DNA of 64,000 bases. It comes from Octopus bimaculoides. Lineage: Eukaryota. A program made the translations under genes and the position numbers. Of this stretch, positions 1-64,000 are shown piece after piece. Every line of letters begins with the position of its first letter. Within the stretch, counting starts at the first letter, position 1. The stretch covers positions 6,107,651 to 6,171,650 of the forward strand of contig NC_068991.1 of the NCBI RefSeq assembly GCF_001194135.2, read 5' to 3'. Under the pieces are notes generated by a model. The model saw nothing but the letters and a program-made list of their open reading frames with translations, did no database searches and was not told the origin of the DNA.

Positions 1-22
1 CAGACCGACTAGATTTACTGAG
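1..22 (+). CDS. Exon 1 in window (3' end only): xDRLDLL(S)
   Basis: Donor GAG|GTAAAT at 23. The phase-2 end joins exon 7167 in frame (AG|C = Ser). Confidence 0.7.
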
Positions 23-2344
23 GTAAATAGAAGAAGGTGGTATTTTTACTCTGTGGTAGAATGTGAATCTAAGTCACATGAGAGAGATCAGATTAATGTC
101 ATTTTTAAAAAAACCTAAACTTTTTTTTTTGTTAAGCTTTCTCATCGAGCAATCTTTGTTTTAAAGTACATACAAAAGAGATTGTTTGCAATCTGCAAGC
201 AATTTACATCCCTCAACATATATCTTTCATTATTCTTTTTCTATTGTTCTATCTTGACAAAATGTCCCTTACTTTCTTACGTCTCTTTCAAAGCTCTGAA
301 CACTCTCATACTTCTGTGTGTGTGTGTGTGTGAGGTTTCCCAGAATACACATTCTGTGTTTTCTGTTGGTTCTAATCCAGATGGATTCTGCTGAAATAAT
401 TCAAAACATCTTGGACAGTTTCTTTCTTCTTCTTCTTTTTTCTCTTTCTCTCAGCATATGATTTTACATTCCAAATTTACCCCAGAGTTTATAAATACCC
501 TTGAAATCAATCATTCTTCAGCAATTGTTGTAATTCTTGCAGGCAGTTTTTATCTCGGCCTAGCATTTTGGTCACTAACCAAATTACACCTCTACTAAAT
601 CAACTGACATCACTTTTTCATCACTATTCAACATCAATGACCTGTAATTTATTTCTTCAACATTGTACAATCTGCTCTTTCTCTCTTCTCTTTACTATTC
701 ATGTGATGCCAATGTTTTGCAGTACATACATATATTGGTAGAAGCATGTTTCAAATCCACACTTAAAAAAAAAAATTTAGTGAGATAATTATTATTTCAC
801 TTCTCTATGGACTCTGCATTTTGCATTTTTTTTTTTTTAATATATATATAAGTAATATATATAAACAATATTATTTATATACAAATTATCACACAAACAC
901 ATTCTTATCATACTAACTTAAGATTCAGTATTTTCTGTTTTACAAACCTTTGTTTTGTAGAAAAGTAGTTTGATGGAAAAAATATTTAAAAAACTGTACA
1001 AATTATATTTACTGGCCAATAAATTTTATTATTGTGGATGATTTATTTGTTTTGCTTTTTTTTTTAAAAAAAATTTTTTGTAAAAGCTTTTGTTGTTAAA
1101 AGATTGGACAGATTGATAGAATGTTACCTTAAACATAAAAAAAAGACAGCTCAGTGTTAGTTACAGATCAATAGGGCTCTTAACTGGTTTAGTAACATTT
1201 GATGCAGGAGTTTGAAAGGGTTTTTCATCTATGAAAAGTCAATTTTAAGCTAACGTAGCTAGAACTTATATCACCAGTCAACAGATCAAAGCATTTTGAT
1301 ATATTAAAATTGATTGTGGGTAGTCAGTCTCTTGAGAGGCATTGATCTTTTTTTATTAAAATAATTAATATTTCCAGTGCAGCAATTGAATATTACAAAT
1401 TTCTGAAAATGTTGATGGTTTGGAAAGATCTGTGAAAATATTTTGCAGGTGGGCTCAGTGGCTCAGTGGTTAGGGAAGCTGAGACTCTTTGTCCAGAGAT
1501 CATACAAAAGCCTCTTTTTCCAATTTCATTTTCATATTAGTTTACAAGTATTTCCCCCATGATATATCTTTGATATCAAAAACTTTGCTAATATTTGCCT
1601 CTAGTTTTCAGCTAGAAAACTTAATAGACCTTGCATATGAAGCAGAGAACAATAGCTGTGGGAAATAAGAAACTTGGGATCTTTTGATCAGAAAGTTAAA
1701 AACCTCTTTAATCTCAAGGCCATTGTATTTCATTAAGAACTCATATCCGGATCCATCCGAAGTTGAACCAGAATTAACTGCTTGGAAGATAACCAAACTA
1801 ATCCTTTACACAGGGACACAGAGAAAACGTGAACTGTGCAAGTCCAGAGCCAGCTCCTTGCCCTTCAGTCCCAGATCACCGGTGCTCAACCTGCGGCAAA
1901 GCCTTCTGAGCACACACACTGGACTGATCGGTTACAGTCGGACACACTGTGCCCCTTCTTCTCCCATCTGATGTCTTTGGTCATTGTTGATAATGATGGA
2001 CAAACTAATTATTTACTTTCTCCAGCCAACCTAACTGACAAATTGTTACCATTAGGAACAGATTCCTCTTCTGGCATCACATTGTTTTTGAAGAGGATTT
2101 ATACAACCATATAACCCAGGGCAACATGAAGAATGGGATTTACAAAAATTAAATGCCAGAGTAGTTCTTACCTTAAAAAAGACCCCAAAGCTTCATAGGT
2201 ATTTATAAACATCACAGCTACATGAGGTCTCCAGTACTATACATGTCTTTTCATTTTGAAAATGGAAAGGCATACAACACCACACTGTTGTTAAGACAGT
2301 CAGATTTCATAGATTAAAATATAATTGATAAGATTTCTAGATAT

Positions 2345-2382
<38 letters not shown>

Positions 2383-2614
2383 TTTTAATCAGTAATATAG
2401 TTTTCATTTAACAACTATTTCCTATCAACAGATATATGTCTAAGATGTTAACCTCTTTATGATATATTTTACTAACTGAACAAATTTATCATTGCGTTAA
2501 TTTATTGTTTGCTTTGTTTGCAATGTCCTGTACCCAGATATGCACCTATACATACAGGTGGATGTCGGTATGCACATACCTGTACGTATATATGCATATA
2601 CTCATTTACTATTT

Positions 2615-2665
<51 letters not shown>

Positions 2666-2918
2666 TAGAAAAGAATTATTGAGATCTATTATTATTAATA
2701 ATAAGGGCGGTGAGCCGGAAAAACCATTGGGATGCCAGGCAAAATGCTTAGCAGCATTTCATCATTCCTTATTTTCTGAGTTCAAATTCCATCGAGGTTC
2801 ACTTTGCCTTTCATCCTTTAGGGGTCGATAAATTGAGTACCAGTTGTATATTGGTGTTGATGTAATCAACCAACCCCCCTCCCCCAAAATTTCAGGCTTT
2901 ATGCCTATGATAGAAAGG

Positions 2919-2979
<61 letters not shown>

Positions 2980-4412
2980 GTATTTATGTATGTATGTATG
3001 TGTGTGTATGTATGTACGCATGTATACATATATAAATATATAGGTGGCTAGCTGTGGACACAGCTAGCCACCTACACTTTTCTCTGCAAAATAGGGTTAG
3101 TTTATCCTGTTCAGGCTATATTATTAGCATTATTCTGCGATTGAGAATTTAAAATCACTTCTGTAACTTTCTAAAAGACATCTCAACGCTTCTAAAAGCA
3201 AACTTCGTTTGTTTATTTACGTTTGTCGTAATTTGAATATAAATATATACATATATATATATGAATTATTATTAACAACATCACTAGCAATGGATTTATT
3301 AAATGGGGCAAGGAGCTAATTTAAATGCTTTATGGTATCTTGTTTGCTATGTCATTGAGGGTTGACCCCCCACTTCTCTAAATTAAGAATAAGAATGATA
3401 ATAATAAAATAAGGAGCATTAAATATTAGGGACGCATCATCAATTATAAACCTCAAGAAATCAGTATTTTGATATCGTATTTATTTTATGATGTTCCTTT
3501 ATAGAAAGCAAAAATTTCGGTGTAGTTGTTGTTGTTGTTGTTGTTGTTGCTGCTGTGTTTTTTGTTGTTGTTGTTGTTGTTGAACCCCAGTTCCGATCTG
3601 GTTAAGCTAGCATCTGTTCAAAGGTGTTCCTGCCATGATCATCCCCACCCCTTTTTCTTTAATCTCCAGGCATAGTTTATCTAGGACTACATTATCAAAA
3701 AATTAATTGTTGTGATCTGAGAGAGATTTACCTGCTATTTCTAACAGGTCCAGTGATCACACATATGCTCCCTTACAGTACAGTTGTATTCAAAGGTGGA
3801 CATTCAATGTAACAAAATAACATGAACCAATAAGAGTTTTCACTGGCAATTTTGTCTTACCATTAAAAATATATTTTCTTGCAACATGGCTCTCGTTATA
3901 TTTGTTGATTATCCTTTCAATTCTATATAACAATACCAACATATATTACTATAATTAAAGTGGTGGGTTGGCAGAATTTTTAGAGCATCAAACCAAATGC
4001 CTTGCAGTATTTTTTCCAGTTCTTTGCAATCTGAGTTCAAATCCCATGGAAGTCAGCATTGCTGTTCATCCTTTTTTTTTTTTTTTGTATATTGTATTAA
4101 GTTTTGTCTCTTTTGTGTTTTATTTTCAAATTCAGTCAGCATTGATTTTTACACTTCCAGAGTTAGTATGTCATAAAGTTATATTTACATATTTACTCCC
4201 ATATAATGTGATGCCAAATATAATGCAACTTTTAATTTTGGTACCTAAAAATCAGTAATATACTTTAACCTCTCTCTCTTTCTCTTCCCCTCTCTTTCTT
4301 TCCCCCTCAGTCTAATACTATATTACAGGTTTGACTCCTATGTTTTCGTCAACTTTCTTGCAGTACATATCTGAGATGCTTGGAGTTAATTAGTTATTCC
4401 AATTAGAAACCA

Positions 4413-4447
<35 letters not shown>

Positions 4448-7400
4448 TAAAGGTAGTCTGCTTTCTAACACAGGTACAAGGAGAGTGTAGTTGAATATAT
4501 TCATCCCAATAGTTAACCCTCTGCTTTTACTGGCCCCAGAAATATGAAATTGTAAAAGCTGCCCTCATCAGGATTTGAACTCAGATTATAAACTGAAGTA
4601 AATAAATACTGCTATGCATTTTGTCTAACACTCTACTGGTTCTACAATTCACTGCCCTTTTGTCAAAATTGATTATTTCTTTTGACTGTTCATGAGGTTG
4701 AATCTGAAGAGGGAGCATTTATGGACCCATTTGAAATAGACTTTATATTCTCAAATATCTGGTGTATGCATGAACATGCATACACAGCCTCACTAATGAG
4801 GCCAGTACCACATAAAACGTCATACTCTTAAAAATAGTTGGCGTCAAGAGAAACCATGCCAAAGTAGCTGTTGGAACTTGATGCAGTCCTCTGGTTTACC
4901 AATTCCTATCAAAGCATCCAACTCATGCCAACATGGAGCACAGATGTTAAATGAGGATGAAAATGATGATGATGATCACTGCACTGCGGATATTGGATGA
5001 TAACTCTCACACACACATACACATGCACTTAAAACCAGATCAATCCCGATGAAGCTAACCTACAATCAAGATCTATGGCTAGCCCATCGTTTTTTAGGAG
5101 TATCTAGGGTTACGTTCTCTCATGCATTCTTTCTTTATTTCAGACTGTAGGATGAGAAAGATTTGGTTACTATTTATAGCTGGTTGATCAGTGACACTGG
5201 GAATCCCTCGGTTGGTTCAAATTATTACTAATGGCATCTGCGACATTATCTCTAATATCTATTTTCCGTACTGTTGAATAAGTCTGAAAGTACTTCAACC
5301 TCATGTCTGTGTCTGCAGCATTGGTTCTGCATCCATTGTCCATACTAGTGGCATTAAAGGAGCACTCTGTCGGTTATGACAACGAGGGTCCCATCTGATA
5401 TGATCAACAGAACAGCTTGCTTGTGAAATTAACATGCAAGTGGCTGAGCACTCCACAGACACGTGTACCCTTAACATAGTTCTCAGGGAAATTCAGCATT
5501 ACACAGTGTGACAAGGCTGGCCCTTTGAAATACAGGTACCACTTGTTTTTGCCAGCTGAGTGGACTGGAGCAACGTGAAATAAAGCGTCTTGCTCAAAGA
5601 CACCACACGTCGCCGGGAATTGAACTCACGACCTTACGGCATAAGTTGAACAAGTCTGTACTACTGCTCAGCTCACAATATTTCTCACTGTATACCATGA
5701 AGTGTATATCTACCAATTGACAAGCTATGTCAAGGATTTCTTTAAAATGGAAGGAAGAGCTCCAATCCACAGAATCAATCCTATAGTACGAGTGCCAAGT
5801 TGACTGTGGCAAAATTGGAACTTGGAACTGGAGAAACAAAACTGAATACTTATCAAACATTTTGTCTGATGTTCCTCAAATACCTTGAGAAAATATAGAA
5901 AGGTTTCTACCTCTCTCGTTCACATACGGTATATAGATTGGTTTCAGTTCTATATTTAAGACATGAGGAATTATGTACATTATTTACATTTGACGGATAT
6001 CTGTCCTCATCTTGTTTGTTAACACGTTTCGGCTGATAGACCCTCCAGCCTTCATCAGGTGTCTTGGGGAAATTTCAAACCTGGGTTCTCATTCTGAAGG
6101 TATTTTTCAATGCTATTATTATTGGTTAAGAGTGTGGGCTACTAACCCGAAAATTCAGAGTTCGATTCCAGGCAGTAACGTGAATAATAATAAAAATAAT
6201 AATAATAACATTGAAAAATACCTTAGGAATGAGAACCGAGGTTCGAAATTTCCCTAGGACACCTGATGAAGGCTGGAGGGTATATCAGCCGAAACATTGT
6301 GTTAACAACAAACAAGTTGAGGACAAATATCCATCAAATGTAAATAATGTAGATTGGTTTCATTAGTATCAGTATTTTACTAGAGTTTATTTAATTGACC
6401 CTGGAGGGTAAAAGGTAAAATTGGCTTTGCATATTCTAGGTTAAGAACTGAGGTTTTTAACTAGAACCATAGATAATTTAGACTAGGTCTCTTTTCTATC
6501 ATATGTTCCAGAGAAAATGAGAATCAAATTGATACATCATATATTTCAGAAAACCATTCAAATCAGACATTGTTCATAAATTATTAGTAGAATTACTAGA
6601 AAAGCCATCATTCATTTTATTTAATTACTTTGTAATTTATTATTTTGGTGCTTACAGTGGGTACCACATTTCAATATGCTTGCAGTGGGCATGTTAAGGC
6701 AATTATAAGTTTTCAGTGGAATGAACCCACAATTTTGTTTCAATTCCTCTTTTGGAAACTGTTTTACTTCACCTACATTATTCATACACTCACGAAAGAC
6801 CTGAATATCACCACTTCTATTTTTTACTCCATTAAAAACGGCTCTGTGTCTGTATGGAACTGCTTTATTCAAATGATGTATTATTTTGGAAAAACTAATA
6901 AAGGTTTGATTGAGTTACCTATAATTACAGTCATATACACTTAAATGTTAATTGCTTTTCTAAAGTAAAATTTAATTTATCGACTGATAAACTTTTTGTG
7001 TGTCTCTGAATATTTTGTGATGCTTTACAAAATACCTTGATAACACCTGTACTTAATGGCTGTGAATCTTATTTTTAAAACACTTCTGAGCTTACCTGAA
7101 TCAAATGCTAAAATTTGTACTAAAATGTTCACAGATTTTACCTTTTAATTTTTGTTTATTTAATAGCCGATCAAGAGGCAGAGGACGGAAAAATTTTGCT
7201 TTGAATATGTTAGAACCTCTGTTAACTGAAGTACCAGAAGAAGGTGAAAATGGTACTAAAAACTTTGAGGTAAATCCTTGATGTAACATTACTTGATCCT
7301 AATTAATGTAGAATAGTTTTGTTCTCGTTTTAATTGCGAAGGTAATTATTTTAAATACAATTGTAATTAGATGTTTATTGATTTTGCTGAATTTAAGTAG

Positions 7401-9856
7401 TGTGCACTCATAAACATAATGCTTCTCTTCAGTTAACTACTAAAGAATGTTCTTTTGCTTCTAGTAATGATTGATAATGTGTAAGCCAGTGTTGAAGTGA
7501 ATCAGAGGAGATATGGAATGGGGTAATTAGAACTGTCCTCAATGGATTGATGTAACGAAAACAGATTCGTGGTAGCAAGAGAAAGGGGGAAGTTTGTAGT
7601 CATAAGAAATGTGCCGAAATATAAGTACATGAATGGTATATGAGGAAATGTTGGTAAACTTTGAACCTAATTTTAACACTTTTTGTCCCTCCAGGGTTAG
7701 TAGTTATTTTAAATTAATATTAAAACTAATGTACATCTGGAAAAAGATATACTTTGTGAGAGAATGCAATACCTTCTGATAGCAATTGAACCACACAGTG
7801 GTGATTAGGTGAACATGCTAATGATTATGTTTATAATTAACATTTATTTTATTATTATTTCAAATTAATCCATTTATGTTTAGTTCATAATTAATATCTC
7901 AGGCTCGTGCTTCATTTATTTTTGTATTTAAAAAAAACATTTTCTTCTTTTTTTGTTGTCTCAAGTATAGATCGTAAAACCTTCTTCAAAATGTAAATTA
8001 AATTACAGTTGATTTTAAAAAAAAAATATTTGTTGCTGTTGTTTAGCTGGATTTTATTTACTTATCATTTTATTTAAGTTCTGTCTTATGAATTTGTCAC
8101 AACTGAAAAATTATCATTATTATTGTTGTTATTGTTGTTGTTGTTGTTGTTGTTGCTGTGGTTCAAAGAATGGATTAGTTGATGCTGAATATCTCCAATA
8201 AGCAGATTTATTCTATAGAGATTAACCAGTTATTTGCTATTTATCACTTTTGGTGGAATCAAAACTTTGGTAGGCCTCAAAACCAAATGAACAAACCCTC
8301 ATTTAATTACTAATTTCACCTGATCCCTAATCCAACACTTTGTCACGAATGTATCATCTTGTTTGGGTCTCTTGTTTTTATATTTGTTGTTGTAATAATT
8401 ATAGTAAAGGAGTTTGCTTGTGTCATAGAAATACCAAAGCACAGCTTGTGCCCTTCAGATACCCTTCTGAAACAAATTTTTTGTGTGTTCCTGGGTGCCA
8501 CAATAGGAATAATGTGTTGAGTACAAGATTCCTTTGAGCTTTTGTCTTCAGACCAACTATAAAAGATGTCAAATGAGTGCAAACAAAAATGCAAGAGATA
8601 GGTAAACAGGAGAATAACCTTAGATTGGGTGGGTATATAAAAGAAAGTATATAGTATTTAGTTTTTAGATGGTCACAGCACTCTTAACATTTATTTATAA
8701 AGCTGTAGTTCTTTAAATGTAGTAGATGTGTTTGTGTGTGTGTGTATGTATTTTGTGTGCTGGTGCCACGTAAAAGCACCCAGCACACTTGTAAAGTGAT
8801 TGGCATTTGGAGCAGTTGTAGAAACCATTACAAATCAGACTGGAGCCTGGTGCAGCTCTCCAGCTTCCCAGCATGGACAATAGCCATTAAATGAAGATGA
8901 TGATATATATATGTATATATATAGTTTGTTGCAAGGAGAGATTGGGTAGTGGAGTATTTAATGTAGTAACAATAAGAAATATATGAAGGGGGCTTTTCTG
9001 ATTCATTCAGTGTTTCTCTTGAGTAACAATAGATATATGCAACTGTTGTGTCTTTTTGCTACTCAACCATCTAGCTACTTCATCAGCAGAGAATAGACAT
9101 GTGCAGTCATTAACCCTTTAGCATTCAGATTTCTGTGTCAAATGTAATACTTATTTATTCACATTGTTTTGAACTAATTATGCATAATCTTTTTGCATTG
9201 AGATTTCAATGATGTGATCAAATATTTGTAGGGTGGGTGCGAGAGGTCAGATCTGGTTAGTTTTAACATAAATCAGGCAGGATATTTAGGCCAGATATGG
9301 CTGGTTTGAAAGTTAAAGGGTTAAAGTATCTCTACTATTTAGATTGTTGAGTAATAACTATGTCATATAATAATTATATTATTTGACACTTACACACAAC
9401 ATGCTGGTTTTTGTATGTATCATAATGGCCATTTGTAATGTGTTTCTATGAATTAATTGTAATATAACTCTGGTATAGCAGATATCATAAGTGCTGTGAC
9501 AGATCCTAGACAACAAAAAGATATTAAAATTTAAGTAAAATAAACTTGTTTTGAATAGATACAAATTGTGGTTTCTGACATTTTCGTTTTTCTTAATACA
9601 TTTCTTTACATTTTTCTTAAACGTACAATAGACATTTGATCATTTTGAAATACAAGCACTGCAGTGGTTGACATAGACTAAAACTTGTGATATAAGGCGT
9701 AAGAGTGGCTGTGTGGTAAGTAGCTTGCTTACGAACCACATGGTTCTGCGTTCAGTCCCACTGTGTGGCACCTTGGGCAAGTGTCTTCTACTATAGCCTC
9801 GTGTCGACCAAAACCTTGTGAGTGAATTTGGTAGACGGAAACTGAAAGAAGCCCGT

Positions 9857-9907
<51 letters not shown>

Positions 9908-12900
9908 ATGTTTGTGTCTGTGTTTGTCCCCCGCAACATCATTTGACAACCGATGCTGGTGTGCTTATGTCCCCATACCTTAGCGGTTTGGCAAAAGAGA
10001 CCAATAGAATAAGTACTAGGCTTACAAAGAATAAGTCGATTTGCTTGACTAAAGGCGGTGCTCCAGCATGGCCACAGTCAAAATGACTGAAACAAGTAAG
10101 AGTATATAATCAAGCTAAATAAATAGTTTTTTTTTCTCTTCCTTCTTTTTTCTTCTTCTGCTTTCTACTTCACGTAATCCTTTATTGAAATGAAAATATC
10201 CTTCTTAAATTAAAGGAATAATATAGCTTGATTGTTTTAGAAACAGTTAACAAGTAAAATACGTTTGTTTTAGCTCATGATTATTTTTCATTTACTGATA
10301 CACAGCAAAATATTTTTCTTCATTTAAAACATAATCATTCATTATTATCAAATCTCAAATCAAAAATACTAATTGACCCTTGAAGTCCAAGTGTATACAT
10401 AATAGACATTGATGTGCAAAGAATGGAATACAAGGTTTAATTTTCCAAACAAACTTCTTTTTTCCATTAATTCAATCTGATGAGAAATAGTAATATCCAT
10501 AGCTTTTCTAGGCAGTCCTAGGCTGAGGATATGGACATCCGAGTCAGATTCATATGTCTAATGTACTTTTTGATGTTGCTTTTTTTTTTTTTTTTTTTTT
10601 TTTGCTTCTGTTTTTTTTAATGGTCCTTTTTTTTTTGTGGGGGGAGGAAATTTCCACGGTGAGGTAGTTGCAGAGAGATGTAGATATCAGGACGAAAGAA
10701 TGTGCTGAGTCTAATGATCAAAACAGGATTAGAAGTGATGGAAGGAGGTAAGGTGGGTGGAAGGGGTGGACTAAAGTAGTAGACTTAATATGCATTTAGT
10801 ATCTAGTAAATAGAAATGTAGCATTGGATGGAGTTAATGGAATTGTAAGTTACTGGTTTATGTACAATGGTAAATTGAGACTTATTTACCTATTGAATAC
10901 AAGACAAGTGAAGGAAATATTTTATCAATTACATTTATACTGACATTATGCAGTTAGCCTTAATTCCAGTTATCTTATTTAATCTTTTAGGAACATCAAT
11001 TTATTATAGAAAAGAAAGATATGGAAAATTATGATAAATTTCCTGTTTGGAAAATTGAAGCGGGAAGACTTCAAAAATATGAACTAGTAAATGAAGATGG
11101 GAAAATTAGACACAGAGCTGTGCCGACAGTAAGTAATTTAGAATACTTTCTAAATGTCTCTTTTTGAATTGAAGTGCAAAAAGTTGTTCTTAACTTGCAG
11201 CATTGTTCGCACATCGGACAAAATGCTTGGCAGCATTTTTTTCCGGCTCTTTTACGTTCTGAGTTCAAAATTCCGCTGAGGTCTACTTTACCTTTCATCC
11301 CTTACAGGATTGATAAAATAAAGTACCGGTCATATACTGGGGTTGATGTAATCGACTTGCCATCCCACCCACCCCTCAGAATGTCTGGTGCTGGACCCTG
11401 CAACAGACTGATGGCTCGTTTCAGTGGGGGGAGGATGATGTGATTTTGATCACTTGGAAACTGAGCGATTGGCTTTATGAGTCGTAGGGGTTCAAGAAAA
11501 CGCAAAATATTATTTACATTAAATTTATTTGTTTACATAATCTGCATACTTTTTTATAAGGTTTTTCATCTTCAAATTTTTAAGGAAACCTTGATTACAC
11601 TTTGGAATATTCACTGATTTTCTTCTCCTCCTTTGTTCTATTTTTATTGGTTTTTTTATAGACAATAACGAATGCTAATTGCTACATTATAAGCCAGTAG
11701 AGATAATCGAATTCATGGACAGTCCTCTATCTCTGCGGTTTTCTTTATCATTTCTTGAAATTTTAGCTTGTATGCCATCATTTGTTCTACAACCATCAGT
11801 ACCAAACTAACAACTGAATTTATTATTTGAATGGAATTAGGGAATGCAATTTGCAATTACTGTTTGTACTAAACGCTACTCAGTTTTCTTTCTCTGTGAT
11901 AAGCCAAACTCCATTCATTTCAGCAATGTTTGATCATTACCATATTCTTCCTAAACCAGTAGGTTTTGTTTTGGTATCGGCTATAAACAAGTTTTATAAA
12001 AGCTTGGTCTTGGAATTCATTATAATCCTTCACGTAAATGATTTGTGAAAAATAACTTTATAACTAAACAAAAACCTTAAATTGAAATTTTAAAATGATG
12101 TTGTAACAGAATGGTTGTCATACCGGTTTCTAAGCCATAGATCTTAACTGATGTAATCATTAGTCATCGCCACCTCTATATCAGCACCAGCCTCGTTATT
12201 CTGAGAGCATCTATTTGCATCATTTTCAGATCTAAACTTACCTCATCATTCATCTTCTTCCTTGATCTACTTTACTATGTGAACCTCCATCTCCTGGTTT
12301 TTGTTGAGCCAGAATGCATCATCCATTTGCCTGTCCGTAGCAGTGCTTTGATTTTGGTCTATAGACATTAATCAACACCTCTCCTGCTTATGCTCTTCCT
12401 TGTTTCATATCCAGTCTTTCTCATAAGTTACCAATATCACATCTCAGGGAATCATACTGAAGTTGTTTCTTTTAAATCACTGTAGATCCTCCGCATTTTC
12501 TATATGTTATGACTTTCACACATGTCTCATGTAGAGTATAGATTAAGGAATTGAAGGCCTTTACTTTCCAACAAGAACAGTAAGTTCTTAAAACCATCTT
12601 TCATCACCTTCAAACCTTGGACATTCTGCAGCTACAATTATTTAGTCCTTTGCCTGTGTTGTGAACATATCCATTTTATAAAATTGTGTACGTGTGAGTG
12701 TTGATGCCTGAATGGTCTTTGAGATATTAATAGCATCACGACAGAAGGTTTTTTTTTATATACTGATCTAAGTCTGTTTATCATTATTTCGCGCGCATCA
12801 TTTACTTTTAAAAAACTTTATAATATGAAGTTAAGGCTGACTTTTGAATAATCTTTAATCTTTGGAAATGTCATTGTTTGCTCAGTCATGGTACTTTCTG

Positions 12901-14092
12901 TCTATTTATATCTAACGGTACCTTTATATTTAATGTTGCTTTCAGTGTGCTCACAGCTATCAGCAGATTTGTGATTCAGCTTTTTAATTTTTTAATTTTT
13001 TTTTCTAGCAACAACTAATTTTTTTCTGGGTTTTTTTGTTAATTTTTTTTTCAACTAAATATCAAAATGTGGTTTTTAGGATTCTTTTATTGTTGGAGAT
13101 TTCAACTGCAGAAAACTAATTTTAATTCACTGCACAGTAGCATTCTCTCTTTGCCTTTTCTCTCTCTTACACTTCCTGACTCTGCTTTCTACTGACATAT
13201 CAGTAAAAACTTCTCTCCAAATTATAAGTTTGATTCCAGCATCAGCTAGGTTTTGTTGATTCCAGTCTCCTTTCATATTTGTCGGGTGTTTTTGAAGAAA
13301 GACAGTGGTTTTAATTTACCTATGTCAGTTGTACCAAATATAAACTTGGATATTTAATGATTGGTGTTTGAGGAAAATTATGCAGAACATCATGGAAGCA
13401 TAATTGATTAATTCTGTATAAGAAAATAGTATTTCTAGCTTTACTCTAAAACAGAATCGGGGGTATATAACCCTTAAAGCAACAGGTCTGAGATATCTTC
13501 TCTTATAAAAAATTCATTCTCCATTTTGTCATATGTAAATTTTCTTAAAGCATTATGTTGATCAACACTGAATATAATTACAAAATTTTCTATTGGTATA
13601 ATTAAATTGAGTTAATTACTGTAGTTTTCTTCGTCATTGAATTTCTATGATAATGTTTTTCTTTGGTCTCTTTATTTAACAGTATAGAACTTGGACTGCA
13701 GCCTGGAGAAAACAGTTCAGTCCTATTAAAACCAAATTAATTTCTCAAGGGTTTAATTCAGAAATTGTAGAAGTAGAAGATGAATATTTTCCAAGACCCT
13801 CATATAAAAACAGGTAAGAGACAGTGTTTGCTTCTTATCTAACTTTTAAGTATTTTTTTTGGGGGGGGGGGACACACACAAAAGAAAACTTATTGTTGTG
13901 GGAGAATATACAAAAAATAACAACAGACGAGGACAGGTGGTGTAAATAACAAAAGTATATATTAGTATGACGCTCGGGAATACGGAAAGTCTTTGACGTT
14001 TCGAGCTACGCTCTTCAACAGAAAGAATACGGAGACAAGGAGAAAAACACGGAGAAAAAAAAAAAAAATTGAATTGTTGCTTCTTCTTCTTG

Positions 14093-14133
<41 letters not shown>

Positions 14134-15727
14134 GTTTTATTATTACCAACCTACCTGAGAGCACTCTTTATTTTAAGATGCAAACTTCTTGTTTTAAAGT
14201 AAATTGAAACCTTCCATCACAATTCCCTGTTAATTTATGTTCGAAACTCCAGCTTAATAACGACAAATTTATTTTACTAAATTCTTCATTATCTTCAAGA
14301 TTAATTAAAACAAAAGGCTGTGTATTTCAACAGAAATATGGGAACAAAAGGGTTAAGAGTGTCATGGACATGAAAACGATGACGATGATTTCTTGTACAC
14401 AATACATTCTATAAATATTTATAAAGTATTAACAGCATTCATTATGAATTTCTCTTTCTTGGTTTTCTTTATTCACATATTTAGTTTATTCGCCACTCTT
14501 TGCAATTGGTTCTTGTTCTCATACTTAATGGTAACTTTTGCATTACAGACACTCAAAAAAAGGAAAAGGAAAAACATTTTTTAAATAATTCTTTTGTTTA
14601 AATCTTGTAACAGGATATTTGATTATCTTTTTACTCTGTAAAATGGTTGGGAAGGTTTTGAGAGAAATGTGTTTGCTAATTCTCACAGGTTGACTGTCTG
14701 CATAGAGACTCCTAAACTCACATCCTTGCTATCCACATGGTTCCAGGTTCAGTCCCACTGCGTGGCACCTTGGGCAAGTGTCTTCTACTATAGCCTCAGG
14801 CCAACCAAAGCCTTGTGAGTGGATTTGGTAGACAGAAACTGAAAGAAGCCCGTCGTGTGTGTGTGTGTGTTTGTCCCCCCCCCCCCACATCCAATCACTT
14901 GACAATCAATGTCAGTGTTTACATCCCCGTAACTTAGCGGTTCAGTGAAAGAGACCAATAAAATAAGTACCAGGCTTACAAAGAATAAATCCTGGGGTCG
15001 ATTTCTTCAACTAAAAGTTGGTGCTCCAGCATGGCTACAGTCAAATGACTGAAACGAATAGCAGAATAAAATGAACTGTTTCGTTTAGTTTTGTATAAGC
15101 CCTAATTTTATCATCTGTTGTCTCTTTCTTTCTCGCTTTTAGACTCTGATGTGTTGCTTTCATTTTGTATATGTAAAACTATAAATTCACAATTTTCCAA
15201 TCATGACTGTTTTATTTCAGTGAAATATCAGAACCCTGTCCTCAAGTGAAAGAGCTTTCTGCCCAACAGCCTGATCTCGCTCCATCACCCTTGGTGGCCA
15301 AAGAAAGGTCCGACAGTGAAAGTGAAGAAGAAGAAGATGAGGAAGGAGATGATGATGACGATGACGAGAAGAGGAATTCCGAATCTTCTGAGAGTGAATC
15401 TGAATCTGACATAGAAGATGCTCCTGTACATAATTTTGAGGTGTGAATCGTAGCGCAACCTATGAACACATTTATTTTGTCACAGTTGGCAAGTGGAAAT
15501 AACTCTTTAACTGTTCATGGCGTCAACAATGAAGTAGTTGTCATCTGCCATTCTACTGGGGCACTTTAAGCTAATAATGGGTAGTAGGGAGATGGCAACA
15601 AACAGGTTTTTTAAAATTTGTTTTTACTATTTAGTAACTTATTCATATCAGTACCTATGGAATTCCTTTTTACTTATTTAATTTACATACACACACACAC
15701 ACACACATATATGTATGTGTATATATG

Positions 15728-15758
<31 letters not shown>

Positions 15759-15769
15759 GNNNNNNNNNN

Positions 15770-15809
<40 letters not shown>

Positions 15810-16740
15810 GTACACCAACCCATGCAAGCATAGAAAAATGGACATGAAATAATGATGGTAATGATGAAGATGTCATTTGTGTGTGTGTGTATGTGCATGT
15901 GTGCGTGCGTGCATACTTATATGCAAAAAGGTAAATGGTTCCCGTCATTTTGGATGATAAGTATTCCAGCCATTCGATCAGCTCCCCCCCATACTCATTG
16001 AATTATAAGAGTAAATGCAAGTGGCTTGGTATGCTACTGGCATTTGTCTCTTCAATTGATATCTTCATGCAGAATCAGTGTGTACTAAGGTCGTCTTTTG
16101 GACTACAATGTGCAGTGTGCCCAGAAGGCTTCCACAGTTTCTGCCTGCCCCCTATTTTAAGAAGGCTTGGCACAACCCAAAGCTGTGTGAAAAGCCCACC
16201 ATCTCCCCCCCGCTGCCCAAGGTGCCATGCAGTAGGATTGAACTTAAGACATGGTTGCACACACACGCACACACACACGCACACGTAGTTTATTTTACAC
16301 ATTTAGTGTTTTAGCAAAAAATCTTCAGAGATGTACTTGCATTGCAAATGTTTTGAGACTGTGTGCCGAAACTAAAACAATTGCAGTGTAGAAGACACAA
16401 GTAAACTATTCAGAAACAGAAAAATCCACCTACTTCATTTAAATATTTAAATGAAGTTGACAGTCTTTTTTTTTTTTTTTCTGAATGACTAACATGTCTT
16501 CCACAGTGCAATCACAAAAAATCTCCACATTTGCTAATCCATTGTTCCTTGTTTCAGACGAGCTGTGTTTGGATTAGTGGAACCAGAGATTTTATTTTTT
16601 ACTAAAACATTAAACATGTAATACAAAACTATTTGCTCTACAGATTTATTTGATTTGTATGGTATCTCTTTTGGGTTTCTGGTCTCCATGATCGTTGATC
16701 TAAAGAATTTTCCAACACATATATACAAACATGTGTGCAT

Positions 16741-16775
<35 letters not shown>

Positions 16776-18194
16776 CTCTCACACACTTCTTTCTATATTA
16801 TTCTGCCCTTATTTGTATGAATGAGATTTTCATAAGCTAAATAAAGTACTCAAGACTTCAAGAAATGGAATATATTTGTTTATCAATGACCAGCTTACAA
16901 AGTCACAATTTTGTTTCGGTCTTAGTGGTCTTCTTAATGTTTTAAGATTTAAGAAAACCATATGGTTTGAAACAAAATTATAACTTTGAAATCTTGTCAT
17001 TAATACATAAATATATATAACCATTGTTTTGTGTGTGTTTATATATAATAATGTAAATGGTTCATACCACTTATGACATGAATCAAGGCAGCTTGATTGA
17101 AGAGAGTAATGAAACCGATTTTACTCACAACAAAGTCAAATAACTTCGCCTGAACATGAAACTTGAGTTGCTGCATAATGAAAACATTCTTCACTCAAAT
17201 ATATTGAGTGCTTTCAACTGCTGAAACTATTGACAAACAAATAGTATAATGTATGTGTATATATGTGTGTTTATACATTTTTTTACACATAAATTGTTTT
17301 AATTAAAAAAATAAATTTGTGTGTGTATGTACCCAGGCATAATAATATAATGTGTGTGTGTGTGTAATCTTTGTCTTCTTATTAGCTCATGCTGCTGATT
17401 GCATCCCCTATTGTGGGTTTTTAGATGAATTATTTTATATAGCCACTGGCTTTTGTCTCAGACATATACATGGATATAGGCAGGCACACATACAATTCAC
17501 CACACTCACATACATCTGGCTTTGAAAATGTTTCGCCACTACAAAATTCTGCTCAGAAGTTATTGGGTCAATTTGCACAAATGCGTTGCCCAGTCACACT
17601 GAACCTGGTAACCTGAATTCACTCCATAGACATATTATCTACCTGGCACAGCTGCACCTAAAGATGTGTGTGTCATCTTTATCAACATCTTATGTCTTTT
17701 GTCCATGCTTACATCTCCTGGCTGGCTGTCCTCTTGCATTGCAGCACATTATTCTTACAGTCCTTTACCATCTTACTTGTGAAGTTCAGCATCCTTAGAT
17801 CATCCTTCAGCATGTGTGTGTGTTTATGTATTTATATATATATGCGTCTGTGTGTGTTTGGGTTTGTATGTATAAATATATATGATGTATGTATAGTTTA
17901 TTTCAAGACTTACTGGCAACTTGCAAGATGTTCCATCCGAAGATAGTTTTGTTGTTCTGATGAAACATTTTCGAAGATCTCAGCAAGGATTGAAATACGG
18001 ATATTAATAAGTTTGCCATTAAATGTATTGAGTCCTTTTTATGATTCAGAGACACCTTAGCCTCCTGACTAAGAACATTGGTATTGTATATGTGTGTGTG
18101 TGTGTGTGTACATGTACATATTACACCTATGTATGTGTACGTTTATGTATTTATATATATTTGGATGGGCATTTGTGTATGTGTATGTGAGAGA

Positions 18195-18227
<33 letters not shown>

Positions 18228-18553
18228 ATATATATATACATGCACACACACACACACACACACAAACATATATAATATAAATGTATATATATGTATGCAT
18301 ATATAAATATGTATATGTTTATAATATACATATGCCTGTGTGTTTGTGGTGTGTGTGAAAAGTAAAAATATAACATAACAGAAAGTTAAAATATTATTTG
18401 CTCTAGTTGTATTATAATTTGTTACTTCATTAATCTAGCAGACAAGTTTGCCAGATAACTGACCTAAAAGTTTATGTATAATTTTTTCTTTTTCTTTTTT
18501 TTTTTCCTACTTCGAATACTTTGATTTTAAATATTGAAGTTTTTGTTCTTCTT

Positions 18554-18595
<42 letters not shown>

Positions 18596-19173
18596 CATAT
18601 AGCTGTAGATGTTCCGTTTCTTCTCCACATATATGTTTTAATGATCACTTGTAAATATCTACTCACTGGTTATTGCCACTACCGAAACACAACCACCGAG
18701 CTGGTTGTGTGCCAAATTGGAATAAGGGGGTGTACTGTTATCGTTTTTTTTTTTTTTCCCTGAAGTTTGAAGATTTTTTTTTTTTTTGTTTTCATGTAAT
18801 TTTCTTCTGTAAATCAGTTGCACTTATTACCATTTGATCACAAAGGATTAATAATAATAATAATAAAATATATCAAAAAAACTATACAAAAAATAATAAA
18901 CAAAAAAATAAGAACTTGAAAAAAGTTGAGTTTGTGACTCTGTAATGTTTGGCTATTTTTGGTGTATTTCTTGGTTATTATATAGCACAAGTTATATAAA
19001 GGATGTTTATTTAAACAAAATGTAGCTGAAGGTCTGTTGTTTAATAGTTCATTTAGTACTTNNNNNNNNNNNNNNNNNNNNNNNNNNNNNNNNNNNNNNN
19101 NNNNNNNNNNNNNNNNNNNNNNNNNNNNNNNNNNNNNNNNNNNNNNNNNNNNNNNNNNNNNNNNNNNNNNNNN

Positions 19174-19211
<38 letters not shown>

Positions 19212-19244
19212 CATACATATATACACACATGTATACATATGCAC

Positions 19245-19285
<41 letters not shown>

Positions 19286-22200
19286 AGGAGCAATTTTCTT
19301 TAAACCAAGTTCCGATACATAATTTTATTTAACTGCTCATTCTAATTCAATAAATTAGGGCATTTTATATCGACGTCTGTACATGTTCCACTTTTCCATT
19401 TTAAAGATTAGCTTGTACAAGTATCTCCAAACTCAACATTTCAAGCTTTCATCGCATTTCCCCTTGGGTTTAAAACATGCGTAGTTGTGATAATTGATAC
19501 AAAAGTTATGGTTAGATTTCTGGAACAGTAAAAATAGTTGAGGTTGTGTTCGAATTCCTTGCAGTATCCTAATGAAGAATCAAGAAATTCAGTCCTATTA
19601 TGTTGATGGTATGAGATTGTTCATACAGCTAGTTAATCTAGCTTAATGATTATTGTTTCAAAAATATTTTTACCATAACTTGACAAAATCCCTCTGTCAT
19701 GTTCCAAAATAAGAGTACTTTATTCTTCAAATTATTTTGAAGGAAACAAAAAGAAAAAAAATTTTTTTTAATGACAAGTTAAATATTCAAAGGAAAATTT
19801 AATCTCTTTTTCATAAAGCTGTGAAAAGAATTTATCAATTGTTGAAATTTAAGGCTGTGTCTTATATTTGCAGTTTTTGAAGTTATAGATATTTATTATT
19901 CCACATTGGTTGCTTTGTTCAAGTATTTTCATATTTCCATTCTAACTTCACCTGTCCATAAATCACACTTAAAGCACATATAGATATTTAATGATGTCTT
20001 ATTTTAAATTACTAGATTTCATACTTATTTAAAATCACATTGCGTTTAATTTCTACATTATTAATATCTTTGGTTCCAACATACAGCATTTTAGTTATTA
20101 ATTTTATGAGCTATGTAATTTTCGAAGAAAAACAAGAATAAGCTTTCTTTTACAAAAACACCAAATTTATCGAAAGATAAAACAAAACTTAAATACAAAA
20201 TTAGATTTTTTTGCTCCATAATTTAAATTTCTTTCTCTTATATTAAACAGATCTATCTTCATATCTATTTATCTGTTTATAATTTAGTGCAAGGTTGACA
20301 TGAAATGTTGTGTTTTAGCTTGTATTGTAGCTAATGTTGGCAGTTACTATTAAGAGATTACTCCTTCATTTTCATTGGTTCAATAGAATAACCCGGATGC
20401 CATATTTCTCATGTTCTATATTTTGATTAGTCTTTAACCATTTAGTATTCACATTATTCTGTCAAATGTAATCCTTATTTATTCAGATTGTTTTTGAATT
20501 AATCATGCATTATCTCGTAGTTTTGAGATTTCAATGATGTGATTGTATACTTTTATAATGATATTGTAGGGTAGGTGAAAGAGGCCTGATCTAGCTGGTT
20601 TGAACACAAAACAGGTAGAATATTTGGGTTGGATATGTCTAGTTTAATTACTAAAAGTTAAGGAATCTGCTATCAATGGAAATTGATTCCAGACATATTT
20701 TCGCATTCAGTTCTTTACCTTAAAATTACCGTTTATAAATTAAAAATTTCAGTTACAGGTCATTAACATAATTTATTAGAAATGCTTAAGTTACATATTA
20801 CTTATTTTACTATAATTATCTAAACTAGAAATAAACAGATATAGCATAGTTAGAAAGCTGTTTTATAATTTCATATTTAATTTAGTATTTTTCACTTATC
20901 ATTGAATACTGTAGGAGAATAATAATTTTCATAGGGTAAGATTGTCTTTTTAAACAAGGCACTTCATTGAAATAATTATAGACGAAGACAACTTTCTTGT
21001 GAATATGTTATCCACAATGTTTTATTCTGTACCTAATCTGAAATTGTTCTACAATGAATAGACTCATTCAGTCAACTTTTGTATTTTCTTGGTGTCTTAT
21101 TTACTAATGACAATTAACTTTTCTAATTTCACTTTATATTTTGCAGAAGTGGCTTTTTTCTTTCTTTTCTTTTTCCAAAATTCAGATAAAATGTAATTAG
21201 TTTTTGAATCATCATTTAACTAATATTAAAAAGGAGGTTGATGATGATGATGATGATGATGATGATAATAATAATAATAACAACAACGATTTAAACATTG
21301 ATTAAATTCATCATCACCATCATCACTATTCAACGTCCATTTTCCATGCTGGCATGGGTTGGACGGTTTGACAAGATCCGGCAAGCTGCAGGGCAGCACC
21401 AAGCCCCAGTGCCAGCTTTGGCATGTTCTCTACAGCTGGGTGCCCTTCCTTCTGCCACCCATCATTACAGTGTGCACTGGGTGCTTTTTGCATGCCATCA
21501 ACGCGTGTGAGGTCACCAAGTAAGCTGCAAGACTTAAAAAGAACTGAAAAGGGGGAAGAAAAAAAAATTCTATCTGAATTTCAAGAAAAGCCTCATTTCT
21601 GTAACTTGCAAGCTGAATGTTATTTTCCTTTTATGGTAATAAATAGATTTAATGGTCACTTGGAGCCAGATAGGTATTCCTTGAAACTCTCATATTTCAG
21701 TCCTCAGTAACTTCATTGAAATGTTTCATTTAAAATTGTTAATGAAGCAATTACATTAGAAATACTAACTGAATATTGTTTGGAAATTAATTATCGTTAT
21801 TTAAACTGATCTAAATTGATATATCTGCTTATTGATTTTTAAAAATTCTTTTATATGTCTACTAGACAAAGCTTAATCTAGTTGTTGCCTATGTTTTTTT
21901 GTTATTCATTTGCATTTGTGTTGAGTGTATGTATGAGGTTTATTTGATTTAAAATTCTACATATTTTAGATTTTATTCTTGTGTTGTGTAACCGATTGCT
22001 TCCAGTTTATGTTGTTGAGATGTAAGCTTTGAATTTATTTTTTTTCATAAATTTGCCAGCAAGAAATTATCAATATACTGACAGTGTACAATATTTTGGC
22101 TCATTAGATATTCAAACAGAATGTGCTATTTTATTTTGATATATTAAACCAAATCATTTTAAGTGTTCGATCATTAATTACTAATTCTATGAATATATTA

Positions 22201-22703
22201 TTATTTTCATCATAGTGTTTCCTTCAATCTGGTCTGTTGTTCTTTGAAATTGTGTTAAGAAATAATAGTCTGTATTTGATTGATAATTAAAAAAAAAAAA
22301 AATAATAATTAATATAGCCGGTTATATTCTGAGAATATGATGAATGCTTCAGTAAGATTATGTAAACATTTATGAATGGCATCAGGAATCACACATTGGT
22401 TTTGTGCTTAACTGTTGTTTAGAATTTTTCAATTATTATAATTTTGATACTGTTTTTGGGCATTTCTTTGAAATCAATATTCAGTTTTATTTCCTACTGA
22501 TGTGCTAATCAACACCACACCACTGTTACATTACATCATCTCATTTTGCTTCACATCTGTTTTTTTTACCTTTCTAATTTGGCTTACGTCTTGCTATTAA
22601 TTTGAAACAATGTCCAAAAGAAAAAAAAACAGAAAGAAAAAATTCTTTTTTCTCTGATGGTATTCCAAAATAATTTAAGATGCTGAAAAACTTTATATTC
22701 TTG

Positions 22704-22751
<48 letters not shown>

Positions 22752-23031
22752 GTACATATACACGCACTCACACTCATATACATACATACATATGTGTGTC
22801 TCTCTCTGCTGGAATCTGAAGTTTTAGGCTCTGTTATTACTCAGTTTTGCAACTCCCACTAATCACATAAAATTGATCTGTGTTCTGTGACTCATAATGT
22901 TTAAATCAAAGTATTTATGAATGGACAAGTCATTGGATAAAAAGAAATGTGTCAGTTGAAAGATCTTATAAAAATAATACAAAATGGTGTGTGTGTATGT
23001 ATGTATGTATTTATCTCTCTCTATATATATA

Positions 23032-23080
<49 letters not shown>

Positions 23081-24997
23081 TATATCAAGGTGGTGCTCCA
23101 GCATGGCTGCAAGAATATATATGTATATATATTATATATATTAAGACTGGCCGCTCATAAATATTTATGTCATAAACATTGTATCTCATACGTCTTAGAT
23201 CAGTTACATGATCGGCAACATACATGAAACTCTGAGTAGTAAGCGGGAGTAATCGTAACACTACATTAAATATTTACACTTTACTTCTATATTGAGTACT
23301 TCTTATTTACACATTTGTAAACTGAAGTGTTTGTATGTGTGTGCATGCATGTGTGTTTTATTGAAAACATGGTTGTGTTGTAGTATTATCTTTCTGTTTT
23401 TTTTTTTATCAAGTGTGTTTTTTAATACTTTTGTATTAAGTTGCTTACAGTTTGTTTGGAACAGTAAAGTCCCCAAATCCATCATTGTCTCCAGACCATC
23501 ATGGTCTCATATTCAGAATGAAGTGATACTGGCATGTTTTGCTGCTAGAATTTGAATGTTTGACTTGTTAGATTTCTCTGTCATAAGTCAAGTGTTTCTA
23601 ATTGTTTGTGATCAGTGTATATAATGCGTGTGTATTTTAGCATTGTGCTGTGCAGTGAATTTTGCTTCCATCATGAATTGTTCTGTGAGGGATTTCATGT
23701 AGAATACATCTGTTGTTTACTAATATTTTTCTTACCTAGTTTTGTTTGCGTTGTGTGATATAGTGCATTTCAATTGCTCCTTGTTGTATACACTAGCCAT
23801 AATCAGCGATGAACCCCTTACTGGTGATATATAAACCTCATTGGTCAGAAATTCAGTTTCTGGTTTTTGTCTCTGCAAAACAAATCTTATGGGTTCTGCC
23901 TACTATAAAGTGGTAGCCATACCATGCCAACATCACTCCATCCTGAGGATGAGACTGTGAGGGTCTAGAAACATTACTGGATCAGGGAGTCTTACTCTTC
24001 TAAGCAAATTGCAAGAAACTCTTGTGAGAATATGAAGGGAAAAAAATGATGTAAAAGACAAATCTAGGACACAATGTGTTTTCAATATATGTTTAAAAGA
24101 AAGCTATTGCCCTTATATATAAATGTGTATATGAATGTGTATGTGTATAAATTCATATATTTATATGCATATATATATATATATTTACAAACACACATAT
24201 ACTTATGTACATAAGTGCATGTGTGTGTGTATGTTGTATAATTTAAGCCTCTTTCCTCTCTCTCTCTCTCTCGAGCTTAATTTCTTGCCATTCTATTTTC
24301 TAAATCTGTATTATTCAACTTTATAGCAAGCACAAACACATATTGACTTTAATTTTTCCCAAAAAGAAAAAAACTTTTTTAATAAGTCATCAAATTCTTA
24401 GCAACTTTTTGTTTCTTCTCTCAAATCTTGCGCGCGCGCACGCACACACACACACATACACATGCAACACAATATAATTAAAAGAAACATTAATCATGTA
24501 CCATGTTGAGTATATTATATTCTTAAGGCTTGGCTACTTGTCTTATGCCTGCCAAGTTGCTTAAAGATTTTTTTTTTTTTTTCATTAATAACATGGATCT
24601 ATTTAAGCTGTATTTTATCATAGATTTATTCTCACATATTTCTAAATATTTTTTAGCTGAAACAGAGTTGATTAATTTTTTTTTGTTGTTGTTTATGTGC
24701 TTCATTTTGAATTGTGACACATATACTCATTACAAGATCTCACTAATCTTACTAGCTGTAAATCCTCATTTTTAATAATACTACATAACTCTTATTGCTC
24801 TCAAAGAAAGAAAGAGAGAAAGCATTTTCAATGTCTGACTAACTTTGAAATCAATGTGTGTGAAGTTTGATCTCTGTTGATGTTTCTATTGACTTCGGGC
24901 ATGTAAATCTAGCCATTTTGACTTAATTAAAATAGATTCTATTGCATGGATTGCTTTGATCTGTTTCTGTCATTGCATCAGCATAAAAAAAAAAAAA

Positions 24998-25028
<31 letters not shown>

Positions 25029-25903
25029 NNNNNNNNNNNNNNNNNNNNNNNNNNNNNNNNNNNNNNNNNNNNNNNNNNNNNNNNNNNNNNNNNNNNNNNN
25101 NNNNNNNNNNNNNNNNNNNNNNNNNNATACCACTTAGCCATACAGTCTTTCAAAAGGGAATAGAATATCTATAAGTTATAGTTTCTATTCTGTTTGGCTG
25201 AAAACACAACCAAAAGACAACAACTACACCAACAAGTACCAGAAAGTCAAGCCCTCAAAAAAATAATATTCTAAGTATATAATAACTTTTAATAACATAT
25301 CCTCATGCAGGGGTCAAGCTTTGCCCAGGTTTGTTGAAATTTTTCCTTTTTTTTTTTCCTATTTCTTTTGGGGTTGTGTAATCTTGGCTTCATATTAAAA
25401 TACCAAAAAAAAAAAAAAGTATAAATATATATGCTAAGTTCTTTTTAAAAAATAAGAAATTTGACAATCAAACAATGGAAGATTTTATTGGAACTGTTGT
25501 AAGAAAATTGATATAAAAGAGTATTAAAAAAAGAAGTTATTATTTTCCATTACTCTTCTATTCATTAAAATACTGTAAATGCAAGTATGAACTTTCCAAT
25601 ACTACAACAGGATCACCAGTTTCATGTGGAAGCGGTTTTTGCACTCTTTCTTTAAATCCTCAAAAATACAAAGAATCTATTTTATATTTTAGTGTTACTA
25701 CATATATTTCTATGGCTTCTGGTCTTTTTTGTCTTTTTCTTTCTTTCCTTTCTTTCTTTAATTTTTTTTTTTTTTTTAAGAAACATATTTTTCTCTTTGC
25801 TTGTCTTTTCTGGTCCTGATTTGTTCTGGTTTTGTTGGTGTCTGTATACAAAGTCTTAAATTGTTGCTTGGCTCAGGACATGCATATACATATATACATA
25901 CAT

Positions 25904-25940
<37 letters not shown>

Positions 25941-26533
25941 TACATACTTACATATATACATACATATACACACATATATGTATGTATGTATTTATATATG
26001 TATATATAACTTTCAGTCATTAGCCAAAGAAAATGACAAAGCTTTTAAAAAAAAATATTAAAAAGGAAAAAAAAAAGACATGTAGGAAAGAGAAAAGATG
26101 GTTGCATTGCTTCTATATACACACATATATATACATACATACATACATATATATANNNNNNNNNNNNNNNNNNNNNNNNNNNNNNNNNNNNNNNNNNNNN
26201 NNNNNNNNNNNNNNNNNNNNNNNNNNNNNNNNNNNNNNNNNNNNNNNNNNNNNNNNNNNNNNNNNNNNNNNNNNNNNNNNNNNNNNNNNNNNNNNNNNNN
26301 NNNNNNNNNNNNNNNNNNNNNNNNNNNNNNNNNNNNNNNNNNNNNNNNNNNNNNNNNNNNNNNNNNNNNNNNNNNNNNNNNNNNNNNNNNNNNNNNNNNN
26401 NNNNNNNNNNNNNNNNNNNNNNNNNNNNNNNNNNNNNNNNNNNNNNNNNNNNNNNNNNNNNNNNNNNNNNNNNNNNNNNNNNNNNNNNNNNNNNNNNNNN
26501 NNNNNNNNNNNNNNNNNNNNNNNNNNNNNNNNN

Positions 26534-26566
<33 letters not shown>

Positions 26567-26754
26567 CATACACATATACACAGTCTGGATAAAGATACAA
26601 TGGATGACCTGATGTAAATGCTTACTTGTATCCATTATGTGCATCCTACTTTGTGGGTTGAACCACTGACAGTTGCCAGACTTACCTTTGAAGGAAGGAA
26701 GCCATCTCTTATTTGTTTGGGCTCATCACTACAGTTTTCTGTTTTTATTTAACA

Positions 26755-26790
<36 letters not shown>

Positions 26791-27659
26791 CATCATATCA
26801 CTATATCAAAAAAAAGCCTGTGTTGGATATTCCATTAGAGAACACTTTCAAAAAAAGAAAAAAAAATTAAAAAATAACAAAAACAAAACAACTTGACTTC
26901 TCATCAACCTTCTTATTACAAAGAAACGAAAGAGAGAGTGAGAGAGTGAAACATACAAAATGAAAAGAAAAAAATTACAAAAACAAAAAAAATACAACAA
27001 CAAAAAACAAAAGTTCTAGCAATCAGTCACTCTGACCGTTTTAGAAAGATAATCAGACCATATTCGTTCTATACTTTACCCACAGTAATGCTGTAAGTAT
27101 AATTTTTACTAAATTTACTTCAGTTCATATTTTATTGATATAACAAAATAATAAGGAATCTGATATTTTCCTGTTTATTTATTATTTTTTTTTTATTTAA
27201 TTGCATATATCATTATATCAGTTCAATTTTTCTTACCATAGTACGTGTTTTTTTTTTTCTTTTTGTATTAAGAGTTTGAAAAAAGAAAAACTGTAAATCA
27301 TTATAGCTGTATGCTTATTAATGTAGTATCTACATTTTCCAAGTCAACCTAGTATTTTGTCAGTCAATATTTTTAATTGTACAGCCTAAACTGGGAAACT
27401 TTGGTTTTATTATTATTATCATTATTATTATTATTATTATTATTATCTTTATCATCATCATCATCTTACAGCATCATGATCTATTGCTCTTGATATTCCA
27501 CAAAAATATCTATAAATTTAATTCTTGAAAATCAGGTGGAATAATGTTCTAACTGTTCAATCAAATAAATAGGAAATTCAATACTAACTTTAGAATTCTT
27601 TATTTAAGCAAGATAAATGAAAAACTAGTTCTGTCTTGATTTAATAATATTTTGCAAAC

Positions 27660-27706
<47 letters not shown>

Positions 27707-28109
27707 NNNNNNNNNNNNNNNNNNNNNNNNNNNNNNNNNNNNNNNNNNNNNNNNNNNNNNNNNNNNNNNNNNNNNNNNNNNNNNNNNNNNNNNNNNNNNN
27801 NNNNNNNNNNNNNNNNNNNNNNNNNNNNNNNNNNNNNNNNNNNNNNNNNNNNNNNNNNNNNNNNNNNNNNNNNNNNNNNNNNNNNNNNNNNNNNNNNNNN
27901 NNNNNNNNNNNNNNNNNNNNATTTAAAACCACATTGCTAACTTTCTCAGCTCCCTTTTAAAGTTTCAAGTGAAAGGTATTTTTAATCGTTTATTTAACAC
28001 CTTATGTCGTGCTTTGGAAGTGATTAGGTTTTTCTGATAAATGTTAGTAATTTCTAGTGCATTTCAAAATTGAATTTATATTATAGACTATTTAACCTCT
28101 ACACACACT

Positions 28110-28161
<52 letters not shown>

Positions 28162-31100
28162 TAACACCCATGCACACACACAATTGTATTGTTCTTAAGT
28201 AAATCTCCTTTAAACATTACAGTATTGAGGTCAGATATATTAACATTACTTCGTTTGGTTTCTGTCATGAGATTGTAACCAACTCCTGATTACTCTTGAA
28301 ATTTGTGAGCGTTGAGGGTGCTTGTGTTCTATAAAAGTACAAAATTAAAAATGCTTTTTTTTAAATTAATTTCTTAAATCAATAGACCGCTTTTTCATTA
28401 TCTCTGTGTTGTTTGGAAATACAGCCAACAACATCAGGTCAAGTCTTCCACAAAGTGCCAACTAACCTCTGCTTTTCCTTCCCATGTACTGTCTTTATTC
28501 ATATGCTGCAACATTTCTTTGTAGACTAATATTACTACTGCTAATGTTGCTGCATGTAACCATTGGTGATATTCTGTTTAGTCCTCTCTAACAATGTTTA
28601 TATTACTAGTGAAATAGGTTGTTGTTGTTGTTGTTGCTGTCATTAAGTCTTAACTATGTTTGCATTACGCAATACAAGCAGTTCTATAGTGTAAACTTTA
28701 TAAGCATAACATACTTAATGTATGTGAGTAGTTGCTAAAAACCAGAGGCTGCGGTTTTACTCCAGGAAAACTCCATTTGTGAATGTATTGTGTTAGCTGG
28801 GCAAAAATGATATCGCCCCAGAATTGACCTCAGTGTTGTGCTTACTATTTATAAAGGGTTTTTCCCCTGGATGAAAACCACAGCCTCTGGGTTTTCAACT
28901 ACGCACATAAATGTTTAACTCTTTAGCATTCAGATTACTCTCTCAAATGTATTGCTTATTTATTCGCATTGTTTTGAGTCAGTCATGGCTTGTCTCATAG
29001 CTTTGAGGTTTCGGTTATGTTAGCGTAATTTTAAAATGACATTGTAGGGTATGTGTGAGAGGCCAAATATAACCAGTTTAAATGCTAATGAGTTAAGTAT
29101 GTTATATTAATGAAGTTACTAAAATATATGTTTGTCATTAGAATTAATCAAAAGACAAACAAATTGTGAATATAGGAAAGTGTTAGTAGTTCTTACATCC
29201 AACCTTTTGTGAATTATTGTGCTGTATGACTCGTCTATCTATATTATTATTATTATTTTTGTTGTTGATTACTAGTTGTATATATAATGAAAGACCACAA
29301 CTATGTTCAGAAACTCTTTTGTCAACTCAGGAAGATATCTACTGCAAATATTTGCATTCATTTTACATCTGTCTTTTGTCAATAATCAGAATTAATGATA
29401 TCAAAATGTATTCTGAAGTGTTGCTAAACTGTAAAATATTTCTTGTTTGGTTAGTGATGACCATTTCTGTTGTAGAGAAGGATTTCGCTGTTTTATTTTT
29501 GTAATGTCTGATAATTTGGTGTGGGACCTAACGTTTCATAGCATTTCTTTTTTTATTATTTAATTGAATAATGCGGTATGATTGATGATCCCATTATTCT
29601 GACTTGGTTTCAATTCTCATTTCGAACCACTTCACCTGCATTGATAATGCACATTAATGTCACAATTAATGCACATTAATGCACATTAATGCACATTAAT
29701 GTCACAAATTCTTCAAATATAGGCTGGCATGCTGGACAAAATGTTGAACAGCACTTTGTCCATCTTTACATTCTGGGTTCAAATCCCACTGGGATCGACT
29801 TTGCCTTTCATCCTTCTAGGGTCAATGAAATACGTCCCAATTCAGCACCAGGGATTGATGTAATCGATTTGAAATTGCTGGCCTTATGCCAAAATTTGAA
29901 ATTATCATTATTACTATTATTCATATTCATCTTGGGAGGTTAGTAGGTCACGGTATCAACAGAATGCCGTACATTATTTTTGCTCTGTTTCAGTTGAATC
30001 ACCATACATTCTGAATTTAAATCTTATTTGTATTGACTCAGCGTATCCTTCCTCCGCAGTTGATAAAATAACAATCTTTGCCAAGTTGATTTGATCAGCA
30101 GTTCTCTGTGTAGCCATGTATTCCTATATTAGAAATCACCATTATTGTTCCATTCACTTTGCCAGTGCTCCTAGGAATGTCACCGACTGCCATCTCCATT
30201 CCTCTCGATGTATATTGTAATGCCTGCTTCGCAAAATAGCTCACACTTCCTTACAACAGCCACTGTTAGTACTCTTGTAACGCTATTACTCATTTTACCC
30301 CAACATTAGTAAATACCTAACGTGTGTGTATGTGTTATATTCGTGGCTGTGTGTTTGCTTCCCAACTACATGCATGGCAGCTTNNNNNNNNNNNNNNNNN
30401 NNNNNNNNNNNNNNNNNNNNNNNNNNNNNNNNNNNNNNNNNNNNNNNNNNNNNNNNNNNNNNNNNNNNNNNNNNNNNNNNNNNNNNNNNNNNNNNNNNNN
30501 NNNNNNNNNNNNNNNNNNNNNNNNNNNNNNNNNNNNNNNNNNNNNNNNNNNNNNNNNNNNNNNNNNNNNNNNNNNNNNNNNNNNNNNNNNNNNNNNNNNN
30601 NNNNNNNNNNNNNNNNNNNNNNNNNNNNNNNNNNNNNNNNNNNNNNNNNNNNNNNNNNNNNNNNNNNNNNNNNNNNNNNNNNNNNNNNNNNNNNNNNNNN
30701 NNNNNNNNNNNNNNNNNNNNNNNNNNNNNNNNNNNNNNNNNNNNNNNNNNNNNNNNNNNNNNNNNNNNNNNNNNNNNNNNNNNNNNNNNNNNNNNNNNNN
30801 NNNNNNNNNNNNNNNNNNNNNNNNNNNNNNNNNNNNNNNNNNNNNNNNNNNNNNNNNNNNNNNNNNNNNNNNNNNNNNNNNNNNNNNNNNNNNNNNNNNN
30901 NNNNNNNNNNNNNNNNNNNNNNNNNNNNNNNNNNNNNNNNNNNNNNNNNNNNNNNNNNNNNNNNNNNNNNNNNNNNNNNNNNNNNNNNNNNNNNNNNNNN
31001 NNNNNNNNNNNNNNNNNNNNNNNNNNNNNNNNNNNNNNNNNNNNNNNNNNNNNNNNNNNNNNNNNNNNNNNNNNNNNNNNNNNNNNNNNNNNNNNNNNNN

Positions 31101-32691
31101 NNNNNNNNNNNNNNNNNNNNNNNNNNNNNNNNNNNNNNNNNNNNNNNNNNNNNNNNNNNNNNNNNNNNNNNNNNNNNNNNNNNNNNNNNNNNNNNNNNNN
31201 NNNNNNNNNNNNNNNNNNNNNNNNNNNNNNNNNNNNNNNNNNNNNTATATATATATATATGTGTGTACATAATATGCATTTATTATGTTTCAAAAGATAG
31301 ATATTTTATAAATGTTATAGAGATAAATATTCATATACATAGTTATATTTTTACATGCATGTATACATTACTCTTTTACTGGTTTCAATCATTGGACTGT
31401 GGCCATAACTGGTGAACTGTCTGGAATTGTAATATTTATGGATGAGGAAGTTTTTTCATGTTACTGCTCTGATATGAATTTCATAGTCCTCTTCAACTTC
31501 ATCTTATTCAGTATAATATCTTGGTTGTCTTTGAATATATTGTCATTTATTTTATGCATATCTCGTTCAGATTTCACATAGTATGTGTTGAATAACCATA
31601 GTCCTTTGAAACCCCTATTATTATAACAGTATATAATCCATACTTGACAGGGAGGGAGTGGTATTCTTGAAACTGCAATTATACACAATTATACAAACTC
31701 ATACACACACACACACACACATACTGTTTATGTATATTGTAATGACACAAGTGCGTAAAATATATTGGTTTATGTTATAGAGGAATTAAACCAGTAATAT
31801 ATAGCTCAACAAAATTACAAATAAATATCTTAAGTCTCATCTTTTATGATATAAAATATATGTGTGTGTGTATATACATGTATGTATTTGTGTATATATG
31901 TATGTGTGTGTGTGTATATATGTGTGTGTGTGTGTGTGTTTATGTGTACATGTAAACAAAGGAATAACTCATCATGACAAATAACGTTAGGTCTGTTTTT
32001 CTGCCACTTTGACAATATCAGGTAATGTTTATACACCGACAATAATTTTACCCTTTTTTTTTTTCATATTTTGTGCTGAACGACCATTCATGATATGAAT
32101 ATTCCTTTGCAAAATGAACCTGTTTATTAAATTAAAAGCACATGAAACGTAGCAAATTTCTTGTCTATATATCTCTGATGTGCATTATTAATATCGCTGC
32201 TACCGTTTAACTATTAACTAATTACAGATGTAACATTATCTGTTCTTACCAGCTGTGACAAAACTGTTCCCAATATTATCTATCAAGGGAGATAAATACA
32301 TAAGATTAGTTATTTCCCTTTAGGGGCTGGGCAAATAGTGATGGAGACATACTGCAAATTTTTTTATTGTTTGTACGATTTCAATTGTGTATGAGATCAG
32401 TTGGGCGTGGTGAAAAATACTTTATGCCATAAATATTTAATGTCATCTCTTAATCTTCCAAAATTGTTTTTCATCCTTATAAGGTTAATAAAATAAGTAC
32501 CCATAAAGTATGTTTATGCATACTAGGATAAGCATGGCTACAGTCCACTGACTGAAATCTATAAGAAAATATATGTAAAAATAAATTCATACTGTGTGTG
32601 TGCGTGCACATATTCGTGTATGTGTTTGTGTACTTATGTGCATATCTGCATACGTCTCAGTTGTATGCATGCATATTGATATGTGTGTGTT

Positions 32692-32725
<34 letters not shown>

Positions 32726-34100
32726 CACATGTTGAATGAATGACAAAGGAGTACTCGATGCATGTAGAAGATATGGTTTTTTGTTTTTTTGTTTGTTTTT
32801 TTTAAATGAAGCTGGAGTTAATCTTATGACATTAGTTTCTCATCACTGATCTTTAGGTGATAGTCTGGCCTGAAGATTGCAGTGGCATGAAACTTGAGTC
32901 ATGAGGCAAAAGTTTTAGCTTCGTTTTCATTAAAAACCTACATGTCTCTCTGTTCCTCTCTCTTGCACACACAGGCACTTGATGAACCATATTCTAGTTT
33001 TATGTCCTTAAAATTTAACTCTGTGTTTGCAGAATAATTATAAATTTAATCACAAATATACACATGTTCTGAGTTCAAATTTCACCAAGATCACCTTTGC
33101 CTTTCATCCTTTCGGGGTCGATGAATTAAGTATCAGTTGCATGCTGGGGTCGATCTAATCAACTGCCCCAAATTTTCAGACCTTGTGCTTAGAGTAGAAA
33201 AGAATAAATATATACATATGCTTAACATCTTTTAAGAATATATTTTGTATAATGTTTTGCTATTTTTAGTAATACTTAAAATGTAGTCTTTGATTTGTTC
33301 TTTATTTTTATTGTAATTCCTTTACTCCAGATTTTACGTGATAAACAAGTTGTGAATATGTAAGTGTGTGTGTGTGTGTGTGTGTATATGCTGTGTTGTG
33401 TGATTCTGTGTGTGGGCCAACAGCTTAGACAAAAGCACAAACAGATCAGATTGGAGCCTGGTGCAGCCTACTGACTTACCAGTCCCCAGTCAAACCTTCT
33501 AACCTATGCCAGCATGGAAAACGGACGTTAAACGATGATGATGATATGTATATGCATTTATATTCTCCCATGTAAATCCACATGGGAGACGGACTCCCCC
33601 ACTAGAAAACTTCAGTGTTTGTAGGTTTTGGTGGTATCATTCCTGTTTTTTTTTTTGTTGTTGCTGTTTTAATGGCTTCAAACCTTTAGAGAGTAGCACA
33701 TGTGTTGCACAAGCATTTGTCACCATAAAATTTGATGTGTTCGTTACATTTTGTGCCATTTTCATTTTTTCCCCTGGCACAAAATAGGACTCAAGCTTTT
33801 CAGAACCTCAAACAGTTGTAGTTTTGTGGTGGCAGTTGAGATGTTAGGTGCATCTTTGACCACAATATAATCTCTACTTGCATGTTTCTCTGGCTCCTCA
33901 TAGGTTGGTTGAAGTGCCGTCAATGTGTAGTGGCGCCTTGGTCTTGAAGAGGCTGTCGTATGTCTTCATCAGCGTTATCATTGGGGTACAAACAACAAGT
34001 TGGCACTGCATCTGTAGATTTTAGCATAATGGGGATCACACTGGATAAGATGTTGCCATCCACATAATTTGTGTGTGTATTGGCATATGTTTGTGTGTGA

Positions 34101-34132
<32 letters not shown>

Positions 34133-34168
34133 ATATATAAGCATGCCTGTATGTGTATGTATGTGTGA

Positions 34169-34204
<36 letters not shown>

Positions 34205-37200
34205 CCACCCATTCTAGCATGGAAGGCAGACGTTAAACAATGATGATTATATATATATATATATATATTTATATGCATACATACATGTACATGTGTGTGT
34301 TTGTATACATATATGTGTGCGTGTAGATACACACACATATGCTGATATAAAAGTTTCATTTGATGGCTAATTCGGCCATCAAGCGAAAACACATTTTAAA
34401 GGAATTTAACTCTACTACTGGTGCTGAGTCCCCCGTCATTAAATGTTTGGTTGTTATTCTTAAAATTGCTTCAGAATAATAACCATGTGCACACCCACAC
34501 ACTGGTATGTGTGCGCATAAATTCAAATGCACATGTATATGTGAATTTCGTAAGCAGTTTCATTGTTTGTTGTTGTTTTTCTCCTAGAAACAATTTGTGT
34601 GTATATAGAGTAATTTACAAGTATATTACTACATATGTATATACACATGTACATATACACATACATACACTCACACTTCAAACTTAATTTGTTTTAAGAA
34701 TAAATACATTTTTATAAATTTAAACACTTGTGCAATCGTTTATGATGTTTGGCTGTTTATAGTAGTAGTATTACTTACGAAAATGCACAGACTGTTTTGT
34801 AGTTATATTTTAATGCCTCTACCCTAAACATATGTGATTAACTAGTTTTAAAACATGCAACTTGTATTTTAACAGTCCTTTAATACATCTAGTTTTTAAG
34901 CTAATTTCAACCAGTTAGTAGTGTTACTATATTTAGAAAGTATTAGCTGTCGTATAAACATTTCTTCTCCAGATAATATTATCAATTTTTACCAGTTTAG
35001 AAGTTTATTTAGCAATAAAATAAATTAAAATCATTATGGGTTATTTATATTAATTACTAAAAACATTGGTCAAAATGTTAATATATTTCTTCACAAAAGT
35101 GTGTCACCATATTATGTTGTAATTTGATAGATCTTCTAAAATATTTTCTTCATTATTTTCATAATTAATTAATTTATAATTTCTTTAAGTTTGCTATCCT
35201 TTCTACATGTACATGTTCCGTTGTAACTGTTTTGATAAACTTAGGCTATTTTAATTAGTTAATTCTTTACAGGTTTATGATTAAAATAAAAGAATTTCAA
35301 CTCATGTTTGTGTTTCTTTTTCTGAATTGTTCACAGCCCGGAAAGTTTATTATTGAAGTTAAGGACCTGTCAAACTATGAAAGTTACCCCATTTGGAAAA
35401 TTGAAAATGGAAAGATGTTACACAAATACGAATTAATCATAGAAGATGGGAAAATTCGACACCGAGCTGTTCCTACAGTGAGTGTTTCTTCTTTCTACAA
35501 TAAAATGTCTTCTATATTTATTATGAATTATAAATTTTTTTTTCTCTATCGGTAATCATGTTAGTGATGTTTCATTTACAGTTTTCAATGTGTTTTTTTG
35601 TTTCGTATGTGTATTTGGTGTGCAGGATTCTTGATGTGAATACGTGTGTTGAAAGAAATACTATTACCGGCATAATGCCTCTCCCAAGGTTTTATAGTAT
35701 TGTGTTTTTTATTTTGTTGTATTGTGGTAGGATCATTAAAGTGATCATGTCAAAAATGTTACAGGACTTTCCTTCCAACCTTAACAGTAAATGGAAAGTC
35801 ACAAAAACTTGCTGATTTATTTTCAGTGACAAATCAAATGCACTTATATACGGAAATCATTGTCTAGTTTGTTTTTAATGCCTACTTTTCCACATTTGCA
35901 TGGCTCTGATGAATTTATTGAGACAGGTTTACTATGACCAGATGCTCTTCCTGTCATTAACCTTCACCTGTTTCCAAGTCATTTGATATATCTCCTGGTC
36001 TGTCATACACTAACAACCCAAGGGCCAAGCATATTTTCATGAAAGATTGCAAACAAATGGCATCTCTGGCATGATGGTAACATTTTTTTACAACTAGCCT
36101 ACAGTGTCAAGACAAGGAGATACAAACACACCCAAGCATGTGCAAACACTCACTCATGCACATGTGCATATGCATGATGGGCTCCTTTTCAGTTTCTGTT
36201 GTCCAAATTCTTTCATAAGGCTTTGGACAACCTGGGGACATAGTAGAAGGTATTTGCGCAAGGTACCAAACAGTTCCCATCAAACCTAGTTACAGTTGCA
36301 TTGTAAACCTGCTCACAAGATAATTTGTAATGATGAATGAATCTGTTTCAGTCTTTCCTAATCTTTCATTTCAGTACTCCAGTTGGATGCCAACCCTTCG
36401 TCAACAGTTCAAACCAATTAGAGCAAAGTTAATATCTCAAGGTTTCAACAAAGAAATAGTTGAAGTTGAAGAACCATTCCGGCCCAAACCTCCTAACGAT
36501 GGCAGGTAGGGTTAACTGTATTTAATTCTAAATTTTTTTTCTGGAATAAACGAATTCCAAATTCGGATTCAGCCTGAAAAGTTACATCAATAAGCTACAT
36601 CGTAAGGCGATTTCTATTCCCAGTAGCACATTGTGTCCTTCAGCAAGACACTTTACTTCACATTGCTCCAGTCCACTCAGCTGGTAAAAATGAGTGGTAC
36701 CTGTAATTCGAAAGGGCCATCCATGTCACATTCAGTGTCGCGCTGAATCTCCCTGAGAACTACGTGAAAGGTATGCGTGTCTCAGCCACTTGCACGTTAA
36801 TTTCACAAGCAGGCTGTCCTGTTGATTGAATCAACTGGAACCCTTGTCATAAGTGATGGGGTGTCAGTCAGCCAAATTTGAAGATTTTTACTTAATTTTA
36901 TAATTATCAAATCTGACAGCAGCCAAATATTCTCCACCAACAGAGACCTTTAAATCATCCATCAGTGGAACATGAAAACATAGTTTCTTTCAGTGTCAAC
37001 ACACAGACACTAACTACACATCTCAAGAAACATGCTTTGAATTTAATCCATTACTCATAGCAAAAACTTGGTTTGTGCTTAACTGTCACTCGTAAGTCAT
37101 TGTGACCTGGTAGCATGTAGTACACTGTCACTAATTGTTGTAGTTGGTTATGTAGTTGCAAGCAGGTACTGATATCTTCTTGGGTCTCCTGCTTATTGAT

Positions 37201-37871
37201 CCAGCAAAGCATGAAGGATGTGACAGCCAGAGGAAGAGTCAGCTGGTATTCATTTTAAGCTGTGAAGAGTGGATCAACATGAAATGTAGTGCCTTGCTCG
37301 TCAAGGACACAACACCCTTTCAGCTCCAGGAATTGAACCCAAGATTTTGTGATCATGAGACCAACACCCTTACCATGAACATACATGCTTTCATAAATAG
37401 CACAAAGCTAAAAAAATATATCATAAACCAAGGAATTATCATAAAGATTGGATTTCTCTTGACAGGGATGATGATATTCAAGTCAGTATTTGTTAAAATT
37501 TAAAACTGGCCAAATTTCTTCAGCTTTCAAACTACTTAGATTTATTTAATTTATTACTCCTTTTCCAGAAGATTCTGTGCTTTTCATAGCTCATTTAATT
37601 ACTTTCAGAATTATTTAGAATTATAATTTAACCACTATTCATTATGATTTTTATCTTCATTTATTAATATTTCCCATGTTTGTCAACACCAGACATTTTC
37701 TGTGGTGAAAATGATTCTCTTTATAAGTATTTCCTCTAAAATTCCCTTTCAGTCTGGAGAGACAATATGAAGATGACCCTTTAGTAGAGTCTTTCAACAT
37801 ATACATGCGAATATTCTTGAGCCAGGCTTTGGAATCTAACTTCTTAAGCATCATCATTGCTACTAATGGTA

Positions 37872-37931
<60 letters not shown>

Positions 37932-40900
37932 NNNNNNNNNNCTCTTTCTCTCTCTCCCTCTCTCTCTCTTTCTCTCTCTCTCTCATAATAATAAAAGGGC
38001 TATATCAATAGTCTTGTAAGATTTACTTTATGTCATACTTAATCTTCTCACCTCTTTTATCTGTATTTACACTAACCTTGCTGTTTTGTTTTTCTCTCTT
38101 TTAAGATCAATTTTTTCTGAAAGCCTTGCAGACAATTGATAGCCTAATTGATATGAAAGTTAATGAAATTGATTCAAAGGTCCAGTGGAATGACAAATTT
38201 AAAGTGGGTTTATATTTCTTTAACACTACTCCTTATAATTTGTAAATTATATTTCTTAACACTACTTCCTTATAATTTTGTAAATTTGTGTAATATTCCA
38301 GTTTAAAGTTTAATGTTGTAAATGTACTTTATTTTAAATTCTATTGAAAATGACATTACTGAAAACAATGTTAGTCTTGGAGAGATATGGACATATTTAC
38401 TAAAAGTTTATTGTTGAAAGCTTTATGTATGTCACCTGTTTTCCATGTTAGAGTTATGCAATCATAATTATGTAGAGGTGGCATTTAGCATTAACTAAAA
38501 TTAACATTAGCTAAATAAAAGAAAATCGTATGTAATAACCAGTAAGAATTTTGTTGACATTTCCATATTACCCTAATTTAATAGTCTGTCATTCATTGTA
38601 CATACAACCAAATTTGGTATTTGTCTGGAGTGTGATGTGCCTGAAGTATTGGGATGGAATTCTTGAATAAACTTAATTTAAAAACAATTTTCCACATAAA
38701 TTGCTTTGATTGTGTAAAGTCATATTTAACACATTTGAGTGTATTCTGACATGATTAGACATTTCACTGTGGAAATAGCCTCAGGAGAAAATTGTTATGT
38801 CTTCCAGCTGCATGTATGAAGTGCTCTATATTATAATTTAACTATAGAAAAATTATCCTTGCTGCACAGGGTTTGTTGATTGAGAGACATTCGTTTCCCT
38901 AAATAGAAGCTGCAAATTTTATATTATTTTATGCTTACTTTTGTTAGTGTTTAAGTTAAATACCTTTGCCAGCTAATAAAAGAGTCATTCAACTGCACAA
39001 TACCCCACTGCAACAGCCTTGAGTTGAAATTCTTTGGCGTACCCCTATTTACATAGAGAATTACATGCTTGTTAGGGAGAATATGTAATAGTAATTATTG
39101 CATATGAACAGTTGACCCCTGTTGGCTGAAATGAGCTGACAGCTTGAAGACTTGGCTGGTAGCTGTTCTCTGTTACCTATTCCTTCTGTAAAGTTGATAT
39201 AGTTATTATTTAACAGTTTCCTGGTGCCAGCTAACCCAGTTTGAATCAATTCAAATATATACATGCTTATAATATGCAGGATGCAAGAGTTAGTTGAGGA
39301 CATATTTAGTAATTTAATAAAACAATTCTAAACTTGGAAGATCCACCTGTATTTTACTAAAAATTTGCACACATGTTCTTCATATGCTTTCTTATAAGAT
39401 TATTAATTAACTTCAATGGCTGTTTCAATTCAGGATTGGAATCACTGACATGCCTGTGCTAAATGGTCCTTTTATATTTTGGGCACCACCCAGACAATAA
39501 CGGCCTTGAGTAAAGCTAAGGTGTTGTAAAGGATGTTGATTACTCTTCCAACGATGCTCCAAATAGAGTTGTCCACGTCATTTAAATCTGGCAAGTTTGG
39601 AGGCCACAAGTTCGATATTACATGGATTATATAGATTGTCTGACATCTAATCAATGGATTATGTGAGCTTTGTGAGAATGTACTGAGCCTTGTTGAACCA
39701 CGTATGGCCTTCTACTGCATATTTCATCCATTCAGAGTTTAACAACTGTCTCCAACACCTCAGTGTATTCAGCAGCATTAGTTTTAAGAACGTGTGGAAA
39801 GATACGAGGTGTTGAAAACTTAGTGGGCATCACTCTGGGGACATTAGAAGGATCTACANNNNNNNNNNNNNNNNNNNNNNNNNNNNNNNNNNNNNNNNNN
39901 NNNNNNNNNNNNNNNNNNNNNNNNNNNNNNNNNNNNNNNNNNNGGATCAGGCTGAATCATTACTGTGCTGTGTGAAATACTTTGTGGTATCTCACCCATC
40001 TTTAGGTTCTGAGTTCAAATTCTGCTGGGGTCGACTTTGCTTATTATTATTGTTATTATTATGAAGGCAGCGAGCTGGCAGAATCGTTAGCATGCTGGGT
40101 TAAATGCTTAGCAGCATTTCATCCATCTTTACATTCTGAGTTCAAATGCGACCGAGGTCGATTTTGCTTTTCATCCTTTCAGGGGGTCGATAAAATAAGT
40201 ACCAGTTGGGTACTGGGGTCGATGTAATCAATTAGTCCCCTACCCCAAAATTTCAGGCCTTGTACCTATAGTAGAAAGAATTATCATTATTATTATTATT
40301 TTATTTAATCCTGTTTTTTGTTAATTCTTCTCAAGGATTGTCTGAAACTGAAACCTGTCATGCGGGAGCTTGACCGACCAAATCTAAAGCAATCCTGTCA
40401 GGTAATATTTTCATGTTTTGATTCTTCTATCACAAATTGTCTTCTTGCTTTCTCTCTCTACCTCTCTGTGTATTATATGAGGAGGCACTGGAAAGTTCCT
40501 GGCTTTGAGCAAAAAAAAAAAAAGGAGTATCAATTAATTCTAAGTTTTAATCATGCTACTTTGAAGATGAATGGTCTCCAATAAGTTCATTTGTTCTTGA
40601 TATGATTTATTATAACAGTCTCTAATGTTGCTTCTATAGCTTCATGTACTAGTATAAACAAAAACCAATCTAATTGAGATATCTGAAACAACCATAGAAC
40701 CATTTGTATCTATAAATGTGTGTGTGTAAACTTAGAACAAAATTCCTTTTAATTCAGTGATATTAATTCTAGAAGCAAAGCAAATGAAATGATTCTATTT
40801 TTGTTTTTTTGTTTAGGCATGTGAAAATGCTAGTCAACCTGCCATAAAGTCCATCCATTTATATGGTCAACCGTATGACCTATCCAATCTTGGAGAGAAT

Positions 40901-42400
40901 TCAGTGGACCCAGAAGAAAATGCAAATGTTGCACAGGTACACAAATGTTCTTACAAATATTTTTTTTCTTCTCTGTATTGTTTAAATAACTGAGGATGTC
41001 AATACTGATGATGATGATGATGTATAGCTAGTGATGATTGGATAAAGAAATCTCTATTTCTGTCCACAAGCAGCCTGGGGTCAACTGAGCAAATTGGCTG
41101 CAATAGGGGAGCTCTGAAGTTTATCTCTTCCATTCAGAGTATGTGGCACCTGTGCACCAAGTTTTTTGGACCTTACCCATTAAGTGAAAGTAGTGGGTGA
41201 CAGTATCATGAGAGCATCCCATCTGATGGGCCAATTCCCTAGTGGCTCAGCATGGATCCTTGTTGATGAGCCAGTCTAATTGATTCTCATCGAACTGAAC
41301 AAATCAGCCAGAGTGCAGAGAGTCTATGCTGTTGAATTTCCTCTCCTTGAGGCATGTTAAGTATTTCTGTGCAGTTCTTTCAATAAAAGTGCCTTCTCTG
41401 TAGCACAAATGTCTCAAGTGGCTTTTGGCACCTTTGGAACCTTGATTGAAAATGAAGTGAAGCAAATGTTGAAAATGCTCTTTTTTTTTTGTCTTTTGTA
41501 CCTGACACTTTAGAATTGTATGTGTGAAAAGAAGTAAAAATTTATTCAAATTTTAAAAAATGATAGCTAAAAGTTGTAAAGGAAGCACAAAGCTACAAAA
41601 AACCCATAAAACATGACAATAGAAACATTTTATGTATTAATTCAAATAACATTGGAAAGAAACAACATAAAAACATTATCAGACATCCCAGTATGATGTA
41701 GACTCTGTGAATTATTGCCATAATTATACTTCTTAAGGTTCTCTATGCTTTTAATGGAACAGAAGATAGTTTAATTACCTTTTTATTAACACCAACAATT
41801 ATAAGGCAATTCTGGATATAAGTAATTGTAAAAGCTACTACAATTAATTACACCTGGTTAATTTTTACATGCATTTTTTGTTCTGGCATTTACCAAACTT
41901 TTATGTTCATTTATATTTATGAATTATTAATAATGGTAAAAGATCTTCAGCTGAACTGATCATTGTCTATTTTTCTAGTTGTATTTAATGGTTGATCATG
42001 AAGAATGTCTTTTATCTGGGACTATTATTAGTTGTGAGAATTTGATCAGCTTATCATAAATGCAAACACGGTTCCCACCACACTATTAAATAACCTCCCT
42101 TCTTTTAAGTGAAGACAATGAATTTATTGCTCTCAGCTCAATAGCTTAAATACTCAGCATATATCAGGGGCTAATACCACTATGAATTTATGGCTTTGTG
42201 CTCACATAAATCATTCATGAGGGCTTGTAAAAGGTGAAATGCCTCTACAGAGGTGGTTTACCATGTTCCTTTGCTGTAGCTGGCTCAGCATCTATTTGTT
42301 GCAGTAACACTTATCTTTCCTCTGTGGTTCCTAGAAGCAGAGCTTGTATGGAACAGCAGTTACATCCTGACAAATTACTAGACAGGATGATGAATCCTGT

Positions 42401-42440
<40 letters not shown>

Positions 42441-44029
42441 CATCATCATCATCGTTTAACGTCCGCTTTCCATGCTAGCATGGGTTGGACGATTTGACTG
42501 AGGACTGGTGAAACCGGATGGCAACACCAGGCTCCAGTCTAATTTGGCAGAGTTTCTACAGCTAGATGCCCTTCCTAACGCCAACCACTCAGAGAGTGTA
42601 GTGGGTGCTTTTACGTGTCACCCGCACGAAAACAGCCACGCTCGAAANNNNNNNNNNNNNNNNNNNNNNNNNNNNNNNNNNNNNNNNNNNNNNNNNNNNN
42701 NNNNNNNNNNNNNNNNNNNNNNNNNNNNNNNNNNNNNNNNNNNNNNNNNNNNNNNNNNNNNNNNNNNNNNNNNNNNNNNNNNNNNNNNNNNNNNNNNNNN
42801 NNNNNNNNNNNNNNNNNNNNNNNNNNNNNNNNNNNNNNNNNNNNNNNNNNNNNNNNNNNNNNNNNNNNNNNNNNTCTTCCACGGGTTCCCTCAACTGTTA
42901 GGGTGTGGCACTTTTTCACGCAGCTATCCTCATCCATTCTCACCACATGTCCATACCAGCGCAATCGTCTCTCTTGCACACCACAACTGATGCTTCTAAT
43001 GTTCAGCTTTTCTCTCAAGATACTTACACTCTGACGGGTATTCACATTGACATTACACATCCAACGGAGCATACTGGCTTCATTCCTTGCGAGCTTACGT
43101 ATGTCCTCAGCAGTTACAGCCCATGTTTCACTGCCATGTAGCATGGCTGTTCGTACGCATGCGTCATACAGTCTATAGTGAGTTATATTTCCCTGGGCAA
43201 GATGATGAAGTGTATAAATATATAGTTAATTATATTTACCTGCCTTTGTTTTCCTTGTTGACTTGGATTTTGTTTCAAGATAAACTTATTTTGTTTGTAG
43301 GACCAATTTATGTTGGTGTAGTTTGTATTTCAAACTAAGAAGAAGACTGATGCGAATGACTTTATTTTTCACTTTATGAAAAATTACTTTACTTTCAGAG
43401 CATGTATGTAAATATAATGTGTGTATATCTTTTTCTTTCAGGAATTCATGATAGGCAAAACAGCTGCTATGTATGTTGGCTCCTATCATAGCTTATATCA
43501 TTTCAAGTACCACATCTATGAAAGGTGCTTAGCAAAGGTATAAAGTATTAGAAATTTTTATTTTTTGCAATATAAAGTATTCTCTGCTTTAATTTTTTGG
43601 CTTGAAACAATTTTATCCTTTTATAATTCTAGCTTGTTAGTTTTATACCCCATTGAGTACCTCCTAAACAGAAAACTATGTTCCAGTTGTTGATGTCGGA
43701 TATTAGTTTATTTTAAACCGACCTACTCGACAGGCAGCCAACTGAATGATTAGGAACATTTTATAAGTCTACTCTCTAAAACGTTCAGTTAGAGTCAGTC
43801 CTTTTATATGGAGCAACAGCCTGGATGCTTACCAGCAAACTAGAATCCGAGCTACATGGAATTTACACCCAAATGTTGAGAACAGTCTTAAACATATCTT
43901 GGAGAACTCATCCCACCAAAAAACAGCTGTAGATCAGATTGGAGCCTGGTGCGGCCTCTTGGCTTGCCAGTCCCCAGTCAAACCGTCAGGCCTATCCCAG
44001 CATGGAAAGCAGACATTAAACAGATGAGC

Positions 44030-44067
<38 letters not shown>

Positions 44068-47000
44068 ATGAGCCAGTAGACAGTTGAGGTCAAACTGTGA
44101 GAGCATTTAGTTTTATAATTGATTCTGTATTGGAGTATTGCATTGTTATTGTGCAAATGGTTATAATAAGATAACCAACTTTTGTTACATTGCTTTTTAT
44201 ATTTGATACTGTGATATATTGTTATACACACCCACACATCACATATCGTCACTGACAATATAACAGGAACTAACTTATTTAAAATGGTTGACATAAACTT
44301 ACAACCTGTTGCCTGAGTTAGTACCGGTTCACCTGCTAACTGATAGGCTGATTAGATCATCATCATCATTGTTTAACATCCGTTTTCCATGCTGGCATGG
44401 GTTAGATGGTTTGACTGGGGACTGGTAAGCCAGGAGGCTGCACCAGGCTCCAATCTGATCTGGCAGAGTTTCTACAGCCTGGTGCACTTCCTAATGCCAA
44501 CCACTCCGAGAGTGTAGTGGGTGCTTTTTATGTGCTACCAGCATAGAAGCCAGTCAGGCAGCACTGGCATTGGCTGCATTCTGATGGTGCTCTTTACGTG
44601 CTACCGGGCAGTTGGCGAGGGGGACTGGCATCGACCATGTTCGGATGGTGCTTTTTACGTGCCACCAGCATGGGAAGCCAGTCAGGCAGCACTGGCAATG
44701 ACCCATGCATGAATGGTGCTTATTACGTGCCACCAGCACAAGAGCCAGTCAGGTGGCACTGGCATTGGCCACAACTACAATTTCCATTTTTGGTTGTGAT
44801 TTGATTTTTGATTTTACTTGACTGAATAAGTTTCCTCAAGCATGGCATGTCACCCAATGATTCAAAGATACTTTTTAAATGGGCTGGTTATGCATCAATG
44901 CAACCTAGTTGCTTGATTAGCAAAATCCCCGTTGTCCTGGGGTTAATAGGGTTTGGGTTAGAAACAGGAATTTTAAACCTTTAGTTATTGTAGTTCTCAG
45001 TAATGTTCAACTGGTTTTGTAGGACAAAGATATTTTTTATTTATTGCTGTATGAAGGTAGTCTTTGAAACATGTTTTATCAAAAGCTTCTTAAATAAACT
45101 TAAAAACAGGTGCATCATAACATTAAAATAGCACAAAATACTGGAATTTATGTTTTAACAAAACGGCAGAATGTAATAAATTCACACATAAACTCACACA
45201 ATCAAAATTTGTCTCTCACCTTACAGGTAAATTAAAATTACAGACCATAAATAGACAAATAAATGAAATAAAAAAAAAATTGAGAGCAAGGTTTATTTGG
45301 AAATATATATTTTATAAAATTAAAGATGCAGGAGTGGCTGTGTGGTAAGAAACTTGCTTCCCAACCACATGGGTCTGGGTTCAGTCCCATAGGGCATCTT
45401 GGCGAAGTGTCTTATATAGCTTCGGGCCAACCTTGTGAGTAGATTTGGTAGACGGAAACTGAAAGAAGCTTGTGTGTGTGTGTTTTTGTGTCAGTGTCTG
45501 TCTCCCCCATCACCACTTGACAACTGGTGTTGGTGTGTTTGTGTCCTATGACTTAACGGTTCGGCAATTCCACTCACAAGGCTTTGGTGGGCCCAAGGCT
45601 ATAGTAGAAGACAGTTGCCCAAGGTGCCATGCAGTGGGAATGAACCCGGAATCATGTGGTTGGTAAGCAAGCTACTTACCACACAGCCACTCATTGGTAC
45701 AGTTCTTTTTGGTGGGGTGGAGTGACAAATATCAAGTTTTGCTTTTCTCTCTAAGGTTATATTTTTGGGGGAGGTAAATAAACTTCCATCGGTTATCCTG
45801 TAGCTTTGAGATTTTGATGAAGCAACTGTTGAATGTTAGAATGATATTGTAGGGCTGGTGTGAGAGGCCAGATCTGGCTGGTTTGAACATAAAAGAGGCA
45901 GAATATTTGGGCCACCAGATATGGTTGGTTTAAATGCTAAAGGGTTAAGTTGTTTCTGACAGTATAAGCCACAGAAAATTTCAGATTGGTTTGTATGAAA
46001 GGGTTAAGCTTGACCCCTGTAGGATAACAAGGCTTAACACTAGTTTCTGATGCTTCTTTCTGTCTCAATTTTTGGTTTTCCTTTGCTTAATAAACTACTC
46101 TTCCGTTTCATTAACAGATAAATATTATCAAAGAAAGTGGCAATTATTTGGACAATTCTGAAGTTATCAATCAGTGTCTCCAAAACAGAGCTTGGATCCT
46201 CAAGGTATTTCAAACCAAACTACCCCTTTTTTTCTATATTTTTGTTATTTAATTTCTTGAAGGTACTAAGCTAGCAGAATCATTACCATGCCAGACCAAA
46301 AGTGTTTAGTGGAGTTTTATTGCAGCTTTATGTTCTGAGTTCAAATACTGCTGTGGTCAACTTTGCCTTTCATTTGTTAAGGGTTGATAAAATAAGTACC
46401 AGTCAAACACTGGGGTCGATGTAATTGACTTCCCCTTCTCTCTAAAATTGCTGGCCTTTTACCCAAATTAGAAAAGATTAGCTAATTCCTTAGAACATTC
46501 TAGTGTAATATACAATAAGAGATATTTATTAATTTTGTTGTTATTGTGGATTGGCAGAACCGTTGCCACCATCCGAAAGTGATCAATGCCAGGCCCGCCT
46601 GACTGGCTCCTCATCATTCAATATCCGTTTCCCATGCTGGTATGGGTTAGATGACTCGACTGGAGCTGGCAAGGTCAGGGGTTGCACCAGATCCTATTGT
46701 CTGTTTTGGCTTGGTTCCTACAGTTGGACGCCCATCCTAACACCAATCACTGTACAGAGTGTACTGGGTGCTTTTTACGTGGCACCATCAAAGGAAATGT
46801 TAAATCAACTCTGCTCAGACACCCAACCATTGAGATTCAAACATTGTTTAACATTCAAATTGCTCTATCAAAATGTAACACTTATTTTTGGAGCTTTAAG
46901 GTTTTGATGATGTGATTGTATATATTTTTAGAATGACATTGTGGGGTATGTGTAAGAGGCCAGATCTAGTAGGTTTGAACATAGAACAGTCAGAATATTT

Positions 47001-47347
47001 GCATCAGATATGGCCAGTTGAAATGCTAAAGGGTTAATGATTTTTGTAACCATATCAAGATTAATAACTATTACATAAATTGAATATGGTTCCAAAAGAA
47101 TATTTAACTGCAAGCCGGTGGAATTAAGCTCAAACTCCTTCATAGGTTTGCCATTTTAGGTTGTTAGATACCCAGATTCTGTATGATTCATATATGAAAC
47201 AATCCACTTCTTCAAATTAACTTAAATCTTTTGAATTAATTAACATCGTTATCTGTTACTATCTTGTTAATTTTCTTTTTGTTTTTTGTTTTTTGTTTTT
47301 TTGTTTAGCTCTTTGAAGATTTGAAGACTTTGCTTGAAAAGACATGA
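1..47347 (+). CDS. QSER1: Spliced gene, 5'-incomplete: QSER1/PRR12-family (DUF4211) nuclear protein; 14 exons in window, about 500 aa
   Basis: I spliced 14 exons manually. All introns are GT-AG and every phase matches, giving one open frame to TGA at 47345-47347. The C-terminus (FNIYMRIFLSQALESNFL...DQFFLKALQTID...YHSLYHFKYHIYERC...VINQCLQNRAWILKLFEDL) matches my recollection of DUF4211 in QSER1/PRR12. The symbol is family-level; QSER1 versus PRR12 orthology cannot be resolved here. Confidence 0.85.
1600..1975 (+). mobile_element. Decayed RTE-clade LINE 3' end
   Basis: Broken frames give ...KLKTSL...TQRKRELCKSRASSLP...HRCSTCGKAF*AH/TGLIGYSRTHC, the RTE C-terminal KxxL / C2H2 GLxxHxRTH signature. 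Confidence 0.8.
2705..2978 (+). mobile_element. tRNA-derived SINE, family A, with (ATT)n tail
   Basis: A-box-like head, B box GAGTTCAAATTCC, core ctttgcctttcatcctttaggggtcgataaattgagtaccag and an ATT tail. About 17 related copies or fragments occur in the window. Confidence 0.9.
3585..3775 (+). mobile_element. Dispersed repeat, family G (unclassified)
   Basis: Shares caaaggyrttccwgcc...atctaggactacattat...gctatttcta...ggtc blocks with 5030-5215 and 58780-58935. Confidence 0.6.
3960..4080 (+). mobile_element. SINE family A, 5' part
   Basis: ggcagaatttttagagc...ctgagttcaaatcccatgg...gctgttcatcc. Confidence 0.75.
4460..4640 (-). mobile_element. SINE family A-like, reverse and diverged
   Basis: ggatttgaactcag (reverse B box) plus the reverse head ctctactggttctacaattcactgccc. 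Confidence 0.65.
4790..4978 (+). mobile_element. RTE-LINE 3' tail (family D) with (GAT)n end
   Basis: ...ccaactcatgccaacatggagcacagatgttaaatgaggatga(gat)n; homologous to the 3' UTR of the LINE at 42445-43170. Confidence 0.7.
5350..5640 (-). mobile_element. tRNA-derived SINE, family C
   Basis: Reverse complement of 36620-36870 and 59797-60030 (gttcaattcc B box; ttgctccagtccactcagctgg core). Confidence 0.85.
6021..6063 (-). ncRNA. Minimal hammerhead motif, inverted copy (cleavage triplet deleted)
   Basis: The reverse strand reads GACAC-CTGATGA-A-GGCTG(GAGGGTCTAT)CAGCC-GAAAC-[3 nt missing]-GTGTT. Confidence 0.6.
6258..6303 (+). ncRNA. Minimal type I hammerhead ribozyme motif (cleavage triplet mutated to AUU)
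   Basis: GACAC-CTGATGA-A-GGCTG(GAGGGTATAT)CAGCC-GAAAC-ATT-GTGTT, with helix I GACAC/GTGTT and a 5-bp helix II. Confidence 0.7.
7167..7269 (+). CDS. Exon: RSRGRGRKNFALNMLEPLLTEVPEEGENGTKNFE
   Basis: Acceptor tttgtttatttaatag, donor GAG|GTAAAT, 103 nt, phase 2 to 0. Contains a basic RG-rich patch. Confidence 0.85.
8755..8905 (+). mobile_element. RTE 3' tail (family D)
   Basis: ggtgccacgtaaaagcacc...tgtagaaacc...tggagcctggtgcagc...cagcatgga...ttaaatgaagatgatgat. Confidence 0.75.
9110..9324 (+). mobile_element. piggyBac-type MITE (family E) with TTAA TSDs
   Basis: TTAA|CCCTTTAGCATT...AAAGTTAAAGGG|TTAA. TTAA duplication and CCC/GGG termini are piggyBac hallmarks. Other copies are at 20434-20661, 28915-29096, 45795-45948, 46820-47037, 49015-49240 and 55141-55319. 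Confidence 0.85.
9696..10103 (+). mobile_element. tRNA-derived SINE, family B (full length, internal TA/TG microsatellite)
   Basis: Head gagtggctgtgtggtaag...gttcagtcccact and tail ggtgctccagcatggccacagtcaaatgactgaaac. Other copies at 14722-15060, 16150-16258(-), 36170-36290(-) and 45326-45692. Confidence 0.9.
10991..11128 (+). CDS. Repeat 1, exon A: EHQFIIEKKDMENYDKFPVWKIEAGRLQKYELVNEDGKIRHRAVPT
   Basis: Acceptor atcttttag, donor ACA|GTAAGT, 138 nt, phase 0 to 0. Paralogous to 35337-35477. Confidence 0.95.
11195..11370 (+). mobile_element. SINE family A
   Basis: ttctgagttcaaaattccgctgaggtc...ctttcatcc...gataaaataaagtacc...ctggggttgatgtaatcgac; starts about 65 nt after the exon 11128 donor. 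Confidence 0.85.
12130..12700 (-). mobile_element. Highly decayed RTE-like LINE C-terminal fragment
   Basis: Broken minus-strand frames give ...ALLRTGKWM...KTRRWR...SRSRKKMNDEV, loosely like RTE GKxxGKRxRGRPRxxxxD. Many stops. Confidence 0.35.
13683..13813 (+). CDS. Repeat 1, exon B: YRTWTAAWRKQFSPIKTKLISQGFNSEIVEVEDEYFPRPSYKN
   Basis: Acceptor tttatttaacag, donor CAG|GTAAGA, 131 nt, phase 0 to 2. Same length as its paralogue 36375-36505. Confidence 0.95.
13900..14070 (-). mobile_element. Penelope-like pLTR fragment carrying a hammerhead motif
   Basis: The minus strand reads ...tattctttctgttgaagagcgtagctcgaaacgtcaaagactttccgtattcccgagcgtcatactaat..., a hammerhead-type fold inside a repeat-like block unrelated to 5947-6349. 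Confidence 0.65.
13990..14026 (-). ncRNA. Minimal type I hammerhead-like motif with intact GUC site and variant core CUGUUGA
   Basis: TCTTT-CTGTTGA-A-GAGC(GTA)GCTC-GAAAC-GTC-AAAGA; helix I has 5/5 and helix II 4/4 Watson-Crick pairs. Confidence 0.65.
14135..14356 (-). mobile_element. Second TTAA-ended MITE family (piggyBac-like); one terminus decayed
   Basis: Ends ...gggaacaaaAGGG|TTAA at 14356. The internal sequence differs from family E; a related end is at about 46005-46010. Confidence 0.55.
14722..15060 (+). mobile_element. SINE family B
   Basis: Colinear with 9696-10103. Confidence 0.9.
15221..15440 (+). CDS. Acidic linker exon: EISEPCPQVKELSAQQPDLAPSPLVAKERSDSESEEEEDEEGDDDDDDEKRNSESSESESESDIEDAPVHNFE
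   Basis: Acceptor tttatttcag, donor GAG|GTGTGA, 220 nt, phase 2 to 0. D/E/S-rich. Confidence 0.9.
21320..21540 (-). mobile_element. RTE 3' tail (family D)
   Basis: caacgtccattttccatgctggcatgggttggacggtttgac...ctacagctgggtgcccttcc. Confidence 0.8.
28721..28909. mobile_element. TA-flanked MITE with ~50-bp TIRs (Tc1/mariner-type)
   Basis: TA|TGTGAGTAGTTGctaaaaaccagaggctgcggttttactccaggaaaac ... ggttttcccctggatgaaaaccacagcctctgggttttCAACTACGCACA|TA. Confidence 0.7.
29645..29707. repeat. Tandem 10-12-bp repeat (TTAATGCACA)n with TTAATGTCACAA variants
   Basis: Six units read directly from the sequence. Confidence 0.9.
29715..29900 (+). mobile_element. SINE family A
   Basis: ttctgggttcaaatcccactgggatcgactttgcctttcatcc. 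Confidence 0.8.
30384..31245. other. Largest assembly gap (N run)
   Basis: Other gaps lie at about 15760-15769, 19062-19173, 25029-25126, 26157-26533, 27707-27920, 37932-37941, 39859-39943, 42648-42874 and 51834-51893; most abut (TA)n or (TC)n. Confidence 0.99.
33060..33205 (+). mobile_element. SINE family A (3' part)
   Basis: ttctgagttcaaatttc...ctttgcctttcatcctttcggggtcgat...ccttgtgcttagagtagaaaag. Confidence 0.85.
35337..35477 (+). CDS. Repeat 2, exon A: PGKFIIEVKDLSNYESYPIWKIENGKMLHKYELIIEDGKIRHRAVPT
   Basis: Acceptor ttgttcacag, donor ACA|GTGAGT, 141 nt, phase 0 to 0. Confidence 0.95.
35895..36140. mobile_element. Dispersed repeat related to the family D tail (family H)
   Basis: gcatgg...atttattgagacagg...ccagatgctcttcctgtc...ctcacctgtttccaag...tgtcaagacaaggagatacaaacacac. 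Confidence 0.5.
36375..36505 (+). CDS. Repeat 2, exon B: YSSWMPTLRQQFKPIRAKLISQGFNKEIVEVEEPFRPKPPNDG
   Basis: Acceptor ctttcatttcag, donor CAG|GTAGGG, 131 nt, phase 0 to 2. Confidence 0.95.
36620..36870 (+). mobile_element. SINE family C
   Basis: gcaagacactttacttcacattgctccagtccactcagctgg...; a reverse copy lies at 37230-37380. Confidence 0.85.
37753..37868 (+). CDS. DUF4211 exon: LERQYEDDPLVESFNIYMRIFLSQALESNFLSIIIATN
   Basis: Acceptor ttccctttcag, donor ATG|GTAAGA, 116 nt, phase 2 to 1. Confidence 0.95.
37867..37985. repeat. (TC)n microsatellite immediately after the exon 37868 donor
   Basis: Read directly. It is the source of the spurious poly-RE ORF. Confidence 0.95.
38106..38203 (+). 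CDS. DUF4211 exon: (D)QFFLKALQTIDSLIDMKVNEIDSKVQWNDKFK
   Basis: Acceptor tctctcttttaag, donor AAA|GTGGGT, 98 nt, phase 1 to 0. Confidence 0.92.
38210..38284. repeat. 37-bp tandem duplication just inside an intron
   Basis: ttatatttctttaacactactccttataatttgtaaa followed by ttatatttcttaacactacttccttataattttgtaaa. Confidence 0.9.
39345..39858 (-). pseudogene. Decayed Tc1/mariner-superfamily transposase (catalytic C-terminal half)
   Basis: Minus frames give VMPTKF...IFPHVLKTNAAEYTEVLETVVK...RPYVVQQGSVHSHKA...NLWPPNLPDLNDVDNSIWSIV, the degenerate QQDxAPxH and WPPxSPDLNPxD motifs. Confidence 0.9.
40063..40300 (+). mobile_element. SINE family A, near full length (extra partial copy at 40005-40035)
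   Basis: gaaggcagcgagctggcagaatcgttagcatgc...gagttcaaatgc...(att)n. Confidence 0.92.
40336..40401 (+). CDS. DUF4211 exon: DCLKLKPVMRELDRPNLKQSCQ
   Basis: Acceptor ttcttctcaag, donor CAG|GTAATA, 66 nt, phase 0 to 0. Confidence 0.9.
40476..40510 (+). mobile_element. Mariner-type TIR remnant
   Basis: TA|TGAGGAGGCACTGGAAAGTTCCTGGCTT resembles mariner TACGAGGG...AAAAGT termini. Confidence 0.4.
40817..40936 (+). CDS. DUF4211 exon: ACENASQPAIKSIHLYGQPYDLSNLGENSVDPEENANVAQ
   Basis: Acceptor tttttttgtttag, donor CAG|GTACAC, 120 nt, phase 0 to 0. Confidence 0.92.
41270..41560 (-). pseudogene. Decayed mariner transposase N-terminal HTH region
   Basis: CQVQKTKKKEHFQHLLHFIFNQGSKGAKSHLRHLCYREGTFIERTAQKYLTCLKERKFNSIDSLHSG matches the mariner EHFRHxLLFxFxxG.....ERTxQxWFxRFKxGxFDLxDxxRSGRP pattern. 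Confidence 0.88.
42445..43170 (-). mobile_element. RTE-clade LINE 3' portion (RT C-terminus plus 3' UTR and (GAT)n tail), interrupted by a gap
   Basis: LYDACVRTAMLHGSETWAVTAEDIRKLARNEASMLRWMCNV...RRLRWYGHVVRMDEDSCVKKCHTLTVEGTRGR, the RTE YGxETW and RLxWxGHVxR motifs. The reading is uninterrupted, suggesting a relatively young copy. Confidence 0.95.
43442..43537 (+). CDS. DUF4211 exon: EFMIGKTAAMYVGSYHSLYHFKYHIYERCLAK
   Basis: Acceptor tttttctttcag, donor AAG|GTATAA, 96 nt. Carries the YHSLxHxKYH motif of the family. Confidence 0.95.
43745..43932 (+). mobile_element. RTE-X-like LINE RT C-terminal fragment
   Basis: LESVLLYGATAWMLTSKLESELHGIYTQMLRTVLNISWRTHPTKKQL. Confidence 0.85.
43933..44086 (+). 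mobile_element. Family D tail followed by (GTAGACA)n minisatellite
   Basis: gatcagattggagcctggtgc...cagcatggaaagcagacattaaac, then repeated gtagaca. Confidence 0.8.
44362..44790 (-). mobile_element. Family D element with internal ~55-70-bp tandem units
   Basis: The unit ggtgcttttt(t)acgtgccaccagca...gccagtcagg..gcactggcat occurs four times. Confidence 0.85.
45326..45692. mobile_element. SINE family B foldback (forward copy plus inverted head)
   Basis: 45326-45450 is the reverse complement of 45566-45692. Confidence 0.88.
46118..46204 (+). CDS. Exon: INIIKESGNYLDNSEVINQCLQNRAWILK
   Basis: Acceptor tttcattaacag, donor AAG|GTATTT, 87 nt, phase 0 to 0. Confidence 0.92.
46262..46480 (+). mobile_element. 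SINE family A
   Basis: agctagcagaatcattacc...ttctgagttcaaatac...gataaaataagtaccag. Confidence 0.85.
46605..46790 (-). mobile_element. Family D tail
   Basis: ttcaatatccgtttcccatgctggtatgggttagatg...ttttacgtggcacc. Confidence 0.75.
47309..47347 (+). CDS. Terminal coding exon: LFEDLKTLLEKT*
   Basis: Long U-rich acceptor ttttttgtttag and an in-frame TGA at 47345-47347. Matches the family C-terminal W..LF..F/L helix. Confidence 0.9.
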   Translation, partial: LFEDLKTLLEKT

Positions 47348-48289
47348 AATTTTCTTCTTTCACTAGATAAATATACTTGCCAAGTGTAAAGTTGGTATGT
47401 GCCACTGCCAATGTAGACCAGAGTTGTGCTATGTAAAACAGAGGAAAAGCAGCAACTGATTTTTTTTTTTTCTTTTTTTTTTATAATCTTCCTAACAACA
47501 ACAGCTACTATAACTACATTAAAAGGATTTGCTGCAGGTGCTGCTGCTTTTAGATACCCTTCTAGTGGACCACAATTTTTTTCTCCTCACCTTATTGAAG
47601 AAAACAACACAACTGTGATGTTATATGTCAACACTCAAATAACAAGACAAAAATGTGATTTTTAAAAAAAATATCTTTTACTATCACTTTCTCATAAACT
47701 ATTTTTTAAGCTTGTATACCTATAAAAGCAGTCCTCAATACATTTTGTTAATAAGCGATCTTTTATTTTCTGCCAGTTCTAGAACATTCTATCTCATTTA
47801 CACTACATTCTTCACACCTACTTAAAGATCCTCTACAAAGGTTCTGTTTCTTTAATTCATGCCATATCTTTTCTGAATCTCCTCAGAACTGACGTGTAAC
47901 TACAAATTAACACAAATCACCAGAATATTAAGACATGTCTAAATCAGTTTCTACACTAATTAGATATTAATTTTATAGTTGAATTTTAAAAAAATATTTG
48001 ATTCAATTTTTTTTTTTTTTTTTTTTTTTTTCATTACTGTAAAACTTTTATCTCATAAAAAATTCAAAACACGTTTGACTGTTATCGCATTAACCATATA
48101 TTGATCTGTTTGCTTGATCAAGATTCAAGATCAATAAAAAATCTAATTAAGATGTCACCAGATAGTATTTCTGATCAAAGTACAAATCATTAAAGTAGAT
48201 CCAATATTATATCTATTTCTTAGGTTATCATGTCTACTAAATCAAACATAACAATGATCTAAACACTGAATCATTATTCTAATTAATTA

Positions 48290-48490
48290 GAATCGTTAGG
48301 ATGCCGGGCAAAGTGCTTAGCAGTATTTCGTTTGTCACTACGTTCCGAGTTCAAATTCCACTAAGGTCAACTCTGCCTTTAGTCCTTTCAAGTCTATAGA
48401 TTAAGTACCAGTGAAATACTGGGGTTGATGTAATCAACTAGTCTCCTCCCCACAAATTTCAGGCCTTGTGCCTTTAGTAGGAAGGGTTAT
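48290..48490 (+). mobile_element. SINE family A, downstream of the stop codon
   Basis: gaatcgttaggatgccgggcaaagtgcttagcagtatttcg...gagttcaaattcc. Confidence 0.88.
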
Positions 48491-49749
48491 TTTTATGACA
48501 TTTGTTGCCTTTTTTTTTAAAGCTATCATGGGGGTGAATGGTCCTCAGATATTTGGACATGTTTGTCTTGTCTTGTCATTGCTTGGTACCAATATTATGT
48601 ATTACCGATTCAGTCTTTTACTTTCTCTTACTTATAGTAAGACAGTGGCATTTTATGTTGGAAACACTCATTATTCAGTAATTTACATTCTTAAATATAA
48701 ATATGTCTGAAATATGAAAGATTAGTCAAATAGGATCAGATCAATCATCAATTTTGCTATATCTAATCATGATATTTGATATATTTAGTGATGTTATCTC
48801 ATCTATTGCGTTCTTTTAGTGAAATTTTCTCAGTATTTAATTACGCCAAAATATTTTTAAAAAAAAATTTTTTTTAATAAAAATTTTAAATATATATTTA
48901 TTATCTTCTAATTTACTTTGATTTGAGCTGTGTCTCTTCTTTAAATTAAAACCACAGTAAGCTCCGAGTTCCAATAGACTTTAATTTCATTTGATTGTTT
49001 CGTATGACCCCTCTCGCCCTTTAGTATTCAGATTACTCTGTCAAATGTATTGCTTATTTCTTCACATTGTTTTTCAATTAATCTTGCATTATCTCGTAGC
49101 TTTGAGAATTTCAATGTTGTGACTGTTTATTTTTAGAATGCCATTGTAGGGTAGGTGTGAGAGGCCCGATCTAGCTGGTTTGAACATAAAACAAATAGAA
49201 TATTTGGGCCCGGTACAGCTGATTTAAATGCTAAATGATTGATACAATAATACCTTTAAAAAAAATGTTTTAAATTAGGGGTACTCATGATGATATTCAA
49301 TCATTATTACCCCCTATTTTGATTAAATTTTAGAACGTTCCTATAGGAGAGAAATTCTTATGTATTTATTGAACATATGAGTTCTGACTAAAATTGATAT
49401 AAATGCTGAGATGGACATAAATAATTTAGGAAATCTTAGTAAGGATCTTCATATCATCTGCCTGCATTTGGAATACGATTTTAGAATAAATCACATACCT
49501 AGAGGAATCATTCACAATCTCGATAACCACTCAGTATCATGTATGGTGGAACTTGCCTTCGTAGATGTAAGTCTTTCCCACATAATCTTTTTGGAGTTGT
49601 TTTTAGCATGTATTTTCTGACATTTATTTTATTGTCTTTTAACTTTGTCGAATATCAAAAGAAAGAAAAGAAACTAAGCTTTTGCATAAAGTTTACAGAA
49701 TTGTTGGGTGTTTATTATTATCATTATTATTATCGTTATTATTATTACT

Positions 49750-49968
49750 TTAGTGTGGCAAGTTGGCCAAATCGTTAGCATGCCAGGCAAAATGCTTAAC
49801 AGCGTTTCACCCATCTTTATGTTTTGAGTTCAAATTCCTCCGAGGTCAACTTTGCCTTTCATCCTTTCGGGGTTGATAAAACAAGTACCAGTTGAATGCT
49901 GAGGTCAATGTCATCAACTAGCCCTCTTCCCCAAATTTCGACCTTGAGACTTTAATAGAAGGATTATT

Positions 49969-49999
<31 letters not shown>

Positions 50000-50250
50000 T
50001 TGTTATTATTAAGGCTGTGAGCTGGCAGAATCATTAGCATGCCAGGCAAAATGCTTAGCAGTATTTCGTCTGTCTTCATGTTGTGAGTTCAAATGCCACC
50101 TGGGTCAACTTTGCCTTTTATCCTTTCGGGGTCGATAAATTAAGTACCAGTTGAATACTTGGGTCGATCTAATTGACTGGGCCCCCCCTCCCCCAAAATT
50201 TCGGGCTTTGTGCCTAGAGTAGAAAAGATTATTATTATTATTATTATGAT
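49750..50250 (+). mobile_element. Two tandem SINE family A copies
   Basis: Two full units (49750-50010 and 50010-50250), each ending in (ATT)n. The second sits in the tail of the first. Confidence 0.92.
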
Positions 50251-53200
50251 TTCAAAATTACAGTTTTGTAAAAAAAAAAAAAAAAAAATATATGTATTTT
50301 TATTCTGGTGTAAAACCGTTCAAGCATTTAGTCAACCGCGTAAGCTTATTTGTTCTTTCTTTTATATTCTTAGGCATTTATAAATAATTTAAACTCTTAG
50401 AATGAAGATTGTTCTATGACAAATGTGGGGAGGCACTGCTATCAAAAACATTGGTGTTATCGTTACTGATTGAAAATATCTTCACTAATTTTAATCCCAT
50501 TGTCCACTTGTATCATTTTCTTTTTCCTTTCTTTTCATTTTTGCTAAATAAACATATTGATGAAAGTGAAACAAAAAAAAAATATTAAAGACTAAAAGAT
50601 ATTCTGTTAAAATAAACAAAAAAAAAATAATGATAATAATAATAAATTTTCTTCATAATGAAACTTTGACTCCATTGCAGAGCCATTTGTGTCATAGTTC
50701 TTAAACTGCTGTTGGAGTTTTACTGCATTTGTATATATACACATTGGATTTTTTTGCAAGGCAGGTTTAGCCTCTTTGCACATTTATCATTCATACCAAT
50801 ACTGCTCTAATGTGAGAATAAACATCAAATGGTTTCAGTCATTGAAGCTGTGAACATTTATCATACAATTCGTTTGGATAATAATAAAAGAAGAAAAAGA
50901 AACCCCAAAAAAAAAAAAAGCAAACAAACAAATAACTGGTCTGAAAAATAATTTGTATATTTAAGCATCTCTAATATTTCTCTGATTTAGCTTTACATAA
51001 AGTGTTGATTTTGACTACTTGAAGGTTTTGTGATACATACTAGCAGAAAGAAGACAAAAAAATATATATATATAATATATATCTTAGTAACAATCATCAT
51101 CATCATTATTATCATCATCATCGCCATCATCATCATCATCGTCACCATTTCTAGCTTCTTTTCTCTTTCACCATCTCCCCCCTCTCCCTCCATGTTGGAT
51201 TTTTGGCTCTAGAAACTTCTGTGTCATTTTGTTTCTTAATTTCTACATGTCCATAAGAAGCAAACAAACACAACAAAACAATAATTAAAAAAATATATAT
51301 ATATAAGTTATATTTTGTATTTTCAGTGATTGGTATGAGCTGATTTCAGACTTAAAAAAAAAAAAAAAACGAAAATGAAAAAAAAAAAATCAAAAAGACC
51401 AAAAAAAAATTAGATAAAAAAAAGAAGAAAAAATATTATTAATATTGTTGACTTATTGGTGCAGTTGGCTGAGTTCTGTTTGTAAAGGAATTTTACTTAA
51501 ACTTGCTAGATCTGATAGATCATTCCAAGAAAATCTGTCTGCCTGTCGTTAATTAATAAGGGGGTAAAAAAAAAAAAATCGTTTGTCAAACTTTTCACCA
51601 TAGATTTTTTTTTTTCTTTTCCTTTTATCAAATTTCATCCTGCCCCATCTGGTTTTGTGCTTCTTTTTGTTTTTATTATTATTATTATCATTATTATTAT
51701 TATTAATATTACTATAATGCCATCATTATTGTTACGATTCTCATTGATCATTTTAATCATCTGTCATTGTCATCCTCGTTACCATCATTTCTTCTTCTTC
51801 TTCTTCTTCTTCTTATTATTATTATTATTATTANNNNNNNNNNNNNNNNNNNNNNNNNNNNNNNNNNNNNNNNNNNNNNNNNNNNNNNNNNNNNTTTCCT
51901 TTTATCAAATTTCATCCTGCCCCATCTGGTTTTGTGCTTCTTTTTGTTTTTATTATTATTATTATCATTATTATTATTATTAATATTACTATAATGCCAT
52001 CATTATTGTTACGATTCTCATTGATCATTTTAATCATCTGTCATTGTCATCCTCGTTACCATCATTTCTTCTTCTTCTTCTTCTTCTTCTTCTTATTATT
52101 ATTATTATTATTACTACTACTACTACATGATAAAAAGAACATAATGCGATATGTAATGAAATTGACTTTTTTTTATTTATTGAGCTGAACAATATTTCAA
52201 CAATATGTCTCTCTTCCTCAGATTCAAAACGAAAAATACACAGAAAATGCAGAAATTGAAAATTCCAACCGGAATATCTTGTGTTCTTTTGTAGACAAAA
52301 AAACAAATCAAGTTTCACTTATTCATAATCGTTAACAAGGAAAAAGAAAATAAATAGAAAGAGATAAAGAAGGAGACTATTTCTATTTATTTTTTATTTT
52401 TCATGTCAAACCCAAAGAAGTCAAACGCATTGTCGAAATATTGGTCCCGTCAATAAAGTCAATCTGCATTTTATTACATATTGCATCATGCTCTTATTGT
52501 TGTGTCTTGACCTTCCTGAAGAGTTCTGTCAATCATCATCACTATCGTCATTATTATTATTACTACTACTACTACTATTATTATTACTATTATCATCATT
52601 ATTATTATTATTCAGATGCTGATGTCTAAGTTGGGTATTGCCAAATATGGAAAGGTGGGTTTCACTCTTGTTACTGTCTGTATAATCAACTTATCAAGGA
52701 CTTCTGAAAATATTTTTTTCTTTGTTTTTGTTTTATAATACAAGAAAAGGCGCAATAATATAGTTAATGCTACCGTCCATTTAGGTACTGTTTAGTGTAT
52801 AATGCTAAGTATAAACCCTATATACATATACATACATACATATGTATGTATGGTGAGAGAAAGAGCAGAAGTTAACCTGTTGGACAAGAGCTGAGAATAA
52901 GAGATAATACTTTCCACATATGGTCCCATGGACATTCTTAATTTTAATATTCAATTTTGCAATTGTTCAAGTAACTGGAGTTTGATAATGACCAGATTAG
53001 ACCAGTTATCGTTGAACAAGTTCTTTATTGTGGTCAGTTTGTACTGCAGGCATATCTTGTGCACTTTTTCTTCAATCTCTTAATTACTTTCTTGTGTTGG
53101 TCATTGTAATTGCATTTTAATCTAGTAATTAAGCTATATATTGTTGTGCCAAAAAAAAAAAAAACAAGAAAATTGAAAAGAAATATTGTTTTCCATTATC

Positions 53201-55140
53201 CTTTTTTTTTTTTTTATTTAAACATAAGTGTGAATAACGTGTTGCCCTGTGTATCACTGTGCATTCATTTCTCTATCTTTTTCTTTTTCTATCTTTCTGT
53301 TTCTGTCTGTCTGTCTCTCTCTCTCTCACACACACACACATACCACAGCATACCAGATCACACTACACTGGTACAAACATTTCTTAATTGGTGCTTGTTA
53401 AAGACACTGCCAAAAAAAAAAAAAGAAAGAAAAAGTTTTGCTTAAAATTGTGTGAAACTTTATTTCGAGAAAATCACTCCACACAATCCCCAGTAAATAT
53501 TTAATCATTTGGTATCTCATTCAAGTTTTCCTTCGTTAATACTTACAAAAACAAATTTTAGTTCACACCAGTTGTGATTTTTTTCTGTTGTTTTCATATA
53601 AGAAATTACATCTCCATAATCTTTACTACCTTCCAGAATAGTCAAAAAAACAAACCATTGTTGTTAGTATATTTAAGTACTTATCTGTTCTCTTTCAATG
53701 ATTAGTGCAATTGTTTTTTTGCTTTAATTTTATTATTTTTTCTTTCAAAGACATCCTTCTAGCCTATTTTATTTGATTATTTGCTATGAAAATTGCTATT
53801 CTGCAGAAATATATATCTTTATCTATATTTATCCATCGACAAATGGAGTGTTTATTCATATGTATAGACTAATGTTGTACGACTGGTATACACTTATCGG
53901 ATGTGCTGTTTCTCAACATTACTTACACAGATTTGCAAATAAAAGAAGCAAACAAACTGTATTTGCCACTATGTCTGTAGCATCTGTATCAACAAACTTT
54001 CAAATAGCACCTACCAACATCTGAGGCTTCGACTATTGAGTATTATTATTCAGAATTTGTTTACTTATAGGAAGAACAAAAAGCATCAGCTTCTGGGTTC
54101 TGCTTTGAACTATTCATGGATCTTTTTTATGTTCTGCATTATTAGTAAAATCCTTACAACTTAAATATGCAGCCCTTTTCTCTTGTTATGCAGTTTCTTT
54201 TCTGATATAGCTGTCATGGATAGGGTTGAAATCTTATAAATGAATTAACCCAGTCTGCTATTTCGGCTTCCATTCAACACATACGGCTTAGCTTTTTTTT
54301 TTTTAATTGTAATGATAAAAATATTTGTTGATATTCTGTTTATTTTTACGATGCTTATTTCCCTTATTTATCCTACTATAAGCACACACAAGTTATATAC
54401 AGTATGTTGATTGTGTTTTGAGTTTTATAAAAGCTCTCCGATAAATGAAAGTAGAAAGCTAGGTGCTTCTGATAAATTTGAATAATTAGGGTGTTATTGA
54501 TTTGAAGAACATGATGAAGAAACTGATGATAATGACAATAATAAATACACAAGGGGGCAATATATAGAAACACACACACACACATATCTCTGAGCAGTTC
54601 CCAGGTTTGTTATGTCACTCGATATGAAGTTATAGAACATCTTGGCCAAGTGTACTGGAATAGTTTCCCATTGATTTTACCAAGTATGGGGTAAAATTAA
54701 ATAACGAATGTGGAAATGGGGACTGCAATGTCCATGCCCTTCTCAAAGAAATAATAATCTGGCATGAAGTGATTACTAATTTAAGGCCTGGGCTAAAATG
54801 TGGAGTCGGTGTGCTGAAGGCCTGCTACTCAACAGTACTTACCTATAATTTTGACTGGCAGCATTCATCTACCCTGCGGTTATCATTTAAACATCTCAAG
54901 TGCAACACTGAAAGTTAATGAAGCATTCATTTATAGGGTGCTACAGCTGCTTGCAAGAGTAAAATGTTCCTCTATTTATAGCTAGGATTACAGAGTTTAT
55001 AAGAACTGTTCCTATCAGGGACCATCAACTCTTAACCCAACATCCTTGTCAGCCATAGTTTTAATGTGTGTGTGTGTGTACATATATGAGCATATGTGTG
55101 TGTGTATTAGTTTTATCTAAGAAAGTACTTAGCAACATTC

Positions 55141-55319
55141 TTAACCCTTAGCATTGAGATTAATCTGGCAACTGTAATGCTTATAGAATCAGATTGCTTT
55201 CAATTAATCATGCATTACATTGTAGCTTTATAGTTTTGGTGATATGATTGTTTTTAGAATGACATTGTAGGGTAGATGTGAGAGGCTTAATATGGCCAGT
55301 TTAAATACTAAAGGGTTAA
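55141..55319 (+). mobile_element. piggyBac-type MITE family E
   Basis: TTAA|CCCTTAGCATT...AATACTAAAGGG|TTAA. Confidence 0.85.
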
Positions 55320-56227
55320 ACTATTTGGGGGCTATAGCTTCCCAGGGAGATGTGGGTCTAACAATCAATGATCATAATACCAACCTAATTAAGTTTGATC
55401 AGATTAAATATAGAAACCATAATGAATGTTCTCTTAATAAAAATGTTGTCACATTCAGTATGTATCATGTTGGTGTAGATGTCACAATATTTGAAGAAGA
55501 TTATATAACATACCATATAACATTAATTAATTTTTATATAAGAAATTATTCTGGCCTAATATTGCTGTAGAGTAGGTCTAGAAATAATTACTTATACACC
55601 AACGGATGATTTAGTCAGTATATGTAATTGTAATTACACTGAGGTTGAACAGACCAACATGTTCTATATAGAGTTTATAACTTCAAGATTATTTATGAGC
55701 AAAAGTAGAAATGCATTTTTATATAGAATTAATCCTTATGATCAGTGGTCTTCATAATGATATCCGTGTGTGTTGTGATTTATATGTATTTATATTAAAA
55801 TGCTCAATACATGGTTATGGTAGGGTGTTTAGGATCCATTGTGCATAAACGGTATATTACATATATAATTATAATAATAATAATGCATACTGCTGTGGTA
55901 AATACAGAACATTATAATGAACTAAAGTTGAACATGTTGTAACATAGGTGGCTTGTGTTGTTTATAAATAGTGCAGGAAAAGAAAGGTAAATGCAGGAAT
56001 TAAATTGTGTAAATGAGGATAAAAATCATGTAAAATGTTAGAAGAATGATGTCTTTAGATGTCAGGTTGAGGTACCAGGAAAATTGTGTGCGAATTGTTC
56101 TTGTTTCAGCTTACTTGTAGAGTGATACACCATCTGTTTTATTCTTTAAGCAGAAATGTAGAGAATGGTTTAATTCCATTTGGATTAAAGTGATATTATG
56201 TCTGTCTGTTAATATTAATTTGCAAGG

Positions 56228-56445
56228 CAATGGTGAGCTGGATGAACTGATAGCATGCCAAGCAAAATGCTTAGCGGCATTTCGTCTGTCTTTACATTCT
56301 GAGTTAAAATTCCACTGAGGTTGACTTTGCCTTTCATCCAATCAGGATCGATAAAATAAGTACCAGTTGAGGACTGGGTGGGGTCAATGTAACTGACTTA
56401 CCCCCTCCCCCAAACTTGCTGGCCTTGTGCCAAAATTTGAAATCA
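56228..56445 (+). mobile_element. SINE family A
   Basis: atggtgagctggatgaac...ttctgagttaaaattccactgaggttgactttgcctttcatcc. Confidence 0.85.
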
Positions 56446-56954
56446 ATATTAATTTGCATTAAAATATGATAAGAACATTTAAAGCTACATTTAAATAATG
56501 TATTTTGTGTGCGTTTGTGCTTGTCTTGGTAGAGAAAATCAACATGTCTCAGACACAAGTGTCGTAAATAAACTCGTGCTTTTTGTAACTATAAAATTAT
56601 TTCCATCCACTGAAAGAAAGTGGGAAAATTGGAGTTGTGATGTTCATGCTTTACTCAAAAGTCATTAATACTAAGATCATAACAGAAGTTGATTGGAAGC
56701 CAGCTTTTCAGATTCTGCTGACTAAGAACATACCATAATTAATTACACATCACATGCACGGGATATATTTATGAAATATATTCATAGACATCATTCATGC
56801 ACACTTGTTTATGAGGTTATCAAGAGAAATGAACCATTCTATTACAAAAAGTTCTTGCCGAACCTTTTCAAGTCTAAAATAGCGAGTAGCACCCAAGGTT
56901 TTGTCTATAGCAAACTTGCTTGCAAATAAACTAAGCACAAATTTTCATTGCTGC

Positions 56955-56971
56955 ATGCATATATATATATA

Positions 56972-57040
<69 letters not shown>

Positions 57041-57110
57041 ATATATATAAAGATATATATGTACATATATATATATATATTTACATATATGATCCATATA
57101 TATATAAATA
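56955..57110. repeat. (TA)n/(TG)n compound microsatellite, representative of dozens in the window
   Basis: Read directly. Similar tracts are at 2345-2380, 4415-4445, 9858-9905, 15685-15805, 18085-18355, 22705-22790 and elsewhere, plus (ATT)n, (GTT)n, (CTA)n and (CAT)n runs. Confidence 0.95.
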
Positions 57111-58199
57111 AAACATCAGAATGTCCAGAAAGTTTTGCCCACTTTTGGTAAAGGTCGGTAACCAGAATAAAAGGCCAAATTATTAATTCAATGTTTATTA
57201 CAATATTCTTATTAATACAATCAAAGAACAACTAAATAGTTTTAGTTAAATTCATGGTCAATGTGTTCTTATAATTGGTTTTAAATATATTGAGTGAAAT
57301 TAAAACAATTTAAACCTGTAAGTTTAACTTAATTAATTTTTACCAAAGTGAGCCAAACTTTCTGGTCTCTCTACAAATATTTATATATTTTAGTATATAA
57401 TTTCCGTTCCTCACTGTTTCCTTGAATTCCCTAACAATTAAATTCAATACAGTTTCAATAATAGTCATTCTAAATATTGCTTGCTGCTCTAGACTTGAAA
57501 GGTTTCCTTTTGTTTCTTTCTATTTTTTCACATTCTTTTTAACATCTATATATATATATATATATATAATATATATTTTTTTAAATCTCTATTAGCACTC
57601 ACAACGAATAGTGGCAGTGTAACGTTATTTACTTACCACCAATAATAAGAGATATCTGGTTGTGGATGGGGCGATTTTTGTTCTAATAAAATCATTTCTT
57701 CTGTAGTCTTTTGCTACATTTTAACATCTAGTGCAAGCAATCCAGGTGTGACTGGACAGCATCTCAGAACACACACACACACATATATATCTATATATTT
57801 GTGTGTGTCTACTGGATAATATAAACGGTGGCACAAATTGAAAAGCATCTTGTTTTTAATCTGCTTATATTGAAATTTAGTTGCATTTGGCTCTCTTGAC
57901 AGGATGTCCGGTTAGTGACAAAAGAAATTCTTCAATTTATGTCTTCTACATTACTTGAGGCTTCATTTTGCTCAAGGCTTACTCTTGAATATTCCAATGT
58001 GTTTAGCATTAAAATATGTACCTTTTGTTACCTTACAGCACGAATTTCAAATCAAGTCAGAGCTTAATCCTTTCATTACTATGTATATTTGCAAATATTT
58101 TACTAAATATCTGCGACTGTATCGCTATGTTATGTTGGCGTAGACCATCAAGAATTTGCTGATATTATCCATGCTGTGAGATTTTGATTTTAGATTTAA

Positions 58200-58331
58200 A
58201 TGCGAGTACTTGAGGTTGATGTTACAAGAGATGGACTCCCCTCGGTTAAGTTGCCAAAGATAGACACATTCACTACATCAACAGAAGAAAAAACTTCTTC
58301 AAATACTGACCCTGCGACCCAGCAAATGATG
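58200..58331 (+). CDS. Candidate first coding exon of an unidentified downstream gene: MRVLEVDVTRDGLPSVKLPKIDTFTTSTEEKTSSNTDPATQQMM
   Basis: The block is richer in GC than its flanks, with an acceptor ttttgattttag 6 nt before the ATG and a possible phase-1 donor ATGG|GTGGGA. I recognise no homology. Confidence 0.3.
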
Positions 58332-59034
58332 GGTGGGAAATTATTTTCTAAAATAATAAATCATCATACAGTTAAAATAATCTCACAGATATTGAAGGCT
58401 GGATTACGTTTGATGCTTTTTGCCAACTACTTTGGCACCTCATTTGTTTTGAGTCCAATTCTAGCCAAGGTTGATCTCTTTCGTAATCAATCAACCTATA
58501 CATCGTTTTCTTGTGTACAAACAACCTGTTTTCAAGAGCTTCGTAATAAATGTGTTTATGCTATGTTCATTTACTCTAGTCTCGCTCTCTCACGCTAATT
58601 CACAATGTCATTTTGTTTATAAGGAAATGCCCTTCTTTCTATATATTGTTCAATGTTACACACACACACTTGTGAAGATATTAAAGACTGCAAGCCATTG
58701 GTATTGTTGGGGAAGGGTGTTTAGAATGATTTCTAGGCATGTCTCTACGAACAGACATAGAAGTTTGTGATGTCACTTAGCCCCAGCCCAAACCCCAATT
58801 GAGCAGACCTATGTTGAAAGGCATTCCAGCCTTAGAACTACATTATTTCATGTCCCTTGTTCCCTGTTTGTTCTTATGTTGCTGTTTCTAGCTGGTCGAG
58901 CACTCATGTAGAGCCACTCACCTTTGTTGGCTCGGCTAATGTTATACAAACATATATGGCCGAGTTGGTTATTGCCTCATGTTTCCTGTCTATTTGTGTG
59001 CATTTACATATTAGCTTTTATGTATGTGTGTGTG

Positions 59035-59075
<41 letters not shown>

Positions 59076-59796
59076 GTATATATATTTAGTGTCGGTCTAA
59101 ATGCTTGCTAGTGTTTAGTTACAGCTTATTATATTCTGAATTCGAATCCTAAGTTGATTTTGCTATTATTTCATTGCCTGAGTTCAGTAATAAGTACCAG
59201 TAATAATATTGGGGTCAGTTCAGTCGACTATGACTTTCCTGTGCATAAATATGGCCTTGTATCTTGTCTCCAAAAAAAAAAAAGAAAGAAAAATCACCAT
59301 GAAAAATATGTTATATTAGCATTCTTAATTTATTACACCCTCGTTAGTAGAAGTTAATTAGCTTTATATCTGCTTTGTGCATTGTCCTATTATCAACTGT
59401 CAACTGATTCATGCATCATTTGTCATCTTCCTCTTTAATGGTTCTTAATGAGTTATGCATTTTGTGATTCTTCAACTACACCCATTAACAATTCATAATT
59501 CTGTCATTTGCTGCTGCAGATCTGTCACAACTCTACATGGGAAAAATTATTGGTTAAAAAAAAGAAATATTTCAAAAAAATTACAAATCTAATTCCAGTT
59601 GATCTTGGGCAATATTTTTACTCTGTTTCTTGTATATTGGCAAATGTCTGGACATTCTATAAATTTTTCTTTATAACCTTAACAGTCACAATACAAACTT
59701 TATTTGACATTGATCTTAAGATCTGCAAGGTTGACAACAATGAACTTCTTGCCAACCTCACAAATCATATGATTCGGTCCTTTTAGTGTCATTAGT

Positions 59797-60030
59797 TGTG
59801 GAGACGCATGGCTTAGTGGTTTGGGTGTTGGAATCATGATTGCAAGATTGTGGTTTCGATTCCTGGACTGGGCAATGCATTGTTTTCTTGAGCAAAACAC
59901 TTCATTTCATGCTGCTCCAGTCCACTCAGCTGGAATAGGGAATAATCGTGTGATGGACTGGCACCCCGTCCAGGGAGGAATATATATACGCCAGAGAAAC
60001 CAGGAAACTGGCCCTATGCTCCTTAAAGAG
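59797..60030 (+). mobile_element. SINE family C
   Basis: ggagacgcatggcttagtggtttgggtgttgg...ggtttcgattcctgg (A and B boxes). Confidence 0.88.
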
Positions 60031-60303
60031 TAATGTGGACTGACTAATGACATTAGTTGAATAGTCATTAGGGGGGGGGGGAATCCTTGATTGTCTTACA
60101 TTTTTTTTCTTTGTTTAATCTTTTAAATTGTTTCCTCCAAAATCCTACTTTTTTTCGTCTTTATGTAGTTCTTTTTGCTTGGTGTTTTTTTTTTAAATTT
60201 CAAAAATCAAAATTTATTTCAATAATTTTAAAACTATGAAAAAAAGTTTAATTTTGACATATTTTGCTCTCTCTCTCTCTGTATATATGTATATATATGT
60301 ATA

Positions 60304-60336
<33 letters not shown>

Positions 60337-61206
60337 CATTTGTATTTGCATTTTTGATGACTTTCCATGTTGCCATAACAAAAGAGATGTTGTTATTGGG
60401 TATGTCTGTTATTTGTCTGTTATTTATGTGGTGTTCTGGGTAATTTTTCTGCTATAAATGTAGTTTTTTTCTAATCAAAGCCTGGACCTCTTCTTTTTTT
60501 TTTGTTCTTTATTTGTTTCTGTTACAATAAATTCTTTAAAATAATTCAATTGCAGCGGCACACAATCTCTTATTAACAGTTGTTGATTCTGAAAAAAAAA
60601 AAAAGAAAAAAATTCTAGTTCTATTTAAACACATACACCCACATACACACACACACACATGTATATACACATAGATACACAAATTTATTCAGTAGGTTTG
60701 TAGCTTCCATTTTGTGTAGTCTGTACAAAATATGAAATCATATTAGATGATGTAGCTACACTTCAGTTGTGGTGATGGGGGAGAACCCCCCCCCCCAAAT
60801 AAAAGAACCTGTTGATTTTTATAGTTTGTTACTTAACTTCTTGTTATTTAGTCCTTCCATGATTCACCACCATCATCAATCCATTCTCATTGGTTTTGCA
60901 TAGATTTTGTTTTTTTCCATGTTGGCATATTTGGGAGAGATTCGCATCATAGAAATCCCTTTTCTTATTATACTTGAAACACCAGCACTGCAGGTTCAAT
61001 TCTGCCCTCTGTGGTGTTTCCCAATTCTGCCCTCATTCGGTGGTGTTTCCAACCGTTTATGTAGGTTGGTTGGTGTTTTTTTTTTAACTCTTTTTTTTTC
61101 TTCCTTACAACTAGATGTTCTTCCTATTATTGTTAGCCACTGAAATGATGCAGGTTATCCTAAAAATATAAAAAAATATAAATAAATAAGAAAAAAGAAA
61201 CCCCAG

Positions 61207-61303
61207 ACAGATCAAGTGTATTTATCACGAATACTGGAACTGGAGATGTTCGTTATCCTGGCCTGAGACTTTTCCCACCTCATGCTGAAACTCAACAGAC
61301 CAG
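61207..61303 (+). CDS. Candidate exon: (D)RSSVFITNTGTGDVRYPGLRLFPPHAETQQT
   Basis: GC-richer open block whose phase-1 start fits 58200-58331; donor CAG|GTGTGC. The acceptor lacks a pyrimidine tract. Confidence 0.25.
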
Positions 61304-63809
61304 GTGTGCTTCTTGTTGTGGTTAAGAAAATTCTGTTTTGTTTGGTTTTTTGGTTTTTTTCATCTTTGAAAATTCCTTTTAAATAATTCATGTGTCCAGA
61401 TATTCTGATATGTCGTTAGTGTTAGGCTTTTCTATTTTTTTTTTTTATATCTGTTTTTTTAATTAGTGAATTACATATTCACATATACTTGTATAAGTGT
61501 GTGTGTATGTGTGTACAGACTTTTTAACGCATCCCTGTACACACAATTCAGTTCTGAACATATACAGTAAACATACAAACACACATCACTTATGTTAGGA
61601 ATATAAATAAATATGTCATTGCTTAAATTTCTTTAAATAAAGACTTTATTTATAGTCTGTTTGTATGTTTGTGCCTATGTATGCACAAAGCTGAAACCAA
61701 CTTTTTTCAGTTCCAATCACATACAATTTAGCCACACAGTTGCTGAATAATTTCATCCATTCTTCATATTTTATTGAAATTATGCCATAGAACATATATA
61801 TTAATTCTATATAAGTATTTCTAGACTTGCTTTAAAACAATATTGGGACAAAGTCCCCCACATCATTCCTTATATAGAGTCTGTCTGTATGCTCTTTGGT
61901 AACTTAAAAGATTTTCATTAAGAAACAGAGACTTGTGTCTTTTTTGTCCCCCCCCCCCTTTTTTTTATTATGTCAGTTTTATCAGTTCATTAAACCATTA
62001 CTTCTTACTAGTTTAATGTGTTTTGTTATGTTGCACAATATTATGTTCTCCATCTCATAGGATCATATTGGTTCATGTGTGCTTAGCTTTTGTATATATG
62101 TGTGTATGTGCATGCATGTGTGTGTGTGTGTGTGTGTGTGTGTACACATTACTATGATACTATATTGTATGATGTTTCATACGTACACAATACTATTACA
62201 ATGAACTCACACATTCACATGTGTTATTGTGCATAACATACTATTCATTCTGCATGCTATGATGGAAGATAATTAAAAAAAAAACAACAGCAAACAAACA
62301 AAAAATCATCTATAATGTTCAATAGAATCACTATATTGAACATTATAGACATACTGTTCCCGACATGTTCAATACTGAGCACATTACATATTGCACTGTT
62401 TGCTATAGACAACATACTGTACATAGGTCTCTGCTTATCGCAGGGCATCAACTCTGTTGTTTGCTATGCATTCAATGTTAAATAATATCAATAATATCCC
62501 CCCCCCATACACTCTGCTGTTGTTCATTATTATACTCAGACCCACAAATGCCATTCTGTTCACTAGAATTAAAATACATTGAACGTCGCCCATAGCATCC
62601 TAAATCACCCCCTACACACACACACACACATATATAACTGAATAAGTTGGAGTCAACAAAGAGTACAGTTAGACATTTGTAATCACTACAATTGTTTCTG
62701 TGCAATGTAGTTCTTCCTATATATATATATATATATATATAACTGAATGAGTTGGGGTCAACAACAAGGAGTACAGTCGGACATTTGTTTGCAGTTACTA
62801 CAATTGTTTTCCATTTAACGTAATTAATTCTCCAAGTCTGGAGAACTGTGTTGTGCAGAAACAATTGTTGTGATTGCAAATAAATGTCCGGCTGTACTCC
62901 TTGTTCACTCCAAATTATTCAATTATCCATTCACACACTACAGAAGCCCAAATGCAAACCACGAAGTACATATAATACTACTACTGGGTAGCACCGGGCG
63001 AAATCTGAAGGTGGATGTGCTTTATACTGTACTCTATTACATTCTTAAAAAAATATAACATAACTATATATATATAGAGAGAATATGGTGTTCTGATACA
63101 TACATTGCATTATGAATAATTTTCTTGCATTATTTCCTCCTGTTTTTAATCACCACAATTGTTTTTGTGGCTTTTTCCTTCCAACACTCGGAGTTGCGGG
63201 GACCGTCCACATTTCATTAATTCCACCACACTTATTACATAAAAGAACTCAAGTTACATCAATTCATGTATGTAAGTAAGTATGCAGCTTCATCAGTGAC
63301 TTTAATGTTGTATGTGGGAAGTTTTTCACACATTCTTAAAAAAAGGGTTTTTTTTCTTTTCCTTTTTTTTTTTTGTTTTTTTTTTTTTTCTATTATCCCA
63401 TCACAATATATAAATGATAGCTAATGTGCGGAAATTCTTGAACTGCTCAAACAATTTGTAATCAGTATTTCCAATGTTTCCATTTTGAAAATAAATTTGA
63501 AACACGTACAATGTTGTGGAATCCTAGTTTTTTTCAAACACATCTTGTTTCTGACATATTTTCTTCTTTTTTTTTTAATTATTTCACGTTAAAAAAAAAA
63601 AAAGAACTGCAAATAAAGTACACTTGAAGATTTATTTTAGAAAACATACAGTTATTGTTTGGAATTTTTCCTTATTTCTTGTTTTTGTTATAAATTTCAA
63701 TTTTTACATCTTGAAAAATTTATAGCCTTTGATGAAATTTGATTAAATTTTGATGCATTCAGGAATGTTACAGAATAATGATAGAATTATTGTGGAAGCC
63801 TGATAGTCT

Positions 63810-64000
63810 CAGGGTATTTGCACCCACAATCTCAAGATTGTGGTTTCAATTCCCAGGCTGGGCAGTGCATTGTGTTCTTGAGAATAACACTTCACTTCAC
63901 ATTGCTCAAGTCCACTCAGCTGTAAAGTGGAGGCACATGGCTCAGTGGTTCAGGTGTTGAACTCCTGATCGTAAGATTGTGGTTTCAATTCCTGGATCAG
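63810..64000 (+). mobile_element. Two tandem SINE family C heads, running off the window end
   Basis: aagattgtggtttcaattcc occurs twice; gtggaggcacatggctcagtggttcagg. Confidence 0.85.

Follow-up and report, generated by a model that had tools for sequence, protein, structure and literature searches.

An old exon-cassette duplication in an octopus QSER1/PRR12 homologue and the two beta domains, possibly docking modules, that it encodes

The octopus homologue of QSER1 and PRR12 contains two copies, where one is usual, of a domain of ~90 residues, predicted to be a beta domain; the second copy arose by tandem duplication of a three-exon cassette. Our preferred reading, to which we give a probability of roughly three in four, is that this cassette duplication is old, that the two beta domains serve as docking modules, and that the first exon of copy A can be skipped. 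Human QSER1 and PRR12 are chromatin proteins with links to disease; the sole domain annotated in them is a DUF, and the literature associates QSER1 with TET1 and PRR12 with cohesin/NIPBL. The conserved C-terminal region of the family appears to have a second separable unit, the ~90-residue beta domain, which is not covered by Pfam. As a discovery in octopus biology the duplication is modest, a genuine but small departure within a protein family already known.

The window analysed here (64,000 nucleotides of contig NC_068991.1) corresponds to the final third, at the 3' end, of the gene LOC106877154 in Octopus bimaculoides. The 1647-aa product of this gene (XP_014781450.1) matches Pfam DUF4211 (PF13926) at residues 1447-1559, with 63.1 bits against a gathering cutoff of 27, and the gene is thus a member of the QSER1/PRR12 family, as the preliminary description of this DNA had supposed. 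The last 492 residues of the protein are reproduced exactly from the window by one unique AG/GT splice solution. The N-terminal 1100 residues, encoded outside the window, consist of 15.0% S, 9.8% P and 7.6% Q; the long, low-complexity S/P/Q-rich N-terminus, a trait of the QSER1/PRR12 family, is present in the octopus protein. AT hooks are a feature of PRR12; in the octopus protein a regular-expression search places the starts of RGRGRK-type motifs at 528 and at 1154 and that of a run of RRGRGGRG at 1022, but the canonical RGRP core is absent. The features of the locus are as follows.

7167-7269, + strand: first exon of cassette 1, 103 nt, two carried bases in, ends in NFE
10991-11128, + strand: module A exon 1, 138 nt, 46 codons, phase 0-0
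13683-13813, + strand: module A exon 2, 131 nt, two bases left over
15221-15440, + strand: first exon of cassette 2, 220 nt, ends in ...HNFE
15441-35336, + strand: intron of ~19.9 kb, with microsatellites, interspersed repeats and all six assembly gaps, and no exon of LOC106877154
35337-35477, + strand: module B exon 1, 141 nt, phase 0-0
36375-36505, + strand: module B exon 2, 131 nt, two bases left over
37753-47347, + strand: DUF4211/helical C-terminal domain, seven exons to the stop codon
37753-37868, 38106-38203, 40336-40401, 40817-40936, 43442-43537, 46118-46204 and 47309-47347, + strand: the DUF4211 exons

The duplication was first proposed from two exon pairs with the same phases, near-equal lengths (138/141 and 131/131 nt) and 54 identical residues, and splicing and BLASTP confirm all of these. 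Both pairs (10991-11128 with 13683-13813, and 35337-35477 with 36375-36505) are open in one frame with AG/GT flanks, and BLASTP aligns copies A and B with 54/84 identities (E = 7e-41) and one 1-residue gap. Searching the whole window by tblastn with either module returned these two copies only, and at the DNA level the similarity between A and B is restricted to exons (families D13 and D14). The duplicated unit is a phase-symmetric three-exon cassette, in which a linker exon carrying the first residues of the domain is followed by the two module exons. The cassettes measure 372 nt and 492 nt, both divisible by 3, and each has two bases carried in and two left; these matching entry and exit phases agree with the claim of an exon-cassette duplication. 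The first DUF4211 exon (37753-37868) shares the entry phase of both cassettes. The internal intron lies in phase 0 after ...AVPT, at the same codon position in A and B, and single-exon fragments of other species often stop at profile position ~47-54, which suggests that the intron within the module is old.

The exon preceding A (7167-7269) and that preceding B (15221-15440) both finish in ...NFE. This much of the preliminary description, which took NFE as the mark of the duplicated unit, stands; the domain itself, however, begins there and not after, since the NFE aromatic is part of the family-wide [F/Y]-x-x-G-x-F domain start. The first of these exons encodes (S)RSRGRGRKNFALNMLEPLLTEVPEEGENGTKNFE, which includes an AT-hook-like RGRGRK and whose final NFE starts the domain, while the second is an acidic Ser/Glu/Asp-rich linker of 74 aa with a net charge of -24. 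A reading of NFE as a [Y/F][D/E]F[D/E] cohesin-binding motif was considered and rejected, the motif being absent from five mollusc and brachiopod homologues.

Modelled alone with AlphaFold2 (pLDDT 91.4, pTM 0.82), the module is predicted to form seven strands and two short helices, with a long beta hairpin, in line with its earlier description as beta-rich. Modelled together with DUF4211 (pLDDT 90.3), the beta domain precedes a helical part that has three strands at its centre. The module had also been called uncharacterised, and the searches bear this out: octopus copies A and B had no Pfam match at E <= 10, and no Pfam family was matched by more than one of 62 homologous modules. Foldseek of the module model against the PDB (350,542 chains) gave a best E of 0.53 and TM of 0.26, the top matches including no Royal domain, and against BFVD it gave nothing significant. 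The module plus DUF4211 model likewise found nothing significant in the PDB, with no bMERB entry among the 50 matches listed, and the C-terminal profile had no match when searched against PDB sequences.

These results bear on the earlier suggestion that the protein contains a tandem reader barrel of PWWP/Royal type. Under that suggestion the module would read through an aromatic cage in the manner of the Royal family (Tudor/chromo/PWWP), and the octopus protein would be a tandem reader of histone marks, a role for which the module's beta-rich character, its conserved aromatics (invariant W20, an aromatic at 31, Y48, W51 and an aromatic at 59) and the chromatin context of the family would all be suitable. 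The PDB is rich in Tudor, chromo and PWWP folds, however, and Foldseek finds no relative of the confidently modelled module there, so the Royal/PWWP idea is not supported. Pfam points the same way, as no family, Royal or other, occurs in more than one of the 62 module sequences, and the predicted long hairpin with seven strands and two helices does not correspond to a five-strand SH3-like barrel. We regard a Royal-type reader as unlikely.

Copies A and B use different codons at 25 of their 54 identical residues, and Nei-Gojobori estimates give a dN of 0.24-0.32, a dS of ~2, which is saturated, and a dN/dS of ~0.12-0.14. These values uphold the proposal of an old duplication kept under selection: the duplication is old, and purifying selection maintains both copies. 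In an NJ tree A and B are sisters in 43/50 bootstraps. As each other's closest relatives, they place the duplication in the cephalopod lineage, a term bounded here by Octopus, which represents the cephalopods in the tree, against gastropods and bivalves. With the single copy of Haliotis, B shares 71% identity, but with A only 62%.

Copy A has the longer branch in this tree, as might be expected if it were a decaying remnant without function that is mostly spliced out. It lacks a Gly that is otherwise near-invariant, as well as a Ser, and has undergone a one-residue deletion, and may therefore bind something different or nothing. In addition, its first, 46-codon exon (10991-11128) is skipped exactly in the gene models of O. 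sinensis isoform X3 and O. vulgaris CAI9730706, in which ...KNFE is followed directly by YRTW.... Several features speak against decay, namely a dN/dS of ~0.13, the retention of 25/29 family-conserved columns in A (27/29 in B), the difference of just one residue in A, and none in B, between O. bimaculoides and O. sinensis, and two intact A exons with canonical splice sites. On balance we find it improbable that A is a remnant, and we favour two maintained copies.

The six assembly gaps all lie within the intron at 15441-35336, beside TA/CA microsatellites, and none is in or adjoins an exon. The junction that joins ...HNFE to PGKF... also occurs in models of the newer O. bimaculoides assembly, O. 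sinensis and O. vulgaris; this, together with the exact splice to XP_014781450.1, indicates that the gaps hide no coding sequence of LOC106877154, continuity across them being based on independent assemblies and not on the window itself. Copies A and B are found in one protein in gene models of three Octopus species and two O. bimaculoides assemblies. Both the single-gene structure and the exon skipping are predicted in gene models made by others, and the sole Logan match is genomic.

It could still be argued that the modules belong to two adjacent paralogous genes, merged by gene predictors over a long, gap-ridden intron. The 19.9-kb intron does contain six gaps, the one-gene structure is as predicted in gene models, and in the bivalve Sinanodonta long and short family members have successive locus tags (ACJMK2_020156 and 020157) on the same contig. 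Yet no separate DUF4211 accompanies copy A, the acidic exon 15221-15440 connects A with B in one frame and with phases that match, the junctions are identical across the three species and two O. bimaculoides assemblies, and the O. sinensis locus is called as a single 136.7-kb gene. A merger of two genes thus seems quite improbable. That the repeat is an assembly artefact, with haplotigs or a collapsed repeat set in tandem, is effectively refuted: many gaps separate the copies, but these are just 65% identical at the DNA level and their synonymous divergence is saturated, the exons flanking A differ from those flanking B, and both copies are found in three species.

Across molluscs, annelids, brachiopods, nemerteans and insects, the module directly precedes DUF4211; the octopus DUF4211 match covers profile positions 25-137 only and starts 7 residues past module B. 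Full-length arthropod homologues usually have a single copy, much as the preliminary description had stated. The module is also present without DUF4211 in insect proteins of ~200-290 aa, and in 3-6 tandem copies in ORFs of an ENA assembly, where the neighbours of the multi-module ORF on contig L001 had no Pfam matches. Word-index protein searches retrieved one genomic fragment with a single module and three fragments with the 62-sequence profile, and arthropods only with the profile of module plus DUF4211. From its folding alone in the model, its occurrence without DUF4211 in insects and its tandem arrangement in the ENA ORFs, we infer that the module is autonomous. It is evolutionarily mobile, being alone, duplicated or arrayed by lineage, as expected of an independently folding binding module.

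We propose that the domain would act as an autonomous protein-docking module and not as a Royal-family histone reader, partner docking being its likely function. Copy B retains the ancestral site, directly ahead of the DUF4211 helical domain. Copy A lies ~160 residues upstream of B, with RGRGRK before it and a strongly acidic, Ser-rich linker between the two. For the corresponding domain of human PRR12, a contact with NIPBL, the cohesin loader, has been predicted. In octopus, the second copy would provide higher valency or a second partner site, and skipping of the 46-codon first exon of A would switch the extra site off with the reading frame unchanged. A broader interpretation, which we hold as tentative and somewhat doubtful, is that this is an unnamed autonomous domain with a fold not in the PDB, bilaterian-wide and including human QSER1 and PRR12, which can act alone (in small insect proteins), arrayed or beside DUF4211 and docks these scaffolds to NIPBL/cohesin or another chromatin machine, and which the octopus has doubled under a splicing switch. 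If true, the octopus protein would be a tunable bivalent adaptor. In octopus the locus occurs naturally as a two-copy variant, apparently with a splice switch. Of practical use to structural and binding work on the family are a clean domain boundary and a diverse alignment.

Octopus is not alone in having duplicated the module; short bivalve paralogues, a leafhopper protein and the ENA ORFs also have repeats. The short bivalve paralogues (Sinanodonta KAL3842094, Mactra KAL4225547, Mya WAR02848 and Ruditapes XP_060570600) resemble the octopus protein in having two modules each, but stem from independent events: their first copies form a deep clade of their own and do not group with octopus A. 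Homalodisca XP_046660476 also has two modules like octopus, but represents an independent event and has no DUF4211. The insect 'nucleolin-like' or 'glutamic acid-rich protein-like' proteins combine an acidic run, an AT-hook-like motif and one module, a layout that echoes the octopus RGRGRK with module A and the acidic linker with module B. Unlike the octopus protein, these ~200-290-aa insect proteins are encoded by separate small genes and have no DUF4211.

Among the human proteins, PRR12 has a conserved 'binding domain 1' (residues 1564-1677) with 8 strands and 2 helices according to AlphaFold (bioRxiv 10.1101/2024.03.29.587394). A C-terminal fragment of PRR12 co-purifies cohesin/NIPBL, and an AlphaFold-Multimer prediction in the same preprint places the beta domain at the NIPBL interface (bioRxiv 10.1101/2024.03.29.587394). 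The first folded domain of human QSER1 (~1320-1445) has been described as a 'domain of unknown function, mostly beta-strands', and the helical domain of QSER1 has been labelled bMERB (PMC13172546). As in octopus, PRR12 has its beta-rich domain N-terminal of the DUF4211/helical domain (8 strands and 2 helices against 7 and 2), whereas in PRR12 a ~160-residue linker lies between the two domains, which abut in protostomes, and PRR12 has one copy rather than two. QSER1 shares with octopus the order of a long disordered region, a beta domain and a helical domain with three strands, but is single-copy and has a 90-residue linker ahead of the helical domain. The preliminary description held that vertebrates lack the module; this is probably wrong, because the published AlphaFold beta domains of human PRR12 and QSER1 match it in position and secondary structure. 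Pfam DUF4211 defines the family and directly follows octopus copy B, the module being N-terminal of the part that DUF4211 matches, and by position and by secondary structure in the literature descriptions the octopus module is probably the counterpart of the human PRR12/QSER1 beta domain.

The four exons singled out in the preliminary description are open in a single frame with AG/GT at their borders, and an exhaustive HMMER search recovered a 1647-aa Octopus bimaculoides protein holding both module peptides verbatim (XP_014781450.1, 'uncharacterized protein LOC106877154'). RefSeq models thus already include the gene and both module copies. An AG/GT splice search gave a single solution, which matches the last 492 residues of XP_014781450.1 exactly, and the window therefore holds the 3' third of LOC106877154 on the + strand, with these exons:

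7167-7269, 10991-11128, 13683-13813, + strand, cassette 1
15221-15440, 35337-35477, 36375-36505, + strand, cassette 2
37753-37868, 38106-38203, 40336-40401, 40817-40936, + strand, exons after cassette 2, part 1
43442-43537, 46118-46204, 47309-47347, + strand, exons after cassette 2, part 2

Upstream of 7167 the gene models disagree: exon 2122-2196 (QHEEWDLQKLNARVVLTLKKTPKLH) is in the old O. bimaculoides model and absent from the O. sinensis models, and the newer O. bimaculoides model runs on through intronic sequence at 7090-7166. Nothing in the 64-kb window matches the O. sinensis exon with SDKDPAWTP...KPKRARSRGRARGR, which therefore probably lies further upstream. The six flagged gaps (15760-31245), flanked by TA/CA microsatellites, all fall within the single intron 15441-35336 and touch no exon. 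The junction over this intron, ...APVHNFE/PGKFIIEV..., is shared by XP_052827457 (newer, chromosome-scale assembly of O. bimaculoides), three O. sinensis isoforms and O. vulgaris, and therefore no coding sequence is missing in the gaps; scaffold continuity is supported by these independent assemblies rather than by the window itself.

Once spliced, modules A and B (the last two exons of cassettes 1 and 2) are ~90 residues each and agree at 54 positions (BLASTP E 7e-41, with one gap of a single residue), as had been described. Searching all 64 kb with either module peptide (tblastn) finds two copies only, and a DNA repeat search confines the A/B similarity to exons (families D13/D14), the introns having none. 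The exon before each module ends in ...NFE, which had been read as marking the duplicated unit; because a [F/Y]-x-x-G-x-F start is conserved across ~100 homologous modules, NFE already belongs to the beginning of the domain, and duplication therefore extended into the preceding exon. NFE apart, resemblance between the two first exons is gone, that of cassette 1 carrying an AT-hook-like RSRGRGRK and that of cassette 2 a 74-residue acidic serine-rich linker (net charge -24). The cassettes (103+138+131 = 372 nt and 220+141+131 = 492 nt) each have 2 carried bases in and 2 bases out, the exon after cassette 2 has an equal entry phase, and these phases and lengths fit the expectation for tandem duplication of a phase-symmetric cassette. 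Interspersed repeats in the introns (9728-10037 versus 14725-14991; also 9110-9279, 20434-20617 and 28915-29095; with identities of 84-89% and 60-77%) have no relation to the exon duplication. Another intron of the gene holds, at 42611-43144 on the - strand, an ORF fragment (MLHGSETWAVT...RLRWYGHV, broken by a gap at 42648-42874) resembling by eye the C-terminal portion of reverse-transcriptase ORFs from retrotransposons.

The view that this is an old duplication kept under selection holds up. Copies A and B have 65% DNA identity, different codons encode 25 of the 54 shared residues, and Nei-Gojobori estimates give a saturated dS of ~2 with dN 0.24-0.32 (dN/dS 0.12-0.14). Between O. bimaculoides and O. 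sinensis one residue differs in copy A and none in copy B. Of 29 family-conserved columns, 25 are retained in copy A and 27 in copy B; copy A also has a one-residue deletion and no longer carries a Ser and a Gly that is otherwise near-invariant. A neighbour-joining tree of modules from molluscs, brachiopods, annelids, nemerteans and insects pairs A with B as sisters in 43 of 50 bootstrap replicates, A on the longer branch, and B shows 71% identity with the one Haliotis copy against only 62% with A. The duplication therefore occurred in the cephalopod lineage once that lineage had separated from gastropods and bivalves, a date bounded by Octopus against those two groups. Copy B is the conservative one and sits at the ancestral position.

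The reader's assignment to the QSER1/PRR12 family is correct: its signature, DUF4211, matches residues 1447-1559 at 63.1 bits (cutoff 27), beginning 7 residues past copy B. Module followed by DUF4211 recurs in homologues from gastropods, bivalves, Lingula, Capitella, Lineus, Hymenoptera, Timema and others, with the C-terminus strikingly constant at ~290-300 residues from the module start. Within the helical domain (exons 40336-43537; alignment A3), H248 and Y208 are invariant and C187 and C257 nearly so; octopus has CQAC ... H-x2-Y-H ... C, and insect members have a second, extra CxxC. This His/Cys set may form a zinc site.

The module itself is beta-rich and uncharacterised, as first proposed. 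Neither octopus copy matches a Pfam family at E <= 10, and across 62 aligned modules no family was matched by more than one member. AlphaFold2 with the 62-sequence alignment gives a confident model (pLDDT 91.4, pTM 0.82) of seven strands, including a long hairpin, and two short helices. The suggested PWWP/Royal-like barrel finds no support, with a best Foldseek match among 350,542 PDB chains of E 0.53 and TM 0.26, no Tudor, chromo, PWWP or MBT domain among the top matches, and nothing in BFVD. Module B taken with everything after it to the C-terminus (301 residues, 31 sequences; pLDDT 90.3, pTM 0.74) is modelled as the beta domain, a short lower-confidence hinge and nine helices with three strands amid them, and matches nothing in the PDB by sequence profile or Foldseek.

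The module acts as a unit of its own and also occurs elsewhere. In many insects one copy stands at the C-terminus of separate small proteins (~200-290 residues), behind a DDDWTP motif, an acidic run and an AT-hook-like GRGRP/K. These proteins lack DUF4211 and are annotated 'nucleolin-like' or 'glutamic acid-rich' (search hits P0207, P0208, P0213-P0220, P0125); they appear to make up a gene family of their own that uses this domain. Two modules occur in a leafhopper protein and, with DUF4211, in short bivalve paralogues, whose first copies group in a deep clade of their own, which makes these duplications independent of the one in octopus. In Sinanodonta woodiana, a long single-module member and a short two-module member have consecutive locus tags on one contig (ACJMK2_020156, P0008; ACJMK2_020157, P0013), which suggests that the gene was duplicated in tandem in bivalves, an event separate from the intragenic one in octopus. 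ORFs of an ENA assembly hold three (P0012), four or six (P0003) modules. The four-module ORF (763 aa, intronless, without DUF4211; L001:10001-12292 on a 56-kb contig of ERZ25070167) adjoins a 772-aa ORF without Pfam match, with an RVT_1 reverse-transcriptase ORF ~9 kb upstream. A retrogene origin, or capture of the domain by a mobile element, may explain it.

Human PRR12 has two conserved C-terminal domains in AlphaFold, 'binding domain 1' (1564-1677; eight antiparallel strands and two helices) and 'binding domain 2' (1840-2036; seven helices flanked by three strands), residues of both being predicted at the NIPBL interface, and its C-terminal fragment pulls down cohesin (bioRxiv 10.1101/2024.03.29.587394). 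Given this prediction, and the module's position near acidic and AT-hook-like segments in nuclear-type proteins, the module is probably a protein-docking domain acting together with the helical DUF4211 domain, in which case the octopus protein would carry two docking sites on a flexible acidic tether. In the gene models O. sinensis X3 (XP_029642579) and O. vulgaris CAI9730706, ...GTKNFE/YRTWTAAW... lacks exactly the 46 codons of exon 10991-11128 (phase 0-0), which keeps the frame and removes the first half of the copy A fold. Going by these models, skipping may be a regulated switch that toggles the protein between one and two modules, and would remove the extra docking site.

The internal duplication, cassette structure, lineage and splice variant are not described in the two papers found by full-text search for DUF4211 or in the AlphaFold descriptions of PRR12 and QSER1, and are the new part within the literature searched, a modest variation on a known family. 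The beta domain has been seen before in AlphaFold models of the human paralogues, without a name or Pfam entry. For QSER1 the order given is a largely beta domain of unknown function, then a linker of 90 residues and a helical domain with three strands (PMC13172546, 2026); the 'bMERB' label given to that helical domain has no echo among the 50 Foldseek PDB matches listed. Compared with the human proteins by text description, the octopus models agree element by element with both layouts, which argues that the module is very probably the protostome counterpart of the PRR12/QSER1 beta domain, and the earlier statement that vertebrates have none is probably incorrect. In vertebrate PRR12 and QSER1 a linker separates the beta and helical domains, whereas octopus module B lies directly before DUF4211.
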